A stretch of 64,000 nt of DNA from Candidatus Undinarchaeota archaeon (lineage in GTDB: Archaea; SpSt-1190; JASMDC01): contig CAZFHY010000003.1 in NCBI GenBank assembly GCA_964519305.1, positions 1 through 64,000 of the forward strand. Direction: 5' to 3'. The notes below the pieces were generated by a model. The model was not told the DNA's origin, did no database searches, and worked only from the letters and a program-made list of their open reading frames with translations. Numbering within the stretch: position 1 is the stretch's first letter; each line of letters opens with the position of its first letter. Positions 1 to 64,000 of this stretch are shown here, in pieces. The translations under genes were made by a program, and so were the position numbers.

Positions 1-194
1 GTATCCCTAGAATTTTACAGGAACGCGTGACGGGGGACTACTCGGACAGGCTCAGAAACGGCTAGCATTGTTACGATTCTAATCGTTGATGACGGTATAT
101 CATCCCCCCAAGAGCTCGCACCCCTCGGTCGGCACCACCCACAGCTCTACGGTCATGACATCGTAGTCGAGTCATAGAGATGTTAAAGAATGTG

Positions 195-1232
195 TTATGA
201 CCTCTTTATTGCAGGAACATACAAACCTGACTTACTGGTCCTTCCCCTTACTTTAAGCTCTCCTCCAAATGACCAGTAAGGTATCATATAGCTTTGGTCC
301 TTATCTGAGATTCTACGATAATATAGGTGAACATCTGTTATGTTAAACATCTCCCCATAGGGAGGAGGCCATGCTCCTTGGAGATCACCGGAGACGAGCT
401 TCTGTGCAACCTCGCTGCTGGGGATGAGTCCCGCTTTTGCATATTGATCTAATGGAGGCCATGTTATATCTACCTCTTGAATCGTGCCGTTAATCGTAAG
501 GTGTAAGCTTATCCCTCCCTCGGACGAGATCCCGTCCACGAGTCTACCGAATCCAACCGACACAGACCAGTTGGCCTCGAGTCTCTGTCTTGTTACATTA
601 TCAATCGTGCTTCTTTTATTGTAATTAACTCTTGGATGGTCATATTCGCTCTCGGGCGGGAGCCAGCCGCGCGCCTCCAAGTAGTCTTTTGATATCTTTA
701 TGGCTTGCTCCTTGGTAATCGTCTTCGGTGGGTTTGCGAAGAACGCTCTAGGATCTTCAGAATAATCAGGGGTATAGAAATTTGATGATCGCCAAATTTC
801 AAATTGTCTCTTTTCAGGGTAGAAGCGGACCATGTAATCATCCTCAGTCCAGCCTCCGGGGGACTCGGTGTTCGTGCGCGCCTGGTATTCGGAACATGGT
901 CGTTCATCCGTGGTACAACCTGTCCTAACAAAGGGCTTTGATGATATGTTTGCCTGATTTGCGAATTCGATGAACTTCCCCTCAGGATCGTCTAGGGGAA
1001 GAAGTCGGTACACGGCCAGGTGTGTGTCCGAGGGCAGGTTCGCGTTCACAACGAGGGTTGCCAGTTTAGTGCTATTTTCAGCCATGTGGCCTGACTCGCT
1101 ATAAATATCATCGAGTGGGAGGTTTGCAATCCTCCTTGTGTTTGTGAAATAGTCATACTGTGACAAGAGGGCGAGGAGTAAAACAATTACTACCGACAAG
1201 CCAATCATCATTTTTGTATCATCCATTTTCAT
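195..1232 (-). CDS. Membrane-anchored hypothetical protein (N-terminal TM helix; YcdB/YcdC-like extracellular domain), downstream partner of the DUF6345-like gene
   Basis: ORF 195..1442, start moved to ATG 1232 (or 1226) after a GAGGT RBS and just past the upstream stop at 1246. Hydrophobic segment IGLSVVIVLLLALL; motif ITKEQAIKISKDYLEARGWLP...VSVGFGRLVDGI. Confidence 0.7.
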   Translation of the reverse strand: MKMDDTKMMIGLSVVIVLLLALLSQYDYFTNTRRIANLPLDDIYSESGHMAENSTKLATLVVNANLPSDTHLAVYRLLPLDDPEGKFIEFANQANISSKPFVRTGCTTDERPCSEYQARTNTESPGGWTEDDYMVRFYPEKRQFEIWRSSNFYTPDYSEDPRAFFANPPKTITKEQAIKISKDYLEARGWLPPESEYDHPRVNYNKRSTIDNVTRQRLEANWSVSVGFGRLVDGISSEGGISLHLTINGTIQEVDITWPPLDQYAKAGLIPSSEVAQKLVSGDLQGAWPPPYGEMFNITDVHLYYRRISDKDQSYMIPYWSFGGELKVRGRTSKSGLYVPAIKRS

Positions 1233-1245
1233 GACCTCTATTATC

Positions 1246-2739
1246 TCATGGGTATAAGGGATTACAGTCGAAGAAGTCTTCATCCACGTTCCCAAACGAT
1301 GGATTCGTGCACTGAGCACCAGTACCCCCTTGTCCGTACAGGTAATCGTCCAGGCAATCTGAATCCCGGTAGACAACGCGGACCACAACATCAGATGCTT
1401 CCCAGGTCGCATAAACATCTTTGCATGCTTCCTTCCATGCATCCCATATTTTCATTTCGTCATTTGTACCATCATCCACCATATAGTCAGCCCAATTCTT
1501 CATGAAGTCCTCATCAGAGAAGGGAACAACGGTCGTGAACCCGAGTAGGAGATGCGCCCCATCGCTAGCACCATTAGACATCATTCGGTAACCCCATGTA
1601 TCATAATCCTCATCATCCAACACATAGCATGAGTAGAATGCGAACCAGCGCACGTATTCATCACCTATTCTCATGTCAATAGGATGGACATAGTCCCTTA
1701 TTCGGTCGTTTCTTTTAAGAGATAACTTTGTAGGTAAACCGCCTGTTGAATTGCCACAATAGATGGATAGCGATTGATCGTCGATGCCCCAGTTTGCATC
1801 CTCGCCATAGGACTTTTGCTCATAATCTACGAAGTCCATCTCCCAGACGTCATCTCCCTCCCATCGATGCTTCTTAGTCCAACCTGAGCCGTTGTCGTCA
1901 ATCTCGTCCTCAAAGTAAGTGGCACCTGAGATGCACTGTGGATGTGCGACGTCGTCGGGAAGGAATAGCCCATATGTTTTGTTGTTCGAATGGTCATCGG
2001 TCAGTGGATATCGCACCCAGTAGAACTTCAGTTTCCTCGGTTCAGGGCCTTGCTGTATGCTATCATTAAGGCCCCACGTTATGGTGGCCTTCCTAAGGTA
2101 CTGTGTCTCATCCCAGTTGTAGGCTTCATATAAGACCTTGCGATAGTTCGCATCCCTGACCTCGACCTTGTCTTGGTAGAAGGGGTCGGGGATGTCGTCC
2201 TTGTGGAAGGTGATTCTTGCCCGCGTCCTCTCGCGATACGTCCACATGGTGTTGACAGAGACGGGTATCCGCCAGAAGGAGGAGTCTTTATCATAGGAGA
2301 TAACAGTGATGCCTGAGAACACTTTTGTGATATTATTGAAGCTATCGCTCGTGATATCAATCGGAATCGCCTTGGAATTTCCCGTGTTAGTTGCCTTGAA
2401 TTTGAAGACTGCGACCGCGTCGCTTCCAGGCGGGATTGTGCCGAGATCGACCGTCTTACATGTCTGGGGTACTGAACACCAGTCACCCAGCGCCTTCTTG
2501 CTCGCCTTGAATAAGAAGACAACATCGTCGAATCCGCCCAGTACCGCTTTAACATTCTGGTATGCTTCCCCGTCGCTGTTTGTCACCTTCAACGCGAGTG
2601 TGAAATGCACTGTCCGCGGTATGTTACCCAACGTCCCATCTGAGATGTCCGGTGAGTTGTCCACCGTCGGTGCACCTAGACATGAGATAATTAGTAAGAA
2701 TGCAGAAACAAGAAGTATCCAAACGTTTTTCACGCTCAT
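1246..2739 (-). CDS. Secreted protein: Ig/CARDB-like domain, DUF2341-like segment, C-terminal DUF6345-like domain
   Basis: Signal peptide MSVKNVWILLVSAFLLIISCLGA starts 1 nt after the upstream stop. VDLGTIPPGS is Ig-like. GDEYVRWFAFYSCYVL...GAHLLLGFTT...IWDAWK resembles DUF6345 as recalled. Confidence 0.65.
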   Translation of the reverse strand: MSVKNVWILLVSAFLLIISCLGAPTVDNSPDISDGTLGNIPRTVHFTLALKVTNSDGEAYQNVKAVLGGFDDVVFLFKASKKALGDWCSVPQTCKTVDLGTIPPGSDAVAVFKFKATNTGNSKAIPIDITSDSFNNITKVFSGITVISYDKDSSFWRIPVSVNTMWTYRERTRARITFHKDDIPDPFYQDKVEVRDANYRKVLYEAYNWDETQYLRKATITWGLNDSIQQGPEPRKLKFYWVRYPLTDDHSNNKTYGLFLPDDVAHPQCISGATYFEDEIDDNGSGWTKKHRWEGDDVWEMDFVDYEQKSYGEDANWGIDDQSLSIYCGNSTGGLPTKLSLKRNDRIRDYVHPIDMRIGDEYVRWFAFYSCYVLDDEDYDTWGYRMMSNGASDGAHLLLGFTTVVPFSDEDFMKNWADYMVDDGTNDEMKIWDAWKEACKDVYATWEASDVVVRVVYRDSDCLDDYLYGQGGTGAQCTNPSFGNVDEDFFDCNPLYP

Positions 2740-2740
2740 T

Positions 2741-5700
2741 TCAGGCACCTCCTTGGTCTCCTTCGTTCTTCTCAACATCTCCGACCGCAACCTCGATATT
2801 CATGGGGATGGACGGCCCGACAGTGTCGTTTCCTAAGTTCTCGGTTTCGTCGTCCATCCGGAAGTGGATGTAGTACTCCTCACCGTCCAAACTCATCGTT
2901 CCATTCGTCAACCATTCCGTGTCCCACTCGGCCGAGCATGACCGGTGTGTGCTATTCGAGTCCCACGTACGTATCCCGCGGTCAGCATCGGTCGAGCTTG
3001 AGCCCCCACCACCGGTGAGCGGGCCTGAGCCCGAGGAGCCGGGCTCGTATGCGTCGTTGTCAGAGACCGCGCCGGCCCACTTGATGTAGTGCTCACCGTC
3101 ACCACCGCCGGCACGTGTGTCGAGTGATACGATCCACGAGGTGGTGCCGTTCATACCGTAGCCGGGGAGCGTTGTTTCCACCCATCCCGCTTCGCCGGCA
3201 GGGATGTCTTCAAGGTCTATGGTGCCCGATGCCGGCCTGTTGCCGCTTCCGAGGTAGACGCGGAAGCCGTGGGACAGGTAATCGAACGTACGTGTTGTCG
3301 TATCATACTGACGGGGCAGGTCATACCAGGGATTGTCCTCCAGCCGCCATATGAGGTGTGCGCTGCTATCCGTGACATCGCCGTCGAAGTCGCTATTGTA
3401 GTGCCAGTATGCCTCACCGGAGCCACCTTCCTCACGGACCACGATGGCGTACCGGACGCCCGAACCAAGTCGGGTGCTCCCGTGGAACCGCACGGGGATC
3501 CATTCCTCGCACCCCGACGCGCACTCGGGAAGGACGGACATCGGGATACGCTCCTCGGCGAGGATGTTCCCTCGTGGTGTGAAGTCGACAGGCCCGTCGA
3601 CACGCACGGTGAGGTAGTGGAGGGAGTCTTCGTACCATTCGGTGTTATTCCCGTACCAGCCGTATGCACCGAACTCACCGTTGCCCTCGGCCCCCCAGAC
3701 GATCCTGTTGTCGTAGTCACCACCATCCTCCTTCTGCTTGACCACCACCGTGTACCACGTCCCCGGTGTCAGCGAGGGGCCGCTGGTGAAGTCGACGTAG
3801 AGAACCTGGTAGTTCGTCGTGATAGAGCCAGCAGGGATCTCGCCAGAGGCGATGACGCCGGTCTCGGGCTTACCTGTGGAAACGTCAGCCCCACGTATCT
3901 GCACGATGACGTCGCTCGGGCTCCCCACCTTCTTGAGGTAGAGCCCTAACCGGTTGACGGACGTACCGACATCAGTGTAGAAGGTGTTCGCACCATGTCG
4001 GGTACCATAGACGTTCCCAGAGGAAGCGTGGTTCGTGTAGCTGTACGCAATCACGTCGTAATCACCAGCCGTCTCCTCGATGCTCACCAGTAGGTCGCTA
4101 CCGCCGTCGCCCGGAGTGTGCATGAGCATCTCGACTCGATCCAGTGTACCGCTTGTCCCCGGTGTGAACACCTGGCCACGATAGCCCCTGTTCAGGATGG
4201 ACGCGCTGTCGTCCGTGCTGGTGTGTGAATCGGTTAGCGTCCCGCCTGTTGGCGCATCAGGGATGCCATCTCGGTCGGTGTCGGGGTAGAGGGATACACC
4301 GACGTTCGTCGGTGTGTTGGAGTTATTGGTAAACGCCTTGAAGGTGTAGACGTAGGTCGATGACGTCGTCCACGTGGTACCTGAGTCGGAGGATGTATAT
4401 GAGTTGCCCCTTGTGTAGATGTCGGCCGAGCTCGACGACCGGCGCCAGTTGTATCTGTTTGAAGAGCTACCTCCGTCCCCTGTCTGATAGGCGACGATGG
4501 CGTAGAGTTGGTGGGCCGTAAGCGAGGGCGGGCTCGAGAACGTGGCCGTCGTCCACTCGGGTGACTCACCGACATCGGACGCAGACACAGTAGCAGTCGC
4601 GAGCACGGTCGAGGTCATATTCCCGCACATCTCTGGATTCTTACAGTCCTCATCCGTACGGTTGACATCCCTGATCTCGACGACCAGATCGGCCGGTGAA
4701 CCGACCACCGAGAGCTTTAGGTCGACCTCGCTGAGTGTGATGCTGTGCTGCGGCCTGAAAGCCATACCCTCATGGTTCGCGCCATGGATCCACGCGTCAC
4801 CGTCACCGCTGAAAGAGGCCTGCTCCACCGCCCATCGTCCATTCGGATCGTTATAGTGGGTGCGAAACGTCTGGTCGTAGTAGTCGGTGCCCGTGTCGAG
4901 CATCTCCCACCCGCCCCCAGTGTCCTTCATCATCTTACCATCCGTGTACGGATCCTGCGTACTGGTTTTGTACTTCCACCTGATACTGTTCCCGTCCGAA
5001 CAGTCGGTACACGTCAGGACGATGACGTATACCGTGCCCGAGGATAGGTATGGTGGGGTTAGGAACTCCACCTCGAACCAGTCGGGAGAGCTAGGCAGCT
5101 CGCCCCGGACGAACGATCGCGAGGCCAGCGATGCACCCGTCGGGAATTCGTCCTCGCCTGTCGCGTAGACGGATACATTGAGCTCGTCGCTGGTGCCGGT
5201 CCCATACTCCCAGAGATAGAGCTCGAGCTTGGGAAGATAGCCTGAAATACCGGCGGTGAAGTTCTGACCATAATAACGGGACCCATAGATTTCTGCCTCG
5301 TTCGTGTATCCGTCCTGCCATTGGTCGAGCACCGGGAAGTACCGCCTAAGGCGTAGCATCAACTTCTCAGCATTATAAATGCCCTTGCCATCGGTCACGA
5401 TAAAGGCACGGTCGGCATTGGCGTCCACGTCGGACCACGCGGCGGCCCCGGCCTTGGTGAGGAACTTACCGCCATTGTACGTGTCGGTGGACGTGTCCGA
5501 ACCCCACCACCGCCACACCTCCTTGTCGGCGTCGGCGACCTCGAGCACGATGCAGTACGAGCTGCTGCTGACGAGTGATACTGAAAGACCTGAAGCGACG
5601 ACCCATCCGGACGACGTGCCCACGTAATTGGAGCTAACACTCACCTTGGAGAGGAGCGAGTCGGGCTCGTCGTCATCGTCTGTGTCTGAGTAGACGCTGA

Positions 5701-6757
5701 CGTTGAGCGATTCCGATGGTGTGCCGTCACGGCTGAGGACGAGGGCAACCCTGTCCATGGTGTATGTGCTGCCTGCGCTGAACGACTGGGAAAGTTTTCG
5801 AGTGTTGCCCGCACCTGCGATCCACGCCCGGAACGCGCGGTCGTCGTTATCGTATACATACCATGTCGAACCGCTGTTCGCTGTGAAAAGGAAGTCGCCC
5901 TCATCATAGCAATCCGTACCTGGACACCCTCGCCACCGATAGTGATTGTCAGCATTCCCGCCGCCATTCTCGGTCTTGATGTAGATGACGTAACCGTTCC
6001 CCGATGTGACGCTATAGGGGCTTGAGAACGTCGCGTTCTCCCAGCTCCCGTCCTCTGAAGTATCGCCCTTCGCGATGGTTGTCGACGCGAGTAGTGAGCC
6101 CGTTGGCTTGTGGTTGGTGTCCGCGGCGTACAATCGCACTTCAAGGTCGTCCGAAAGGCTCGAGTGCTCGTACAGCTTGATATACATCTCGAACTTCATC
6201 AGGTCGCCCGATGTCGTTGGCTCGAAGTACTGGCCCGCGTACCGGCTCCCGTAGGTGGATGAACCGGTGGAGCCGGTGTCCGAGTCCTGCTTCACATCAA
6301 GCTCTGCACCCCCCGCGGATGCGAACCCCTGCCAGTCATCAGAGACTGCGCTCTGGGTCTGGTCGGCGCCCGCGATAATGCTCTGAGTCAGGCAATCGTG
6401 AATGGAGGTGATTGCGGTTTCGTCGGCGAGAGAATCCATCTGTCCTTGGTCCTCGATCATAGATGGGGCGGTCTCGGTGACGTTATCCGATGTCCATGCA
6501 GACGTGCAGGTCGTGTTCGTTGTCGAGATGCACCACTCGCAGCTACCGAACCGGATGGCGGTATCGTCCGATATCTCGGCGATGAGCGTCACTGTGTCCT
6601 TCACCTGACTTTCGGAATCGCTCACGGCGACCGTGGGGCCAGTCGTGTCGGTACAGAGCGCAGGAGCCAAAAGGATGACGAGTATCATCGTGATAAAACA
6701 GGTATCCCTCAATGCAATAATATGTGTATACTCCATATTGTGTATGAAGAACTGCAT
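2741..6757 (-). CDS. 1338-aa secreted protein with seven nested copies of a choice-of-anchor-R-like beta-sandwich inside a split Ig-like domain
   Basis: Signal peptide FITMILVILLAPALC. Recurrent unit GQxFxxxxSGxLxxxxLxL...LxVxxY...PxGxxLAS...W....F......G..YxIV...W.....Y..G...DxxFR. RBS GGAAGGT precedes ATG 6757. Confidence 0.85.
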   Translation of the reverse strand: MQFFIHNMEYTHIIALRDTCFITMILVILLAPALCTDTTGPTVAVSDSESQVKDTVTLIAEISDDTAIRFGSCEWCISTTNTTCTSAWTSDNVTETAPSMIEDQGQMDSLADETAITSIHDCLTQSIIAGADQTQSAVSDDWQGFASAGGAELDVKQDSDTGSTGSSTYGSRYAGQYFEPTTSGDLMKFEMYIKLYEHSSLSDDLEVRLYAADTNHKPTGSLLASTTIAKGDTSEDGSWENATFSSPYSVTSGNGYVIYIKTENGGGNADNHYRWRGCPGTDCYDEGDFLFTANSGSTWYVYDNDDRAFRAWIAGAGNTRKLSQSFSAGSTYTMDRVALVLSRDGTPSESLNVSVYSDTDDDDEPDSLLSKVSVSSNYVGTSSGWVVASGLSVSLVSSSSYCIVLEVADADKEVWRWWGSDTSTDTYNGGKFLTKAGAAAWSDVDANADRAFIVTDGKGIYNAEKLMLRLRRYFPVLDQWQDGYTNEAEIYGSRYYGQNFTAGISGYLPKLELYLWEYGTGTSDELNVSVYATGEDEFPTGASLASRSFVRGELPSSPDWFEVEFLTPPYLSSGTVYVIVLTCTDCSDGNSIRWKYKTSTQDPYTDGKMMKDTGGGWEMLDTGTDYYDQTFRTHYNDPNGRWAVEQASFSGDGDAWIHGANHEGMAFRPQHSITLSEVDLKLSVVGSPADLVVEIRDVNRTDEDCKNPEMCGNMTSTVLATATVSASDVGESPEWTTATFSSPPSLTAHQLYAIVAYQTGDGGSSSNRYNWRRSSSSADIYTRGNSYTSSDSGTTWTTSSTYVYTFKAFTNNSNTPTNVGVSLYPDTDRDGIPDAPTGGTLTDSHTSTDDSASILNRGYRGQVFTPGTSGTLDRVEMLMHTPGDGGSDLLVSIEETAGDYDVIAYSYTNHASSGNVYGTRHGANTFYTDVGTSVNRLGLYLKKVGSPSDVIVQIRGADVSTGKPETGVIASGEIPAGSITTNYQVLYVDFTSGPSLTPGTWYTVVVKQKEDGGDYDNRIVWGAEGNGEFGAYGWYGNNTEWYEDSLHYLTVRVDGPVDFTPRGNILAEERIPMSVLPECASGCEEWIPVRFHGSTRLGSGVRYAIVVREEGGSGEAYWHYNSDFDGDVTDSSAHLIWRLEDNPWYDLPRQYDTTTRTFDYLSHGFRVYLGSGNRPASGTIDLEDIPAGEAGWVETTLPGYGMNGTTSWIVSLDTRAGGGDGEHYIKWAGAVSDNDAYEPGSSGSGPLTGGGGSSSTDADRGIRTWDSNSTHRSCSAEWDTEWLTNGTMSLDGEEYYIHFRMDDETENLGNDTVGPSIPMNIEVAVGDVEKNEGDQGGA

Positions 6758-7282
6758 GGATTACCTTCCCCCGGAGTACAGTATAAGTCACTACTGATAT
6801 TAATACATTTCCCTAGTGCATTTTTCGGTGTCCAATCAAGGCATTTTGTAAGAATTATATTGGGGGGGCCGCTTTAGTAAAATGACAGAGCCCCGCTTGA
6901 TGTTTCTCACTGGACATCTGGGCCACAACGAGATCCGAACCATGTGCCACCACGCCCTCCAACACCCCATTTACGTATTGTTCAAGTAGAGAATAGGTCA
7001 GGAGGTGATCTGGTAAAGGTGTCAATAGGATAGAATGAGCCTGCCGATTTGCTAGTAGACTCGTGCGCGAATCCCGTCACCGGACACCGATCATCCGTTG
7101 GCTCCACTCTAGATCGGAGTCGTTGTCTTCTAGTCTAGCGTTTCTCCCAATTTTTACCGGTAAATCCCGACCCCAAATCCCGTTCCCGGCGCTTATCATT
7201 CAATGACACAGGAATACTCGCTTAGGGATGGGCACTGTCGACGTGACAGATCCTGCAGAAATAATGTGCCGAAATGACAATG

Positions 7283-7290
7283 TATATAAG
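7283..7290 (+). promoter_or_regulatory. Archaeal TATA box for tfb-tbp (probably leaderless mRNA)
   Basis: TATATAAG with an A-rich BRE-like stretch upstream, about 26 nt before ATG 7316. Confidence 0.7.
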
Positions 7291-7315
7291 ACAGGGACAT
7301 AGTCCGGAGCCTTGA

Positions 7316-8386
7316 ATGGATTTTATCACTGATTGTCCTGAATGTGGTTCAAAGGACCTGCAGAACGATGCCGTCCGTGCGGAGCTCATATGCTCAACGT
7401 GCGGTCTCGTCATCAGTGAATCCATGGTGGACACCGGTAAGGAGTGGCGCTCGTTCAGCGAAGACTCCAACAACGATAAGGAGCGTGTCGGTGCTCCATT
7501 GTCCGTAACGAAGCACGACGGCGGGTTGTCCACGAACCTCGGCTCCAAGGCCGATATCAATAAGCTGCCAAGCGACCAGAAGAGGCATCAGTACAAGCGT
7601 CTCAGTAAATGGCAGAACCGTTTCGCTACACCTTCCAAGGACCTCGCTCTCAGGGACGGTCTAACCGATCTTACCCGCGCGGTCTCCTTCCTAAACCTAC
7701 CCCGAATCGTAGAGGAACAGACGGCCTTCCTATACCGGAAGTTCATCAAGAAGTGCAGAATCCGCGGACGCTCATCCGACTGCGTTCTCGCTGGAGTACT
7801 CTATGCTGTGTGCAAGCAGAACAAGTGCCCTGTGACCCTCAAGGACCTCTCCCAGGTTTTCCGTAGGCCAAAAAGGGATATCGGCAAGGCCCACCGTCTC
7901 GTCTCGCGGCGACTCGGTCTCAGGATCGCACCAGCGAGTCCTGAGGAGTTCATTCCCAAGTTCTCATCAGGACTGGAGGTCCCCCGGGATGTGGAGATGG
8001 AGGCCTTACGCATAGTCCGATCGGCCGAGGAGACCGATATCACGAACGGTAAGGATCCTAAGGGTGTCGCCCTGGCGGCGCTTTACCTCGCAGCGAAGAT
8101 CAACGGGATGGGATTCACCCAGAAGCAGGCGGCCTTCGTGGCCGGCATCACAGAGATCACGCTCCGGAACCGATGTCACGAGCTCAAGGAGCTCCTCGGT
8201 TTGGAACTGACAGGTGAACGAAGCAGCCGCAGGGGCCGAGCACGTGCAAGAAAAGTTACCATTTCATCCTCGACGCTCCCGGACGAGGAGGTTTTTGGAT
8301 CGGACTTAATCGTGGAGCCGATCAAGGAACCTGTCAGAACGGGAACATTATTGGAGATAGCAGCCGCCTCAAGGCTCAATTCCTGA
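7316..8386 (+). CDS. tfb: Transcription initiation factor IIB (TFB), divergent, with C-terminal extension
   Basis: Zn ribbon CPECGS...CSTCG; B-reader DTGKEWRSF; RVGAP...HDGGLST; two cyclin repeats (RGRS.., GKDPKGVALAALYLA, ITEITLRNR). Confidence 0.96.
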   Translation: MDFITDCPECGSKDLQNDAVRAELICSTCGLVISESMVDTGKEWRSFSEDSNNDKERVGAPLSVTKHDGGLSTNLGSKADINKLPSDQKRHQYKRLSKWQNRFATPSKDLALRDGLTDLTRAVSFLNLPRIVEEQTAFLYRKFIKKCRIRGRSSDCVLAGVLYAVCKQNKCPVTLKDLSQVFRRPKRDIGKAHRLVSRRLGLRIAPASPEEFIPKFSSGLEVPRDVEMEALRIVRSAEETDITNGKDPKGVALAALYLAAKINGMGFTQKQAAFVAGITEITLRNRCHELKELLGLELTGERSSRRGRARARKVTISSSTLPDEEVFGSDLIVEPIKEPVRTGTLLEIAAASRLNS

Positions 8387-8402
8387 AAAAACGGAGAAGA
8401 CA

Positions 8403-8948
8403 ATGACCAAGATCGAGATGACCGTGCAGAACATAGTCGCGTCCGTCAACCTACACTGCAAGATCCCCCTCGAGAGGGTGGCAGCGGGGCTCGACAATGC
8501 CGAGTTCAATCCAGAGAGCTTCCCTGGTCTCGTCCTGCGCCTGACGACACCTAAGTCTGTGAACCTGCTTTTCGGTACGGGGAAGATGGTGTGCACAGGG
8601 GGGGACAGCATCGATGTCGTTGAAGCATCGGTGGGGAAGGTGAAGGAGACGCTTGCGGATTTTGGTGTGGAGTTCAGGAGTGAGCCCGACGTAAGGGTTG
8701 TGAACCTGGTGACATCCGTGAAGACCGACCTCGAGCTCAACCTGGACAGGCTCGCTTACCGATTGGAAGGGATGGAGTACGAACCTGAGCAGTTCCCGGG
8801 GATGGTATACCGGACAATAAAGCCAAAAGCAGCGGTCCTGATGTTCAGCACGGGCAACTTTGTCGTTGCGGGCGTGAGGAGCCTGGAAGAGGCACGGGAC
8901 GTGTTCGGGAAGGTACTAGAGAAGCTGAAGGAAGTCGGGGAGATCTAG
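8403..8948 (+). CDS. tbp: TATA-box binding protein
   Basis: VQNIVAS; FNPESFPGLVLRL..PK; YEPEQFPGMVYR...PK; two-fold TBP repeat; GGAG RBS upstream. Confidence 0.96.
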   Translation: MTKIEMTVQNIVASVNLHCKIPLERVAAGLDNAEFNPESFPGLVLRLTTPKSVNLLFGTGKMVCTGGDSIDVVEASVGKVKETLADFGVEFRSEPDVRVVNLVTSVKTDLELNLDRLAYRLEGMEYEPEQFPGMVYRTIKPKAAVLMFSTGNFVVAGVRSLEEARDVFGKVLEKLKEVGEI

Positions 8949-9043
8949 CTCGATCCCTTTCTCCCGTTCTTTACGCCTGATTAAAACAATAGATCACAGA
9001 ATTGGCCTTCTAGCGATCACGAGGCGCCTTTCAGATAGGAAGA

Positions 9044-10482
9044 TCAGCCTCTACGCTTGTCGAGAAGGCGTTCAAGGCGGTTCGGTGCAGGATCATCATC
9101 CTTTTCATTCTTTGAAGAGACGCTCTTGAACACCTTGGCCTCACGGTCGAGGACCTCGTTCAGACGCTCGTCGACCGTTCCATATTGTGTGATGCGGGAG
9201 CCTTTGAGCGGTCGCACCTTCTCGAGGATACCACGTTTCAGCAGAGCCTTGATGGCCTTCTTAGCATCGCTCTTCTCCAGATTGCCGTCACGACAGATAG
9301 TGTCCAGTTCTTTCGGTCCCTCGTCGAGCGCTGCGATGATCCGTTGCTGCTCGGGTGTGAGGAGAGTCATCCCACGTTTCTCCTCGATAAGGCCGGCTGC
9401 GAACAGAGCGTTCTGCCAGGTACCATATCGCTCGACATATTCCTCGTACCGGGGAATACCCTTGGCTGAACGCACGTCCCCGACTCCGGGTAAACTTCCG
9501 ATGTCCTTCGAAAGGCGTACCAATCCTTTGACGAACTCATCGTCGGTCGGTAGTGCTTTCCGTGATCTCTTGAGCCCTGCAAGGTGCAGCGCTTTACGCC
9601 AGGAACCGAACCGCAAGCGATAGGTCGCTGGATGGGGGAAGTCCTTCATCCCGATCATGTCCTCGATCCGGGGAGTGCGATCGAGCTTTTCTGCGACCCG
9701 GTGTAGCGCAGCGAGCAGCTCGTCATCAGAGTACCGGGCCCTCTGGGTCGATGCAAGGCCGGCCTTGCGGAGCGACTCCTTCCACGAACCGAAGCGCTTT
9801 TGATAGGTGAGGGGAGGTTCTTGATACCGGCGGCCTCGCTGGACTTCGGTGCCCTTCCAAGGCGTTCCGCCGTTTCCTTCAGGAGCTTGAGGAGATCGTC
9901 GTCGGTGTACCGTCTCCTACCGCGCTTTCCGGGTCGGAGCGCAGCTCGTCTGAGAGCTTCTTTCCATGATCCGAAACGATTGATGAACGTGGCGGGCGAT
10001 GGGCAATCATCCCTTTCCCCGAGCTCGGTCGTGGTCGGAGCGCGACCCAGTTCTTTACCAAAACGCCGAAGGATATCGAGGAGCCCATCATCGGTGTACT
10101 TGGGCTTGCGTCCGCGTCTACCGAGACCGGCCTGCCCGAGCGCTTTGTTCCATGAACCGAAGCGCTTCTGATAGGTCAGTGCGTTCGGGAATCCCTCAAC
10201 GGTCAGCAGCTCGTCCGCCTTGGGCGCCCTGCCCAGGATCGTAGCGGCCCGTTTGAGGTGTGTGAGGAGCTCGTTGTTGTTATACTCCTCACTCTTCTTT
10301 CCTTCCCTCAGAAGTCCGGCCCTCGATAGCGCCTTTTTCCACGAGCCGAAGCGCAACCGATAGGTCGCCGAGTGGGGGAGTCCCTTCTTTCCCTGAAAGT
10401 CCTCCACCTTGGGCGCCCTACCGAGCTGCTCAGCGACGCGACGGAGCGCATCAAGCAGTTCAATCTCGGTATATCGGGGCAT
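9044..10482 (-). pseudogene. Homing-endonuclease-associated-repeat protein (six repeats plus C-terminal winged helix), split by a frameshift near 9808-9814
   Basis: ORFs 9655..10482 and 9044..9658 both carry YxDDELL..L.....LGRAP.......PxxxTYxxRFGSWxxALxxAGL. The fourth repeat continues in another frame as TYQKRFGSWKESLRKAGL. The C-terminus LTPEQQRIIAALDEGPK...LLKRGILEKV is wHTH-like. Confidence 0.8.
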
Positions 10483-10512
10483 TTGCTGGGACGTCCGACA
10501 AAACGAATGGAG

Positions 10513-10519
10513 CTTATAA
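10513..10519 (-). promoter_or_regulatory. TATA box of the repeat-protein gene
   Basis: TTATAAG on the minus strand about 30 nt upstream of ATG 10482. Confidence 0.55.
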
Positions 10520-10629
10520 CGTTATTCATTAGGCGTGCAACAAGCTCAATATCCTCTCTTCTCCGGTCCCAGGACGTTCGACCGGGAGAGCATGGTTTTA
10601 TCTGTCTTTGGAACGAGGGACGGGTGCAG

Positions 10630-12231
10630 ATGGCGACGGGTGAACTGATCGCTGATTCTATGGTATGGTTGGAGTACACTTTTTTCGGTGTAGCGCCTTT
10701 TGCTGCACTGATCGCGTTATTACTTATGCTCATTTTCGCCGTACGAGCCCGGAGAACGCTCGCTATTCATCTCAAGGGGATCGATAAGGTCACATGGGTT
10801 GTACTTGCATTGATCATTGGTCTATCCCTGGCCCTCCGGCTCTCCATCCCTTCCCCCCACCACATAATCTATATCGATGAGCAGTGGGACATGGAAGCCG
10901 CAAAGGGTATTCTGCTTTCAGGGAGTCAGGGGGATTACCGAGAGCCTATCGGCTGGTCGGTCCTCATCTCGCTCGCGTTCGGTATGTTCGGAGTGGACAA
11001 CTGGGTGGCCATCTACACTGCTCTCGTTATTGGTGCGTTCACAGCCCTGCCGGTGTTCCTGCTCACGCGTCTCGTCACCGGGCGCTCGGACACAGCGCTG
11101 GCTGCAGCGCTCTGGCTCGCGTGCGACCCCATCCATATCAGATGGTCGGCGTGCGCGAAGTCAAACGCAGCCTCGCTCTTTTTCATAATCCTCGCGGTCT
11201 ATTTATCTCTCCTCGCCTTCCGTTCCCTGCGGCGCGACCTTCTCCAGCTCGCGCTCGTGGGTGTGGCGTTCGCTGCCCAGCTCCGCCAGGAGAACTACTT
11301 CCTGTTAGCTCTGTTCCTTGCTGGCTGGCTGCTCTATCGAAGGGCCGGCTCATCCGCAAGGAGCTTGGCACTACCGTTCGCCCTGGCGGTCATCCTTTCC
11401 CTACCCAATCTGGTCATCGTCGTCGGAAGCCACGCGTTCACGGACTGGCAGGCCAGCGATACCGGGGGCCAGATGAGCGGGAGCAACTGGAGCCTTGGTA
11501 ACCTCATCGATAACTCACGTGCTTTTGGCCCTTCACTGTTCGATGGCTCACACCAGACACCGCTCCTCTCTCTCCTTGTACTCGCGGGGATCGCTCCGAT
11601 GTTCCGTGAGCGATACCGACATAGCAAGTTCATCGGGATATGGTTCGCTATCCTTTGGATCGTGTACTTCACGTCATGGTTCCAGACCCTCCAGGGCAAG
11701 GAACGGTTCTTCACGAGTTTCGCTCCTGTGCTCTGGATATTTGCCTCAGTCGGCGCTCTGGAGCTCTCCAGGTCCATCTCAGACCGCGTCGGCAGGCAAT
11801 GGGCCTTACATCTCTTCGCCGTCATCGCCCTTGCTGTGGCCACGCTCAACATCCCTTACGCCCGGGCCCACGCGGAGTTCTACTCGGACCCGCATCGCGT
11901 GCTGATGGCCACCATCCCCGAGCGTGCCGAGCGCGAGATACCCGCTGATTGCCTCGTTGTTCTGGAACGGCCTTCGGTCCTGAGCTCGACCACTGGGTTC
12001 GAGGTCATGCCTATAGGGACGTTCCTGACGGACGTTGTGGCCCGGGAGGAGCAGTTCGACCGTGACGCCTGCGTACTCTTCTTCGAGGACGTCTACTGCG
12101 TAGAGTGGGATATCGACGGCTCACTGGAACGGTGCTTCTGGATGAGGAAACGGTTCCAGCTCACGCCCTTCCGTTCCTATGACGGTGGGGGCGTATCGTA
12201 CACATTCTACCGTGTCTATCCCGGGGCGTGA
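10630..12231 (+). CDS. GT-C fold membrane glycosyltransferase (PMT/ArnT-like)
   Basis: Many TM helices; YIDE acidic motif after the early TM helices; KERF motif; C-terminal soluble domain. Start set at ATG 10630, downstream of TTTTATCT (10596-10603); the longer ORF start overlaps the neighbouring gene. Confidence 0.8.
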   Translation: MATGELIADSMVWLEYTFFGVAPFAALIALLLMLIFAVRARRTLAIHLKGIDKVTWVVLALIIGLSLALRLSIPSPHHIIYIDEQWDMEAAKGILLSGSQGDYREPIGWSVLISLAFGMFGVDNWVAIYTALVIGAFTALPVFLLTRLVTGRSDTALAAALWLACDPIHIRWSACAKSNAASLFFIILAVYLSLLAFRSLRRDLLQLALVGVAFAAQLRQENYFLLALFLAGWLLYRRAGSSARSLALPFALAVILSLPNLVIVVGSHAFTDWQASDTGGQMSGSNWSLGNLIDNSRAFGPSLFDGSHQTPLLSLLVLAGIAPMFRERYRHSKFIGIWFAILWIVYFTSWFQTLQGKERFFTSFAPVLWIFASVGALELSRSISDRVGRQWALHLFAVIALAVATLNIPYARAHAEFYSDPHRVLMATIPERAEREIPADCLVVLERPSVLSSTTGFEVMPIGTFLTDVVAREEQFDRDACVLFFEDVYCVEWDIDGSLERCFWMRKRFQLTPFRSYDGGGVSYTFYRVYPGA

Positions 12232-12241
12232 CGCACGGTTC

Positions 12242-15200
12242 CTAGTACCTGACCGTGGAGTTGGAGTACTGGCCGTAATAGGAGCCCATGGGCGCAGCGG
12301 GCTTCGGGGGGCGTCGCCGTGAGAACAGTAGAGCTGCCATGGGGATGAGGACCACCGCGGCCAGGATACCTACGATGAGGACGCCGCTCCATGAGATGCT
12401 CCAGCTTTCGCCTTCCTCGGGTGGTGGTGTGGGTGTTGAGCTCGGACGGTTCCATGCGGCCAGGATTCCGTTCGTATCGAGCCGGGCATGGAGCTTGTCC
12501 ATGTCACGTCCTGCCCGTTCGAGGGCGTACTCAGCATCGGACTGGCGCCCGGCATCTATGTGAGCGCGCACCTCATCGAGCACCTCCCTGATCGCATCCG
12601 CCTCCTCATCAAGAGCGTCGAGTTTCTCCCTGTTGACGGTCTCTGCGTGCCGCGCGCTCTCCAGAGCGCTCACCGCGTCCTTCACCTTCCGGGATATGGT
12701 GGCCACACGCGCCGTGACCACCTGCAAGGGTACGTCGGACGATACCCTGACCGTGAGGTTCGTCGAAGTGACGACATCTCCTTCCATCATCAAGGTCAAG
12801 GGAACTAGGACCTCACCCGTCGTGTCAGCGATATCAACGGTAACGACGACCTGAGATGCGTTCCCCGGAGCAATTGTCAGATTGAGGGGTGTGATGGTCG
12901 TTCCGTTCCGATCTGCGACGAGCGTGCAGTTAGCCCATCCATCCGTCGGATTCCGGACCGTCACGGTGGCACTTGCGGGCCCCGGTGGGCTCGCATCGAT
13001 GGTCGAGTTTGTTGGTAGCTCCAGTACGAGAAGCTTATCGCAGGGGCAGTCCTGTGGACATGTTTGGCAATCTTCACCTGCCCCACATGCACCGTCACCA
13101 CAGACGATCTCGGCACTGCTCACGGTAATGTCCAGGTACGCGGTCACCATCTGGACACCGCCCGTCACATCGATGGCCACTACATGAGTACCACCGGGTG
13201 CATCGTGAGGGATGGAAACGCGACCGAGGACCATGCGTTGGACACCGGCGGGGATGGATAGTCTACTGACGTCGAGGATGACCCATGGGGCAGCAGTTCC
13301 TGCCTTGAGAAGAGTCAGCGCGGCCTTGGCATCGCCTTCACCTTCATTGAGCACCGGAAAGTAGAAGGTGACCATCGATTCAGGATCGCCCGATATCGCG
13401 ATACGTGGTTGGGGGAGGCTGAGAGGGGAGGGTCCAGTGTCCTCCACGTTAACAGTAAGTGGCACCTTCGCCAATACATCACCGGAGCTCTCTTTTGCCA
13501 GGACCACTTCACCCTTCCCGCTCACAGCGCTGTTGGCCTTTAGCGTGAGCATGACGCTGCTCTCCATTCCGGGCTGGACCAGGAGGCGGGAAGGCAATAC
13601 CTCGATAGTGGATGGATGCTTGACCTCCATGACGGCTGCAAAGTAGGCGGACTTGCTGAGGCTCGATATGGTAAGGACCTCGGTCCCTTCACCCTCCTCG
13701 GCCGATAGCGTCACCGCCTCGGGCTCTATGAGGAAGCAGCCCCCACAATCATCCGGGCATAGCTCGCACGTCTCACCCGCATCACACGTCCCATCGCCGC
13801 ACGGGGGTGGTGCGCACCCGTACAGGTCGGCGTCCGCTGCTCCCGTCTGACATCTGAGCGGTGGTGTGCAGGTGCACTCCTCGCTCGTAGAGCAGTCCTC
13901 GCCTATACGCGGGCTGCACGTGCCGTCACCGGCGCATGTCTCAGCACTGCAGTCAGGGCACCCCGCATCGCACTCCCCACGGTCGATGTCACATACCTTG
14001 TTCCCGCAGGCGGGATTGTAGCATCCCATCCAGTCAACACCGGCCTCACCCGACCTGCAGACCAGTCCGCTGGAACAGAGGCAGTCTGCAGATGTCGTGC
14101 AGTTCTCGCCGACGATGGGGCTGCACGCGCCGTCACCGATACACGTCGTTGCGTTACAATCGACAGCGCACCCGGAGAGGCATTCTCCTGCCGTCTTGTT
14201 ACAGACACCGTCCCCACACGATACACGGACGCAGCCGGTCGTGTCCCGCAGGGGATCTGAGATGCTGCAATGCATCCCGCCAGGACAGACGCAGTCACCG
14301 GAGCTCGCACAGCTCTCGCCGATGGCTGTTGAGCAGGAGCCGTCACCGATACAGGTTGCGAGAGAGCAGTCGCTGCACCCGTCCGCACACTCTCCGGCCT
14401 CGCACCGCTGGTTCCCGCAGAAAGGATCGCGACAGGTGAGGTTCCCGTCACACCAGCGTCCCGTCCCGCAATCTTCGTCGTCAAGACAGTCATGCCATAC
14501 TCCTTCCAGACAGTACTCGCGCTCTTCTCCGAGCAGTGTGCTCTCCCCAGACGGGTAGAAACTGCCTGCGTTAAGACATGACCCTTGGAGGCCGCACAGG
14601 CCGGTCCCGTTCCTCTCCTGCGCGCACCATTCAGAGAAGCACGCTCCATGGTGGTCGCATACCGCACCATGGGCGAGTTGAGGGATCCATGCCGTGTCGT
14701 TGCACCAGTGGTCCGCTGCCCGGCCAAAGAGCGGGTAGCAGGTGGCGTTGAAGACGCATTGCGTCGCGCAGCAGTAGCGTCCGTCACCGTCGACGTCGTC
14801 CACGCACTGGTTGCTCTTGCACTCATAGTCCTTGGCGCACTCGGACGCGGTAAAATACCGCCAGGACCCGCTCTCGCAGTACCGGTCCTCGATCTGGCTC
14901 CCCTCGGGCATGCAAGTATCCGCATGGGGGCACCCTGGTGACGCGCAGCAGACGCTCCCCTCGTCCGAAGAGGCGCAAGTGTCACCCTGGCACTGGAAGT
15001 AGTGATGGCACGGGGATCCCTCCTCCCGCTTCGGTTCCCAAGAGCCGGTTACGTTGCAGAATAGTCCGGTGGCCTGACCGAATGTAGGGGAGCATATGCC
15101 ATCGTACACACAGTCGCGAGGACAGCACACACCCTTCCCCGTGACCACGTCCTCAGCACAGAGGCCGGCGGTACATTCCCAGTCCGCGGTGCAGGTAGCG

Positions 15201-16018
15201 CCATCGTGGCGCAGCACTCCCCATTCACCGGCGCAGTACATCCCCTCGAGCTGGGTCCCGTTCCTATAGCATATCCCGCCCGAGACGCACTCGCGGGCGC
15301 AGCAGATGGACGGTCCGCCCTTCACGTCCTCCACACAGGTGGCGTTGGCGCAGGCTGCCGATGTAGTGCATGCGGCACCATCGGCCAGCTGGTCCCACCA
15401 CATGTCATCACAGTACATCGATCCTTCCCGTGTACCGGACGGCACACATCTGTCCTCGAGAGCGCATCCTGAAGCGCAGCAGAGATTGCAGGAACAGTCC
15501 ATCGTCGCGACGCACCGTCGATCAGAGCACATCACAGGGTGAGCGGGATCGCACAGGTCCCCGTCCACCTTACGGGGCTGCCAAAGGGTGTCGTTGCAGT
15601 ACCGGTCCCCGGAGATGTCGACAAGAGAGACGAAATTGGTCCTGTCCCCGTGGACACAGTTGCCCTCCGGAGCACATGTCCCCTGGGCGTTCTCCCAGTC
15701 GAGGGCACAGTTACCGGACGTGCACTGTGTGTCGGTTGTGCAGGGATCACCATCGGGGGCCTTAGCGCATCCGCTGATGCACGCGAGCCCGTTCTCGCAA
15801 CCAGCATCGTCCTTCCGGCACGTTTCGTCCGCGGAACAGAGCCCGTCACCGCAGCATATGGCGCCCTCCACTACGCACATGCCATCACAGCATCGACCTG
15901 GATCGCACGTGTCATGATCCTCGCACGGATCTCCGCCAACAGCTGTCGATATGAGGAGGATAGTAGAGAATAAGCACGCCCACAGGACCGTCATCGGGAC
16001 ATTGCTTATCCTGCTCAC
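12242..16018 (-). CDS. Cys-rich single-pass surface protein (1258 aa): Cys repeats, Ig-like domains, helical bundle, TM helix, Tyr-containing tail
   Basis: Signal MTVLWACLFSTILLISTAVG; CGDGxC and CxxDxxCxSxxC repeats; TM GVLIVGILAAVVLIPMAALLF; tail RRRPPKPAAPMGSYYGQY. Confidence 0.88.
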   Translation of the reverse strand: MSRISNVPMTVLWACLFSTILLISTAVGGDPCEDHDTCDPGRCCDGMCVVEGAICCGDGLCSADETCRKDDAGCENGLACISGCAKAPDGDPCTTDTQCTSGNCALDWENAQGTCAPEGNCVHGDRTNFVSLVDISGDRYCNDTLWQPRKVDGDLCDPAHPVMCSDRRCVATMDCSCNLCCASGCALEDRCVPSGTREGSMYCDDMWWDQLADGAACTTSAACANATCVEDVKGGPSICCARECVSGGICYRNGTQLEGMYCAGEWGVLRHDGATCTADWECTAGLCAEDVVTGKGVCCPRDCVYDGICSPTFGQATGLFCNVTGSWEPKREEGSPCHHYFQCQGDTCASSDEGSVCCASPGCPHADTCMPEGSQIEDRYCESGSWRYFTASECAKDYECKSNQCVDDVDGDGRYCCATQCVFNATCYPLFGRAADHWCNDTAWIPQLAHGAVCDHHGACFSEWCAQERNGTGLCGLQGSCLNAGSFYPSGESTLLGEEREYCLEGVWHDCLDDEDCGTGRWCDGNLTCRDPFCGNQRCEAGECADGCSDCSLATCIGDGSCSTAIGESCASSGDCVCPGGMHCSISDPLRDTTGCVRVSCGDGVCNKTAGECLSGCAVDCNATTCIGDGACSPIVGENCTTSADCLCSSGLVCRSGEAGVDWMGCYNPACGNKVCDIDRGECDAGCPDCSAETCAGDGTCSPRIGEDCSTSEECTCTPPLRCQTGAADADLYGCAPPPCGDGTCDAGETCELCPDDCGGCFLIEPEAVTLSAEEGEGTEVLTISSLSKSAYFAAVMEVKHPSTIEVLPSRLLVQPGMESSVMLTLKANSAVSGKGEVVLAKESSGDVLAKVPLTVNVEDTGPSPLSLPQPRIAISGDPESMVTFYFPVLNEGEGDAKAALTLLKAGTAAPWVILDVSRLSIPAGVQRMVLGRVSIPHDAPGGTHVVAIDVTGGVQMVTAYLDITVSSAEIVCGDGACGAGEDCQTCPQDCPCDKLLVLELPTNSTIDASPPGPASATVTVRNPTDGWANCTLVADRNGTTITPLNLTIAPGNASQVVVTVDIADTTGEVLVPLTLMMEGDVVTSTNLTVRVSSDVPLQVVTARVATISRKVKDAVSALESARHAETVNREKLDALDEEADAIREVLDEVRAHIDAGRQSDAEYALERAGRDMDKLHARLDTNGILAAWNRPSSTPTPPPEEGESWSISWSGVLIVGILAAVVLIPMAALLFSRRRPPKPAAPMGSYYGQYSNSTVRY

Positions 16019-16074
16019 GGTCCCTCTTAAGCATTAAAACAATAAATAGCCTAGCCCGGATCTTTCGAGACCCT

Positions 16075-19000
16075 CTAGGCGTACCGCGTACCGTAGTATG
16101 AGGGTGATTCCTTGCCTGTCACTAGGTCCACAAGCTCATCGGCTAGGGCCTCGGCGGTCTCCTTGGTCCCTGCAAGACAGGTGATGGTGATGCTGACACC
16201 CAGGACGCCACGTTTCCCGTGTACCTTGACCGCAACGGTTTCGCCCGTCGTTCCCTCGCGACCGATGTAGCCCTCGTCAACACGTTCACCGGGCCTCCTA
16301 TGAGCGAACGCTTTTGCGAGCGGAGTGCAGACATGTTTGACGCTCTCGAGCACTGACCGCATCCCACCTTTGACCGAGAGGGAACGAGTGGTCCCGATGA
16401 GCCCTGAAGTGGCCTCCTCGAAAGCCTCCTCGTCCATGGTGAGAGGACTGATCAGGGGCAGGACGCTGGCCACGGACACAGGAGCTGCCCGCTCGGTCGT
16501 GGGTTTGCCCCCGCGGCGGTAGTTGATAATGGCCCCGACCGTCGAGCGTGCGGGTGTGAGAGGGCTGACGTAGAGCATGCTCATATGGTAGCCGTCAGCA
16601 GGGATGGTCCCTACTGCTTCTTGGAGTGAGACGCCCGGAGGTGGTGCGAGTTCGCCGGGGAGCTCGAACTCGATAACCACATCGAGCATAGGAGTATGTC
16701 CCGCGTTACGTGCCGTGGCCGTGAGCGCCGTGTAGCCCGCTTGCCGTGAGATGGAAAGAGCGAGTGTACTAGGACCGCGCTTGAACCGATGCCTGACAGT
16801 GGCACCGATGAGCGAGAGGACCATCAGCACTGCGATCCATGGGACGATCATCTTGATGGTAGAGAGAGCACCGCCTGCCGTGGACGTCCCCCATCCGCCC
16901 CCCCCTCCCGGCGTGATCGACAGTTCCCTGCACTGGGAACCAGGGAGCTTGAGGAAGGTGATACGCGATGCCTTGACGTCATCCTGTGAGACCTTCTTCT
17001 GGACCGAGAAGGAGAGGTCGACCTTACTACCGCTCTTGAGACGGTCGACGCTCCAGAGAACGACGGGATCGTTGACCACCACCCGGACGTCCTGCCTGAA
17101 TGTGACACTGCTAACGGACGCTGCAAGTTCTTTGGGGATGAGCTGGAGGACGCAGAAGTCCTCTTCGTCTTCGGTGCCGGTGTTCTCCACAGAAAGCGTG
17201 ACCACGGTCGCGATCTTTGGCTCACCGGTCCCATCGGCCGTTTGGAGCGCGACCTCCATGACATGGCCCTTTATCACGACGCCCATCCGCTCGCGCACGG
17301 CCTTCGAGGCAGTGACAACCCCGTCGACGATCTTTTCAGCGGTCTCTCCAAGAGATCTCTCGATGTCGAACAGCTCGAGCACCGATGGTATGGCGACCTC
17401 CTCGGGCTCAATCTGAGGAGTGAAGGACGACTTGGACACGGTGTTGACCGCCACATCAATGGCAAGGCGCTCCGTGATTATGCCTTGCACACGCTGGACA
17501 GTCTCCTCCACGCCCGTCACATCCCCTTCGCCCAGACGGCGCCAAGCGCTCTGGAGATGACGCTCCAATCCTGGAGGTGGTGTATTGCTCACGGCCATCT
17601 GGACGAGAAGACGCTCCTGGAACAGGGGAGAGGACACCTTTCGCTCCACATCGAGCAGGTCCTCGCAGGCCTCGTCACACCCGTCAGGTCTTCCTGCACA
17701 GACCGCAGCGCATCCCATCTCTTCGGCGAGGTCATGGATGGCAGCGGCCACTGGATCGGCCGGGACGCTCGATGGAATGGAGGATTGGTCCAGGTCGATA
17801 CCTTCGGTTATGAGCTCACCACCAGTATCGGTCCCCGGGATAATCGTCCCGTTGGGCCCTGTGGCGCTCGCTGTGGGTCCGGGCACGGTGGTTGGCACCA
17901 TCGTCGGGACCATGGACGCAACCATTGTGGGCATTAGGGTGGGCAGGAGCGTGATGCTGCCATCGGGAAGGGACGTGGGTGACGAAGTGGGGACCGTGGT
18001 CGGCATGAGGGTGGGTACTAGGGTCGTGACCATAGTGGGGGCCGGAGCAGTTGAGGGTGTTACCGGGATCTCATTACTTGCAGCTTGTTCGATATCGTCC
18101 GTGAGCGCGTCCACGCTCCCGAGAATACGCTCCATGCGTTGGAAGACGGGGAGCGTCCCTGTTCCGGATTCATCCTCATCAAGTTCTTGGAGCGCATTGC
18201 GTAATCGAGCCAGTAGCTCGGCGACTGTATCTTCGTCGAGAAGACCATCCCGACCCAGAGCTTCCACCCGCTCGATAAGGGCTTCGAGCCGTGCACGGGC
18301 AACGGCGGGGGCGACACGTCCCACTTCCTCAAGGGCAGCGTTAACTCGTCCTTGTTCCAATAATGCACGCGCTCTGCTCAACCTCATGTGGATCTCGGTC
18401 GCCTTTTCAGCTGTGATGAGACCCTTTTCCTCAGCAGTCTGGACGTCCTCGCGAAGGGTCTGGATCCATTCCCGAACCGATGACACCAGGTCCTCTGGAG
18501 AAAGTGTCGGGCCCGTACCGCCCGTGGGCGTTGGTGCCGGTGTGGGAGCAGAGGTGCGCTCAGCCTCGGCCACCTTGGCGAGGATCACTTCGATGGCCTC
18601 GATGGTGGCCGCCTGGCGGGCGATGACCTGTTCCAGATCGGCAGTCCCCGTTACGATATCACCCTCCTCGATGGCACGGAGCGTTTCCATCAGTCGTTCG
18701 AGGAGGTCGGCGAGGACCGCTTTATCGATTCTCCCCTCCCTGCCCAATGCCTCCAGACGCTGGATTAGCGCTTCCACCCGAGCTCGGGCCACGTCACGTG
18801 AGATGGTGTCAGCGATCATGAGCGCCTCGTCCTCGCGACCTGCATCGATCAGGTCGAGCGCCTCTTGGAGGCGATGTCGTAGTCGTTGGGCCACCTCGGT
18901 CGTGATCTCACCAGTACCCTCGGCACGTCCGATCTCCATCCATAGCGCGAGGATCCAGTCCTTTGTGGTCGTGGGCCGAACAGCCGTGGGTTGTACTGTA

Positions 19001-22000
19001 GCAGATCCCTGCGTATCAGAGGCTTGTTCGACAGTCCCCACTTCGGTGGCCAGGAGCTCTACGGTCTTTAGGAGGTCTGCTGCATTTGACCGGGCTAGCT
19101 GGAGGTCCGTCCCACTGGATGCACCACCTTCATCGATGGCCTTTAGCGCCTCGCGGAGCCGTTTGAGGAGCTGAGCAAGGGTTTCCTCATCGATCAGTCC
19201 CGCCAGTCCCATAGCTTCCACTCTCTGGATGAGCGCTTCGATCCGAGCTCGTGCGATGTCACGGAATATCGTGTCAGCGATGTCAACGGCACCCCCGACA
19301 TCGCCCCCCACCATAAGACCGAAGGCCTTCTCTAGGCTCCTGCGGAGCCGGGCTGCCATCTCGGAAGTGATCTCACCGTTCTGTTCAGCACGGGAGATGT
19401 CCTCCCAGAGCGAGAGCAGCCATTGGCGTACGTCATCAGAGGCAGGTGTCGGTGTGGCCGTAGGTGAGGGTGTAGGCCCGGGTGTGGCAGTGGGGCTCGG
19501 AGGAGGAGTGGGGGATGTAGTGTCCGAGGGATCTGCTGTAGGCGATGCGGAAGGATCAGGAGTGGGTGTAGGTGTGGGCGTGGTCGAGATGCTCGTTGTT
19601 GGTGTTGGCGAGATACCGGGAGGGGTCGTCGGTGATGGTGTGACTGACGGTGTCGCAGTAGGATCGGGAGTTGGGCTGGAGGTCGGCTCTATCGGTTCGC
19701 CTCCGATACACTGGCGGGAGGCGTCGCACGTGCCCCCCCGGGAACAGTCATCGTTCGTGCAACACTCTGCGGCCTCGTCCCAGGTGCCACCACAGCACGC
19801 ACCGGGGCGTCTGCGGCACGCACTCTCGCATGAGATGAATCCTGGAGCGCACAATGAGTCTGAGCATGAATAGCCATCGCAGGCATGACCGCCCCTGCAC
19901 TCCTCGTGCCAGCAGCACGCGGCACCGACGCGCCATCTCCCTCCGCAGCATCTTCCCTCGGTCGAGGGGATGCACTGGGCCTCACAGAACGTGAATCCGG
20001 GCTTGCACGGGGTCGACAGGCTGTAATGGACAGCGTACTCACCGTTACGATTGTCCTCCCATGCCACATGTACTACACCCTCGGCGTCAATGGCCACGGC
20101 CGGTCGACGCTGCTGAGTACCCTCGGGCGAATCGTCCACACGTGCGGGTTCAGTCCACTTCGTATCTCCCTTTGGCATGTAAGCGGTATAGATGTCGTAA
20201 TAGCTGTCCCAGACCACATAGGCGTTGCCGTTGTCCGCCACGGCGAGCATCGGTTCAGCGCGCCACCCATGCGATGCATCGAACACAAGGACCTTGGTCC
20301 CCCAGGTCTGTCCAGCATCATTGCTACGGCTCGTGTAGATATCGTACTCCTCGTCCCAAGCGAGGAGGAACCCCCCGTCCCTTGCGGCCAGGAGCGTGGG
20401 ACGGATCTGCCAGGGGCTTGGGCCAGGGTCCACGCGCGACGGTTCGCTCCATGACCTGCCACCATCAGTGGACCGTGACGTGTAGATCGCCTCTGAGAGC
20501 GAGGACCCCTCCTCCCATACCGCGACTGCGATCCCGTTCCCATCGATAGCCACGGACGGTATCCCGACACGAGCTGACTCACCGGACGCGATCATGACAG
20601 GGTCCGACCAGGTCGAGCCCCAATTGTTCGAGGTCACGGCGTACATAGAACGGTAGCCTGAGGCGATAGCGGTGAACACGGAAATGAGCCGGCCCCCCCC
20701 GAGAGCTATTGTGGCGTCCTTAGGGCTGTCGAGGTCCCCTGAGATAATCCTTGACGGCCCCCACGACGCTCCATTATCGGTCGAACTGGCAACGTACGCG
20801 GCACGTATGCTCCCATCCCTACCGGCCCACGCAGCGAACGCAAGCTCGCTGGGACCGGTCACTACCGTGGGCCTACCTTGGTCCCCGAACGAGATAGAGT
20901 CGACCTGGACCGAAGTGGACCATTCATAGCCTGGTGGTGATGCATGCGAGCTGCGGAGGTGGTAATCGCTCGTACGCGCATCCTGCCAGACAGAGAGCAG
21001 ACCGCCTCCACGGAGACCAACAAGGGCCGAATGGAGCTGTTTTCCCGATGCGCCCCTGTCCACCCTGATGTTCGGTGCGAAGTTCCTGGCGGGATCGATA
21101 CAGATGCCATCGACGCACCGTAGCACACCGGGGCATGGAGTGGAGGCCGAACAAGAGTATGCTGTGCATAGGTGGTTGGCCCCACAATACTGGTCAGTGC
21201 GACAATCCCCGTCATCGCAGCAGTCGCCCTGTGTGAACCACGCATTATCACAACAGACGCCCGGAACGGGACCGCAGGTGAAACCGCACAGGGCGTGGTC
21301 AATGCTGCATTCCGTGCGCGAGCAACGACCATCGAGGCACCTGAATTTGTTTATGCATGGGCTCGTAGCGGTGCACTCCGGTTGTGTGCAGCGGTGGTCC
21401 GTACCACAGATGTTCTCACCGGCACAGCCGCCGTCATGGCAGCAGTCACCACCGGCGTACCATTCGTTCTCACAGCAAACGCCGGGGAGTTGATCGCATA
21501 CCGCTCCACACCGGGTGTGATCAGCCCTGCACTCGGTAGCGGAGCACATGTGATCGACACACTTGAAGTTGCCGGGGCAGTGTGCGGTTTCGGTACACTC
21601 GGGCTCCTTGCAGTGCTTGTCGTCGTCGCAGTACTGCGATCCCGTGCAGTCCCCATCGCCACAACATCCACCTCCGGCGTACCAGATATCATTACAGCAC
21701 ATGCCGGGTGCGGGCTCGCACCATCTATCACACAGGACGCGACCTGTGGCACATTCGTTGGTCGAGCACTCACCATCGACACATCCGAAGCCGCCCACAC
21801 AGATCTCACCATCGTCGATATCGCCATTACAGTCATTGTCGATACCGTCGCACTCCTCGGCAGATATCTCCTCGTAGGTGACGTCAACGAAAAGCCGGAC
21901 CTTGAAAGAGCCGGTCCGACAGTCGAAAGTCCCCACGCAGGCGTCGATAGGGCAGGCACTCACCCACTCGTCCTTGGCAGTGAGGGAAAAACCAAGCATG

Positions 22001-22371
22001 ATCTTATTATTCACGAATCGGCACGCGGGCAGGGGGATTTCGAACGTCTCTTCCTTCCGCCAGGCATCGCACATCGGGCAGCAGCTTATGGGGACCTCTT
22101 CGGCCACGCACTCCAATGTGTCACCATAATCGCCGAACCGGTCGATCTCCACTCCATCTGCCGAGATGATGACCTTTTCTTCTTGCACAGCACAGTCGGC
22201 GGTGGTATCGTCTAGACCATCCAGGTTCCCCTTGAACCGTGCTTTGGCCGTGATCCCTGTGACGCGATAGTCCTGGACCGGCATGGTCAATACCCATTCG
22301 CCGTTCTGTACGTACTCGGCCTCCTCCCAGTTCGCGAGCCTCACCGAAGTGCTGATGCCAAGGCTTAGCAA
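16075..22371 (-). CDS. Giant single-pass surface protein (at least 2098 aa): Cys-rich repeats, Asp-box beta-propeller, Pro/Thr linkers, three helical repeats, Ig-like domain, TM helix, ~240-aa cytoplasmic domain
   Basis: [16 protein letters not shown] motif; Asp boxes [36 protein letters not shown]; [20 protein letters not shown]. The frame stays open to 22458 and the signal peptide begins upstream of TTG 22371. Confidence 0.88.
18180..19440 (-). repeat. Three ~105-aa helical protein repeats within the 2098-aa protein
   Basis: W(L/I)xxLxxxxxxAExxGxITxExA...ARAR(I/V/L)EALIxRxEAxGxxGxxD occurs three times, separated by Pro/Thr linkers. Confidence 0.85.
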
Positions 22372-22589
22372 AAGAATGGCGAGGATGCCGAAATGGACGA
22401 CCGGCCGATACCGAGTTATGACGATGATAGTCCCCTCTCTATCCAGATTATCTTTTCGTCACTCTGGTATAAATAGGTTGGCGACATGTCAAATAGACAA
22501 AATTAGTATTATATGACCAATATCTGTTTTGTCCAATAATGGGGTTCGTATAGGTTACTTTAATAAAGGCCGAACACTCTTGTATAGAA

Positions 22590-24713
22590 TTGGTGACCCA
22601 TAATTTATTGAGGACGTACGGGAACGGTTCGGGGTATAGTGGGATCTGTTCACGACAACTCTGGACGTTTGCTACGACCGTCATTCTCCTCATCGCCACG
22701 GCGACCGCTCTTCCCCAGTGCACCGGTCATGAATGGTCGGTACAGTGGATGGCAGGTATGTTCCTTGACGACGACCATGGGTTCCTTTTTCCTGAGGACC
22801 CGCTCATGGACGTGGCCTACAAGCGGATGGATGTCACTGTTGAGGTGAACATCCGTATCACGGACAGAGAGGCGTGCTCCCCGCGGACGTTCAAGCTGGA
22901 AGTATTGCCCGCACCGGAGGTAGAGCATGGGCTTTGTCAATCCCTGACGCCGTCTCCCATCGTCTTCTCCGTTGGCAAGGATTATGAGACCGGTAGCGGG
23001 AAGTACACGGCCGTTGTGGACATCAAGACGGGATTCCGTACGGGGACCTGTTCACTCCTCTTCACGCTCAAGAACGGAGCTAGCGAGACCAAGCGGCTCG
23101 ATATCCCCGTGGAGCTATCACCGGGCGACTGTGCCCAAGAACCTGACCTGGCCGTCATCGGACAGGCCCGCGACGACCAGCGAATAGCCGTACAACGGCC
23201 CGACCTCTTGGGGCTGTGTGAACCTGGGAGACGGTCGGAGAACGGAGTCTGCTGTCCGGAGGGCGATGTCTGCTGTCTTGACGACAGCCAGTGCGCACCC
23301 TTCGGAAGATGTGTATTCTTGGATGCGGATGCTGGCGAACGGGTCAGCTCGCTCTTCATACCGGCACGTTGCGATATGAATCGGAACGTCTGCGTACTAC
23401 CTCCTGCCGACGGATGGATCACATGCGACGCGTCCAAGGGTGAGATCTGTAGTGAGGGTGCACGGGGTTGTACGAACCTGGACGTCTCGGGGAGCGAGCT
23501 CGCCATTTTGGACACGACGCTCCGCCCCCTCTGGTTCAACCGGTACCCCAGAAAGATGCATATCCCAGTCACGGTGACGGTCGTCAACAGAACGCTCCAT
23601 CGCATTCAGGACGCCACGGTAATCGCACGGTTCGAGGGCAAGAGCCACATGCTCAACACCACTTCGGACGGGCAGTTCACCGCATCGATCGAACCCAAGG
23701 GAATTGGTGGGAACTACCTAATCCTGGCAGCCCGGAAGGATGAGACCTTAGCAAAAGGGGTCACCTACATATCCATGGCAGCGAGGCTGGACCTCAAGTT
23801 CGATGTGGAGACCACCGGCCCGGGAATCTACACGATCGAACATCGCGCCACTGATGCCAACAATCATAGCGTACCGGACACGAAGGTCCATGCGTTCCTT
23901 GACGGAAAAGCACTGGAGCTGCCTGCCGACGGAGTGCTCCAAATTCCTGACAGCACCGGTTTCCACCTACTTCGCGTGTGTGTCAGTCGGGAACACTTCA
24001 CACCATTTCTATCCTGCGCCGAAGGTGACTTCTGCTGTCGTTCACGCTATCTGATGCCCTTCGATTCATTGAGACCGCTCACCCTTTCAGCAGATGCGAC
24101 CGGGGCTATGCTCCTATCACGGGGGGGTGTCGCGACCCTTCCCCTCACATTACGGAACGAAGGCGCCACACCGCTTGACATAACCATGGACATCATCACG
24201 CCTCCGGGAACACCAAAGGGCATTGCCAAGGTCGGTACCGTCCCCTCTTTCCTTCCCGCGGGGGGTGAATCACGGTTCGCGCTCAATGTGGCCATCCCGG
24301 ATGGATTTCCCTGCCGCGAGATACCTTTGACGGTCCGTGTGAGCTCCGGTGACCTCGCCGTCGGCCTGCCCCTCATCGTTGATGTCAAATGTGATATCGC
24401 GAACATAGGGCTTGAGCTTGCAGAGAATGGGCGGGTGCTGGACGAACTGGACAGGCGCGCGAAGACGCTCCCCAAAGCAAGGCTCGCATTGACAGCAGCA
24501 CGTATGGCCTACATACAGGCCGTTTATGAGGCCGGGCTGGGACGGATCGACCGGGCTACTGCATTGAACGCTACGGCACTTACCTTCATGGGGGATGCCC
24601 TGGGCGTGCTCACGGAGGCAGGTGCAGCGCCGAGAGAGGTCAACACGACGGTCCTTGCCATGTTCCTCTCGGCGATCCTCATCGCTACAATCGTCTTAAT
24701 ACGTGAGGGGTGA
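22590..24713 (+). CDS. Single-pass surface protein, paralog of the C-terminal stalk of the giant protein at 37263
   Basis: Signal-like LWTFATTVILLIATATA; ENGVCCPEGDVCC and LRVCVSREHF...CCR match segments of the giant; C-terminal TM VLAMFLSAILIATIVLI. Start position uncertain. Confidence 0.82.
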   Translation: MVTHNLLRTYGNGSGYSGICSRQLWTFATTVILLIATATALPQCTGHEWSVQWMAGMFLDDDHGFLFPEDPLMDVAYKRMDVTVEVNIRITDREACSPRTFKLEVLPAPEVEHGLCQSLTPSPIVFSVGKDYETGSGKYTAVVDIKTGFRTGTCSLLFTLKNGASETKRLDIPVELSPGDCAQEPDLAVIGQARDDQRIAVQRPDLLGLCEPGRRSENGVCCPEGDVCCLDDSQCAPFGRCVFLDADAGERVSSLFIPARCDMNRNVCVLPPADGWITCDASKGEICSEGARGCTNLDVSGSELAILDTTLRPLWFNRYPRKMHIPVTVTVVNRTLHRIQDATVIARFEGKSHMLNTTSDGQFTASIEPKGIGGNYLILAARKDETLAKGVTYISMAARLDLKFDVETTGPGIYTIEHRATDANNHSVPDTKVHAFLDGKALELPADGVLQIPDSTGFHLLRVCVSREHFTPFLSCAEGDFCCRSRYLMPFDSLRPLTLSADATGAMLLSRGGVATLPLTLRNEGATPLDITMDIITPPGTPKGIAKVGTVPSFLPAGGESRFALNVAIPDGFPCREIPLTVRVSSGDLAVGLPLIVDVKCDIANIGLELAENGRVLDELDRRAKTLPKARLALTAARMAYIQAVYEAGLGRIDRATALNATALTFMGDALGVLTEAGAAPREVNTTVLAMFLSAILIATIVLIREG

Positions 24714-25957
24714 TCGTCGTTACTAAAGGCGATGATGAGCCGGATAGCTTGAAGGACGACCACCATGAGTCATCGCCTGACGAGCCTGTCGACCGTAGGG
24801 ATTTCATCAAGAAAGGTCTCATCTACGGAGGAGGGTTCTGCCTCTCTACGGCCATGATCAAGATGCTACTGGATACTGGCACCGTGGGTTCCCTCAATAC
24901 ACAGGATATCCCCGGTCTTTCGTCAAGAGGTCCCGGGCATGAGGTCATGCTAAAAGAGGCCCGTTGGGGAACACCAGGGCCTGACGACTTCGTTCAATGC
25001 GGACTGTGCCCGAACCTATGCAACCTCGCCCCCGACGGACGTGGTATCTGTCGCACGCGGTTGAACAAGGGTGGAAGGCTCTATACACTGGCATATGGCA
25101 ATCCCTGCTCTGTCGCCCAGGATCCAATGCAACAGGCGCCTTTCTATCACTTCAAGCCCGGCACCACGACGCTCTCCCTTGCGGTCGCGGGATGCAACTT
25201 CCGATGCCTCAACTGCCAGAACTGGGAGATATCGCAGAAAGGCCCGGACGAGACCGATAACGAGCTGCTCTCTCCCCTCCAGGCCGTGGAGAACGCAAAG
25301 GCACTAGGAGTCTCTGCCATCACCTTCACCTACACCGATCCGGCGGTGCTCTTCGAGTACGTCTATGATGTGTTCAAGGTGGCGCGTGCTGCGGGTCTCG
25401 CTACACTACTGAAGTCGAACGGGTACATCAATCCCGAACCTCTGGAGGAGCTCATTCCAGTGACCTCCGGGGCCAGCATCGACGTCAAGGGTTTCACCGA
25501 TAAGTTCTACGAGGAGGTGTGCGGCGGGACGCTCCAGCCCGTGCTCGACACATGTGAGCTGCTCAAGGAAAAGGGCGTCTGGTTGGAGATACCCAACCTC
25601 GTCGTTCCGACATTCTCCGATGATATGGACATGATACGTGACATGGCTAGATGGATTGTGGAGAGCCTCGGCCCCGACGTACCGCTCCACTTCATGCGGT
25701 TCATGCCCGAATACAAGCTCGACACGCTCCCCTTGACATCGCTAATGACCCTTACCAAGGCACGCAACACTGCACTCGCGGAAGGACTCAACTACGTCTA
25801 TATCGGGAACGTGCCCGGAGCGAGCATTGCCGACACGGTCTGCCCGAAATGTGGTGTCACAGTCGTGGAACGTGAGGGTGTAGAGGTAATCAAGAACCTC
25901 ATGAACAGCAGTAAGTGCCCATTCTGCGGGGAGATCATCCCTGGGGTGTGGACCTGA
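24710..25957 (+). CDS. amrS: AmmeMemoRadiSam-type radical SAM enzyme with twin-arginine signal
   Basis: VQCGLCPNLC...GICRTR; YGNPC...DP...PFYHFKPG; GCNFRCLNCQNWEISQ; PLHFMRFMPEYKL; GLNYVYIGNV; CPKCG and CPFCG; N-terminal DRRDFIK plus hydrophobic stretch. GTGA overlap with the upstream gene. Confidence 0.9.
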   Translation: MIVVTKGDDEPDSLKDDHHESSPDEPVDRRDFIKKGLIYGGGFCLSTAMIKMLLDTGTVGSLNTQDIPGLSSRGPGHEVMLKEARWGTPGPDDFVQCGLCPNLCNLAPDGRGICRTRLNKGGRLYTLAYGNPCSVAQDPMQQAPFYHFKPGTTTLSLAVAGCNFRCLNCQNWEISQKGPDETDNELLSPLQAVENAKALGVSAITFTYTDPAVLFEYVYDVFKVARAAGLATLLKSNGYINPEPLEELIPVTSGASIDVKGFTDKFYEEVCGGTLQPVLDTCELLKEKGVWLEIPNLVVPTFSDDMDMIRDMARWIVESLGPDVPLHFMRFMPEYKLDTLPLTSLMTLTKARNTALAEGLNYVYIGNVPGASIADTVCPKCGVTVVEREGVEVIKNLMNSSKCPFCGEIIPGVWT

Positions 25958-27539
25958 AGGCCCCTAAAGGACGCGTATTGTACTCCGCTTGATACTCCAG
26001 ATGTCTCTCATCGGACGGGTAGCCCTCTCCTGCTGGAGGCGGGTACGTGGACATGTTGTGGAACGGGAGTGGTGCTACCGTATCGTACGCTGGTGATTCC
26101 TCGTACAACTCCTTGAAGAACAGGTTCGCCCTTACCATGAATGTGCGCACCGAACCATCGGCCAAAGGCGGAAGGTCGCCTGCGTCGAAGGAGACCGCTA
26201 CCTCGTCACCAGGGCCCATGATGGCGAACAAGTCATCCCCGGGGACCATGAGAGAGAGCACATCACCGTACCGTGTCAGGTCACCCGCTACAGCAGGGAC
26301 CTCCGGCCCCTGCCAGTCACTCTGGTAATCAAACACCGGGAACGGGCCCTTGAGGGGCAACGGTGAGGGGAAGCCGCGGTATCCGAGCTTGGCCTTGACC
26401 GGTGACAGTTCAGTGACCACGGTGGATGCGGATGGTAGTCGTTTAGTGACGAGCACACGATCCCAATACACAACGAGTCCTGTAAGGATACGAACCCTGG
26501 TGTCATCAGGATCTACAACTCCCGTGAGGTCGAGGGTGACCGTCTTTGGAGGGAGACCTGCGGGGAAGGGGGCGTTCTCCATCACGGTCCGCCATCCTCC
26601 CTGGCCGTCGGGGACCTGGACCGTGGGCAGGACCATCCGTATACCATCGTTCCACGCCGGGATGGTGGAGTAGGCCTGTGGGTAACGCGTTCCGCCTGTG
26701 AGGAGGATGAGCACACGGTCTGCGTTCGTCACGTCACCAACGTCAACGATCAGAGCATGTGGTTCCGCGAATCCCTCGTATGGCATGATCTCGACTGGGG
26801 CGTACCGTCCGTCAACTGCCTCAAGCATTGGTGACAGGTCCCGTCCGGAATCATCGGTCACGGCGACAGGTGACCGCAGGTCGTCCGCGAGCACGATGCC
26901 ATCGGGAAGATAGGGGGGGAACATCCGGACGCCCTCGATAGGGAAGGCCGACGTGCCCTCGGGGTGGTCGACGGCAACGAGTTCGATTCCGTCGAGGAAG
27001 GTGATCTCAGCGAGCTGCTCCACTATGCGGAGCTCGAAGGTCCCGTCGCGCTCGTGCGGGAGGCCAGGCGGCAGGAGGATCCATTCCACTGGATCTTGGA
27101 ACTTCGTCAGGTCAGGTGTGAGGGGGAAGCCCACAACACCGTTGCCGACCATATCGGTGACGAAGGTGAAATCCTCGCCGTCCGAGGCGTACAGTATGGG
27201 ACAGGAAGACTTCACCGGGATCCCAGGGCAGCTGCAGTCGTCGAGACACTCCCCGGGGCAGAGCTCCGCGTCCGTACCGTCGCACCGCTCCGTGACATTG
27301 TCGTCATTGGGCCCTTGGACAGCACCGTCGCCGCAGTAGCCGGCGCATACGCAGCGTTCCGGATCGATGGTCGAGTCCATATCGCATGCAACGCAGTCGC
27401 CAAGGTCCGAGCCATCGCATGCCTCCCTGGCCTCGCGCACACCGTTCCCGCATGCACCTTGGCCTACATCCGTGCGTTCACCGATGCATCCGGCAACAAG
27501 GGCCAGGGCCATGATGAGGGCGATGGCACGACGCACCAT
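25935..27539 (-). CDS. Lipoprotein with Myxococcales-type Cys repeats and a C-terminal SCP-x-L(Y/F) domain like that of bacterial ASPIC/CRTAC1-associated proteins
   Basis: Lipobox MVRRAIALIMALALVAGC; CGNGVRE..EACDG and CGDGAVQ...ERCDG; SSCPILYASDGEDFTFVTD...TRYGDV...GDEV...PLPFHNMSTYP...YQAEYNTR. Confidence 0.8.
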   Translation of the reverse strand: MVRRAIALIMALALVAGCIGERTDVGQGACGNGVREAREACDGSDLGDCVACDMDSTIDPERCVCAGYCGDGAVQGPNDDNVTERCDGTDAELCPGECLDDCSCPGIPVKSSCPILYASDGEDFTFVTDMVGNGVVGFPLTPDLTKFQDPVEWILLPPGLPHERDGTFELRIVEQLAEITFLDGIELVAVDHPEGTSAFPIEGVRMFPPYLPDGIVLADDLRSPVAVTDDSGRDLSPMLEAVDGRYAPVEIMPYEGFAEPHALIVDVGDVTNADRVLILLTGGTRYPQAYSTIPAWNDGIRMVLPTVQVPDGQGGWRTVMENAPFPAGLPPKTVTLDLTGVVDPDDTRVRILTGLVVYWDRVLVTKRLPSASTVVTELSPVKAKLGYRGFPSPLPLKGPFPVFDYQSDWQGPEVPAVAGDLTRYGDVLSLMVPGDDLFAIMGPGDEVAVSFDAGDLPPLADGSVRTFMVRANLFFKELYEESPAYDTVAPLPFHNMSTYPPPAGEGYPSDERHLEYQAEYNTRPLGAFRSTPQG

Positions 27540-27557
27540 GCCCATGAACGGCGAGCG

Positions 27558-27570
27558 TATATTATATAAT
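27558..27570. promoter_or_regulatory. Bidirectional TATA element between the divergent lipoprotein and flippase-like genes
   Basis: TATATTATATAAT lies in the 64-bp gap between starts 27539 (-) and 27604 (+). Confidence 0.6.
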
Positions 27571-27603
27571 TGGATGTCGTGCACCATAGGATAGGCGAAT
27601 CCC

Positions 27604-28575
27604 GTGGACGACGATGACGGAGTGGATGACGCGAAAGGATCGGTCGAGAATGATTCCCGACATCCCGGTGCCTTCGTGCGGACCCTGCTTACGGTACTCG
27701 TTATAGGCGTCGTGCTATCTTCCATCGACCTCGGTGTATTCACCGGTCCCGGACTGCGGATACGGGGGCTCCATCTGGGGATCGCCTGTATCCTTGCACC
27801 GGTATTCCTCCTCCTCAAGGCGTCCAAGTGGCACATCCTCGCCAGGACGGTGCGGGACGTGGGCTTCAAAGAGAGCGTCCGGTCCTTCATGGTGGGTATG
27901 AGCATTGGTATACTGACACCTGGCAGGGTGGGCGAGGTGGCCCGGGCCAGCCAGTTCGAGGGTGACAGGGGTAAGATGGTCACTCTTGTGGCTCTTGACA
28001 AAGCCATGGACGTATTCGTGGTGGTGGTCCTAGGGATCGTGTTCGGTCTATCTATCGTACCCCCGGCGCTCACAGCAGCCTACGTTGTAGTGGCCGCACT
28101 GGCCCTGGCGTTCATGGCTCGACCATATACGGCCGTGATCCGCTCCGCCGCCGCACTTGAGCGACTCCCGTGGGTAGGCGATGGCACGCTCCCGGGGGAT
28201 GTCAAGGGAGCGGCCGTGTCCCCCTCGACGCTCGCACTGCTCAAGGCGCTCGTTCTGACTGTTCTGGCCTATTGCACGGTGATGGTCCAGTTCCATTTCC
28301 TTCTCCTGGGCTTCGGGGCCATCCTCGGTCTCGGGACGACGCTCGCTGTCCTTCCTATAGTAGTGCTGGTGAAGTCCGTACCCATCACCATCGCTTCCCT
28401 GGGAGTACGCGAGGGGACCGCTATGGTCGCTTTCGGACCGTACGGTGTCAAGCCTGAGGTCGCCGTTGCCGCGGCGTTCGCCTCCTTCCTCGCCACGACC
28501 GCGGTGGCCGCGCTCGGAGGGCTGACGGTCGTATGGGCTGATCGCCCTGAGAATGACGAGCCCGGCCCTCGATAA
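27604..28575 (+). CDS. Lysylphosphatidylglycerol-synthase TM-domain / flippase-like membrane protein (UPF0104)
   Basis: LKASKW; GILTPGRVGEVARA; DKAMD; PITIASLGVREG motifs; multiple TM helices. Confidence 0.88.
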   Translation: MDDDDGVDDAKGSVENDSRHPGAFVRTLLTVLVIGVVLSSIDLGVFTGPGLRIRGLHLGIACILAPVFLLLKASKWHILARTVRDVGFKESVRSFMVGMSIGILTPGRVGEVARASQFEGDRGKMVTLVALDKAMDVFVVVVLGIVFGLSIVPPALTAAYVVVAALALAFMARPYTAVIRSAAALERLPWVGDGTLPGDVKGAAVSPSTLALLKALVLTVLAYCTVMVQFHFLLLGFGAILGLGTTLAVLPIVVLVKSVPITIASLGVREGTAMVAFGPYGVKPEVAVAAAFASFLATTAVAALGGLTVVWADRPENDEPGPR

Positions 28576-28610
28576 CCTTTTATTAAACAACAGAACGTAA
28601 CATCGAACGA

Positions 28611-30077
28611 ATGAGTCAGAAGAATGCGCCGGCACGGGTACTCTTCGCATCCCTGCCCTGGGACTATGATGGCATGCGCCCCGCTTTCCAGTACACGTCG
28701 AACTCTCTGGTCCAGTGGCTCACCGGTGACTCAGGTACCTGGGTGGGGATCAGTCCCCCTCTTGGACTGATGTACCTCTCATCAGTGCTCCGGGTGGAGA
28801 GGGTGGAGACCCGGTTCTTGGACGGATTCTACTACTCGCTGGAGGACTTCGTCCGTGTTATCGAGCAGTGGCGCCCGGATGTCCTTGCCGTCCAGCTTCA
28901 CGCCAAGAACTGGCCCCGTGACAGTCGGAGCATTACTCAGCTCAAAGAGCGATTCCCCAGCCTGACCATAATTGCTGGTGGTGCCCATGCTCGCAGGATG
29001 GGCGCGCGGCTCCTTGTCGAGTGCTCGGCCCTGGATGCCATCATACCTGGTGAGGGTGAGCCGCTCATCACCGAACTGGTCAATCGGGCCGCGACACGGG
29101 AACCGCTCGCGGGCATGCGTGGTGTAATTGCTCGGACGGCGGACGGGCCCGTTGACGGAGGGCCCCTCCCCGGAGTACGCGACCTTGATACGCTCCCCTT
29201 CCCCGATTACTCCCTCATCGACCTGGCCGACTACATCCCGACCCAGAACCGGTTCCATCTCCTCCCCTGCTCCTCGGTGATAGACTCCCGCGGATGTGCG
29301 TTCAACTGCACGTTCTGTGATTCGGCGAAGGATTTCCGCTGGCGATCTCCCGAGAACATCGTCGAAGAGCTGCGGTGGCTGAGGAAGCAGTACGGTGTGC
29401 GTGACATCATGTTCTTCTCCAACGTGTTCACCGTCCCCCGGAACAACGCCCAGGCCATCTGTGAGGCCATGATCGCAGCGAAGTTGGACATGGTCTGGCA
29501 TGCGAACGTACGCGCAAATGCTGTGGACCGCGACATCCTGCGGCTCATGCGCGAGGCCGGTTGTCGTACCGTGTACTTCGGGATAGAATCAGGATCACAA
29601 CGCATGTTGGACGAGGTGGGCAAAGGGATCACTCTCGATCAGGTGCGCGAGTCCGTGGGCCATGCCAGCGAGGCGGGGCTCGAGGTTCTCGGATTCTTCA
29701 TGATCGGATTCCCCGGTGAGACCGCGGAGGACGTGGACGAGACAGTAAGGTTCGCCAAGACGCTGGACCTAGATTATGCGAACTTCACTCCGCTCAGCTT
29801 CTATCATGCCACCGATGAGTTCGCTGGTCTGGAGGGTGGACCTTCTCTCATGCTCGGAGAGCTAACGGACGTACGACGTGATGAGCTGGGAATTATGACC
29901 GGTGAGGAGCTCAACCGCCTCGAGCGTAGATCACTTCGCACATTCTTCATGCGACCAGAGTACGTCCTCCACCGCATCACACGGACACGGGACCTATGCG
30001 ATGTCAAGAAGAACGTGACAGGATTGTCGTGTCTCATCAACTCCTTCCTCATGAAGGGGGAGCGTGACATCACTTGA
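28611..30077 (+). CDS. B12-binding-domain radical SAM protein (putative class B methyltransferase)
   Basis: PPLGLMYLSS; IIAGGAH; GEGE; DLDTLPFPD; SRGCAFNCTFC; GIESGSQ; FMIGFPGET. TATA-like TTTTATTAAA at 28578-28587. Confidence 0.92.
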   Translation: MSQKNAPARVLFASLPWDYDGMRPAFQYTSNSLVQWLTGDSGTWVGISPPLGLMYLSSVLRVERVETRFLDGFYYSLEDFVRVIEQWRPDVLAVQLHAKNWPRDSRSITQLKERFPSLTIIAGGAHARRMGARLLVECSALDAIIPGEGEPLITELVNRAATREPLAGMRGVIARTADGPVDGGPLPGVRDLDTLPFPDYSLIDLADYIPTQNRFHLLPCSSVIDSRGCAFNCTFCDSAKDFRWRSPENIVEELRWLRKQYGVRDIMFFSNVFTVPRNNAQAICEAMIAAKLDMVWHANVRANAVDRDILRLMREAGCRTVYFGIESGSQRMLDEVGKGITLDQVRESVGHASEAGLEVLGFFMIGFPGETAEDVDETVRFAKTLDLDYANFTPLSFYHATDEFAGLEGGPSLMLGELTDVRRDELGIMTGEELNRLERRSLRTFFMRPEYVLHRITRTRDLCDVKKNVTGLSCLINSFLMKGERDIT

Positions 30078-30754
30078 TCTCGATCATAGTCCCCATTTGG
30101 GACGAAGTAGAATCCCTCCCGCATCTCAAAGGGGAGGTCATGGCCCAAGATATCAGCGACAAGATCGAGCTCATACTGGTCGATGACGGGAGCACCGATG
30201 GTAGCGCCGAGGCTATGGACGAGATGGCACTTGAGGACGAGCGGATAGTCCCGGTCCATCTCGGAGCGCATCGTGGGAAGTCGGCCGCATACACTGCTGG
30301 GTTCAAACATGCTCGTGGTGATATCCTGGTCACGCTCGACGGTGATCTTCAGGACGATCCGGCCGACATCCCCCTTCTCATCGACAAGCTGGACAACGAT
30401 CATGACGCGGTCATCGGCTGGCGACGCGAACGTTGTCATCCTTATCTCTCGAAAGTAGTGCCTTCGCGGTTGTTCAACCTCCTCGTCGGTATCGTGTTCC
30501 GTCTCAGGCTCCATGATACGAACTGCCCGGTCCGCGCGGTCCGTGCACGGTTCGTTCATGACCTAGAGCTCGCACAAGGTGAGCACAGATATCTCCCTGT
30601 CCTCTTGGCCATTCGCGGCGCCCGCCTGGAGGAGGTCTCTGTATCCCATCGACCGCGCAAGTACGGTGAACCCAAGTACGGCTCTCCGTTCAGGCTCGCA
30701 GAAGGGATTGCCTGCCTTATCCGGCTCTGGCTTTGGGGTGAGCGCCGTGGTTGA
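30074..30754 (+). CDS. GT2 glycosyltransferase (polyprenol-phosphate sugar synthase, ArnC/DPM-like)
   Basis: ISIIVP; VDDGSTDGS; GKSAA; LDGDLQDDP; LHDTNC; HRYLP; HRPRKYG. Confidence 0.92.
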   Translation: MISIIVPIWDEVESLPHLKGEVMAQDISDKIELILVDDGSTDGSAEAMDEMALEDERIVPVHLGAHRGKSAAYTAGFKHARGDILVTLDGDLQDDPADIPLLIDKLDNDHDAVIGWRRERCHPYLSKVVPSRLFNLLVGIVFRLRLHDTNCPVRAVRARFVHDLELAQGEHRYLPVLLAIRGARLEEVSVSHRPRKYGEPKYGSPFRLAEGIACLIRLWLWGERRG

Positions 30755-31766
30755 AACTGAGGACACATCCGTCATCTCTATTGTCATTCCCACGCTCAAC
30801 GCTGAAGCGACCCTCGGGAAGTGCCTGGACGCAGCACTCGCTCAGACTTTTTCAGGTATCGAGATAATCGTAGTGGACGGTGGGAGCACAGACCGTACCG
30901 TAGAGATAGCACAAGAGCGGTCATGTCGGGTGATTGTGGACGATGCGGCCCCGGGACCGGCCCATGGGCGCAACCGGGGGGTCGCTGAGACAACCGGCAA
31001 GATAATTCTCTTCGTGGACGCCGATGTTGTGCTCGCCCCCGACGCAGCTGCACGGGTGGTCGACGACCTCGCGACTGATCCTGATGCTGCCGGTGTGAAC
31101 GGTGTATATGAGCAAGAACCCGCCAACGATCCTGCCTCACCCTTCGATCGGTACATGGCTTTGCGCAAGTTCTGTAACTTCTCAGGGTTCCGGACGTTCA
31201 CACACATCACGACCGCGTGTGGAGCCATCCGACGGTCCGTGTTCGACGAAGTGGGCGGATTCGATGTTCGGTTCGTGGAGATGGAGGATATAGAGCTCGG
31301 GTACAGGGTGACCGAGCGCTACAAGATCCTGCTAGATCAAGATGTGCGCTGTCGACATTTCTTCAGGCCGTTCCCTCAGGTCGCCCGGCGTTATTTCCGA
31401 CGGACCCTGTACTGGTTGGCCCTCTTTGGCCGGACCCGCCGGTTCGGTTCGGGGATCACCTCCCGTGGGAGGGGGATCGGTGCCATATGTGCGCTAGCAG
31501 GTATTCTCTCGCTCATAGTAGCTGCAGTACTACGCGAACCCGCACTCATAATCGGGGGCGTCTTGCTCCTGGTACCGTTCGTTCTTTCGAACCGCGCTTT
31601 CTATGCAGCAGCGTTCCAGCGCGAGGGCGATGTGTTCCTGATATATTGTGTCGCGACCTCGCTCGCACTGGCCTGCGTGGCAGCAACGGCGACCCTCCTT
31701 TATCCACTGAAAGGTCCATCTTTCACGATTTCCGGTCCGGGGGGTGGTCCCGCTCATGACAAGTAG
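30747..31766 (+). CDS. GT2 glycosyltransferase with C-terminal TM helices
   Basis: ISIVIPTLN; VVDGGSTDRT; GRNRG; FVDAD; GGFD...EDIELGYR. Start GTG 30747 follows a GGGGTGA RBS. Confidence 0.9.
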   Translation: MVETEDTSVISIVIPTLNAEATLGKCLDAALAQTFSGIEIIVVDGGSTDRTVEIAQERSCRVIVDDAAPGPAHGRNRGVAETTGKIILFVDADVVLAPDAAARVVDDLATDPDAAGVNGVYEQEPANDPASPFDRYMALRKFCNFSGFRTFTHITTACGAIRRSVFDEVGGFDVRFVEMEDIELGYRVTERYKILLDQDVRCRHFFRPFPQVARRYFRRTLYWLALFGRTRRFGSGITSRGRGIGAICALAGILSLIVAAVLREPALIIGGVLLLVPFVLSNRAFYAAAFQREGDVFLIYCVATSLALACVAATATLLYPLKGPSFTISGPGGGPAHDK

Positions 31767-32772
31767 GATGGCACGGGCCGCAACGAGCGGGCTACGTGCT
31801 GTCGCGGGTGCCCGCATTCCTCTGAAAGTGAGCTGTCACCTGACCTACCGGTGCAACCTTGCATGCCGTTATTGTGGCCGACGTGGCACCGGTGGTGACG
31901 AGATGAGCACTGACGATGTGATAGCCCTAATGACGGCCTTCGCAAAGGCCGGATGCGTCTCTTGGAGCTTCAATGGGGGCGAACCCCTGCTCAGGTCTGA
32001 CCTCGGCCGGCTAGTGGACGAGGGCCGACGCCTTGGTCTCGTTGTAAGCGTCGTCACAAATGGTACGCTCCTCTCAGAACTAAAGGACAAGTCTTGGATC
32101 CCGAATCTGGATACTCTTCTCATCAGCTTGGACGGGCCACGCGAGGTCTGTGACCGTACTCGGGGCGATGGTACTTACGATCGCGTAATGGAGGGGCTCG
32201 ATGCTCTTCCCGAGGGCGGTCCCCGCCGGATCGTCGTGGGGGTGCTCTCACAGGATACCGCGGAAGATATCAGTGGGCTCCTCGATGTCGCAGAACGTGC
32301 TGGGGCCCAGCTCCTAGTCCAACCCGTGGGTGAGCATGATCATGTCTCACCATCGGAGGCGGGGGACCTGGTACCGTCACGTGAACAGGTCCGAGCGGCT
32401 GCGACCTTCCTCCTGGGAGAAAAGTCACGTGGGCGTCCCGTGCTCTCTTCCCGTCCCTATCTCCGATTGCTCAAGGACACGTGGCCTCAGGTACCGCATT
32501 CAGTATCCTGTCTTGCGGGTCGCATATTCTGTAACATAACGCCGGAAGGGGGAGTCGCCACGTGTTGCGCCAAGCTAAACGAGTCTGTACGCCCCGATGG
32601 TCCTCCCGGTGGCTCGTCGGTCGAGGCCTTCATGAAGCTTCCGAACAGGTCCGCTTGTGGTGGATGCTACCTCTATGGTCCCATTGAGGCGAGCCTCCTC
32701 CTCGGTCTCCGTTCAGGGACTGTCGCTGACCTGGGCGGAAAGGTCCTGGACGCCCTGCGGGGGGTGCCGTGA
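31756..32772 (+). CDS. Radical SAM / SPASM-twitch domain protein
   Basis: LTYRCNLACRYC; GGEPLLR; VTNG; ISLDG; CLAG...PEGGVATC...CGGC. Confidence 0.9.
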   Translation: MTSRMARAATSGLRAVAGARIPLKVSCHLTYRCNLACRYCGRRGTGGDEMSTDDVIALMTAFAKAGCVSWSFNGGEPLLRSDLGRLVDEGRRLGLVVSVVTNGTLLSELKDKSWIPNLDTLLISLDGPREVCDRTRGDGTYDRVMEGLDALPEGGPRRIVVGVLSQDTAEDISGLLDVAERAGAQLLVQPVGEHDHVSPSEAGDLVPSREQVRAAATFLLGEKSRGRPVLSSRPYLRLLKDTWPQVPHSVSCLAGRIFCNITPEGGVATCCAKLNESVRPDGPPGGSSVEAFMKLPNRSACGGCYLYGPIEASLLLGLRSGTVADLGGKVLDALRGVP

Positions 32773-35321
32773 GCATGGCCGACCGCAAAACCTCACTGGG
32801 CCGTATAATCCTCATCGCCCTCGTGGCGAACCTTATACTACGTTCCCTGGTGCTGTACACGGCCTCGCCCTTCATCTCGGCCCCGGAGGACGAGTGCATA
32901 TTTGGAACCGTTGCCCTCGAGATGCTCTCGCAACCGCACCTGGCCGCGTATGATTATGTCTGGCCATACAAAGGGGGTGGCGTGGTCACCATCCACGCGC
33001 TCAGGCCGTTGGTAGCGCTGTTCGGCGCACATGCGGTCACAGTGAAGTCTCTATCTCTCTTCGTCTCATGCTTCATCCTCGTCCTGGCCACATGGCTCGT
33101 GGACCGATATGGGAACCGGCGTGCAGCAGCGCTAATGGCGGCGATGCTCGTGCTCGCACCGCCCCACTACGTGTTCCGCACACTCATGACGATCGGCGAC
33201 CACTTCCTGGCCAGGGCCTTCGATTTAGTTGTCATCGCCGCAGCAGTCCCGTTGATCGCAGGCGTGACGCGGTCACCACGATCACATCTCCTTCTGGGCT
33301 TTACCATCGGGCTCGCTGGATGGATTAGCTACGACACAGGTCCGCTCGCGCTCGCATGTGTCCTTCTTGTTGCTGTCCGCGACCATAGAAAGGTGGGATT
33401 CATCGCCCTAACTGCCGGTCTTATCATAGGATTCCTGCCGGGGATCGTGTACAATGTCTCCCACGAGAATGAAGGATTCCGCATCCTCGGAGGGAACTCC
33501 CCGCCACCTGGAACTCAGTCCCTTGGACCAATCGAGAAGTTCATGAGGCTCGTTTCACAAGACCTAAGGCAATCGTTCGATTTCCAGCACCTGCCTCGGC
33601 GAGGATTGATCCCCGTTCCTTCTGCCGGCTGGACAGTGCTGTCTTGGATGTACACATTGGGGCTCGCGGCCGGGTATGGCCTATTGGCGCTACGTGTATT
33701 CCGGAATGATGAAGGTGCACTGGGCCGTATACTGGTCCTCGCACCCATTATCCACGTGCTGGCCTACGCCGCTGGCCCGTTCGTCATCGATGACAAGGGG
33801 CTCAGGGCCGCACGATATCTTCTGCCCTTGTACATCCCTCTAATCACTGCGACGGCTCTCAGCGTCTCCCACCTCTGGGAGCACGGTAAGCGAGTGCTTG
33901 CGGCCATCGTGGCCCTGGCGCTCCTCGTGCCCGGGGGTCTGGCTAGCATTTCCCTCGTGTCGCCCGGAAGGTGGGGCGTCGACCTTGACCTTGTGTACAA
34001 GCCCGTGTGCCGGGAGGAGACCGGATGGTTCCTTGGCTGGCGCTATCGCGACGATCCTGACCGCCTCGCGCAGCATTGTAGTGCTTTGCTCAAAGGCCAT
34101 GCTTCCGAACGGTATTGTTCATGGGGTGTCGGATGGGGGGACGCGTGGGAACGAGGACCTGTCGCTTTCTCGGCCTTACCTTGTGACATGATTATGAACG
34201 GGCCTGATCGCATCGCTTGTATAGCTGGTGCGCTAGAGGCATTACGATGGCGCTGGCAGGAGGATTTGTCACCGTCCGGAGCGTTCACCATATGCACCTC
34301 AAGCGTGGCGGACGAGCGGACCTGTGCAGCTGCCTTAGGAGCAGGTATCGGGTGGCGTAAGGGTTCTGCGGACAGGCTCGAATGCGCAGACCTGCCCCTG
34401 ATTGTACGGCGCTCATGTCACCGGGGTATTAGTACAATGATGGGTACGGACGCGGATAAATGCCCTGATCATACCGTGGTCCCCCTCCATGATGACGATG
34501 TCACCGCGCTCCTGATCGTCGGAGATGTGGTGTATACAGGATCCGCGGACGGCACGGTCCGTGCCCTTGCACGAGATGACCTCTCCCCGATCGCTTCGGC
34601 CACGAATCCCGGTGGGACTGTCTTTGTTCTTGCCGCCAATGATACGTCGATATTCGCAGGCTCTTATGACGGTTCCATATCGGTTTGGTCGAGAAAGGAC
34701 CTTGTATCCCTCGGGTCTTGGCCTGCCCATCGGGAGATCGTGTTCGGCCTAACCTGGAACGGGACCGCACTTGTATCATCATCCCATGATGGCACAGTCA
34801 AGGTCTGGGATACGGGGAACAGGGAACGGATCAACGCGCTCGTGCCGGGACAGGGTATCCTCACGGGTGTCGCTATCGCCAAGGACATGGCCGTTATCGG
34901 TGGATTCAACGCCAGAGTGCTCGTGTGGTCCGGTGCCACCTTCGAACCAGATAGGGTGCTTGTCGCCCACTCGGGCTCAGTTCTCTCGACCTGGTCCGAT
35001 GGCCGTGACGTCCACACTGGTTCGATGGACGGGACGATAAAGGTCTGGCGTGCAGGTGAGGGCACGATACGGTTCGTACGCAATATCTCAGGTCACACAT
35101 CGGCCATAACGGCGCTGGACGGTGACCACGAGGTTCTGGTCTCGGCCGGGCTGGACGGTACCCTATTAGTATGGGACCGGGCGACCGGCAGCCTGCTCAT
35201 GAACAGCACAGCGGACACATCGATGTTCAGTGTAGCGCTCGACCAGTGCCGTGTACTGGCCGGTCTGGGCAACGGTAAGTTGATTTCGTGGCCGAGGCCC
35301 GCGCCGGAACGCTCACGTTAA
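32769..35321 (+). CDS. GT-C-type membrane glycosyltransferase fused to Cys-containing helical repeats and a WD40 propeller
   Basis: EDE motif after TM1; many TM helices; ARYLLPLY; C-terminal WD40 repeats (TGSADGTVRA, GSYDGSISVW, SSHDGTVKVWD, TGSMDGTIKVW, GHTSAITAL...SAGLDGTLLVWD). Confidence 0.85.
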   Translation: MSMADRKTSLGRIILIALVANLILRSLVLYTASPFISAPEDECIFGTVALEMLSQPHLAAYDYVWPYKGGGVVTIHALRPLVALFGAHAVTVKSLSLFVSCFILVLATWLVDRYGNRRAAALMAAMLVLAPPHYVFRTLMTIGDHFLARAFDLVVIAAAVPLIAGVTRSPRSHLLLGFTIGLAGWISYDTGPLALACVLLVAVRDHRKVGFIALTAGLIIGFLPGIVYNVSHENEGFRILGGNSPPPGTQSLGPIEKFMRLVSQDLRQSFDFQHLPRRGLIPVPSAGWTVLSWMYTLGLAAGYGLLALRVFRNDEGALGRILVLAPIIHVLAYAAGPFVIDDKGLRAARYLLPLYIPLITATALSVSHLWEHGKRVLAAIVALALLVPGGLASISLVSPGRWGVDLDLVYKPVCREETGWFLGWRYRDDPDRLAQHCSALLKGHASERYCSWGVGWGDAWERGPVAFSALPCDMIMNGPDRIACIAGALEALRWRWQEDLSPSGAFTICTSSVADERTCAAALGAGIGWRKGSADRLECADLPLIVRRSCHRGISTMMGTDADKCPDHTVVPLHDDDVTALLIVGDVVYTGSADGTVRALARDDLSPIASATNPGGTVFVLAANDTSIFAGSYDGSISVWSRKDLVSLGSWPAHREIVFGLTWNGTALVSSSHDGTVKVWDTGNRERINALVPGQGILTGVAIAKDMAVIGGFNARVLVWSGATFEPDRVLVAHSGSVLSTWSDGRDVHTGSMDGTIKVWRAGEGTIRFVRNISGHTSAITALDGDHEVLVSAGLDGTLLVWDRATGSLLMNSTADTSMFSVALDQCRVLAGLGNGKLISWPRPAPERSR

Positions 35322-35347
35322 TAAACATTTGTGAAGTATCTCATTCT

Positions 35348-36865
35348 ATGGGCAGGGTATCCAATAAACCCGTTAACAAAATATGGTCATCCGTCTTGAT
35401 AATGGCGGTATTCCTGACCATGGTCCTCCTTACTGGTTGCATAAGCCGTGAGGGCCCTGCCGAGGCCACTCCGACAGCAACGCCCCGGGCGACTCCAAAG
35501 CCGACCACTACACAACAACCAACGGCCACGGCCGCTCCAACGGCAACACCTACTGCTACTCCTACGTCCGCACCCACTACCGTGCCTACAGCAGAGCCTA
35601 CTGTCGAGGCCACACCCGAGCCCACTCCCGCTCCTGATAAGCGTCCGCTCGTTCTCCCCAATGGTGAGCCCTGCAAGAATAATGAGAACTGCGGCAGTGC
35701 CAACTGTGTGAACGGTATCTGTTGTGACGAGGGTCGACGCTGCTGTGCTCACAATGCTGACTGTGAACTGAGCGAGATATGTGACGATCTCTGCCACTGC
35801 TGCACTGAGCGCGCGGTCCATTCCGAGAAGGCCCTCACGAAGGTGGAGGTATGCGAGATCGAGAATGGCGATGCCCAGTACTGCTATCAGGAGGTCGCTA
35901 TCGAGGAGCTGGACGGTAACCTCTGCGACCGAATAGACGAAGATGAAGAACGGGACCAGTGCTTCCTCAACATCGCCAGGGAGCGAAGCACAGGATGTCC
36001 GAAGCCGCCCCTCCCTCCCGGAGCCGAGGCGTGCTTTATCGACGTGGTGCAGGACAAGAACGCTTTCGTCGTCTGCGACAACATTATCTCTGATGATCTC
36101 AGGGATAAATGCTATCTACTCATTTTCGACAATCAGCCCGTTGCGGCCATATGTGACCGTATCACTGGAAAGGTGCGAAGGAACGGCTGCCTCACTCAGC
36201 TCGCTAACCACATGAAGGACGCTGCAGTGTGTGATAAGGTGGACGATCTTGATTACCGGGACCGCTGTCTCCTCGATGTCGCCGAGGTCATGAACTATAC
36301 CGACGTCACTGTTTGTGAACGGTTCACCAGTGAGCGTGAACGTAACATCTGCTACGGACATGTTGTCAATGTCACCGCCATACGAGGTGACTACGCGACA
36401 TGTGAGAGCATCACCGTTGAGAAGTACCGCGAGCTCTGCCTGGCTGGTGTTGCCCCCACGATGAAGAGCACGGATGTCTGTGACCAGATCACATCGGAGG
36501 ACATGCGTGACCGTTGCTTGTCAGGTGTCGCTCCCGTGGTCGAGGATGTATCTATCTGTAAGAACATCCAGAGTGACGAGCCGCCGTATAATTATCGATC
36601 AACCTGCTTTACCGAGGTCGCCCATGCTACCGAGGATAAATCGGTCTGTGCGAGTATCGATGACGTGGACGAACGAGCCGTGTGCGAGGCGTTCTCCACC
36701 CAGGACCATACGGTCTGTGACAACTCAACTACCGAGCTCAGGGTCGACAAGTGCCGATGGTTGACAGCTCGTAGGTTCAACAACACCGATATCTGCAACA
36801 TAATCCTCGACAACGACTACCGGTACAAGTGCCTCCGTGACGTGTTCTGGTGGGACCAGAGCTAA
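35348..36865 (+). CDS. Lipoprotein with Pro/Thr/Ala linker and ~12 CxxIxxxxxRxxC repeats
   Basis: Lipobox FLTMVLLTGC; TATPTATPT linker; repeats such as LCDRIDEDEERDQC and VCDQITSEDMRDRC. TTAATAAA about 25 nt upstream of ATG 35348. Confidence 0.85.
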   Translation: MGRVSNKPVNKIWSSVLIMAVFLTMVLLTGCISREGPAEATPTATPRATPKPTTTQQPTATAAPTATPTATPTSAPTTVPTAEPTVEATPEPTPAPDKRPLVLPNGEPCKNNENCGSANCVNGICCDEGRRCCAHNADCELSEICDDLCHCCTERAVHSEKALTKVEVCEIENGDAQYCYQEVAIEELDGNLCDRIDEDEERDQCFLNIARERSTGCPKPPLPPGAEACFIDVVQDKNAFVVCDNIISDDLRDKCYLLIFDNQPVAAICDRITGKVRRNGCLTQLANHMKDAAVCDKVDDLDYRDRCLLDVAEVMNYTDVTVCERFTSERERNICYGHVVNVTAIRGDYATCESITVEKYRELCLAGVAPTMKSTDVCDQITSEDMRDRCLSGVAPVVEDVSICKNIQSDEPPYNYRSTCFTEVAHATEDKSVCASIDDVDERAVCEAFSTQDHTVCDNSTTELRVDKCRWLTARRFNNTDICNIILDNDYRYKCLRDVFWWDQS

Positions 36866-37262
36866 TCCTGCAGACTTGACCGCATGTCGACAATAGGTAG
36901 GTGCGAATTGTGTCCTCTATTGGTGCCGTACTCCCAGTAAACGTCCTAATTCGGTCTCTTAACTACTGATGCGTCTTGATATCATGAACGGGAGCACCTA
37001 TCTAGGGCTGAAATCATGCGCAACGACGTGCAACGACTAACAACCACCCTTGAACCGGACCCGGGGATTGGCGTTTTTAATGAAACATTGCGGGAAAAAT
37101 CCATTTATATGGTTGCAGCCTACTGCTTTGAGAAGGGGAGATTGTATATTCACAGGACGGGAGGGGCAAAGGTGTATCTCTTTGGGTCGATGATATACCC
37201 AAAGGAGGACGCCTCTCTTCATGCGATGTGATGTCTCTCATTCAAAATTGGAGGATTCGAAC

Positions 37263-40200
37263 ATGGCACATAAAGCGTTGAATAGAACATTGGCCCTCTT
37301 GGCCATACTCGTCCTTGCTACCACGATGGCGGTAGCTGAGGATGAGTGTCCGGCCGGAAAGGAAGAGTTTACTGGATGCGATGGTATCTATTGCATCAAA
37401 CCACGTTGTCCAAGCGGTTTCGCTGCGGACTGTCGCATAGACTGCATCGGTACTACGGTGCGAGCCTGTGTGGACGGTTTCTGCGAGTGTATCGAACAGG
37501 ACGACGGAGGTGATGATGGTGATGATGGCCCTGACCTACCGGACTTCGGTACACAATGCAACGTTGCGACCATCGACACGTCAAATCTGCAGGCGTACTA
37601 CGAAACCTACGCTGACCAGCTTTGTACAATCTCCGAACATTTCCGCCGATACGTGGGACGGACCGTTGCCGAACCACGATATGCAAATGAATACGAGTAC
37701 TACTCAGAATCGACCGATGTCCAGGGCGAGGTGCTCTCAAGCTATGAGGACGCACTGGGCAAGGCGATATCACATACCGTTACTGCAGAGGACCGTGCCA
37801 TCCACCATATAATCGATTTTGTTAAGCAGTACCGGAATGTCCTCCAATTAGCTGAATACACCCAGGAAGGATGTGGTGGCAGTTGTCAGATCTGCATGGC
37901 CAACGCTCTGGAGGATCCATGCACGTGCCGCGATGACCTGTGTTGTGCCGCACAGCCCAAGGAGTTCTGCGACTTCCACCTCAACTGCTACTGGGATGGG
38001 ATGGACGAGACCTGTAAGCTGAAGTGTTCTGATACTGATATGGACCAGTGCGGGGCGTTCAATTGCACAGGTTACCTCAAACCCAATATCAACTCGAACG
38101 TCGTCGAGACCGTTCCCAAGGGATCCACCATGAACGATGTGTGTGGTCTCGGGGACAGTGCTAAGCACTGCACATTCGATTGGACAACAGACACATGTAT
38201 CAATATCTGTGAACAGGGTACAAAGACGGGCTCCTGTACAGGAAAGCCGCTCTTCGCCCCTCATCCTGACGGCTATCCCCAGATAGAGTCCTACTGTGCC
38301 ATGTACGACGATGGGAGCAAGAGCGCAACGCTCCGTATCGAATACTCATGGGACAACTTCACCTACCACCGGATATTGACCAATGAGACCCAGTTCGGTG
38401 AGAACGTGATCGACTTCGCGTTCGTCCCATCGACAAACTGTTCAGAGGACGTCACCATCACGGGTGAGAAAGTGTTCACAGTCCCCCGCGATGATGTATG
38501 CTCTGACCTCACCAACCTCGAAGAGATACGCCGCCTGGACTTCGCTGATGAGGACGTTCTAGTTCTCGAGAGCAAGACCTACTCCAAAGAGTTCCAGGAC
38601 GACGAGGAGGCGCACTGCCTCTATTTCGAGCTGGACAAAGGTGCGGTCGATATGCAGTTCACGTATGATTACGCGACATCTACTAAACGGTGGCTTCACG
38701 GGATGGCAACGGCGCTGGACGGCCAGACACCCCGTGTCATCGAATTCCCTGAGGATGGAGGTACGATCACGACAAAGCTCGTCATCCCTGTAAATGTCGA
38801 GGTCACCCGTGTGAGCTTCGACCTGGAGGGCACGCTCACCGAGGACGTGGCGACAGAGGAGGACGGCTCTCACGGCCATATAGTGGCCGGGGACGTTACT
38901 GACGAAGCTTGCCACGGCCATGATATCACCGTGGGCGGGACGCTGTACCCCACTGCTGAGGTATGCCATTCCCACGAGATCGAAGACGGGAACGCCGCCG
39001 GTGGCTGTCACACTCACACAGTGACCATCGCTGGCAAGGAGTACACGTCCTCTGAGGACGGATGTCACGTCCACTCCCCCGCGGACTCGTCGTCCGACGT
39101 CCACACGCATATGTTCATAGGCATAGTCTCCGCTATCAAGAGCCTCTCGGGCGATTTCGGTAATGACGGTGCGGACATTCCTGCCGAGGACCTTGTGGGC
39201 GCCAAGAGCATTGAGGATGATGCGATCGCTGAGGCGTTGACAGGCATCGTCGAGACATGCACCTGCTCGGGTTGCTCAATTTCGGAAGATGGTAAGACCT
39301 GCAGTCTGGATATCGCATGGTCAGCGGCCTCCAAGGGCCAGCTATCCATCAGCAACATGGAGTTCCGCTGGGAAAGCAATGCTGAGCATGACCAGGGTGT
39401 TGCAGAGGCCCAGGCGTTCGTGCTCTACTGCGCCGACGCTGATCCGACCGCTTGTGGTGATCTCCTCACAAAGGAAGCGCACCCTGAGAGGTTCTTTGCA
39501 GGCGATGCACTACCTGCCGGTGTCGGCATGGAGCCCTTGACGCCTGCTCTACCCTGTGACGGATGCGAGGCCGAGAAGGACTGGAACCGTCTGACCATCA
39601 CACCGGATGCCGTTAACGCAATTCTGGGCGAGGAGCGTGTGATGCACTCTCTGATGGTCTGTGCCTTCGCAGCTTCCAACGGTAAGACCGAGACCACTGC
39701 TGATGGTGTCGCCTGGTACGAGACCCAAGCGAGCATCGAGCTCGGATTCAAGAACATCCTGGCCGGTATCAATCCCTACCGTGACTTCGTATCGAGGTAC
39801 GGACGTGAGGTAGCTCTCGGCGTAAAAATGACCGATTACAGCGGAACGGAGGCCTGCACTGACGGGGCAGGGCTCGAGCCCGTGCGCCAGTTCATCGGCT
39901 TCCTTTCAGAGGCAGAAGCGAACGGACAGAGCGCATATGGGGAGCTGATGGAGGAGGATGGTGTATTCTATGGTCTAGGCCAGACCCCCTTGGAGCTTGG
40001 CTTCGTCAACATAATGGGCACAGCGCTCTTCCCGCGGCTCGAGATAGTGGCATCGCTCTTGTCCGACGAGAACATCGCCGAGAACAAGTTCGCGAACCGC
40101 AAGATCGATGTGGACTCACGTGCTATCGTGAGCGGCCAGTCGGTGGCTTGCGGTTACCACCCGCTCAAACCCACTTACGAAGACATCCCTGACGACATCA

Positions 40201-43200
40201 ACCAGCTCACCGACGGAGTAATCATGGAGGACGGTAATGGCTGGCGATCCCTCGTGGCCGACAACGGTAACTGGATCCAAGTCGACCTCGAGGAGTCATT
40301 GGGCGTCTCCGGTTTGCGTCTCTACGCCTTCAAGCAAGGGGACGATATCATGAAGCCCGGTAACTTCGAGATACACGTCTCGAATGACACCGAGGTGTAC
40401 GAGCTCATCGACGAATACGTCTGGGAGCTTGATGCTGAAGAGACCCTTGTTGTGTTCAACCAGCCCATCACCGCCAGGTACATTGCCGTTGTTGTCGTCA
40501 CCGATGTGATCAATGGACAGTTCGCCACAAACACCGATCAGGTCGTTGATGAGGATGGCGACATCGTGCTCGCCACTGGTGAGACGGTCAGTGAGGCCCA
40601 ATCCGGTCTCTCTGAGATTGAAATATTCGGTATCAGACCAGTGGCTGATGATATTGAAGCGTACGTGAACCTCGCAGATGGGACCAAGAAGCTCTTGGAG
40701 CGGTTCTCACCCACGTCCTGGGCATTCGATGAAGAAGCGTTCCTGGCATTCAATGCCAGCGGCGTGGCATATCTCGCCTTGCCAACATCGACCCAGATGA
40801 TCGACACAGTGCTCCTGACGGGCGTTGATCCCAACACTACGGACTACACGTGCCCTGGTGGAGAGGGCGAGGTCCTGCCGGCTGCGTTGCTCGAGCCCAC
40901 TGGTGGTGCTGGCAAGCGTAAGGTAGTCATGCACGAGTTCCCCTTGGACCTCTCGGCGTTCCGCTTGTACGACCTTGAGCTCTCCTATTGGTCCGGACGC
41001 GAAGGTTGTCTAGTCGACCAGGAGGGATGCGAGGTGTTCAACTCGACCCGTGAGGCAGAGCTCCTCATATTGGACAACGCGGTCTACGTGGACACCATTG
41101 ATGAACCGTTCTCCATCGGTCTGGGTAACGGGACGGGCATCGAGACAGGTGATGGTCTGTTCGAGATCTCGGTATCAGATACTGAGGTCTATCCAGGCGA
41201 GTTCATAGAGGTGTTCGTCCGGTTCACACCGAGCAAAGATACCGAGACCGAGAAGCTACTCTTCTCGACCCGTCTGGACAACGTGACCGACGATTTAATG
41301 GCCGACGGATTCCGTAACCTCCTCCACTTCCGTATGGACAAGGAAGAGGTAAAGAAGCGTGTCCAGATCAGCGGCTGCTTCTGGGCGGACATAGTCTCGG
41401 TCCAGATCACGAGTCACATGACCGATAAGGAGGAGGACGTGCTCTCAGGGCTCCACGAGGAGTTCGGTACATCCGCGGTCCAGACGCGAGAGCGATTAGG
41501 TGGTATTGTGAAGGGAGTTCCGTACAATGCTACCTTCACCTTCCGTGCAAGCACGCTCCATAACAAAGGATCGCGTTCGGACCTACCTCACACCTGGTTG
41601 CTACGTGCAGATGTGCTGAACAGCTTCATAGGATCGAAAGGTCGCTCCTTCCTGCCAAAGGAGATCGTGATCCCGATCCGCATCTACAAGGAGGGTCTTG
41701 AGGACAAGGAAGAGGAGTCCTGCGTACCCGCGTGCTTGGGCGACCAGCTCATCTCTCTCGAGGTGTGCAAGGGGCTGTCCTTGCTGTGCACGCACTATAT
41801 CCGCGACTTCTTCGCAATGACGACTATCCTCAAGGACTACTACATCAAGGCACAGAACGCCCTTGACGATATCGATGAGTACGCTTTAGCGGAAGATGCG
41901 TTCCTGAACATCCAGCAAGGCACGACCGGTCTTGAGCGTGGTGCGTCCCGGCCCGTCGACCTGAATCTTGAGGTGCCAGCGCTCAAACGAGTATGGACCG
42001 ACCAGATCATCGATAAGGAACGGATCTCCAAATGGTTGTCGGACGTCATGCTCGGTCTCGCAAGAGGGCAGCAGTCGGCGGCGGTCGGTGAGATGGATAC
42101 ACGCGAGACGCTTGCCTTCTGGGACAAGATGATGCCCGAGAACCAGCAGTGGGCGCTAGAGCGGTACGAGGTCTGCAAGGTGAAGATGAAGAGCCTCGGT
42201 AAGTTCAGCTGCCTGGAGTTCGACGGATTCAAGAAGATGAAGGAGAACTCAAGGGCGGCCTTCGAAGCGGCCAGAACGAAGTATGGAGTGCCATACAACC
42301 AGCTCATGTTCTGGAACGGCATCCAGCGCAACCTCGAGGTCACCTTCGATCCGATCAAGAAAGAGAACAAGCCCAAGGAGGTGTTCGAGGCCTGTCTCGA
42401 TGCTGACTGCGGCGTCAAGCAACAGACGCTTGCCCTCGATGATGGTGCAGATATCGCGCTCTCGGGCACGCGGCTAACACTGAAGTCGACCCATCGGGAC
42501 CTTCCAAACGAGGTAATATCCTTCGTCTCGAACCTCGATCCCACCGAGCTCGAGGACATTCCGCGCCAGATCAGCGTGGACCTGTTCCTCCGCTCGCGAC
42601 AAGCGACCCTGTTCTCGGAGAACGGTGTGAAACTGGCGTACCCGCCGTTACCCGACGTTCCCTCCGAGTACACGATACCGGATCATGGAGTGACCATCTC
42701 CTTCTCACGTTCCAATGTACTGGTCGAATGGGACCAGGGATCGTGCGAGAAGTGCGAGCTATGGATTACGACAGAACTCGGTAATTGGACCGGTCAGTGG
42801 TACGTGTTCGACCTGGGACGGTTCAGCGCCGTCGCCAAGGGTTATGAGGAGCTCGTGCGCGAGGAGCGGGCACGTCAGTGGGCCCGCATGACACCAGTCA
42901 CCTACGAGGGTGACGATCCGTTGAAGCTGGAAGAGATTATGTCCTTCTTCGGGTTCATGTCGACCGTGCTCAACGACGTGTGCGTCGTCGCACAGGAGAA
43001 CGCGCAGATGCTCGCTCGGGGCGAGGATATCGCAGAACTCCACGACATCTCGAACGCCATGTCGCGCATAACCGAGAAGCTCCCCGCGGGCTGGGACCAG
43101 CTAGTGGGCGAGGTCGTCCGTGGATGGGCCGCGAACGAGACGGTCCATACGATAATGAACCTCGGCGATCCGATCGTAGACAAGGGAGATACTATGCGAG

Positions 43201-46200
43201 CTGACAGTGTGGTCAAGGCTTCGAACGATCTCCTTGGCTATATGTGCATGCAGACCATCCGGACCAAAGAGGGACCGGGTGACGACGATTCCGCGTTCAC
43301 CGATCTGAGCGCGTTCGCCGATCACTGGGACTGCAGCCGACTGAGCCCGGCCGATTGCGGTCAAGGGCTCTCGGCAAGCTACTGTTCTCCGTCGGGATCA
43401 CAGGGCAGGTGCGCTCCACTCACATCGAGCAGCGAGATGGTGTTCTTCGCCGAGCCTGATAGTATAGATGCTATCGAGCTAGCTGAGAGGTTGGCCGCAC
43501 CCGGTGTTACCAGCGTAACAGTTGTCTCGCCCGAATGCCTGACAGGTGTTCTGCTCGCTCTTGCAGAGCGTACGATGATCTGCGAGGACATAGATTCGCT
43601 CGCTGCCCGTATGGGTCTGCTCGGGTGCACGCGTCAGAGGGCCGGCTCATGTATCGACGATGAGGTCATCGAATCCGTGGCGATCTCGTCCTGTAAGATG
43701 GACGAGTCGGGCTGCTCACCGACGACCGAACTGTCCGCGGACCACGACATCTGGATGGTGTCGTGTACCGGGAAGGCACCGCTACGCGAACTAGACCTAC
43801 CGCAGTGTACTTCTTACGAGATGACCCTCGATGAGTTCCCTGAGGAGCTCTCTACGAACGCAGAAGGAGAGGTGACCGTCACCGTATCCCTCACAGAGAC
43901 CCAGCCTTGCATGGCGAGGACCTTCGCTCTCGACGCTGCTCGAGAGGAAGACGTGGACGGATCGTTGTGCCGCGTCACCAGTTCCATGCCCATCTACTTC
44001 TCCCTGGGAGGAGAAGGAGTGACCACCGCTACCAAGAAGGTCGTGATCAGGACCGGTTCGGAACCCGGTGTTTGCAGGCTCGAGGTATCCGTGTTCGATG
44101 GTGCCAAGACCACCAAGAACATAGCCTTCCCTGTGATCCCTGCAGATGAACCCACAGGCGAGTGTGCGGCAGGTCTCCACAAGGAGAACGGAGTATGCTG
44201 TGCTGAAGGATACACGTGCTGCGATAGTAACGACCAGTGCGCTAGCCTGAACACGTGCACGGCAATCTCCGCCCAGGACCTCTACTATGTCACAAATCAC
44301 TGTGACACAGAGAGCAACCGGTGCGTCGAGGACGATGCTGAGAAGTGGGTCCACTGCTCGGCGACAGGCAAGCTCTGCGAGTCCGGTGTCGGCTGTGTAC
44401 CGCCAGGACCTGTCAACGTCATCGACATGGCCATCGATGCCATGATCGGTGATGAGTACCGCCGCGGAGAGGAGTTCCCTGTGTTCGTGGATGTGCTCGA
44501 TGATAAGCTCGACCATATCACTGGTGCGACCGTGACTGTGACTGTTGGCGACTCCTCGGTCACACTTACGGAGGATTCGGCGCTCGGCTATACTGCGACC
44601 ATGACGCTGGACACGCTGGGTGAGCACACCCTGAAGGTCTCTGCGGACAAGGATGGGAACAAGGCAACATTAGAGAAGACAGTGACCATCTATACGATCC
44701 TGGACCTCTCCTGGACCGTTGATCCGCTCTCCACCTTCGCTGGGGACCAGGTCATCGCGACCCTCAACGCCGTTGACGGAGAAGGTCAACCTGTGACCGA
44801 CCTCAAGGCGACGTTCACACTTGATGGCAACGAGGTCCAGTTCGATGAAGGTCGTGTGCGCATCCCAGCGGACGTGGACACCGTCGATCCAGCACACACG
44901 TTGAGAGCTTGTGTCAGTAAGGCCTATTATCGGCCTGTGACGACCTGTGCTGACGGTGAGAAATGCTGCCGACCGAAGATAATATTTGTCGACGAGAATC
45001 CGTTCAAGATCGAGTTCCCATTCGACGATCCGCTCGACCCCGACTGGCCTGAGCCAGGGATCGATGCTGATGGTGACGGTATGGACGACGGATGGGAGAA
45101 ACACTATGGTGTATCCGATCCTGCGGCCGATCCCGACCTTGATGGCCTCTCTAACCTACAGGAGTTCCAGCGCCGGACCAATCCCACCAAGTGGGACACA
45201 GATGATGACGGTTACTCGGACCTCGATGAGGTTGAGTCGGGCACGAACCCGCTCGATCCGATCAGCCGGCCAGCTGGCGCTCCTAAGGTGAGGATCGACG
45301 ACGACAACGATCAGATGGACGATGGTTGGGAGAAGCAGCATGGCGTTTCAGATCCCGCAGAGGACCATGACCTTGACGGTCTCACTAACCTAGATGAGTT
45401 CCAGAAAGGTACGAATCCCACAGTCTGGGACACTGACAGTGATGGCTTCTCCGATGGGAATGAGGTCAATGCCGGTACTGATCCCGTCGATCAGAAGAGC
45501 CGGCCGCCGCTCCCGCCGGTCATCGTGAAGGATGATGACGGTGATGGTATGGACGATGGTTGGGAGAAGCACTATGGTGTAGATGACCCGGCTGCTGATC
45601 CTGACATGGACAGCCTCAACAACCTCGACGAGTTCCTCCATGGGACTAATCCGGGAGCTTGGGATTCCGATGGTGACGGTTATTCCGATGGCCATGAGGC
45701 AGAGGACGGAACCGATCCGATAGATCCAAGGAGCAGACCCGTTACATCGCCAAAGCTACAGAAGGACGAGGATAGCGATGGCATGGACGATGGCTGGGAG
45801 GCATACTACGGTGTCACCGACCCCGCAGGAGATCCTGACCTTGACGGTCTTACCAACCTCCAAGAGTTCCAGCAGGGGACACACCCCACGATCTGGGACT
45901 CTGATGGCGATGGCTATTCCGACAAGGAAGAGACCGAACGTGGGACCGATCCCGTTGATCGCAGGAGCCACCCCACAGGTGGGCCCACAATCTTTGTGGA
46001 CGAGGACAACGATGGTATGGACGATGGCTGGGAGAGGATGCATGGTGTGGACGATCCGTCTGAAGATGCTGACCTTGATGGGCTCTCGAACCTCGAGGAG
46101 TTCCAGTACGGTACCAATCCCACATCTTGGGATACTGACGGGGACGGCTACTCCGACAAGGAGGAGGTCAAGGCCGGTACTGATCCGGTAGACCCCGCGA

Positions 46201-47201
46201 GCCGCCCGCTGGACTTCCGTATCGTGGAACGCGAGGCGTTCTTCATCGGCGACGACATACCTATCACCATCCGGAGCAAGCGTGCCGGCACGATAACGTG
46301 CGCATCGGCATGGGGCGAAGAACCAGCCCAGGAGCTGTCATGCACGCTCGAAGGTGGTAGGTGCACCATGAACTTCAAACCTGATAGGGCAGGAGTTCTC
46401 ACCATCGCGTGTAACGCCTTTGGCATCGAGAAGAAGATGCAGGTCCAGGTGTGCGATCCCGCGGACACCTCGTACTGCAAGAACCTTCCGATCCGTGACC
46501 TGAGGCCGCCGCTATCGTTCAGCCTGGAACTGATCCCGGTGCGGCTCGAGTTGGCCCAGGGAGGGAGCGGCACCTTCACGGTGAAGCTCGCCAATACCTT
46601 GGAAAGCTCAGCCACGATAGAGGTGCATGTCGCAATGCCTGAGGACCTTGAATCCTCACTCCTTGGCTGGAACGCCAAGAGCATCTCGGTAGACGGCGCG
46701 GGGGAGAGGACCGAGGAGAACACAGTGACTATCCCCTCGGACCTGTTGTTCGGTGAGTACTCGGCCACAATTAGGGCCAAGTCCGGCGTGAACTCGGTGG
46801 CCAAGGAGGTCATCATTTCCGTCATGTACGACGTGGACACGTTGAAGGGAAAGATGGATGAGTTCGAGACGGACCTTTCCACCGTGGAGAGCACCATCCT
46901 CGAGCTACAGCGCAAGGAGGTGGATCCCATGACCGCCCGTCTCTATTTGCGGAAGGCCATCGTATCCTCCCTCCAGATGAAGCGGAACTTCAACGATCAG
47001 CGATATGTAGTCGCTGAAGAGAAGCTGGAGGAGGGTGAAGGAACCCTCGACAAGGCCAAACGGGAAGCAGAGCTCGCCAAGGCGCTGGTGTCCATCGCAC
47101 CGCAGGGTCGCAATCTCCTGCCGGTGGCCATCGGTGCTGCGCTCGTCATAGGGGCCATGAGCCTCATGATGCTCCGTGGCCCGACGAAGAAGAGACCCTG
47201 A
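37263..47201 (+). CDS. Giant (~3310 aa) single-pass surface protein: Cys-rich head, HxH cluster, discoidin/F5-8C-like domain, unknown domains, Ig-like stalk, five Ca-binding TSP3-like repeats, helical bundle, TM helix
   Basis: GGAGGA RBS before ATG 37263; signal RTLALLAILVLATTMAVA; NQLTDG...NWIQVDL...FEIHVSND...PITARYI (discoidin-like); TM LLPVAIGAALVIGAMSLMML followed by RGPTKKRP. Confidence 0.9.
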   Translation: MAHKALNRTLALLAILVLATTMAVAEDECPAGKEEFTGCDGIYCIKPRCPSGFAADCRIDCIGTTVRACVDGFCECIEQDDGGDDGDDGPDLPDFGTQCNVATIDTSNLQAYYETYADQLCTISEHFRRYVGRTVAEPRYANEYEYYSESTDVQGEVLSSYEDALGKAISHTVTAEDRAIHHIIDFVKQYRNVLQLAEYTQEGCGGSCQICMANALEDPCTCRDDLCCAAQPKEFCDFHLNCYWDGMDETCKLKCSDTDMDQCGAFNCTGYLKPNINSNVVETVPKGSTMNDVCGLGDSAKHCTFDWTTDTCINICEQGTKTGSCTGKPLFAPHPDGYPQIESYCAMYDDGSKSATLRIEYSWDNFTYHRILTNETQFGENVIDFAFVPSTNCSEDVTITGEKVFTVPRDDVCSDLTNLEEIRRLDFADEDVLVLESKTYSKEFQDDEEAHCLYFELDKGAVDMQFTYDYATSTKRWLHGMATALDGQTPRVIEFPEDGGTITTKLVIPVNVEVTRVSFDLEGTLTEDVATEEDGSHGHIVAGDVTDEACHGHDITVGGTLYPTAEVCHSHEIEDGNAAGGCHTHTVTIAGKEYTSSEDGCHVHSPADSSSDVHTHMFIGIVSAIKSLSGDFGNDGADIPAEDLVGAKSIEDDAIAEALTGIVETCTCSGCSISEDGKTCSLDIAWSAASKGQLSISNMEFRWESNAEHDQGVAEAQAFVLYCADADPTACGDLLTKEAHPERFFAGDALPAGVGMEPLTPALPCDGCEAEKDWNRLTITPDAVNAILGEERVMHSLMVCAFAASNGKTETTADGVAWYETQASIELGFKNILAGINPYRDFVSRYGREVALGVKMTDYSGTEACTDGAGLEPVRQFIGFLSEAEANGQSAYGELMEEDGVFYGLGQTPLELGFVNIMGTALFPRLEIVASLLSDENIAENKFANRKIDVDSRAIVSGQSVACGYHPLKPTYEDIPDDINQLTDGVIMEDGNGWRSLVADNGNWIQVDLEESLGVSGLRLYAFKQGDDIMKPGNFEIHVSNDTEVYELIDEYVWELDAEETLVVFNQPITARYIAVVVVTDVINGQFATNTDQVVDEDGDIVLATGETVSEAQSGLSEIEIFGIRPVADDIEAYVNLADGTKKLLERFSPTSWAFDEEAFLAFNASGVAYLALPTSTQMIDTVLLTGVDPNTTDYTCPGGEGEVLPAALLEPTGGAGKRKVVMHEFPLDLSAFRLYDLELSYWSGREGCLVDQEGCEVFNSTREAELLILDNAVYVDTIDEPFSIGLGNGTGIETGDGLFEISVSDTEVYPGEFIEVFVRFTPSKDTETEKLLFSTRLDNVTDDLMADGFRNLLHFRMDKEEVKKRVQISGCFWADIVSVQITSHMTDKEEDVLSGLHEEFGTSAVQTRERLGGIVKGVPYNATFTFRASTLHNKGSRSDLPHTWLLRADVLNSFIGSKGRSFLPKEIVIPIRIYKEGLEDKEEESCVPACLGDQLISLEVCKGLSLLCTHYIRDFFAMTTILKDYYIKAQNALDDIDEYALAEDAFLNIQQGTTGLERGASRPVDLNLEVPALKRVWTDQIIDKERISKWLSDVMLGLARGQQSAAVGEMDTRETLAFWDKMMPENQQWALERYEVCKVKMKSLGKFSCLEFDGFKKMKENSRAAFEAARTKYGVPYNQLMFWNGIQRNLEVTFDPIKKENKPKEVFEACLDADCGVKQQTLALDDGADIALSGTRLTLKSTHRDLPNEVISFVSNLDPTELEDIPRQISVDLFLRSRQATLFSENGVKLAYPPLPDVPSEYTIPDHGVTISFSRSNVLVEWDQGSCEKCELWITTELGNWTGQWYVFDLGRFSAVAKGYEELVREERARQWARMTPVTYEGDDPLKLEEIMSFFGFMSTVLNDVCVVAQENAQMLARGEDIAELHDISNAMSRITEKLPAGWDQLVGEVVRGWAANETVHTIMNLGDPIVDKGDTMRADSVVKASNDLLGYMCMQTIRTKEGPGDDDSAFTDLSAFADHWDCSRLSPADCGQGLSASYCSPSGSQGRCAPLTSSSEMVFFAEPDSIDAIELAERLAAPGVTSVTVVSPECLTGVLLALAERTMICEDIDSLAARMGLLGCTRQRAGSCIDDEVIESVAISSCKMDESGCSPTTELSADHDIWMVSCTGKAPLRELDLPQCTSYEMTLDEFPEELSTNAEGEVTVTVSLTETQPCMARTFALDAAREEDVDGSLCRVTSSMPIYFSLGGEGVTTATKKVVIRTGSEPGVCRLEVSVFDGAKTTKNIAFPVIPADEPTGECAAGLHKENGVCCAEGYTCCDSNDQCASLNTCTAISAQDLYYVTNHCDTESNRCVEDDAEKWVHCSATGKLCESGVGCVPPGPVNVIDMAIDAMIGDEYRRGEEFPVFVDVLDDKLDHITGATVTVTVGDSSVTLTEDSALGYTATMTLDTLGEHTLKVSADKDGNKATLEKTVTIYTILDLSWTVDPLSTFAGDQVIATLNAVDGEGQPVTDLKATFTLDGNEVQFDEGRVRIPADVDTVDPAHTLRACVSKAYYRPVTTCADGEKCCRPKIIFVDENPFKIEFPFDDPLDPDWPEPGIDADGDGMDDGWEKHYGVSDPAADPDLDGLSNLQEFQRRTNPTKWDTDDDGYSDLDEVESGTNPLDPISRPAGAPKVRIDDDNDQMDDGWEKQHGVSDPAEDHDLDGLTNLDEFQKGTNPTVWDTDSDGFSDGNEVNAGTDPVDQKSRPPLPPVIVKDDDGDGMDDGWEKHYGVDDPAADPDMDSLNNLDEFLHGTNPGAWDSDGDGYSDGHEAEDGTDPIDPRSRPVTSPKLQKDEDSDGMDDGWEAYYGVTDPAGDPDLDGLTNLQEFQQGTHPTIWDSDGDGYSDKEETERGTDPVDRRSHPTGGPTIFVDEDNDGMDDGWERMHGVDDPSEDADLDGLSNLEEFQYGTNPTSWDTDGDGYSDKEEVKAGTDPVDPASRPLDFRIVEREAFFIGDDIPITIRSKRAGTITCASAWGEEPAQELSCTLEGGRCTMNFKPDRAGVLTIACNAFGIEKKMQVQVCDPADTSYCKNLPIRDLRPPLSFSLELIPVRLELAQGGSGTFTVKLANTLESSATIEVHVAMPEDLESSLLGWNAKSISVDGAGERTEENTVTIPSDLLFGEYSATIRAKSGVNSVAKEVIISVMYDVDTLKGKMDEFETDLSTVESTILELQRKEVDPMTARLYLRKAIVSSLQMKRNFNDQRYVVAEEKLEEGEGTLDKAKREAELAKALVSIAPQGRNLLPVAIGAALVIGAMSLMMLRGPTKKRP
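45060..46200 (+). repeat. Five tandem 234-bp (78-aa) Ca-binding DxDGDGMDDGWE/TSP3-like coding repeats
   Basis: ATGGACGA recurs at 45081, 45315, 45549, 45783 and 46017 (period 234). Unit: DxDxDGMDDGWExxxGVxDPxxDxDLDGLxNLxEFxxGTNPxxWDxDGDGYSDxxExxxGTDP. Confidence 0.92.
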
Positions 47202-47227
47202 AAGGTTCTTGAAGTGATACGCCCGAT

Positions 47228-47258
47228 GGGGGTCCGGTGCACACGGTGCCGGGCCCCC
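47228..47258 (+). terminator. GC-rich hairpin after the giant gene (terminator or mRNA stabiliser)
   Basis: GGGGGTCCGGTGC-ACACG-GTGCCGGGCCCCC forms a 13-bp stem including G-U pairs; no U-tract follows. Confidence 0.4.
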
Positions 47259-47338
47259 ACACGTTATAGACACTCACAAGAGTGATCAGAAGGCCTGACA
47301 GCAACCTTATAAGAGGTAATGCAGATAAGAATATCACC

Positions 47339-50300
47339 GTGAAGTCGGAGGAGTGGCCAAGGGCATCTGCGAGGATCGCAGCGACCTGTGCGATCATCTC
47401 GCTCTGGTTGATGCTCGATCCCGTGACCTCCTTGTGCAATGGTGTCGCCGACAGTTGCGGTACGGGTACGGCCACAATACTCGACATAGGCCGCGTTGAT
47501 GTGGCATTTACCTTGATCGTAAGTCAGAATGACCTCGTAACAGTCCTCGGTTCTCCATCGGAGGACATGCTACAGAGAATGGTCTGCACGACAGCACGAG
47601 AGAAATTCGCTGTAGAGTTCTGCTATGCGACCTACCATTCGGCCACACGTACGCTCTATGGGCATCTGATACTTGCGGATGCATCACGTTACATTGATGA
47701 AATGGACATAGTATCGGGCGAGCTCAAGCTAGATCTTGAATATCGACCGATCGTGCGCTACCTCTTTCCAACATTGACCGTCCAGTGGGATGAGAGGGTC
47801 GTCGCGTTCGGGCGGTCGGTCTCTGCGACAAATACTGGCACTGGCGGACGCGTGCATGCCCAGTTGACGGTCCCTATCGATACGGGGCTCACCATATCAA
47901 ACGTGAACCACGCGTCCCAAATAAGCCATGGCCTGTATACACCCATCGTCGTGACCACGAGCGGCATCGAACCCACTTCTTGCCTGGTACGGGTAGTACG
48001 TGGTGAGGATATGATATTCTCCACCGCGACAGTGGGATGTGGGCCTGTCTATCTTGTCGCGAATCAAGCATGGGTCCCTGCGGCCGATTATGAACTTCAG
48101 GCACTGGCGATCACTATCGATGGAGAGAACATCAGTGCAGATATCCGTTCATCGCCCTTGGAGATAACTACGGTGTCAACATTCGTCAACCTCACGCTCT
48201 CTATTCACCGTCCATCAGGCACCCTTGTTTCCGGTGAATCCTTCGTCGCGGTGCTCGCCACGGAAGAAGCATCAGTAACATCGACGGTCAGCGTGCTCGG
48301 CCCGGACCTCAACGAGGTTGATCGACATCAGGCGGACGATTTCGACCGCTCTGAGATTGGTATCAACACCGGCGATTACGCTCTTGGAGACTATCTGGTG
48401 TTAATGCAGGCGTCACACCCTGTCGTGGGCTCGACAACGGTCTCACGACGCTTCAGGATAGTGACCGCACGTGCCGTCGAGGAGGAGGCGCCCTTCACCG
48501 ATAAACAGGAGTACACGACGGAGGAGTCGATCCGTGTGAGCTTCCCCGGCCTGAACTCTGAATGTGCGGCCTACGTTCGTGACCACGTCGGGACCGTGTA
48601 CGCATCAAGCGCTCCGCGCGAGCCATGCTCGGGCTTCTTTCTGGACATTCCCGATACCGTCCCCTCTGGTGTTTACACGCTCGATGTAGAGGTCTATCAG
48701 GGGCCTGCGCTCCGTGGGACCCGGAGGACATCGGTGCGCATCGAGCGCATAGAGCATGTGGACCGGTTGCGGGAGGTATGCCGCAAAGGCCTGCTCATGC
48801 TCACGAAGGATACAGGTGTCCCTTGCTTGGACGTGGGTAAGATATGCTCCCCTGGACCAGATGACATGCCTTACTGCCTTTGTACGAACGGTCCCGAACT
48901 CCCTAGCCGCGACCATGTCTGTCTTCCTGGTGCGACGTGTACCAAGGATGGATGTCTAGAAGGCTCGCAGGTGGTCGTTGACACGTCCGGGGGTATGTGT
49001 ACCGTACGGGCCGGCTTCCTCTTCCTGCCATGCCTCCATGAGGGTAATATTTGTTCGAAGACATCCTGCTCTTGTCTTGACACGGACGAGAGCACGGTGG
49101 ATGTCTGTTACTATGGGGAGCTATGCACGCATGATGGATGTGGTCCTCCCTCCCTCCTCGCACGGATCCGTGAGCTAGATCCTGACCATGAGCGAATCGG
49201 ACGGCTGAGACAGGGGACCGTGATTGAGGTCGAGGCCGTCCTTCGGTACAAGGACCAACCCCTGACCGATGGCGCCGATGCTAGTCTAATCATCAGGGGT
49301 ACGGAGTACCGGGCAAGGACTCGCGAGCATGAAGGCAGCGGAGTGTGGCGGTTCGGCTTCTTCGTCCGCACCGAGCTCGAACCAGGTGACTACAAAGCGT
49401 ATTTCCGGTTCTCCGCACAGGGCGAGGTGTGGTTGTCTATGCGGCCTTTTGAGGTCTGGAACGATGCTACGAGCTTCTTGGTGACCCCGCTTGGGCGATT
49501 GCAGATGACACTCGACCACGAGGACCTTATGTACGGTTCCACGCGACGCCTCCTTCTGACCGTTGAGGATGATGGGGGTGAGACAGTGGATGATCTCCCC
49601 CAGAGCGCTTTCTATGCCACTCTTGATGATGTGCCCCTTGAGGTGAGCGGGGTATCGTTCGAGCCGAGCAAGGATTACTGGGAGGTCGATGTCCTGTTAC
49701 GGAATGCCACTCCCGAGCACCTAGGTCAGGGCATGGGCGATTACAACCTCACAAAACTCACGCTCTCTGTATCGGACCTAGGCAGGGAAGGTTCCATGGA
49801 GATACCAGAGGTCCGCATCTACGTCAAGGAGAGAGCCACTCTGGAGATAGTGTCCTTCGAGCCCCGGTCATACATCTATCAGATCGAGACCAGTTTGGGG
49901 TTCGACCTTGATATCAACCTGAATATGAAACGGTTGACAGGGAACGACCTCCGGAACATTAAGATCAACATAATCAACAGGGGTGGTCTCTTGCACGGGC
50001 CTGACGGTGACGAGATGCTCCCCGATCAGAACGTCACATTTGGTTGGGATGATATTGCGCTCATCAGCACACCTGCCGGAGTACGCGCCACGGTGCGGAA
50101 CATCGCGTTCTGCAATCCTCCGGTCTTCGTCCAGCGTTCACTGGTGGTGAACGTATCCATACCGGGAGTCGTGAGCGACGAAGCGTTGCTAGCCGTTCGT
50201 GGGAATCCTACTTATTTCCTTTACCCGAAGGGCTCGGAGACGAAGGGGTGCGAACCCCTTCGTGCCGGTGAGACGTCCTACGGTGCCGTGGTCGGAGAGT

Positions 50301-50566
50301 ATCGCGTTGGACGAGATTTCGCGGTTGTTCAAGTGAGCACCTCAAAGCGCTCATGGCCACCCGATACCCGTGTGGTGTTCGAGCTGGTGCGCGGCCATCC
50401 CGAGGTGCCCGATGTATATAATTGCATCCTGGAACCAGAAGAGACCACGAAGGAGTGTGTTTTCACTGGGCTTTCTATCCGGCCAGGAACGTATGCCATG
50501 GCCGCCTCAATCCAGACCGGCGACATCGTCCTGCGAAAGGTCGCTGATAAAGTGGTGGTCACATGA
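47339..50566 (+). CDS. Secreted multi-Ig-like protein with internal Cys-rich segment; first gene of a three-gene operon
   Basis: TTATAAG at 47307-47313, then GTG 47339; signal-like RIAATCAIISLWLML; FTDKQEY...SGVYTLDV Ig-type strands; ATGA overlap with the next gene. Confidence 0.78.
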   Translation: MKSEEWPRASARIAATCAIISLWLMLDPVTSLCNGVADSCGTGTATILDIGRVDVAFTLIVSQNDLVTVLGSPSEDMLQRMVCTTAREKFAVEFCYATYHSATRTLYGHLILADASRYIDEMDIVSGELKLDLEYRPIVRYLFPTLTVQWDERVVAFGRSVSATNTGTGGRVHAQLTVPIDTGLTISNVNHASQISHGLYTPIVVTTSGIEPTSCLVRVVRGEDMIFSTATVGCGPVYLVANQAWVPAADYELQALAITIDGENISADIRSSPLEITTVSTFVNLTLSIHRPSGTLVSGESFVAVLATEEASVTSTVSVLGPDLNEVDRHQADDFDRSEIGINTGDYALGDYLVLMQASHPVVGSTTVSRRFRIVTARAVEEEAPFTDKQEYTTEESIRVSFPGLNSECAAYVRDHVGTVYASSAPREPCSGFFLDIPDTVPSGVYTLDVEVYQGPALRGTRRTSVRIERIEHVDRLREVCRKGLLMLTKDTGVPCLDVGKICSPGPDDMPYCLCTNGPELPSRDHVCLPGATCTKDGCLEGSQVVVDTSGGMCTVRAGFLFLPCLHEGNICSKTSCSCLDTDESTVDVCYYGELCTHDGCGPPSLLARIRELDPDHERIGRLRQGTVIEVEAVLRYKDQPLTDGADASLIIRGTEYRARTREHEGSGVWRFGFFVRTELEPGDYKAYFRFSAQGEVWLSMRPFEVWNDATSFLVTPLGRLQMTLDHEDLMYGSTRRLLLTVEDDGGETVDDLPQSAFYATLDDVPLEVSGVSFEPSKDYWEVDVLLRNATPEHLGQGMGDYNLTKLTLSVSDLGREGSMEIPEVRIYVKERATLEIVSFEPRSYIYQIETSLGFDLDINLNMKRLTGNDLRNIKINIINRGGLLHGPDGDEMLPDQNVTFGWDDIALISTPAGVRATVRNIAFCNPPVFVQRSLVVNVSIPGVVSDEALLAVRGNPTYFLYPKGSETKGCEPLRAGETSYGAVVGEYRVGRDFAVVQVSTSKRSWPPDTRVVFELVRGHPEVPDVYNCILEPEETTKECVFTGLSIRPGTYAMAASIQTGDIVLRKVADKVVVT

Positions 50567-52410
50567 GGACCCGGATCACCACGTCTTCGGGCAAGCGCGG
50601 TCAGATGGCGCTCATAGCGATGCTTGCATTTGTCCTAGTCGTGTTCACGGTCATTATGGGTATAATGCGCAGCCGTGCCATCGAGCGTAACACGGAATCG
50701 GACCGTAACCGTTTGGAGGACGAACGGACCACGGACCTCCAGCTCTCACGGATCGTGGACGAGTCCTTACGGGAGAGCGTTCATGCAGCTGCAAAAGAGA
50801 TTGGCTCGCACGGTGGTTATCGCGCAGAGAACGTACCGCCGCTCGTGCTCTCGGGGATCCCCTTCTGGTTCCATGACGGTGTCATCCTCCAGGTCCCATC
50901 ACATGAGGCCGTGGAGGCCGCTGTACGCACAGAGGCACAGGTGCGTCTTCGCCAAGAGCTCGAAAGGATCGTATCACTCCCTGAACATGAAAGGCTCGGT
51001 CTCAAGCTCAAGATGGTATCGTTCATGCTCACCATGAGCGAATCGAACATTGTCTCAGAAGCTAAGATAGAGATGGAATATAGCCCCGGGGACGCGATAA
51101 AGCGCACGACACTCACACCGGCCGTTACTGCCCACCTCCGTCTTGAGCACCTTCGACAGCGAATGGTCGCCGTTTTCGACTACCTGATTGAGAACCGCAC
51201 CGTACGTGACCGCCTCTTCGACGTTATGGGGGATGACATGCGCATCCCCAATCCCAAGGGGAGCGAGCCTGCTGAATGTGGGAACGTAACAATCCCTGGA
51301 TCCACTATCGGGGACGCTATGGGCGAGGACGCCTCGCTGGTAGCCATCCAAGTGCTGTCTCAGATACGTCGGAACGGAACATTGACAGAGGCAGAGCTTC
51401 AGTGGCGCATGGCACCTGTTATGAGCGAGCTTGAGTTCGCGCTTAGGGACCGGTTCGGTTATACGAACAAGGTGGTCAAGGAAAGTATCCCGTTCATTCT
51501 TGGTACGTGTCAACGGTCGTGGCGCGTGAACTACAACCTCACCCTTCCGATTGTCATCTCTGCTGTGGACCTGCGCAGGAGCGCTCGTGTGGTCGGTGGC
51601 GACGATGTGAGCGTCGTGTCGCCCCTTTCGTTCAATGCCGTGTTCCAAGCAAGGATCGTCGAGAACCAGGCCATTGAACGTCAAACGGGAGCCACAAGCA
51701 CCGATGATGGATGTGTTGGGAAGTGCTCGATCACCCTCACAGTGGACGACGATGATCCCGATGATGGCCTTCCCTTACTAGAGAGTGTTGCTGTTGAGGG
51801 GTGCGACCTCGATCTCGGTACAACCTCACAGCTGGATGGCCAGGAGTTCACAGAAGTGCCCTGTGGCGATGTAGCGCTCACGATACGGCCTCGCCCCGGG
51901 ACCGATCGCTTCGGGATAGATACAAGACACCGTCTTACTGAGGGTGAGGACGCAGAGCTTGAGCTGGTCCTCCGGTCAACTGCATCGCTCAACGGGACTG
52001 TAGTAAGGCAGAGGAGGGTGCTCTGTGTGGCGGGTTCCGAGGAGTCCTGTATTGGTCATACCCATGAAACCGGTACTGACATTCTTGGTTTCATCGTCGG
52101 CGTCCCGCCCAGATATGTTGAGGTCGTACTCGCGTCGCTGGAGGCCCAGGACCTCGTCTTCGTGACGCGTGCCGACGAGGATGGTAAATACAGCTTCCCG
52201 CATGTCCGTTCAGGGACCTATGTGGTAGCGAGTCTTCCATCACGGGACAACCTGGGTAATCCCGGGTTCAAGGTGCTCCCCTCGATGGAGCACATCGTGC
52301 TCTCGCCTGGCGAGAACGAACACACAATAGTCCTCCAGCCTTTTAGCCCCGTACGGGATAAGGAAGGTTGGACGACCATCGATACCGTGGAGGCGTGTGA
52401 GACATGCTAA
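50563..52410 (+). CDS. Class III signal-peptide (pilin/archaellin-type) protein with C-terminal transthyretin/carboxypeptidase-regulatory-like domain
   Basis: SSGKRG|QMALIAMLAFVLVVFTVIMGIM; IGSHGGY...IPFW...VPS motif; TRADEDGKYSFPHVRSGTY. Confidence 0.8.
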   Translation: MRTRITTSSGKRGQMALIAMLAFVLVVFTVIMGIMRSRAIERNTESDRNRLEDERTTDLQLSRIVDESLRESVHAAAKEIGSHGGYRAENVPPLVLSGIPFWFHDGVILQVPSHEAVEAAVRTEAQVRLRQELERIVSLPEHERLGLKLKMVSFMLTMSESNIVSEAKIEMEYSPGDAIKRTTLTPAVTAHLRLEHLRQRMVAVFDYLIENRTVRDRLFDVMGDDMRIPNPKGSEPAECGNVTIPGSTIGDAMGEDASLVAIQVLSQIRRNGTLTEAELQWRMAPVMSELEFALRDRFGYTNKVVKESIPFILGTCQRSWRVNYNLTLPIVISAVDLRRSARVVGGDDVSVVSPLSFNAVFQARIVENQAIERQTGATSTDDGCVGKCSITLTVDDDDPDDGLPLLESVAVEGCDLDLGTTSQLDGQEFTEVPCGDVALTIRPRPGTDRFGIDTRHRLTEGEDAELELVLRSTASLNGTVVRQRRVLCVAGSEESCIGHTHETGTDILGFIVGVPPRYVEVVLASLEAQDLVFVTRADEDGKYSFPHVRSGTYVVASLPSRDNLGNPGFKVLPSMEHIVLSPGENEHTIVLQPFSPVRDKEGWTTIDTVEACETC

Positions 52411-55400
52411 CCATAACAAAACATCACCGGAAAAGGGATCAAGGTCTATGGCGCAGCACATTCGCGTTCATAATCCTCATGATAGCCCTTATCCCAGCCA
52501 CGGGGCTCCGCACGTCATGTACAGCGAGCCTCACTGATGGCATCCCGGATCCCGATGCCACTCATGCTATAGTGGGTGGATTCCACATGATCCCCCATGC
52601 CCTGTGTGAGGAGGGTAAGGCGTACGATGGATGCTGCCGTCATGGGGAAGGGCTCCCGTGTGCGCCTGAACTTGTGGCGAACTCCAGTTGCTGTGTTGGT
52701 GATGACCGCGGGGTCCAACGAGAAGCCGTGCTTGTGTTCGAGCTGAAGGAGCACCGACCGTTCAGGGCGGCCACCATCACGCTCGTGCATGCGTGCCATC
52801 CGGCCGAGACCGGAGGACAGTGCCATGCTGAGAGCCCGATGGTGCTCAACTATTGCGAAGGCGGATCCTGCAGTTCCTCTGCGGTGGGATGTGACGACGG
52901 TACACTCTCCGATGCCGATGTGACGTGCACGGGTAGCGGGACATGCACTGTTCTGCGGACCGTGGACGCGGCCATCGAGCAAGCGATGCAGGCAGGGTGG
53001 GACACAGTTACCTTCCGTGTAGCACCTGTATCGTCCACCTACGTCCGTACATGGCCCGTCCCGGCTTTGTGCACATCACTAGGTGATGCATGTGCTGCGG
53101 TCACTTCGGCCCCCGCCACGAGGCTCTCCCTCGTCTATGGGGAACCCGGCGCTCCCGTTCTCACCATCCATGACAGCTGCAAGGCAGGCACCCAGTGCAA
53201 ACCGGGTGAGGAATGGGAGTGCGTTGATCTCGACGATGATGGCACGGGGAACTGTGGTGAGTGCACCGATGAGCCCGGCGCCCCCTGCTTGGACGACAAT
53301 GGCAGAAAGGGTTACTGCTGCGGAGGCCAGTGTGCGACTATGGGGCCTGTGTGGGCCGATTCTGACGATGACGGTCGTGCTGACTCGGGTATAGATCCCT
53401 GTGGTGAGAGCGACTGCACCGCGACGCTCGTATGCTCAAGTGGTTCATGGTCGTGTGGATCGACCGGGGAAGGTTGCTGTACAGAGGAAGGACTGCGCTC
53501 GTGCGATGACACAGGGACCTGCACGTCAGGAACACCACAGGACTGTGGGAGCGATTCATGCGCGGCGGGCGCCTGCCGGACCCCCTGCGGTGTGGGCGGC
53601 TCCTGTCCCTCTGGCCACCACTGCGTCAATCTGGAAGGCATATTGGTTTGTTTGAAGCTCTGCAGCTCAGTTGGCCAGTGCGAATCGGGTGAATCATGCT
53701 TCGATACCAATGCAAATGGAGGCCCGGACGCATGCGGACCCTGCGCTATCGACGGCGTTCGCTGTACTGGTGTCGATGGGACTGGCTACTGCTGTCGCGG
53801 TGCGTGCGTCTATACGAGCATCGGCGACACGAACGACGATAATAAGCTGGCCGCGGGTGATACCTGCGGGACGACAGGCTGTTCGGGTAGCCCCGTTTGC
53901 ACGATCTCGGGCACAGGACCTGCGTGGACCTGCTCGACCGAGGGATCATCATGCTGTACGAACGTCGGTCAGGGCATCTGTAGCGACCTCCAGTGTCAGA
54001 ACGCGGTCTCGTGCGGAGCGTACGCATGCACGGATGGTGGATGTACCAGCTCGTGCGACTCGCCCGATGATTGTGCGAGCCTGGACGCTTGCATCGATGT
54101 CGAGGGGACACATGTACCGCAGACATGCGGTGACTGCTCTGAGCATGAAGGAAGTCCTTGTATCACATCCAGTGGTAGCACGGGTCTTTGCTGCGCTGGT
54201 GAGTGCCGGCTCGGGGAAGGACGAGGTGTAACATGTGGTCGCGATTGCCATTGCACCGAGGACCTCGCTTGCGCCGAAGGATTGGGTGTATGCCTCACGG
54301 GACCAGGAGGTGCCTGCGAAGAGAACGGGGACTGCGCGTCGGGCTGCTGTGCTGGCGGGATGTGCTTCCAGCGCGGTGCCGGTCTGCTTGATGATCCTTG
54401 TGGTGCGGATTGCGAGTGTAGTGACGGTCTGGCATGTGGCGGCGGTCGCTGTCGACGGGAGCTCGGGGCCTCGTGCGACGGTGCCTTCGACTGTGCCTCC
54501 GGATGTTGTGTGCATGGTTCTTGCATAGGATCTGAGAAGGTGTTGGGTGGGAGCCCCTGCCTCGCCGACTGCCAGTGCACGCAAGGCTTCGCCTGCCACC
54601 GTAGCGATCCTACGGACACTACCGGCGTCTGCCTGGTGGCCACATCAAAGACATGCACCTCGCACTATGCCTGTGTCTCGGGCTGCTGCGCCGACGGTGT
54701 ATGCGTTGATGATAGGACGCTGCCCGTTCGTGATGCATGCACCGAGAATTGTCAGTGCTCAGAAAGCATGGCCTGCCTCGATAACATCTGTCTCGTACCA
54801 TTGGGTGGATCGTGTGCGGCAGGCAACGAGTGCGAGCTCGGTGTGTGTGTTAACGAGACCTGTGTCGCACGGGGCGATAAGGGCCTCGATGATACATGTG
54901 CACTGGAGAACGAGTGCGCTGACGGGCTCACGTGCGTCAATGGCATCTGCCTGTTCAATCTAGGAAAGCTGGCCACCTCGAGCACTCAGTGCGCCTCGGA
55001 CTGTGCCAGTGGTGGAGTGTGCATCGAGCCGAAATCAATTATCCATCTGAGCCTGTGCAACGATCCATGCGCGTGCCAGCAGGGACTTATCTGCAATGCA
55101 ATCAAGGGCGTCTGCCTCCGTGACGTGGGTGGTTCTTGCGGAGCCCACAGTGACTGCGACCGGGGATGTTGTGCGGACGACAAATGTGCTGCTGCCGGAG
55201 TCAAGGAGGTGGGTAAGTCCTGTACCATCGACTGCGAATGCACGTCATGGGTGTGCGCGGCCGGGAAATGCGCATCGGCGCGCCCGTGTGCGACCGCGGC
55301 CGACTGTATGGTAGAGCTTGAGCGCAAGCTATGCGTGGACGGAGTCTGCAAGGCGCGGTGCGAACCGGAAGGCCTTCAGTGCGACGGATCCAACGTAACA

Positions 55401-57620
55401 GGCTTCTGCTGTGCGGAATCATGCCTTGCACTCGTTCCGGGCCTGATCGATAGTGTACCGGCTGGAGCTTGCGGAGAGGGGCCGTGCGGCGGTGCTCTGA
55501 GCTGCATTGGAGGCACATGGACCTGCTCTTCGATCAATCGAACCTGTTGCACAAGGGACTGGCGAGGGATATGCTCCTTCTCTGGAGTGTGCGATGCGCA
55601 TGAGTCCTGCGATGACCGATGTGAGACCGATCTCGCCATCGCACGGGCATGTGACAAGGGTAGCTGCGTGGAGACGGGACGCCAGAACTGCACCTCGGAC
55701 TTCAAGTTCTGCCGGGAGGGAGCATGCTCGGGCTGCCTTACCGATCCCGAGTGCAGGTTGTTCAATAAGTGCGAGGATACGGTCCACATCGGTTACTCAT
55801 GCTTCGGGGGCACGTGCAATCCCCGTGAACAGGATTGTCGATACAATGCCCTGATCTGTCAACCTGGCGGCTGCACAGGGTGCACGACCGACGAGGAATG
55901 TTCGAAGCTTTATGGTCCCGAGATTACCTGCGACTCGCTACGCCATCGTTGCCGTTCGCTCAACTGCGCGGTGGACGACGACTGCACCAACCTATGTAAT
56001 GAGAACACACACATCGAGTACCTCTGTCATGACTTCATGTGCAAGCGCGGTGACGAGGTACCGTGCACGGGGGGAAAAGTATGTTCTCTCGTAGGCTGTA
56101 GTGACTGCCATCGGGACCGTGACTGTGTAATCCATTATGGAATGGACTTCACCTGTCGCGACGGTGTATGCCGGAGGTCATGTGGTGATGGCCGCTGTGA
56201 ACCTACTAGCGGCGAGGACTGTGTCCGGTGCCCCGTTGACTGCATCTGCAACGCAGCCGTGCTATGCGATCCGTCGTCGATGATGACGGACGAGATGGGT
56301 TGTGTGGCGGACTCAGATGCGGACCGATTCCCTGATGACCAGGATCCTGACGTAAAGACCGAGGGTGAACCCTGTCTCAGACCGGACGACTGTCATGCCG
56401 TATGTCGACGCGGCGAAGCGGTATCGCGCGCATGTATCGGAGGATTCTGCGAGGTAATCGAGTACGACCTCTGTCACGAACGCGACCAGATGTGCGACGA
56501 CGGTGAATGTACTCCTTGCACTGGTGACGATGGCTGCCGTGCGATCTACGGACCGCTCTACGTTTGCGCGGATAAACTCTGCCGTCGTGATATCGATGGT
56601 GACGGCGTCCATGATGATGCTGATGGCTGTCAGCGCGATCCCCTCCGCACCGAGGGGTGCGAATGGAACGAGACCTGCAAGACCGGGACCCGGGACTGCA
56701 GGACATCTTCAGCATGCACCTGTGATGAGGGAAAGGTCTGCGATCCCTTCCGGCCGAAGGCCGATGATCGTGGATGCGTGACTCCTAGATGTGGTGACGA
56801 AATCTGTGACCGGCCGCATGAACGTGGGCTGACGTGTTGTACGGACTGTGGCTGTCTGCGTGGTGAGCTGTGTGACGAGCGCACTGATGTGTGCATGGCC
56901 GGTTGCGGTGACGGAACGTGCGTTCCTGTTGAGTGCGGCTACTGTGTGCTCGACTGTTCGCCCGGTACGTGTCGTAACGATGTATGTGACCGCGCAATCG
57001 GGGAGACCGCAGAGAACACACCCGACTGTAACAGCTCTGTGGAGATCCACGCCCTTCTCCGCCATGAGGTGGCGGAGGCTGAAGCGATCGAACTCCCTCT
57101 CCAGATCAGGAACACGGGGAACGTCCCTACGAGCTTCACGGTCCACCTCAAGGCAGAGAACGCTCGTCTCGGGCTGCGTGAGGTGGCCACTCCGGTAATC
57201 CCGGCGGGCAAATCACACGGATTCATGCTCAACCTCCAGCTCACGTCCGGTTCGGGTCCAGCAACGGTGGAGGTCCGGGCCGTGTCGGACAAGGATCCGT
57301 CCGTGAACGCCGTCCAGACCGTAGTAGTGGAACAGTCCACAATTTCCTATCTATCCCGGGCGCTAAGTGGATCTATCCTCACAGAACTACCACGGAACCA
57401 GATGGTGGTGGCTATCGTCGTCGGGACCTTCCTTGCGCTCTGGGCTTTGGTCGTTGTCCTCGTACTCCTTGTCAAGGTCGGCACCCGAACACGCCGTCCA
57501 AAACCGCTCACCGAGTACCCTGACGGCAATGCTTACGATTCTTACTATGCAGCCTCCAACAATCCATCTGGTGGAGGATACCCTTCTGCTGGCTACCGCA
57601 TGAATCAGGGACCTCAGTGA
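52404..57620 (+). CDS. Very Cys-rich single-pass surface protein (1738 aa) with Tyr-containing cytoplasmic tail
   Basis: Signal STFAFIILMIALIPATG; many CxxxxxCxSGxCxxGxC and CGDGxC repeats; DIDGDGVHDDAD; Ig-like domain; TM MVVAIVVGTFLALWALVVVLVLLV; tail ...AYDSYYAAS. Confidence 0.88.
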   Translation: MLTITKHHRKRDQGLWRSTFAFIILMIALIPATGLRTSCTASLTDGIPDPDATHAIVGGFHMIPHALCEEGKAYDGCCRHGEGLPCAPELVANSSCCVGDDRGVQREAVLVFELKEHRPFRAATITLVHACHPAETGGQCHAESPMVLNYCEGGSCSSSAVGCDDGTLSDADVTCTGSGTCTVLRTVDAAIEQAMQAGWDTVTFRVAPVSSTYVRTWPVPALCTSLGDACAAVTSAPATRLSLVYGEPGAPVLTIHDSCKAGTQCKPGEEWECVDLDDDGTGNCGECTDEPGAPCLDDNGRKGYCCGGQCATMGPVWADSDDDGRADSGIDPCGESDCTATLVCSSGSWSCGSTGEGCCTEEGLRSCDDTGTCTSGTPQDCGSDSCAAGACRTPCGVGGSCPSGHHCVNLEGILVCLKLCSSVGQCESGESCFDTNANGGPDACGPCAIDGVRCTGVDGTGYCCRGACVYTSIGDTNDDNKLAAGDTCGTTGCSGSPVCTISGTGPAWTCSTEGSSCCTNVGQGICSDLQCQNAVSCGAYACTDGGCTSSCDSPDDCASLDACIDVEGTHVPQTCGDCSEHEGSPCITSSGSTGLCCAGECRLGEGRGVTCGRDCHCTEDLACAEGLGVCLTGPGGACEENGDCASGCCAGGMCFQRGAGLLDDPCGADCECSDGLACGGGRCRRELGASCDGAFDCASGCCVHGSCIGSEKVLGGSPCLADCQCTQGFACHRSDPTDTTGVCLVATSKTCTSHYACVSGCCADGVCVDDRTLPVRDACTENCQCSESMACLDNICLVPLGGSCAAGNECELGVCVNETCVARGDKGLDDTCALENECADGLTCVNGICLFNLGKLATSSTQCASDCASGGVCIEPKSIIHLSLCNDPCACQQGLICNAIKGVCLRDVGGSCGAHSDCDRGCCADDKCAAAGVKEVGKSCTIDCECTSWVCAAGKCASARPCATAADCMVELERKLCVDGVCKARCEPEGLQCDGSNVTGFCCAESCLALVPGLIDSVPAGACGEGPCGGALSCIGGTWTCSSINRTCCTRDWRGICSFSGVCDAHESCDDRCETDLAIARACDKGSCVETGRQNCTSDFKFCREGACSGCLTDPECRLFNKCEDTVHIGYSCFGGTCNPREQDCRYNALICQPGGCTGCTTDEECSKLYGPEITCDSLRHRCRSLNCAVDDDCTNLCNENTHIEYLCHDFMCKRGDEVPCTGGKVCSLVGCSDCHRDRDCVIHYGMDFTCRDGVCRRSCGDGRCEPTSGEDCVRCPVDCICNAAVLCDPSSMMTDEMGCVADSDADRFPDDQDPDVKTEGEPCLRPDDCHAVCRRGEAVSRACIGGFCEVIEYDLCHERDQMCDDGECTPCTGDDGCRAIYGPLYVCADKLCRRDIDGDGVHDDADGCQRDPLRTEGCEWNETCKTGTRDCRTSSACTCDEGKVCDPFRPKADDRGCVTPRCGDEICDRPHERGLTCCTDCGCLRGELCDERTDVCMAGCGDGTCVPVECGYCVLDCSPGTCRNDVCDRAIGETAENTPDCNSSVEIHALLRHEVAEAEAIELPLQIRNTGNVPTSFTVHLKAENARLGLREVATPVIPAGKSHGFMLNLQLTSGSGPATVEVRAVSDKDPSVNAVQTVVVEQSTISYLSRALSGSILTELPRNQMVVAIVVGTFLALWALVVVLVLLVKVGTRTRRPKPLTEYPDGNAYDSYYAASNNPSGGGYPSAGYRMNQGPQ

Positions 57621-57633
57621 GGTCAGGTCATAT

Positions 57634-60012
57634 CTATCCTTCCCGCCACACCAGGATACCTGAAACAAGGTTCAGAACGGCCACAAGACCACATACTACA
57701 GGTATCCCCCATAGCGGGATGAGGAGAGCCGAGATGACCAGTGCGCCAACGCACGAGCCCACGAGGTCCGCAGAATAGAGGGCGGACGCCGTCCCTGCAA
57801 CGTCACCTGAGAAATGGAGCGAAGCAGCAAGTGGGAACTCCATCCCCACGAGAACGCCTACGATGAGATTGAGCAGCGGGAACGCGACATGAGCTACCAC
57901 CGGTGCCCACCATCCCCATGACAACCGGGACAAGATCGTGAGCGTCGGTACAAGAAGAATGGCGACAACCGCGATGGCGGCCTCCAGGGTGAAGAGCTGA
58001 CGTCGTGTCCGTGGCCCTTCCATCCTGTTGATGTGGTTCGAGCCTATGGCCAGCCCCACCATGAAGGCGGTGACAAGTAGCCCGAGACTACTGTACACGT
58101 ACCCGTGGATGAGCTGGAAACCGACGACGAGCACGACCGCGAGCGCAGAGCCCGCCAAGCCTGTGGTCAGGATGGCCAAGGGGACCGGCCGAGTGCGGGC
58201 GAGCGTCATGAGGCATAGTGCGATCAACATTGCGGCTGGGATCGTAGGATCTATCTCCCGCTCACCCTTAAAGTACGCCATCCAGTGGAGCAAGGCGTAA
58301 TATGAGGTGACCGGACGTAGGTCGGAGTTCTCGCCCACATCGTCGGTGAGCGAAGAATCGATCAGGTCAAGACGGTCCTTGGTGAGATGCCACCCGATGT
58401 ACTCACGACGTACGTACTGCGTGGGGATCCCCCGCTCTTCGACCAGTCGAGGGATGTCCCTGTGAAGGGATCTGTCGCCTGCAACGAAGAAAGTGCGTCC
58501 TCCGGGGATAGCGGTAACGTGATTGAACTGAGACGCGAGAGTGCGGTACACTGCTGAGTTGAGCTGACGTCGTTCCGCGCTAACGTAGTTCGCGATACCT
58601 TCCACGCCTAGCGAGACAACGCCACCAGGTCGAAGGATGCGGGCGACCTCGTCCATGAACTCCCGTGTATAGAACCGGTTGATCTGTGTTGTCGTCGGGT
58701 CAGGGAGATCGATGATGACAACGTCGTAACGTTCCGTTGTCTGTCGTACGTATAACCGACCGTCCATGGCGTGGACGTGGATGCGCTCATCGTCAAGATT
58801 GCGTGTGAAGCGTTTACCTACCTCGATGATGAGGGGATCGAGCTCAACGTAATCGACACGTTCAATACCATACTTCAATGCTTCCATGGCAGTGCCGGCC
58901 ACACCTCCGGAGATGATGAGCACATTCTCAGGTGCCGGGTGTTGGAGCATGGCGTAGTGCACTGTTTCCTCGCGAGAGACGTTGCTACCTGTAGTGAAGA
59001 GCGGTGTCCCACTCTCCCAGAACGTGAGCTGGTCACTCTCACGTGTTACCACGAGCTTCCCATAGGGTGACTCTTGTGCGAACACAAGGTCTACCAATCC
59101 CTCCTCTGGCCGTCCGGGATCCTGGAGGAAACCAACGAGCCGGGACGGAGAACCGAGCACAAAAGCCGCAGCCTCGGGCGTGCTGAAGAGGATGCGTGTC
59201 GTGGCAAGCTCAATGTCGACAACTAGGAACGCGAGGACTATCGCAATGGCAAATACTACAAGACCCCGTCCTAGATCCTTGCGGCCAGTGGAACGGCTTA
59301 TGACGACCGCCGCGATCATGTTCACGATGAAGATGAAAGTAGTGATATGGAACGGGCGTAGGACGTGGACAAGAAGGAACGAGAACAGTACACCTCCCAG
59401 TATGTCGCCGATGTTGTCCATGAAGTAGACCTCTCCGATGTCCTCGGCGCGTTCCCCACGGGAGAGTACGAGACATGCCAGTGTGAGGAGGAATCCGGAG
59501 ATGATACAATAGGGTGCGAGTAATACCAATGCCGATCCCATCACCTCGATGAACCCCACCATCCTACCCTGCTGGAACACGACGTTGCGCAGTAGGCGGA
59601 CGATCAGGATATGGAGGAAAGGTAGTACCGCGACGGCCACCTGTGAGGCGATAAGGATGCGCATGCGGTCCTCGATTCTATGGGCCCAGCGTCCAATGAC
59701 GGCACCAATTGCATCGAGCAACAGCCAGGATGAGAGGATGATACCGAATACTAGCTCGTTGCCATGGAACACGCTCATGAACTCCCGCATGATCAGGAGC
59801 TGTGTGATGATGGACGATACACCCAGTGCGGTGATCGATAGGAAGACGCGGGTCTTGAGCGTGGAGTCAAGGGATAGCCAGTCCTTGACCATAGTCACCG
59901 TATCATGACCATGGTCCTTGTCAAGGGCATCCGTACCGGAGTCTCGATCCTTGATGCTATCCTTCTCATCGTCGGCCGTTTCACGCACCTTCCTACGCTT
60001 CCTACGGCCCAT
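57634..60012 (-). CDS. Membrane-fused spermidine-synthase-like SAM-dependent protein
   Basis: REFMSVFHGNEL; ESPYGKL; EETVHYAMLQHP; LIISGGVAG; YVELDP; DGR; DVVIIDLPDP...NRFYTREF; NSDLRP; LYSADLVG. Start ATG 60012 with TTTAATA about 25 nt upstream. Confidence 0.88.
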   Translation of the reverse strand: MGRRKRRKVRETADDEKDSIKDRDSGTDALDKDHGHDTVTMVKDWLSLDSTLKTRVFLSITALGVSSIITQLLIMREFMSVFHGNELVFGIILSSWLLLDAIGAVIGRWAHRIEDRMRILIASQVAVAVLPFLHILIVRLLRNVVFQQGRMVGFIEVMGSALVLLAPYCIISGFLLTLACLVLSRGERAEDIGEVYFMDNIGDILGGVLFSFLLVHVLRPFHITTFIFIVNMIAAVVISRSTGRKDLGRGLVVFAIAIVLAFLVVDIELATTRILFSTPEAAAFVLGSPSRLVGFLQDPGRPEEGLVDLVFAQESPYGKLVVTRESDQLTFWESGTPLFTTGSNVSREETVHYAMLQHPAPENVLIISGGVAGTAMEALKYGIERVDYVELDPLIIEVGKRFTRNLDDERIHVHAMDGRLYVRQTTERYDVVIIDLPDPTTTQINRFYTREFMDEVARILRPGGVVSLGVEGIANYVSAERRQLNSAVYRTLASQFNHVTAIPGGRTFFVAGDRSLHRDIPRLVEERGIPTQYVRREYIGWHLTKDRLDLIDSSLTDDVGENSDLRPVTSYYALLHWMAYFKGEREIDPTIPAAMLIALCLMTLARTRPVPLAILTTGLAGSALAVVLVVGFQLIHGYVYSSLGLLVTAFMVGLAIGSNHINRMEGPRTRRQLFTLEAAIAVVAILLVPTLTILSRLSWGWWAPVVAHVAFPLLNLIVGVLVGMEFPLAASLHFSGDVAGTASALYSADLVGSCVGALVISALLIPLWGIPVVCGLVAVLNLVSGILVWREG

Positions 60013-60116
60013 ACGGTCGATACACATGCCGGTGAGTATTAAATCTGTTCGCGCCGCGGACGGTCGATATAAAAGAGTTACTCGTACTTGGCTGAACGCC
60101 TGAAAGGTGATTTCAA

Positions 60117-60626
60117 ATGGACGCAATGGATTGTATTCTCACACGACGGAGCATTCGTAAGTACACGGACGATATGATCACCGACGATATTATCGATGAG
60201 CTGTTGAAGGCTGCGATGAGCGCACCTGCGGCAGGGAGTCAGGACCCATGGCACTTCATCCTCATCAAGGACCGGGCTATCCTTGAGAAGGTGCCTGAGG
60301 TCCACCCCTACGCACGTATGGTGCCTGAAGCGTTCGCCGCTATCCTCGTATGCTGGGACCCGACCATCGAGAAGCATAAGGGTTTCGGGGAACAGGACTG
60401 TTCGGCCGCCACCGAGAACATCCTCCTTGCCGCCCAGGCCCGAGGACTTGGCGCTGTTTGGCTCGGATGTCACCCACGCGAGGACCGGGTCAATGGTCTT
60501 CGGGGGCTTCTTGGTATCCCCGACCATGTCATCCCGTTCGCCCTCATCCCCTTTGGACGGCCCGCCGAGGAGAAGGGACCTGCACTCAGGTGGAAGGAGG
60601 ACCGCATCCATCGGAATGGATGGTGA
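60117..60626 (+). CDS. Nitroreductase family protein
   Basis: TRRSIRKY; AAMSAP...QDPWHF; QDCSAATENILLAA...GLGAVWLG; AGGTGA RBS. Confidence 0.95.
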   Translation: MDAMDCILTRRSIRKYTDDMITDDIIDELLKAAMSAPAAGSQDPWHFILIKDRAILEKVPEVHPYARMVPEAFAAILVCWDPTIEKHKGFGEQDCSAATENILLAAQARGLGAVWLGCHPREDRVNGLRGLLGIPDHVIPFALIPFGRPAEEKGPALRWKEDRIHRNGW

Positions 60627-60684
60627 GCGGACCCCGACCACGTAGTAATTAATTACTTGAGTGATGCTCTAATCCCCGTAGAGG

Positions 60685-63468
60685 ATGGAAGGTCGCTCGA
60701 CTGCTCAGGGATGGCTCTTGCTCGTAGTAGTCATCATGCTATTCCTCAATCCCGCTGCAGGCGTCCATTTCAAGCTCGCTGATGAGCGACATGACAACCA
60801 GGGTACTGAGTACACGGTCCGATACCCCATTCCTCTCAAGCGTACCAATGTTAGGATCGACAAGCTCGAGACCGTACACCTCGATTTCCCCGATGACCTC
60901 GTACAAGAGTCGTCCATACGTGTGGTAGAGCGCGTGAACGACACATTCTATGAGATCCCGTACCAAGTGGTCAAGCTAGGTGACGCCTCCACACTCTCCA
61001 AGTACGACTCAGGCTTCGTTAGCGCCATCGACCTGAAGTTGTTCCTCACAAACACTCCTGATAACAGCACTTCCTACTTCGTGCTCGTGTCACCTGAACC
61101 GACACGACGTACCGATTATAGTGGGAGTCACGGTGAAATGATACAGAGCGTAGCCCCGTACATCATCGTGAACAATGATCACCTTGAAGGTACGTTCACA
61201 GAGAACGGCCTCATGCTCAAGGACGCTGGTGGTACGATGCTCTCTGATGGGGACAAGTTCCAGGAGAGACGGACGGCGATGTTGCTCAAGGACCTCCCTT
61301 CACCTAACATAGTCCTCAAACCGCGCCTCTCCGTGGAGCCGACAGAGCTTGGAGTCCGGGTGTACGGGACAATGGTCATGCTCGGTTTCCAGCACACGGT
61401 CGAGTACACGTTCTACGGAACCGCTCCAGTGTTTGAGAGACAGGAGAGGTTCTCCATTCCCGTGGTCTCGGCCAATCTATGTTATGTTATCTTCAAGAGC
61501 CTGGACACCCTGAAACATAGATGGGACATCACGCTCTATCCCGATAACAAGTCATTCCACTTGGATGGGGACAGTAATGATCCCCGGTTCCTCACCGAGC
61601 ACATACCGGTCCAGCGGGGCCAGGTGATAGTCGCTTCGAGCGGTGACATATCTCTGGTGACGATCATCATCGATGTACCTGACTTTGAACTGAATATGGG
61701 ATTCCTCGAGGGGAGCGCGAAGATGTCCATCCCAGGTCTTGGTCTCAAGGACCTAGGCTCAATCCATTTTCCCAATACGATGTACCACGGGATGTACTTC
61801 ACGAACATCTCTCCGGACTATCATATCACCAACCAGTGCGGGGACATCGCAGGAGTGAGCTCGTACCGCCATATCACGTTCATTGTAGATGGTTCTGTAG
61901 ACAAGGCCATGGTCGACGAACTGCGTTCGCTCTATCTTGGTTCGATCCTTGAGGCGAGCGCCCAGTTCGAGGCTGAGTACTATTGGGATGGTGCTTGGCA
62001 ACATGAATCGAGACCTTGTGGTTCGTCGTGCTCATACGATGGGGAATGCGGGGACCGGAAGTGTATCAGCGGCCTCTGTCGGAAACCTACCGAGTGCGTC
62101 TTCGATAATACCTGCTTTCAGAGCGGGACCGAGCTGGAGAGCCGAATGTGCCTTGACGGGGAATGGCTCCAGACCCAGAACGGGTGCGGGCCCTGCGTGG
62201 TCACGGCACAGTGCCGGGGAGGCCGGCGATGCATCGACAACATCTGTCGGGAGAACAGCACCGTATGTGGAAAACAAGGTCGGTGCTTCCCATCTGGCTC
62301 GGTCTACAAGGACGAATATTGCGAGATGGGATTGTTCTTCAGACGGGCTGGTGGTGGTGCCGAGTGCGATCAGGATTACGAATGTGATACAGGTTATGCT
62401 TGCGAGGACAATCACTGTATCAAGAGCGATGGGATGACCTGTACCGATGATAGCGAGTGCAAGAGCAGACACTGCTCTCGTGGTATCTGCTGCGTTCAGG
62501 GTCGTCAGTGCTGCCGGGACGATGAGCAGTGCAAACCGCCAACGCGATGCAATCCCATTACCTTCTACTGCGAAGTGCTCTGCGGTAACGCGGTATGCGA
62601 TCCGGAGGAATGCAGTGACTGCCCGAGCGACTGCTCACTCGAGCTGTGCGCTGACGACCGGTACTGCTCGCCCGAGGTGGGTGAGACATGTGACACGACG
62701 ACCTACTGCGAATGCACGACCGTTGTGCGGGCATTGTTCGACTCGTCCAAGGACCACCGGTTCGATGACATCGTGTTCGTGGAGGCAGAGGTCCAGAACA
62801 TCGGTGATGCTCCAGCCACCTACGATGTTGCCTTCACGGTGAAAGAGCTGAACGTATTCGAGACTAGGAAGAGCGTTCAGATAGGGAAGAACAGCCTCGT
62901 TGTGCTTCCCTTCAACTTCACAGCAAGTGCGCCTTTCGAGACAGTTCACGTTTCCTTCACCGTGTTCTATGGCTCCGGGCGAAAGCGACCTGAGCACAGC
63001 GAGACCTTGACCGTTACCCTCAGGGAGCGCAGGTTCTACGAGACCACATACTTCGAGTACCTCTTCGGTTTCAAGGAAGCATTCGAGATAGTGGTGGCCA
63101 TAGTGACTGTGTTCGGTCTTTTCATGGGATACCGCTCTTGGGTGGGAAGGGGTGAAGCGGCCCCACCCGCCGTCGTATACTACTATTATCCACCTCCCTA
63201 CGAGAGCTATTATGGGCAGTATGGCTATTCATATCCACAGGACGCTTATCCGGTAGGATATGCCGAACAGAGTGAGGACGGCAGCAGCGAGGAGGCACCC
63301 TTACCGGTCGAAGCACCATCTGAAGAAGTACCCGCTCCTGTAGAGGATCCCGCCGCCTACGCCCAAGAGCAGCCTGCGGACCTTGAGCCCGTGCCTGTCG
63401 AACCCGTGGCCGAGGAGCAGTCGGTAGAGTACCAACCGGGGAACGACGGCGTCCCGCCCAGCGATTGA
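60685..63468 (+). CDS. Single-pass surface protein: DUF2341-like/beta-sandwich N-terminus, Cys-rich repeats, Ig-like domain, TM helix, Tyr/Pro/Glu-rich tail
   Basis: Signal WLLLVVVIMLFLNPAAG; SSIRVVE...EIPYQV; Cys modules shared with the 12242 protein; TM FEIVVAIVTVFGLFMGY; tail YYYYPPPYESYYGQYGY. Confidence 0.87.
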   Translation: MEGRSTAQGWLLLVVVIMLFLNPAAGVHFKLADERHDNQGTEYTVRYPIPLKRTNVRIDKLETVHLDFPDDLVQESSIRVVERVNDTFYEIPYQVVKLGDASTLSKYDSGFVSAIDLKLFLTNTPDNSTSYFVLVSPEPTRRTDYSGSHGEMIQSVAPYIIVNNDHLEGTFTENGLMLKDAGGTMLSDGDKFQERRTAMLLKDLPSPNIVLKPRLSVEPTELGVRVYGTMVMLGFQHTVEYTFYGTAPVFERQERFSIPVVSANLCYVIFKSLDTLKHRWDITLYPDNKSFHLDGDSNDPRFLTEHIPVQRGQVIVASSGDISLVTIIIDVPDFELNMGFLEGSAKMSIPGLGLKDLGSIHFPNTMYHGMYFTNISPDYHITNQCGDIAGVSSYRHITFIVDGSVDKAMVDELRSLYLGSILEASAQFEAEYYWDGAWQHESRPCGSSCSYDGECGDRKCISGLCRKPTECVFDNTCFQSGTELESRMCLDGEWLQTQNGCGPCVVTAQCRGGRRCIDNICRENSTVCGKQGRCFPSGSVYKDEYCEMGLFFRRAGGGAECDQDYECDTGYACEDNHCIKSDGMTCTDDSECKSRHCSRGICCVQGRQCCRDDEQCKPPTRCNPITFYCEVLCGNAVCDPEECSDCPSDCSLELCADDRYCSPEVGETCDTTTYCECTTVVRALFDSSKDHRFDDIVFVEAEVQNIGDAPATYDVAFTVKELNVFETRKSVQIGKNSLVVLPFNFTASAPFETVHVSFTVFYGSGRKRPEHSETLTVTLRERRFYETTYFEYLFGFKEAFEIVVAIVTVFGLFMGYRSWVGRGEAAPPAVVYYYYPPPYESYYGQYGYSYPQDAYPVGYAEQSEDGSSEEAPLPVEAPSEEVPAPVEDPAAYAQEQPADLEPVPVEPVAEEQSVEYQPGNDGVPPSD

Positions 63469-63488
63469 TCGAGGTCAGCGAGCACTGC

Positions 63489-64000
63489 TCAGGGGAGCTC
63501 GAACGACACGTCACCGGTGGCGATATCGAACACGGCACCCGTGAGGAGCAGCTTTCCACGATCAACAGCCTCACGGACCACGGCCGAGCCGTTGTAGATG
63601 ACCTTCATAGTATGCTTGACGTTCTCGGCAACGGCGAGCTCGACCAGCGTTGATTCCCTGTCGGGATGGTGTTCGCGGGCTGCGTGGACCGCCGGTTCAA
63701 GGTCGCGAGCTATCTCAGCGATGTTTCCTTCGACAGACCCACTGCAAGCGGCCGTGACCGCACCGCAATGCGTGTGACCAAGTACGATTACGAGAGGTAC
63801 GTCAAGGTGTCTTACAGCGTACTCGATGGAACCCAGTTTCTGAGGCGCTCTTGCAGTGTTCCCTGCATTACGGATACCAAATATATCTCCTGCATCGGCA
63901 TCGAAGATCACCTCGACCGGCACCCGTGAGTCAGAGCAGTACACGATGGCACAGTATGGCTCCTGACCTTCAACGAGCTTCTGTTGTCGCGCGATCGAGA
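63489..64000 (-). CDS. Beta-class carbonic anhydrase (5' end outside the window)
   Basis: GQEPYCAIVYCSDSRVPVE; RNAGN; GSIEYAV; LGHTHCGAV. Confidence 0.95.
   Translation of the reverse strand, partial: SIARQQKLVEGQEPYCAIVYCSDSRVPVEVIFDADAGDIFGIRNAGNTARAPQKLGSIEYAVRHLDVPLVIVLGHTHCGAVTAACSGSVEGNIAEIARDLEPAVHAAREHHPDRESTLVELAVAENVKHTMKVIYNGSAVVREAVDRGKLLLTGAVFDIATGDVSFELP

Follow-up and report, generated by a model that had tools for sequence, protein, structure and literature searches.

A secreted archaeal protein with a probable branched tree of nested choice-of-anchor R / DUF4082 domains

The P0001 locus

In the 64,000-nucleotide stretch of DNA that we analysed (the window), a single open reading frame (2741–6757, minus strand) encodes P0001, a 1338-amino-acid protein secreted by an uncultured marine archaeon. 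A GGGGGAAGG stretch lies 6–14 nt 5' of its ATG. The cysteine closing the signal peptide (aa 1–35) was kept in 3/3 homologues when these were aligned. RR precedes the hydrophobic signal stretch in both homologues of P0001. The final codons of P0001 contain GGAGGTG, which resembles a ribosome-binding site for the gene that follows; this gene encodes a DUF6345 protein, and its likely ATG (2737–2739) lies 1 nt past the P0001 stop. At the paralogous locus, a nested gene and a DUF6345 gene were found in the same arrangement. Features are listed below in the direction of translation; R0 to R6 denote copies of one repeated unit, and profile positions are those of the domain model described in the next section.

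6653..6757, minus strand: start codon and signal peptide (aa 1–35), from translation and alignment of homologues
6461..6652, minus strand: first half of a putative Ig-like (Big_7-like) domain (aa 36–78) and conserved Cys/Thr-rich connector (aa 79–99); hhalign
6368..6460, minus strand: R0 piece 1 (aa 100–130), putative first strand, DQGQ at 103 and TQSI motif; DQxQ motif; hhalign 51.6 to 54.0; 65% invariant
6317..6367, minus strand: R1 piece 1 (aa 131–147), putative first strand, DQTQ at 132; DQxQ in 3/3 homologues; 71% invariant
5819..6310, minus strand: R2, contiguous leaf (aa 150–313); 150.7 bits, profile 4–156; outside-only HMM 120.6 bits
5390..5818, minus strand: R1 piece 2 (aa 314–456), body of the domain, starting near profile position 19; 54.7 bits, profile 19–154; hhalign 88.5, 98.6%
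5336..5389, minus strand: R0 piece 2 (aa 457–474), third strand; PSSM rank 3; hhalign 40.6 to 51.6; 72% invariant
4853..5335, minus strand: R3, contiguous leaf (aa 475–635); 147.8 bits; outside-only HMM 130.5 bits
4328..4840, minus strand: R4, contiguous leaf (aa 640–810), in tandem with R3 in R0 loop 2; 150.0 bits; best NCBIfam stretch 662–806
4253..4327, minus strand: R0 piece 3 (aa 811–835), fourth strand and DTDRDGIPD loop; hhalign 31.6 to 40.6; junction after profile 66
4064..4246, minus strand: R5 piece 1, N half (aa 838–898); profile 4–61, 28.8 bits; hhalign 53.6 on profile 4–59
3593..4063, minus strand: R6, contiguous leaf inside R5 (aa 899–1055); 122.7 bits, profile 2–155
3248..3592, minus strand: R5 piece 2, C half (aa 1056–1170); profile 62–124, 22.0 bits; hhalign 46.1 on profile 62–142
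2960..3247, minus strand: R0 last piece (aa 1171–1266); profile 67–135, also 72–161; 67% invariant
2783..2959, minus strand: second half of the putative Ig-like (Big_7-like) domain (aa 1267–1325), WDT...NG motif; hhalign, Big_7 profile 64–95
2741..2782, minus strand: variable acidic tail and stop codon; sequence read and conservation
1246..2739, minus strand: downstream partner gene, DUF6345 protein; Pfam PF19872, E 4e-19

Seven copies of one domain, whole and interrupted

The whole of P0001 matched NCBIfam NF041539 choice-of-anchor R (choice_anch_R) with 61.8 bits (E 7.1e-17, curated cut-off 30 bits) in three stretches, and Pfam PF13313 DUF4082 with 33.2 bits (E 5.9e-8, gathering cut-off 28.4 bits). 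A Pfam scan at E up to 1 returned only DUF4082 and one chance-level match. PF13313 was also matched by 8/18 single-domain relatives. Ordinary surface proteins of NF041539 / PF13313 carry the same domain of about 155 residues singly or in tandem, and 125 of the 152 choice-of-anchor R / DUF4082 proteins examined had uninterrupted copies only; in P0001, by contrast, three of seven contain further copies of the domain as inserts.

That count of seven homologous units, four contiguous (R2, R3, R4, R6) and three split hosts (R0, R1, R5), had been proposed by a sequence-only reading of the DNA, and it was borne out by a 157-position HMM built from 66 full-length domains. Full copies were found at 155–312, 476–634, 643–809 and 901–1053 (123–151 bits), and the same pattern of full and partial matches was seen in P0002 and P0003. 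A PSSM for profile positions 33–43 placed its top seven windows in the entire protein one per unit, in all seven units. Pairwise identity among R0–R6 was only 16–34%. For alignments of spliced units we used an outside profile made from 55 domains of other proteins; an outside-only HMM gave 92–130 bits for the leaves and 64, 59 and 23 bits for the hosts.

The clearest interruption is that of R5. Partial matches at 841–898 (profile 4–61) and 1058–1122 (profile 62–124) flank the full copy at 901–1053; that is, the R5 halves are complementary and non-overlapping, and R6 splits them at profile 60/62. Against the outside profile, the N half scored 53.6 and the C half 46.1 by hhalign, whereas the two spliced together scored 97.2 and the swapped order only 54.4. 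The insertion of R6 within R5, as first read, is thus firmly indicated by the profile alignments.

R0 had been read as a domain in four pieces. Three of these (457–474, 811–835 and 1171–1266) rebuild a domain by hhalign (93–96%), whereas piece 1 (100–130) went unranked by PSSM, added a small gain and bears the DQxQ motif. The C-terminal partial match at 1172–1244 covers profile 67–135 (66-domain HMM). Spliced R0 scored 54.0 (95.8% probability) against the 66-domain profile, the score climbing piece by piece (31.6, 40.6, 51.6, 54.0); against the outside profile the four pieces scored 44.0 (92.8%) and the last piece alone 18.8. Native order was the best among 6 permutations (runner-up 43.9), and column shuffles of pieces 1–3 gave 33.7 ± 1.8 (maximum 42.3), with 0/100 reaching the native score. 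Window 461–471 in piece 2 ranked third in all of P0001 by the PSSM for profile 33–43 (z 4.9), piece 3 ranked ninth by that for profile 50–60, and the pieces join at profile 43/44 and 66/67. Piece 1 fell outside the top 10 windows of P0001 by the PSSM for profile 20–28, and the outside-only HMM matched R0 weakly (22.6 bits, profile 42–134). Interruption of R0 at three loops appears well supported by these alignments, with about 330 foreign residues per loop and about 1000 in total. As had also been claimed, R3 and R4 share the second of these loops: their full copies lie between R0 pieces 2 and 3.

For R1, residues 131–147 and 314–456 had been taken to enclose R2. The body stood up, since 318–453 is a near-full copy (profile 19–154, 66-domain HMM); the first piece was not matched in the same way. 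Adding 131–147 to piece 2 left the hhalign score against the outside profile unchanged (88.5 vs 88.5); splicing in silico raised the scores of R5 and R0 but not that of R1. Neither 100–115 nor 131–147 was among the top 14 windows of the N-strand PSSM, R1 piece 1 was not ranked by the PSSM for profile 20–28, and R1 was outside the top 10 by the PSSM for profile 50–60. The putative first strands of R0 and R1 are identified only by their DQxQ motif. This motif occurs three times in P0001 against 0.04 expected, and it sits at profile 5–8 in 17/55 outside domains. The three start motifs follow in succession at 103, 132 and 154, and only the third is followed by its own body. The hmmalign alignment placed the R1 junction between profile 14 and 15. 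Whether R2 lies within R1 or the two stand in tandem hangs on 17 residues; given that these carry the motif and are conserved, and that a first strand would not fit behind R2, we consider it very likely that R2 sits inside R1.

These results bear on a simpler arrangement, in which only R6 in R5 would be nested and the rest linear, with R1 and 1171–1266 truncated N-terminally and 100–147, 457–474 and 811–835 acting as conserved connectors. The weak outside-only score of R0 fits it, as do the missing hhalign gain from 131–147 and the failure of the first-strand and GQxF-strand PSSMs to rank R0 piece 1 and R1 piece 1. However, it does not account for the stepwise rise of the R0 score in native order only, the failure of every shuffle to reach that score, the standing of R0 piece 2 as the third best match to profile 33–43, or the DQxQ motifs at 103 and 132. 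Across three homologues, moreover, 48–72% of columns were invariant in the short host pieces and 48–80% in the leaves, compared with 11% in the tail (aa 1311–1338), and a sandwich without its first four strands would be unlikely to fold. We therefore regard purely local nesting as improbable.

The whole nest would be lodged in an Ig-like domain. The first half alone scored 27.5 by hhalign (profile 11–42) against a Big_7 (PF17957) profile built from 23 archaeal instances, and the spliced halves scored 33.4–38.3 (83–92% probability, spanning profile 11–95), compared with 10.5 ± 2.1 (maximum 16.5, n=60) for shuffled halves. From the spliced halves, an Ig-like domain split around R0 appears probable; neither half alone matched any Pfam family (E up to 10). 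An unsplit homologue of this domain was not found in the genome. Invariant columns among the three homologues made up 67% of the first half and 76% of the Cys/Thr-rich connector.

Profile coordinates, splice tests and motif positions together partly support the topology Ig-like base(R0(R1(R2), R3-R4, R5(R6))). By coordinates and splice tests, hosts are themselves inserts over at least two levels (R6 in R5, R5 in R0, and R0 in the base). Of the five junctions, three (profile 14/15, 43 and 60) fall at or near the indel-prone columns 11, 43, 48 and 61, and host-guest connectors in P0001 are 0–5 residues long.

Conservation in homologues and nested stacks in relatives

Known homologues, P0001 included, are limited to three complete sequences and a single fragment. 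Comparison of their branches, which the earlier reading had called for, revealed the same architecture in the paralogue on contig C17 (66–67% identical) and in a protein of other origin with 72% identity, here called the orthologue. The gene was present in 8 public runs from 2 studies, and contigs from 4 runs cover it with no differing letters. Could the architecture nonetheless be an assembly artefact, or the gene be decaying? Assemblers can be misled by repeats, and a unitig break with doubled depth occurs at window positions 5817–5848, where the word is probably common to the paralogue. Against this, the frame is intact over 1338 codons, there is no DNA-level repeat because the units are so divergent, the public runs agree, and the paralogue and the protein of other source share the architecture. 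We consider an artefact or a decaying gene extremely unlikely.

Relatives in Dehalococcoidales (the DUF2341 set P0159/L043, L045, P0160, P0161, P0007 and P0006) place k first halves before a single whole domain and k second halves after it (N^k-full-C^k), 4 to at least 12 deep. N and C counts balanced in P0159 (8/8), L045 (8/8), P0160 (7/7), P0161 (4/4), P0162 (4/4) and P0009 (4/4), and one N half was in excess in P0007 (7/6), P0158 (8/7) and P0012 (5/4). A shifted-strand marker pairs the halves: the N half fourth from the left is truncated, and its missing strand precedes the C half fourth from the right, a mirrored placement seen in 5/5 proteins that hold both elements. Divergence of N and C halves was likewise mirrored (r 0.90, reached by 0/5000 permutations; also 0.83, reached by 0.2% of 5040). 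From the marker and the mirrored divergence we concluded that the halves in these relatives pair in a nested manner.

These stacks share with P0001 the domain family and the main insertion loop (profile 60/62, R6 in R5). They are nevertheless linear out-and-back stacks of young halves (60–90% identical) in bacterial proteins with a DUF2341 head and a camelysin-like/signal-peptidase operon, whereas the archaeal P0001 would be a shallow, branched and old tree of far more divergent units.

Halves might instead complement each other between molecules, the N part of one chain joining the C part of another in run-away domain swapping that yields oligomers or fibres. The very long inserts that part the pieces of R0 would allow this, the near-identical halves of the relatives could pair promiscuously, and an N half is left unpaired in three relatives. 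The short host-guest connectors speak against swapping, and both the mirrored co-divergence and the position of the shifted strand at the exact mirror place fit fixed partners on the same chain; we judge it very unlikely.

Proposed architecture and comparison with known systems

What is solid is the parse of the sequence, its conservation in paralogue and orthologue, and the nested pairing in relatives. On this basis we think it likely that P0001 is a secreted acidic surface protein whose eight beta-sandwich domains are joined by domain-in-loop insertion and not head to tail. Behind its third strand, the Ig-like base would be split by the hub R0, whose loop at about profile 30 would hold R1 (itself very likely holding R2), whose loop at profile 43 would hold R3 and R4 in tandem, and whose loop at profile 66 would hold R5, split in turn by R6. 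Both termini would then lie in the base, and the hub would send out three arms with two chain strands per joint.

Surface proteins with several domains mostly resemble beads on a string, whereas the chain of P0001 probably takes the shape of a small branched tree. Its geometry would be that of a three-armed hub and not a rod, the two chain strands in each joint should add stiffness, and an arm should stay attached after a single cut. Inner domains would fold first and outer ones close afterwards. P0001 may thus serve as a compact natural test object of 1338 residues for the folding of a domain cut in four by about 1000 foreign residues.

The four uninterrupted leaves at the arm tips may be the working, lectin-like binding modules, and the three interrupted hosts mainly struts. 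P0001 could then work at the cell envelope as an adhesin or multivalent binder, made with the DUF6345 protein by translational coupling. We infer this adhesin or scaffold role from family context, namely sorting-signal partners, weak lectin-like matches and a solved phage baseplate relative. Among 18 single-domain relatives, PEP-CTERM and VPDSG-CTERM signals each occurred in 1/18. Pfam PF18560 Lectin_like did not match P0001, and it matched 2/18 single-domain relatives and the relative P0012 (30.8 bits, cut-off 27). The only solved relative by sequence profile was a baseplate chain of Staphylococcus phage 812, 1152 residues long (in PDB entries such as 9EUF and 9TIC; residues 794–946, E 4.6e-12), a phage protein with one uninterrupted copy where P0001 has interrupted ones. 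The phage 812 tripod proteins are described as having beta-sandwich domains, carbohydrate-binding and Cwp84 lectin-like, and as putatively receptor-binding (PMC13433997); we infer that the 1152-residue chain is a tripod protein.

Recursive self-insertion has already been published for Si3 (SI3) of the cyanobacterial RNA polymerase beta' subunit (RpoC2), in which sandwich-barrel hybrid motif domains are inserted into one another recursively. Si3 is the six-level case named in a 2026 survey that covered 2.7 million domains (PMC13114784), and crystal and cryo-EM structures depict an elongated, well-ordered body (PMC10895346). As proposed for P0001, copies of one small beta domain sit in loops of others over several levels, some hosts carry two or more inserts, and a loop of a different domain holds the entire nest. 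Si3 nevertheless belongs to another fold family and is a cytoplasmic part of an enzyme with a solved structure, whereas P0001 is a secreted archaeal protein whose nesting is read from sequence, with the single host R0 cut at three different loops. The Pfam scan (E up to 1) did not match P0001 to the sandwich-barrel hybrid motif, so the likeness to Si3 is one of architecture and not of fold family. The deepest Dehalococcoidales stacks have twice the six levels given in the survey, and the load on R0 runs opposite to the rule stated there that an insert is smaller than its host (PMC13114784). Nested choice-of-anchor R or DUF4082 domains were not the subject of any paper found in a literature search that covered few subscription journals. 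P0001 and the Dehalococcoidales stacks indicate that recursive self-insertion is not confined to Si3.

The odds slightly favor a broader reading, in which self-nesting is natural to the choice-of-anchor R / DUF4082 sandwich: whole copies would be taken up repeatedly in one or two loops of the domain, giving stalks at least 12 deep with paired gain and loss of half-domains in Dehalococcoidales, and here an old, fixed, branched tree with its hub in four pieces. If so, nesting would be a general route by which cells, beyond RNA polymerase, arrive at stiff, nick-tolerant stalks and at multivalent heads whose two termini lie at the base. In the engineered GL5/I27 protein, a guest domain was likewise placed in a host loop, and the spacing of the guest's ends links the folding of one domain to that of the other (PMC5133956). 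That construct is artificial, has one level and folds in a mutually exclusive manner, whereas P0001 is natural and its guests presumably have ends that lie close together.

The seven units of the nested protein

The nested protein (P0001) is encoded by a single open frame of 1338 codons (window 2741–6757, minus strand), and at 61.8 bits it exceeded the 30-bit cut-off of NCBIfam choice-of-anchor R, as it did, at 33.2 bits, the 28.4-bit cut-off of Pfam DUF4082. We searched it with two HMMs, the first made from the four contiguous units of the sequence-only reading and the second from 66 full-length domains drawn from the matches of a 1.84-billion-protein search. The second HMM found four full copies (123–151 bits each), a copy without its first ~18 positions, and three partial copies. 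An outside-only HMM scored the leaves and hosts separately.

Units of P0001: second-HMM hits (amino acids), and bits with the outside-only HMM
R3, leaf: 476–634, full copy; 130.5 bits
R2, leaf: 155–312, full copy; 120.6 bits
R4, leaf: 643–809, full copy; 118.2 bits
R6, leaf: 901–1053, full copy; 92.4 bits
R5, host: 841–898, N part directly ahead of full copy 901–1053 (profile 4–61), and 1058–1122, its complement directly behind that copy (profile 62–124); 64.4 bits
R1, host: 318–453, lacking the first ~18 positions (profile 19–154); 58.7 bits
R0, host: 1172–1244, additional C part (profile 67–135); 22.6 bits

The hit pattern was identical in both full-length homologues that the homologue search returned, P0002 (72% identity) and P0003 (66%), the latter a paralogue in the protein's own genome on contig C17. 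The representative search gave P0003 and the fragments P0004, P0005 and P0010; P0004 (1869-nt contig, 45% identity) retains R6 within R5 plus the R0 and Ig ends. No full-length homologue was found in 60 other relatives' genomes, and a search of genome contigs and metagenome contigs for related loci returned none. Pairwise identity between the units of P0001 is only 16–34%; the arrangement is therefore an old one, without any DNA repeat that could mislead assembly. A MAFFT alignment with single-domain relatives was discarded, these having spread as hybrids across R3 and R4, and the alignment was restricted to close homologues.

The pieces of the proposed split domains were joined in silico, with the three-sequence alignment as source, and the constructs were scored against a profile of 55 domains belonging to other proteins. 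For R5, which had been proposed to hold R6, the N half scored 53.6 (profile 4–59) and the C half 46.1 (profile 62–142). Results showed that the two were additive when joined (97.2), and that swapping their order gave 54.4. The host R0 had been read as four pieces (aa 100–130, 457–474, 811–835 and 1171–1266). Its final piece alone scored 18.8, pieces 2–4 scored 40.5, and all four scored 44.0 with a probability of 92.8%; against the 66-domain profile the stepwise scores were 31.6, 40.6, 51.6 and 54.0, and the complete R0 had a probability of 95.8%. The native order was the best of six (runner-up 43.9), and none of 100 column shuffles of pieces 1–3 reached 54.0 (mean 33.7, sd 1.8, maximum 42.3). 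Random stretches of the same protein used as pieces 1–3 (mean 48.1, maximum 84.6, n = 60) made an uninformative control because many of them derive from homologous domains, and the column shuffles replaced them. The claim that seven units occur here, some divided by others, was thus confirmed at the level of sequence by HMM coordinates and splice scores together.

A strand scan also supports the parse, in that the top seven windows of a PSSM for profile 33–43 fell one per unit, with R0 piece 2 (461–471) in third place; pieces 3 and 4 ranked 9th and 8th for their own strands. The junctions lie at profile 14/15 (R2 in R1), at ~30, after 43 and after 66 (R0), and after 60 (R5); the indel-prone columns of the domain family are 11, 43, 48 and 61.

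First strands, the Ig-like base and the proposed fold

The insertion of R2 into R1 held in part. P0001 contains three copies of the family start motif DQxQ, at 103, 132 and 478, versus 0.04 expected; of the 55 outside domains, 17 have it at profile 5–8. All three homologues retain the copies at 103 and 132. R2 starts right after these two, at 154, so that three domain starts stand in succession with a body behind the third only. The R1 body starts 5–6 residues past the end of R2, so that no first strand of R1 fits in between. These points favor the assignment, but the proposed first segment of R1 (131–147) brought no gain in hhalign (88.5 vs 88.5), and PSSMs for the first strand and the GQxF strand ranked neither 131–147 nor 100–130. 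Invariance among the three homologues was 48–72% in the short pieces, 48–80% in the leaves, and 11% in the true C-terminal tail.

An Ig-like domain had further been proposed to be split around the whole assembly. Each half alone gave no match in a Pfam search. No Big_7 match and, among six-frame ORFs, no unsplit Ig homologue was found in the host genome. A profile was made of 23 Big_7 instances taken from other archaeal genomes. Spliced, the halves aligned over profile 11–95 (score 33.4–38.3, probability 83–92%), the N half mapping to 11–42 and the C half to 64–95. Shuffled controls scored 10.5 ± 2.1 (maximum 16.5, n = 60), and with the halves swapped only the N half matched. The complementary mapping lends moderate support to the split.

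We concluded that the nested topology is very likely correct. Repeated self-insertion of a single domain type has been published for Si3 of cyanobacterial RpoC2, which a 2026 survey gives as its six-level example (PMC13114784; PMC10895346). P0001 resembles Si3 in that one domain type is inserted recursively; in the literature searched, we found no published account of nesting in the choice-of-anchor R/DUF4082 family. After export, the chain would fold inside out, with both of its ends held by the Ig-like base, and R0 would act as a hub, each of its three joints being double-stranded. All four leaves are well kept and would sit at the tips, where they may serve multivalent binding of a glycan or surface ligand.

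A profile built on 18 single-domain relatives found a sole solved relative, residues 794–946 of a 1152-residue chain that occurs in entries for the baseplate of Staphylococcus phage 812, with an E of 4.6e-12; a phmmer search of PDB with P0001 gave no match below E 0.9. That chain is presumably the tripod protein; the tripod proteins are described as having beta-sandwich, carbohydrate-binding-type and Cwp84-lectin-like domains (PMC13433997). Relatives matched Pfam Lectin_like weakly, and some carry PEP-CTERM or VPDSG-CTERM signals. Two loops, DTDRDGIPD in R0 piece 3 at the exit to the R5 arm (aa 820–835, window 4253–4300) and DTDDDDEPD in R1 (aa 355–366, window 5660–5700), resemble the DxDxDG calcium-binding loops of thrombospondin type 3 (TSP3) repeats; P0001 had no Pfam TSP3 match. 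Closely spaced cysteine pairs occur at aa 278/283 (R2), 583/586 (R3), 705/711 (R4) and 1079/1083 (R5), and four cysteines lie near the Ig split site (aa 73, 76, 84, 1274). These may form local disulfides that staple the loops and the insertion base.

Nested arrays in Dehalococcoidales relatives

Among 152 proteins examined, 125 had whole domains only, and 13 had both N and C parts. The nested-array relatives come from Dehalococcoidales MAGs (NCBI name 'Chloroflexota bacterium') and follow one layout, with a DUF2341 head: whole domain, k N halves, whole domain, k C halves.

N/C half counts in nested arrays, by half-specific HMMs
P0159 (L043:4001-9220): 8/8
L045 array gene (L045:3917-9148): 8/8
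P0160: 7/7
P0161 (1119 aa), P0162 and P0009: 4/4 each
P0007: 7/6
P0158: 8/7
P0012: 5/4

The surplus N half in the last three may reflect repeat collapse in assembly. P0006, cut by its contig at both ends, has 12 N halves followed by 9 C halves; depth ranges from 4 to at least 12. P0009 was sought in genome contigs and was not found.

Five proteins (P0007, P0158, P0159, P0160, L045) share a shifted strand: counted from the left, their fourth N half is missing its final strand, and 12–14 residues matching exactly that strand stand before the C half that is fourth from the right. Identity matrices of N versus C halves in P0159 correlated under mirror mapping (r = 0.90) and not under parallel mapping (r = 0.11), with 0/5000 permutations reaching the mirror value. 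In P0160 the mirror value (r = 0.83) was reached by 0.2% of 5040 permutations; the test is uninformative for n = 4 arrays. Judged from sequence, the shifted strand and the mirrored divergence show that pairing is mirrored, that is, nested. The main split loop of the arrays (60/62) is the loop that holds R6 in R5, and the shifted split (about 49) lies near the second R0 site.

P0008 (1476 aa, N-terminally cut) reads C ×9, then N N C C, then C C: a small second nest follows the deep one within the same outer hosts, so that branching occurs in bacterial relatives also. Upstream of the nested-stalk gene, at L043:2906-4004, lie two genes, one for a camelysin/TasA-like Peptidase_M73 protein and one for an S26 signal peptidase; these neighbors resemble the tapA-sipW-tasA fibre operon of Bacillus.

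The gene, its DUF6345 partner and the host genome

The N-terminus of P0001 has a hydrophobic signal-like stretch ending in a Cys that is kept in all homologues. The mature protein is acidic (pI 4.29; D+E 188 vs K+R 82) and contains 14 N-x-S/T sequons. An SD-like GGGGGAAGG lies immediately upstream of the ATG, and a DUF6345 gene follows.

DUF6345 genes of the host genome
Window 1246–2739, minus strand: DUF6345 gene, 1 nt behind the nested gene
Contig C17, 2756–4222, minus strand: second DUF6345 gene at the paralogous locus, in matching arrangement

Both loci read stop, 1 nt, ATG, with GGAGGTG inside the final codons of the nested one, and the DUF6345 genes are predicted to be translationally coupled to both nested paralogues. 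They are the only two in the genome, are 38% identical, and have a G+C content of 48–49% vs 59.7% for the genome (nested gene 58.8%). A search of 150 other relatives' genomes returned no DUF6345 gene, and the partner matched nothing in PDB or NCBIfam.

TFIIB and TBP genes among the neighbors of the nested gene mark the host as an archaeon; the closest named relative of its TFB is from a Candidatus Undinarchaeales MAG (76% identity). The assembly comprises 3.63 Mb in 42 contigs (completeness 99.8%, contamination 4.3%). One genus-mate has 3.8 Mb, and 15/15 genomes listed as 'same class' have 0.6–1.2 Mb. At 3.63 Mb, the genome is too large for the label of a tiny DPANN archaeon.

The nested gene was present in 8 marine/seawater metagenome runs from 2 studies, no RNA run being listed among them. 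Contigs from 4 runs span it with zero differing letters. A 32-nt word at window 5817–5848 has ~2x depth, and the unitigs of all four compared runs break there; it is probably shared with the C17 paralogue, because R2 is 86% identical there at the protein level.

Other giant surface-type ORFs lie at window 12242–22371 (minus) and 37221–57620 (plus), with lengths of 1258, 2098, 3326, 1094 and 1738 aa; the 3326-aa ORF has bacterial TSP3 repeats, an F5/8 type C domain and a binary-toxin-B-type Ca-binding domain. Beside the TFB/TBP pair, at window 9044–10482 (minus), are two adjoining genes of 'homing endonuclease associated repeat' (HNH_repeat) units.

Follow-up and report, generated by a model that had tools for sequence, protein, structure and literature searches.

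The four-residue word SYY[GA] recurs in the cytoplasmic tails of 18 proteins, 16 of them single-pass, encoded in the 3.63-Mb archaeal genome (G000) that carries the window, meaning the whole stretch of 64,000 nucleotides that was analysed (contig CAZFHY010000003.1). The word is real and order-specific, is intracellular by topology, is portable across unrelated proteins and both membrane orientations, and is under purifying selection. Because the same word is found on many unrelated tails and is held there by selection, its probable role is that of a common tag by which surface-protein tails dock or cluster inside the cell; one word on the inner ends of 18 proteins, constant amid drift, is what such a shared tag would be expected to look like. 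To our knowledge, hardly anything has been learned of the ways in which surface proteins of archaea communicate with the interior of the cell, and this is truest of uncultured DPANN-type lineages, which are believed to rely on giant surface proteins for much of their biology. Literature searches on Tyr-rich tails in archaea and DPANN, archaeal prion-like domains and Asgard appendage domains returned nothing on SYY[GA].

Four of the proteins are encoded in the window, and their motif copies lie at the positions, and have exactly the peptides, given in an earlier sequence-only reading of this DNA. P0001 (12242-16018, minus strand) is a 1258-aa Cys-rich type I surface protein (9.5% Cys) with a signal peptide and a Cys-rich ectodomain. 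Its membrane helix (12326-12382, minus) is followed by a cytoplasmic tail of 27 aa (12245-12325, minus), in which SYYGQY (12266-12283, minus) lies 14 residues past the helix, with SRRRPPKP (12299-12322, minus) in between. P0003 (52404-57620, plus strand), also a Cys-rich type I surface protein (1738 aa, 12.8% Cys), has a membrane helix at 57414-57470 (plus) and a 49-aa tail (57471-57617, plus) containing RRPKP (57492-57506, plus) and YDSYYAAS (57534-57557, plus; SYYA core at 57540-57551). The presence of RR(R)P(P)KP past the helix in two tails had been pointed out earlier, and RRP{1,2}KP has only these two matches in the 2977 ORFs of the genome. P0004 (60685-63468, plus) is a 927-aa surface protein with a membrane helix at 63070-63126 (plus) and a 113-aa tail, where SYYGQY (63205-63222, plus) forms the core of the Tyr-rich block VVYYYYPPPYESYYGQYGYSYPQDAYP (63172-63252, plus). 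The two SYYGQY copies use different codons (tcc tat tac ggc cag tac in P0001, agc tat tat ggg cag tat in P0004), as had been read.

The earlier statement that the motif follows the transmembrane helix is accurate for these three proteins but not for P0002 (16075-22371, minus), a 2098-aa surface protein with a BNR/sialidase-like region and FIMAH-like repeats outside. Its membrane helix (16795-16851, minus) is directly followed by a cytoplasmic domain with a predicted adaptin/COPI appendage ('ear')-like fold (16120-16770, minus), and SYYG (16090-16101, minus) lies behind this domain, about 230 aa past the helix, inside the last 10 residues, which are disordered in the AlphaFold2 model (pLDDT 32). 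All membrane helices, signal peptides and hence topologies given here are those of a Kyte-Doolittle window scan only, rather than of a dedicated predictor. The giant protein at 37263 lacks the motif, as had been claimed; this 3326-aa protein (37221-47201) ends in an 8-residue tail without SYY[GA].

The restriction of the motif to four proteins proved too narrow. In a rough proteome of the whole genome SYY[GA] occurs 22 times, compared with about 9 occurrences expected from composition (arithmetic on residue frequencies), and 20 of the 22 are in membrane-flanking tails, a class of sequence that accounts for about 6% of all residues. Sixteen of the 18 carriers have a single copy, and only three paralogue pairs are found among them. 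The motif, with the consensus Y-x-S-Y-Y-[G/A]-x-[Y/R], is found in C-terminal (type I) and N-terminal (type II) tails at 14-94 residues from the helix, and in two proteins, P0002 and a paralogue, it ends a folded domain roughly 230 residues away. The tails have no similarity beyond the motif region and the ectodomains are unrelated, and the word is shared by mostly unrelated proteins, as first proposed.

Shuffling within tails does not reproduce these counts. The 567 C-terminal tails contain 16 copies (shuffled mean 0.81) and the 288 N-terminal tails contain four (mean 0.29), with none of 300 shuffles reaching the observed number in either set. Nor is the word explained by Tyr-rich composition, which had been named beforehand as the outcome that would count against it: inside 143 Tyr-rich tail segments (18.3% Tyr), 19 copies were observed versus 1.18 in shuffles, with a maximum of 6 and none of 2000 reaching the observed value. 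The order of the residues is decisive, since permuted words of the same composition are rare in tails ([GA]YYS 1, YSY[GA] 1, SY[GA]Y 1 and YYS[GA] 2, versus 20 for SYY[GA]). The residue after SYY is Gly or Ala in 20 cases, Asp or Glu in two and Ser or Thr in one, and never Gln, Asn, Arg, Lys or Pro; Phe variants before Gly or Ala are equally scarce (SFF 1, SYF 0, SFY 1). Ranked by over-representation, SYYA, SSYY and SYYG take the first three places among all 4-mers, and SYY the first place among 3-mers.

Selection at the protein level, which had been suggested from the codons of the two SYYGQY copies, is supported by codon usage and by comparison with relatives. All six Ser codons, from both Ser codon boxes, are used for the Ser of SYY[GA]. 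In 10 tail pairs compared with the same-genus genome G001, the 48 core codons comprise 33 identical, 15 synonymous and no non-synonymous positions, and the rest of the same tails comprises 369 identical, 138 synonymous and 113 non-synonymous positions (Fisher p = 2e-4 versus the core); this is a single genome pair, 83-92% identical in the compared proteins. When a DNA pattern for Y-x-S-Y-Y-[GA] was searched, all seven sites in G000 had a counterpart among the seven matches in G001, six of them at aligned loci and the seventh matched by sequence only. In the count over 41 genomes, the seven matches in G001 are not above the six of a reversed-pattern control and are informative only as a match to the G000 sites, and 15 same-class genomes gave two matches versus five for the control.

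Individual orthologues show the same retention of the word. The P0001 orthologue in G001 keeps GSYYGQY with altered flanks (M to T, NS deleted). The Tyr-rich block of P0004 is identical in its G001 orthologue, with divergence in the acidic remainder of the tail, and the compared part of P0005 (from PYESYYG on) is identical to the P0004 block, again followed by a divergent acidic remainder. The P0002 motif is identical in four orthologues of about 84% identity. In the paralogue on contig C4 it aligns with SSYYANRY, and three other paralogues lack it. Word-indexed homologue searches returned only close orthologues (82-100% identity), and an exhaustive search gave 35 matches with one informative orthologue, P0007. 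This orthologue of P0003 is 56% identical over 306 aa and keeps all eight residues of YDSYYAAS, with a diverged linker and downstream tail; loss of the word in orthologues, the other outcome named in advance as counting against the claim, is thus not what was found.

The reading that we favour, while placing it somewhat short of an even chance, is that the tails carry a lineage-specific short linear motif, with SYY[GA] as its core, that serves as a docking tag for a common folded cytoplasmic partner. At least 16 single-pass surface proteins would display the motif in disordered, Tyr/Gln/Gly-rich tails on the cytoplasmic side, a common folded partner in the cytoplasm would read it, and in this way many different surface proteins may be linked to a single structure beneath the membrane, for their positioning, clustering or turnover. 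SYY[GA] defines a peptide that can be used as a synthetic bait. Like YxxPhi and NPxY sorting signals, it is a Tyr-containing signal in the cytoplasmic tail of single-pass membrane proteins. However, in the 20 instances the residue at +3 from the first Tyr is N, S, A, T, Q or R, and that at +3 from the second is Y (7), R (7) or other (6), with no bulky aliphatic residue, and the NPxY pattern is absent from all 20. Archaeosortase-type signals (PGF-CTERM and its relatives) have their signature just before a C-terminal membrane helix that is followed by a short basic tail; SYY[GA] is instead found past the helix, on its basic (cytoplasmic) side, or in N-terminal tails.

It is also possible, if on balance doubtful, that the tails need no reader and act as aromatic stickers, FUS-like low-complexity segments in which [S/G]-Y-Y-[G/A] drives weak self- and cross-association and clustering in the membrane plane. 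FUS-type prion-like domains are long, uncharged, Q/N/S/G/Y-rich regions with many [G/S]Y[G/S] repeats, and the tails may resemble these repeats as well as LARKS segments. In common with FUS-type domains they have Tyr flanked by small residues in a Gln/Gly/Ser-rich disordered sequence, with Tyr as the conserved element. Gln (2.3x) and Tyr (1.6x) are over-represented in the 142 C-anchored single-pass tails, 36 of which have a Tyr-rich segment, compared with 85 of 1261 length-matched soluble C-termini. Further YYG, YGQ or GYG words are found in many tails. Tyr is conserved throughout the tails, with 54 of 55 outside the core unchanged between G000 and G001. Neither the core Ser (12/12 conserved, with 26/35 for Ser elsewhere, p = 0.09) nor the core Gly/Ala (12/12 versus 115/145, p = 0.12) shows significantly higher conservation when taken singly, and this pattern fits a general aromatic sticker equally with a read motif.

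The distribution among relatives bears on the same question. The whole genome of the same-class relative G003 (1.22 Mb) contains SYY[GA] three times, with about 3.3 expected, and only one of these copies is in a tail; at this chance level the word is not a class-wide feature. Tails of same-class relatives are nevertheless rich in Tyr, Gly, Gln and Arg, lack the SYY[GA] word and contain other words such as GYYG and YYR, so that SYY[GA] may be the form that a less strict property takes in a single lineage.

Against the sticker model, most tails have a single copy in 27-66 residues and far fewer stickers than known phase-separating domains, and in two proteins the motif is a lone appendix to a folded domain. 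The composition of the 143 Tyr-rich segments (18% Tyr, 9.6% Gly and 8.5% Gln) does suit a FUS-like domain, but the segments are short, include charged residues and usually carry the word once. Ser accounts for only 5.9% of these segments, less than Gly or Gln, yet the residue before YY[GA] is Ser in 20 cases, Gly in five and Gln in five. The SYY[GA] tails (27-135 residues over the full set, with one or two copies) further differ from FUS-type domains in being membrane-anchored and in their YY doublet, which is strictly preceded by Ser and followed by Gly or Ala.

A role at the membrane itself, in which the Tyr/Arg-rich segment folds onto the inner leaflet or is recognised in insertion, sorting or degradation, is improbable. 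Tyr and Arg favour membrane interfaces, many tails have Tyr/Arg-rich ends (...VRY, ...GRY, ...YYR, ...YGRR), and Tyr at -2, +1, +2 and +5 could line up along a single side of a short helix. However, the distance from membrane helix to motif ranges from 14 to about 230 residues, both orientations occur, the motif of P0002 and its paralogue lies beyond a 230-aa folded domain, and most membrane proteins lack it (only nine of the 142 C-anchored single-pass tails carry it).

Very improbable, too, is a site of Tyr phosphorylation or other Tyr modification that switches tail interactions. The motif has two adjacent, exposed and conserved Tyr in a disordered cytoplasmic segment, and the genome contains two genes of the LMW-phosphatase family, whose members can, however, also be arsenate reductases. 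Phosphorylation gains no support from the single Pkinase-family match in 3.63 Mb (a 248-aa ORF covering profile positions 42-147), and the residues surrounding the core show no conserved context, acidic or otherwise, of the kind expected for a kinase site. That the word has no function of its own and is a by-product of low-complexity composition, shared tail ancestry or a DNA-level repeat has a similarly slight chance of being correct: the tails are compositionally biased and include three paralogue pairs, but local shuffles, permutation controls, codons from both Ser boxes, a core with 15 synonymous and no non-synonymous changes, and the lack of tail similarity outside the motif all argue against it.

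If SYY[GA] is a docking tag, a candidate for its reader may be present on P0002 itself. The AlphaFold2 model of the P0002 cytoplasmic domain (pLDDT 81.9, pTM 0.67) predicts an Ig-like sandwich, with strands at residues 9-117, followed by a helix/strand platform at 122-225. In a Foldseek search of the PDB, the top 16 matches are the appendages of COPI gamma/beta, AP2 alpha and AP2 beta2 (TM 0.47-0.61, E down to 4e-11), spanning 230-256 aligned columns, with 1w80, 2vj0 and 9ppp among the fold matches. The domain is thus predicted to fold like an adaptin/COPI appendage, with an Ig-like sandwich and then a TBP-like alpha/beta platform. Sequence profiles do not detect this relationship: the best match to the Pfam appendage families is PF02883 at E = 0.14 in two of six family members, with nothing for P0002, and a profile search of PDB sequences with the ear-like domain gave no appendage match. 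Ten copies of the ear-like domain were found in G000 and 11 in G001, always directly under the membrane, and a search of 15 same-class genomes gave no full-length copy. In two models that include both an ear and its tail, the tails are disordered (pLDDT about 30) and show no docking, but in both proteins the motif is too close to the last helix for these models to be informative.

Ear domains of eukaryotes recognise short aromatic sequences (DP[FW], FxDxF, WxxF) located in disordered tails. SYY[GA] is likewise a short aromatic word in disordered cytoplasmic segments of many unrelated proteins, and the same genome holds ten domains with the predicted two-lobed ear fold. It differs in that its aromatic residue is Tyr rather than Phe or Trp, with no fixed acidic residue, and in being carried by cargo-like surface proteins, whereas the eukaryotic motifs sit on soluble accessory factors. 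The ears of G000, unlike eukaryotic ones, are membrane-tethered tails of surface proteins, and their pairing with SYY[GA] is putative. Ten tethered ear-like domains nonetheless provide a concrete, cheap and testable idea, namely that archaeal ears may read aromatic tail motifs. By analogy, the family of membrane-tethered ear-like domains could be the reader of SYY[GA] tails, which we consider unlikely; marginally less likely still is that Y-x-S-Y-Y-[G/A] tails are ligands of tethered ears that would connect dozens of the giant surface proteins in a network beneath the membrane, by the logic of eukaryotic coat adaptors. An ear reader, if real, would give the ear domains of archaea their first ligand motif and would be relevant to the archaeal origin that has been proposed for the cargo-sorting machinery of eukaryotes.

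The ear fold has already been reported in archaea. Appendage domains have been characterised as hubs of protein interaction, with a proposed role as cargo hubs for those of archaea (PMC3597702, PMC11188069). In its passages on archaeal ESCRT systems, the latter describes appendage-like regions with an Ig domain and a TBP-like platform (Makarova et al. 2024, PMC11188069), the same two-subdomain fold that is predicted for P0002; one example described there is also joined to an outside domain via a transmembrane linker. The archaeal ears in those passages belong to Methanobacteriales, Halobacteriales and Asgard loci beside Vps4 and ESCRT genes, and no ligand motif is proposed for them there. Those of G000, in contrast, form the juxtamembrane tails of giant surface proteins. 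Neither Snf7 nor Vps4_C (Pfam) has a match in this DPANN-affiliated genome, so that these two models detect no coat or ESCRT genes, and the ESCRT setting suggested for ears in archaea is therefore not evident in G000. Because the Snf7 model exceeded its cut-off in none of the control genomes, the missing ESCRT match is weak evidence.

Two other potential readers were considered. The WD40 protein at 32769-35321 was set aside, as it has six N-terminal membrane helices and its propeller may not be cytoplasmic. A three-helix cytoplasmic module resembling RecX and UBA domains has sub-threshold Pfam hints only (RecX_HTH1 E = 0.033, UBA E = 0.0083), and a predicted complex with the P0003 tail scored 0.02, a 'no answer' that is evidence neither way. 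This module was detected by local jackhmmer in 18 copies in 17 proteins of G000, three of which also carry SYYA.

The four window proteins that carry the SYY[GA] motif are encoded at 12242-16018 (P0001, minus strand, 1258 amino acids, 9.5% cysteine), 16075-22371 (P0002, minus strand, 2098 amino acids), 52404-57620 (P0003, plus strand, 1738 amino acids, 12.8% cysteine) and 60685-63468 (P0004, plus strand, 927 amino acids). The four SYY[GA] peptides described in the sequence-only reading were verified exactly, in both position and codons. A simple hydropathy scan, on which the topology is based, predicts one internal membrane helix in each protein, with an additional N-terminal signal-like helix in three of the four. 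Basic residues come directly after the internal helix (SRRRPPKP, TRTRRPKP), and the flanking tails are therefore taken to be cytoplasmic. The motif had been described as following the membrane helix, which is wrong in one detail: in P0002 it is not juxtamembrane but forms the last 10 residues, approximately 230 amino acids past the helix. The sequence RRP(P)KP is found right behind the helix at 12299-12322 (minus strand) and 57492-57506 (plus strand), and after a membrane helix in only these two proteins among 2977 ORFs of the genome. P0007, a homologue from a more distant relative, carries RRPR where P0003 has RRP(P)KP.

The window encodes TFB and TBP, which marks the organism as an archaeon. 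The genome under study (G000; 3.63 Mb, 42 contigs, 59.6% GC; the window is C3:1-64000) is 99.8% complete with 4.3% contamination. Its rough proteome, built from the longest non-overlapping ORFs with a minimum length of 80 amino acids, comprises 2977 ORFs covering 93% of the DNA; cysteine content is 2.1%, and 156 ORFs are at least 900 amino acids long, many of them cysteine-rich. SYY[GA] was observed 22 times, against approximately 9 expected from residue frequencies. Tails were defined in advance as stretches of 8-300 residues that follow the last predicted helix or of 35-150 residues that precede the first, and 20 of the 22 occurrences fall in such tails. The 18 proteins concerned comprise 16 that have one internal helix and two multi-pass proteins, one of which looks like a chance case. 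When tails were shuffled individually, none of 300 shuffles reached the 16 copies observed in C-terminal tails (n=567, mean 0.81) or the four in N-terminal tails (n=288, mean 0.29). Tyrosine-rich composition, the control proposed along with the original observation, does not account for the excess: 143 Tyr-rich segments (3452 amino acids, 18.3% Tyr) contain 19 copies, against a mean of 1.18 and a maximum of 6 in 2000 shuffles.

The order of residues is strict. Same-composition permutations are nearly absent from tails ([GA]YYS 1, YSY[GA] 1, SY[GA]Y 1, YYS[GA] 2, vs 20 for SYY[GA]), and versions containing Phe occur 0-1 times. An unbiased ranking of all 4-mers in Tyr-rich segments is led by SYYA (10 vs 0.52), SSYY (7 vs 0.31) and SYYG (9 vs 0.62), and that of 3-mers by SYY (26 vs 5.7). 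SYY is followed by Gly/Ala in 20 cases, Asp/Glu in two, Ser/Thr in one, and never by Gln/Asn, Arg/Lys or Pro. YY[GA] is preceded by Ser 20 times, Gly and Gln five times each, Ala four and Thr three, although Ser is rarer than Gly and Gln in these segments. The consensus of the 20 instances is Y(11/20)-x-S-Y-Y-[G 10/A 10]-[N/S/A/T/Q]-[Y 7/R 7]. Tyr-rich tails occur on 36 of 142 C-anchored single-pass proteins, compared with 85 of 1261 length-matched soluble C-termini; the corresponding counts are 17 vs 6 for YY[GA] and 9 vs 0 for SYY[GA].

Selection at the protein level, as originally proposed, is borne out by varied codon use, which takes in all six Ser, both Tyr and all eight Gly/Ala codons. 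Beyond the motif region, the tails have no significant similarity to one another. The 18 proteins include only three pairs of paralogues: P0003 with a 1745-amino-acid protein on contig C7 (38% identity), two adjoining type II proteins on contig C6, and P0002 with a 2468-amino-acid protein on contig C4, related via the cytoplasmic domain only.

Orthologues preserve the motif. In the only same-genus relative (G001, 3.8 Mb), the four window proteins and the C7 protein all have counterparts that retain it, as do the homologues P0005 (90% identical), P0041 (82%) and P0043-46 (four proteins, approximately 84%), although each close relative taken singly carries little weight. P0007, which shares 56% identity with the final 306 residues of P0003, keeps YDSYYAAS in all eight positions, whereas both the preceding linker and the following tail have diverged and are of different length. 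Across 10 tail pairs with 12 motif copies, the 48 core codons of G000 and G001 comprise 33 identical, 15 synonymous and no non-synonymous codons, against 369, 138 and 113 in the rest of the tails (Fisher's exact test, p = 2e-4). A DNA pattern for Y-x-S(TCN)-Y-Y-[GA] has seven sites in each genome; six G001 loci aligned to their G000 counterparts, and the seventh was paired by sequence only. Taken individually, core Ser (12/12 vs 26/35 for other Ser) and core Gly/Ala (12/12 vs 115/145) do not differ significantly in conservation. Tyr outside the core is unchanged at 54 of 55 positions, and this conservation of all tail Tyr is a caveat that bears on mechanism. SYY[GA] is a real, order-specific, selected and portable element of intracellular tails; the literature searched contains no description of it, nor any of archaeal surface proteins with Tyr-rich tails.

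Beyond the genus, juxtamembrane-domain homologues in seven small same-class genomes and several further representatives have Tyr/Gly/Gln/Arg-rich tails, with different words (GYYG, YYR, terminal GYYRQFK). In the complete same-class genome G003, SYY[GA] occurs three times against approximately 3.3 expected, only once in a tail, and the DNA pattern gives two matches in 15 same-class genomes (0.6-1.2 Mb each) against five for a control. Tyr-rich tails are thus widespread in the class, and the word itself is a feature of the genus with large genomes and, outside it, of at least one remoter relative (P0007).

Two mechanisms fit these data about equally well. SYY[GA] may be the preferred local form of an aromatic sticker that acts without a reader in prion-like tails, as suggested by the uniform conservation of all tail Tyr and by the looser Tyr-rich tails of relatives. 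Alternatively, a common folded partner would recognise it as a docking word. We lean slightly towards docking, since the motif is usually single-copy, its order and flanks are strict although competing residues are commoner, it is used in both tail orientations at very different distances from the membrane, and it can be added to a folded domain as a bare 10-residue extension. Tyrosine phosphorylation gained no support, given a single Pkinase-family match in 3.63 Mb. That match (C1:592061-592381, in a 248-amino-acid ORF) covers part of the profile.

If the motif is a docking word, the ear-like domains of the same genomes, which resemble adaptin/COPI appendages, are a candidate reader. Eukaryotic ears bind aromatic motifs, which provides the analogy for this choice, and ears and motif are co-expanded in the same genus. 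This co-expansion concerns a single lineage and is therefore a weak argument. The cytoplasmic 239 residues of P0002, aligned with five paralogues and orthologues, gave a model with an Ig-like sandwich and an alpha/beta platform (pLDDT 81.9), in which the SYYG end is predicted to be disordered. The top 16 Foldseek PDB matches are all ears of COPI gamma/beta and AP2 alpha/beta2 (E-values down to 4e-11, TM 0.47-0.61 across both lobes), with BBSome subunits further down; no significant sequence match was found for the domain.

G000 encodes 10 copies of the family and G001 encodes 11. A search of 105 other archaeal genomes found full-length copies in two, and the 15 same-class genomes gave none. 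Every membrane-anchored copy lies directly behind a membrane helix, and one copy is a 247-amino-acid ORF without a predicted helix. A Tyr motif follows the domain in three of the 10 copies (SYYGTRY, SSYYANRYYG, GYYARAK); P0002 and its C4 paralogue have theirs at the same alignment position past the last helix, whereas the motif is missing from three other paralogues. In the ear-bearing protein at C1:112271-114628, GYYARAK and AGRYP repeats lie in a tail of 78 residues whose acidic end, ...EEEDADIFGDEGL, is conserved on G001 contig C40; we take the acidic-plus-Phe character of this end to be reminiscent of eukaryotic ear-binding motifs.

Ig-plus-TBP "adaptin appendage" regions are known from archaea, where a role as cargo-interaction hubs of ESCRT systems has been proposed for them (PMC11188069, whose supplements may list more ear-bearing lineages). 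The ear platform has a TBP-like fold, and eukaryotic ears are hubs (PMC3597702). The P0002 ear is therefore of a known type, and its predicted fold is an addition to the archaeal appendage regions already described. Pfam Snf7 and Vps4_C have no match in G000.

Other shared elements were observed. A three-helix cytoplasmic module of approximately 35 residues (xYIxxxxxxGYTxDEIxxxLxxxGYxxxxV), another candidate reader, is present in 18 copies in 17 G000 proteins (C6:102107-104184, C15:93580-94779, C2:170536-173424 and 14 others), with only sub-threshold Pfam hints of RecX_HTH1 and UBA; three of the 17 also have SYYA in that tail, and in two of these it directly adjoins the first helix. A second shared tail element, found in the giants C11:61164-73556 (4130 amino acids) and C6:40292-47788 (2498 amino acids) and also in P0008, consists of GLHPG words behind YYG-repeat tails and an end in ...G(L/F)H(S/G)FHP or ...YRGFHP. 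Three giants (C3:107607-115820, C9:34553-41434, C13:15364-19380) terminate in TAPGxG followed by a hydrophobic helix and RR(R)D/E, which resembles archaeosortase-type C-terminal sorting signals, and they constitute an anchoring class distinct from that of the SYY-tail proteins. A Cys-rich C-terminal knot (C..C...CEL.VD...C......C.C.C) is shared by 16 giants (1081-2846 amino acids), and 18 proteins, mostly approximately 913-976 amino acids (one 678, one 1032), end in ...NPGxW....; the two look like a multi-copy gene pair, often adjoining (C19:1070-7414 then 7418-10249; C15:34330-39027 with 31568-34426; C10:95501-99457 with 92564-95494).

Between the giant genes of the window, a gene cluster at 24710-35321 encodes three radical SAM enzymes, of which one is B12-binding, as well as a GT2 glycosyltransferase and an 850-amino-acid protein that combines six membrane helices with a C-terminal WD40 propeller. 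A PMT_2-like mannosyltransferase gene lies at 10372-12231, and all of these genes may be involved in surface glycans or modification. Finally, two adjoining ORFs at 9044-10482 (minus strand) consist of homing-endonuclease-associated HNH_repeat units (E = 4.9e-57 and 1.8e-16), and adjoin a TFB/TBP pair at 7316-8948.
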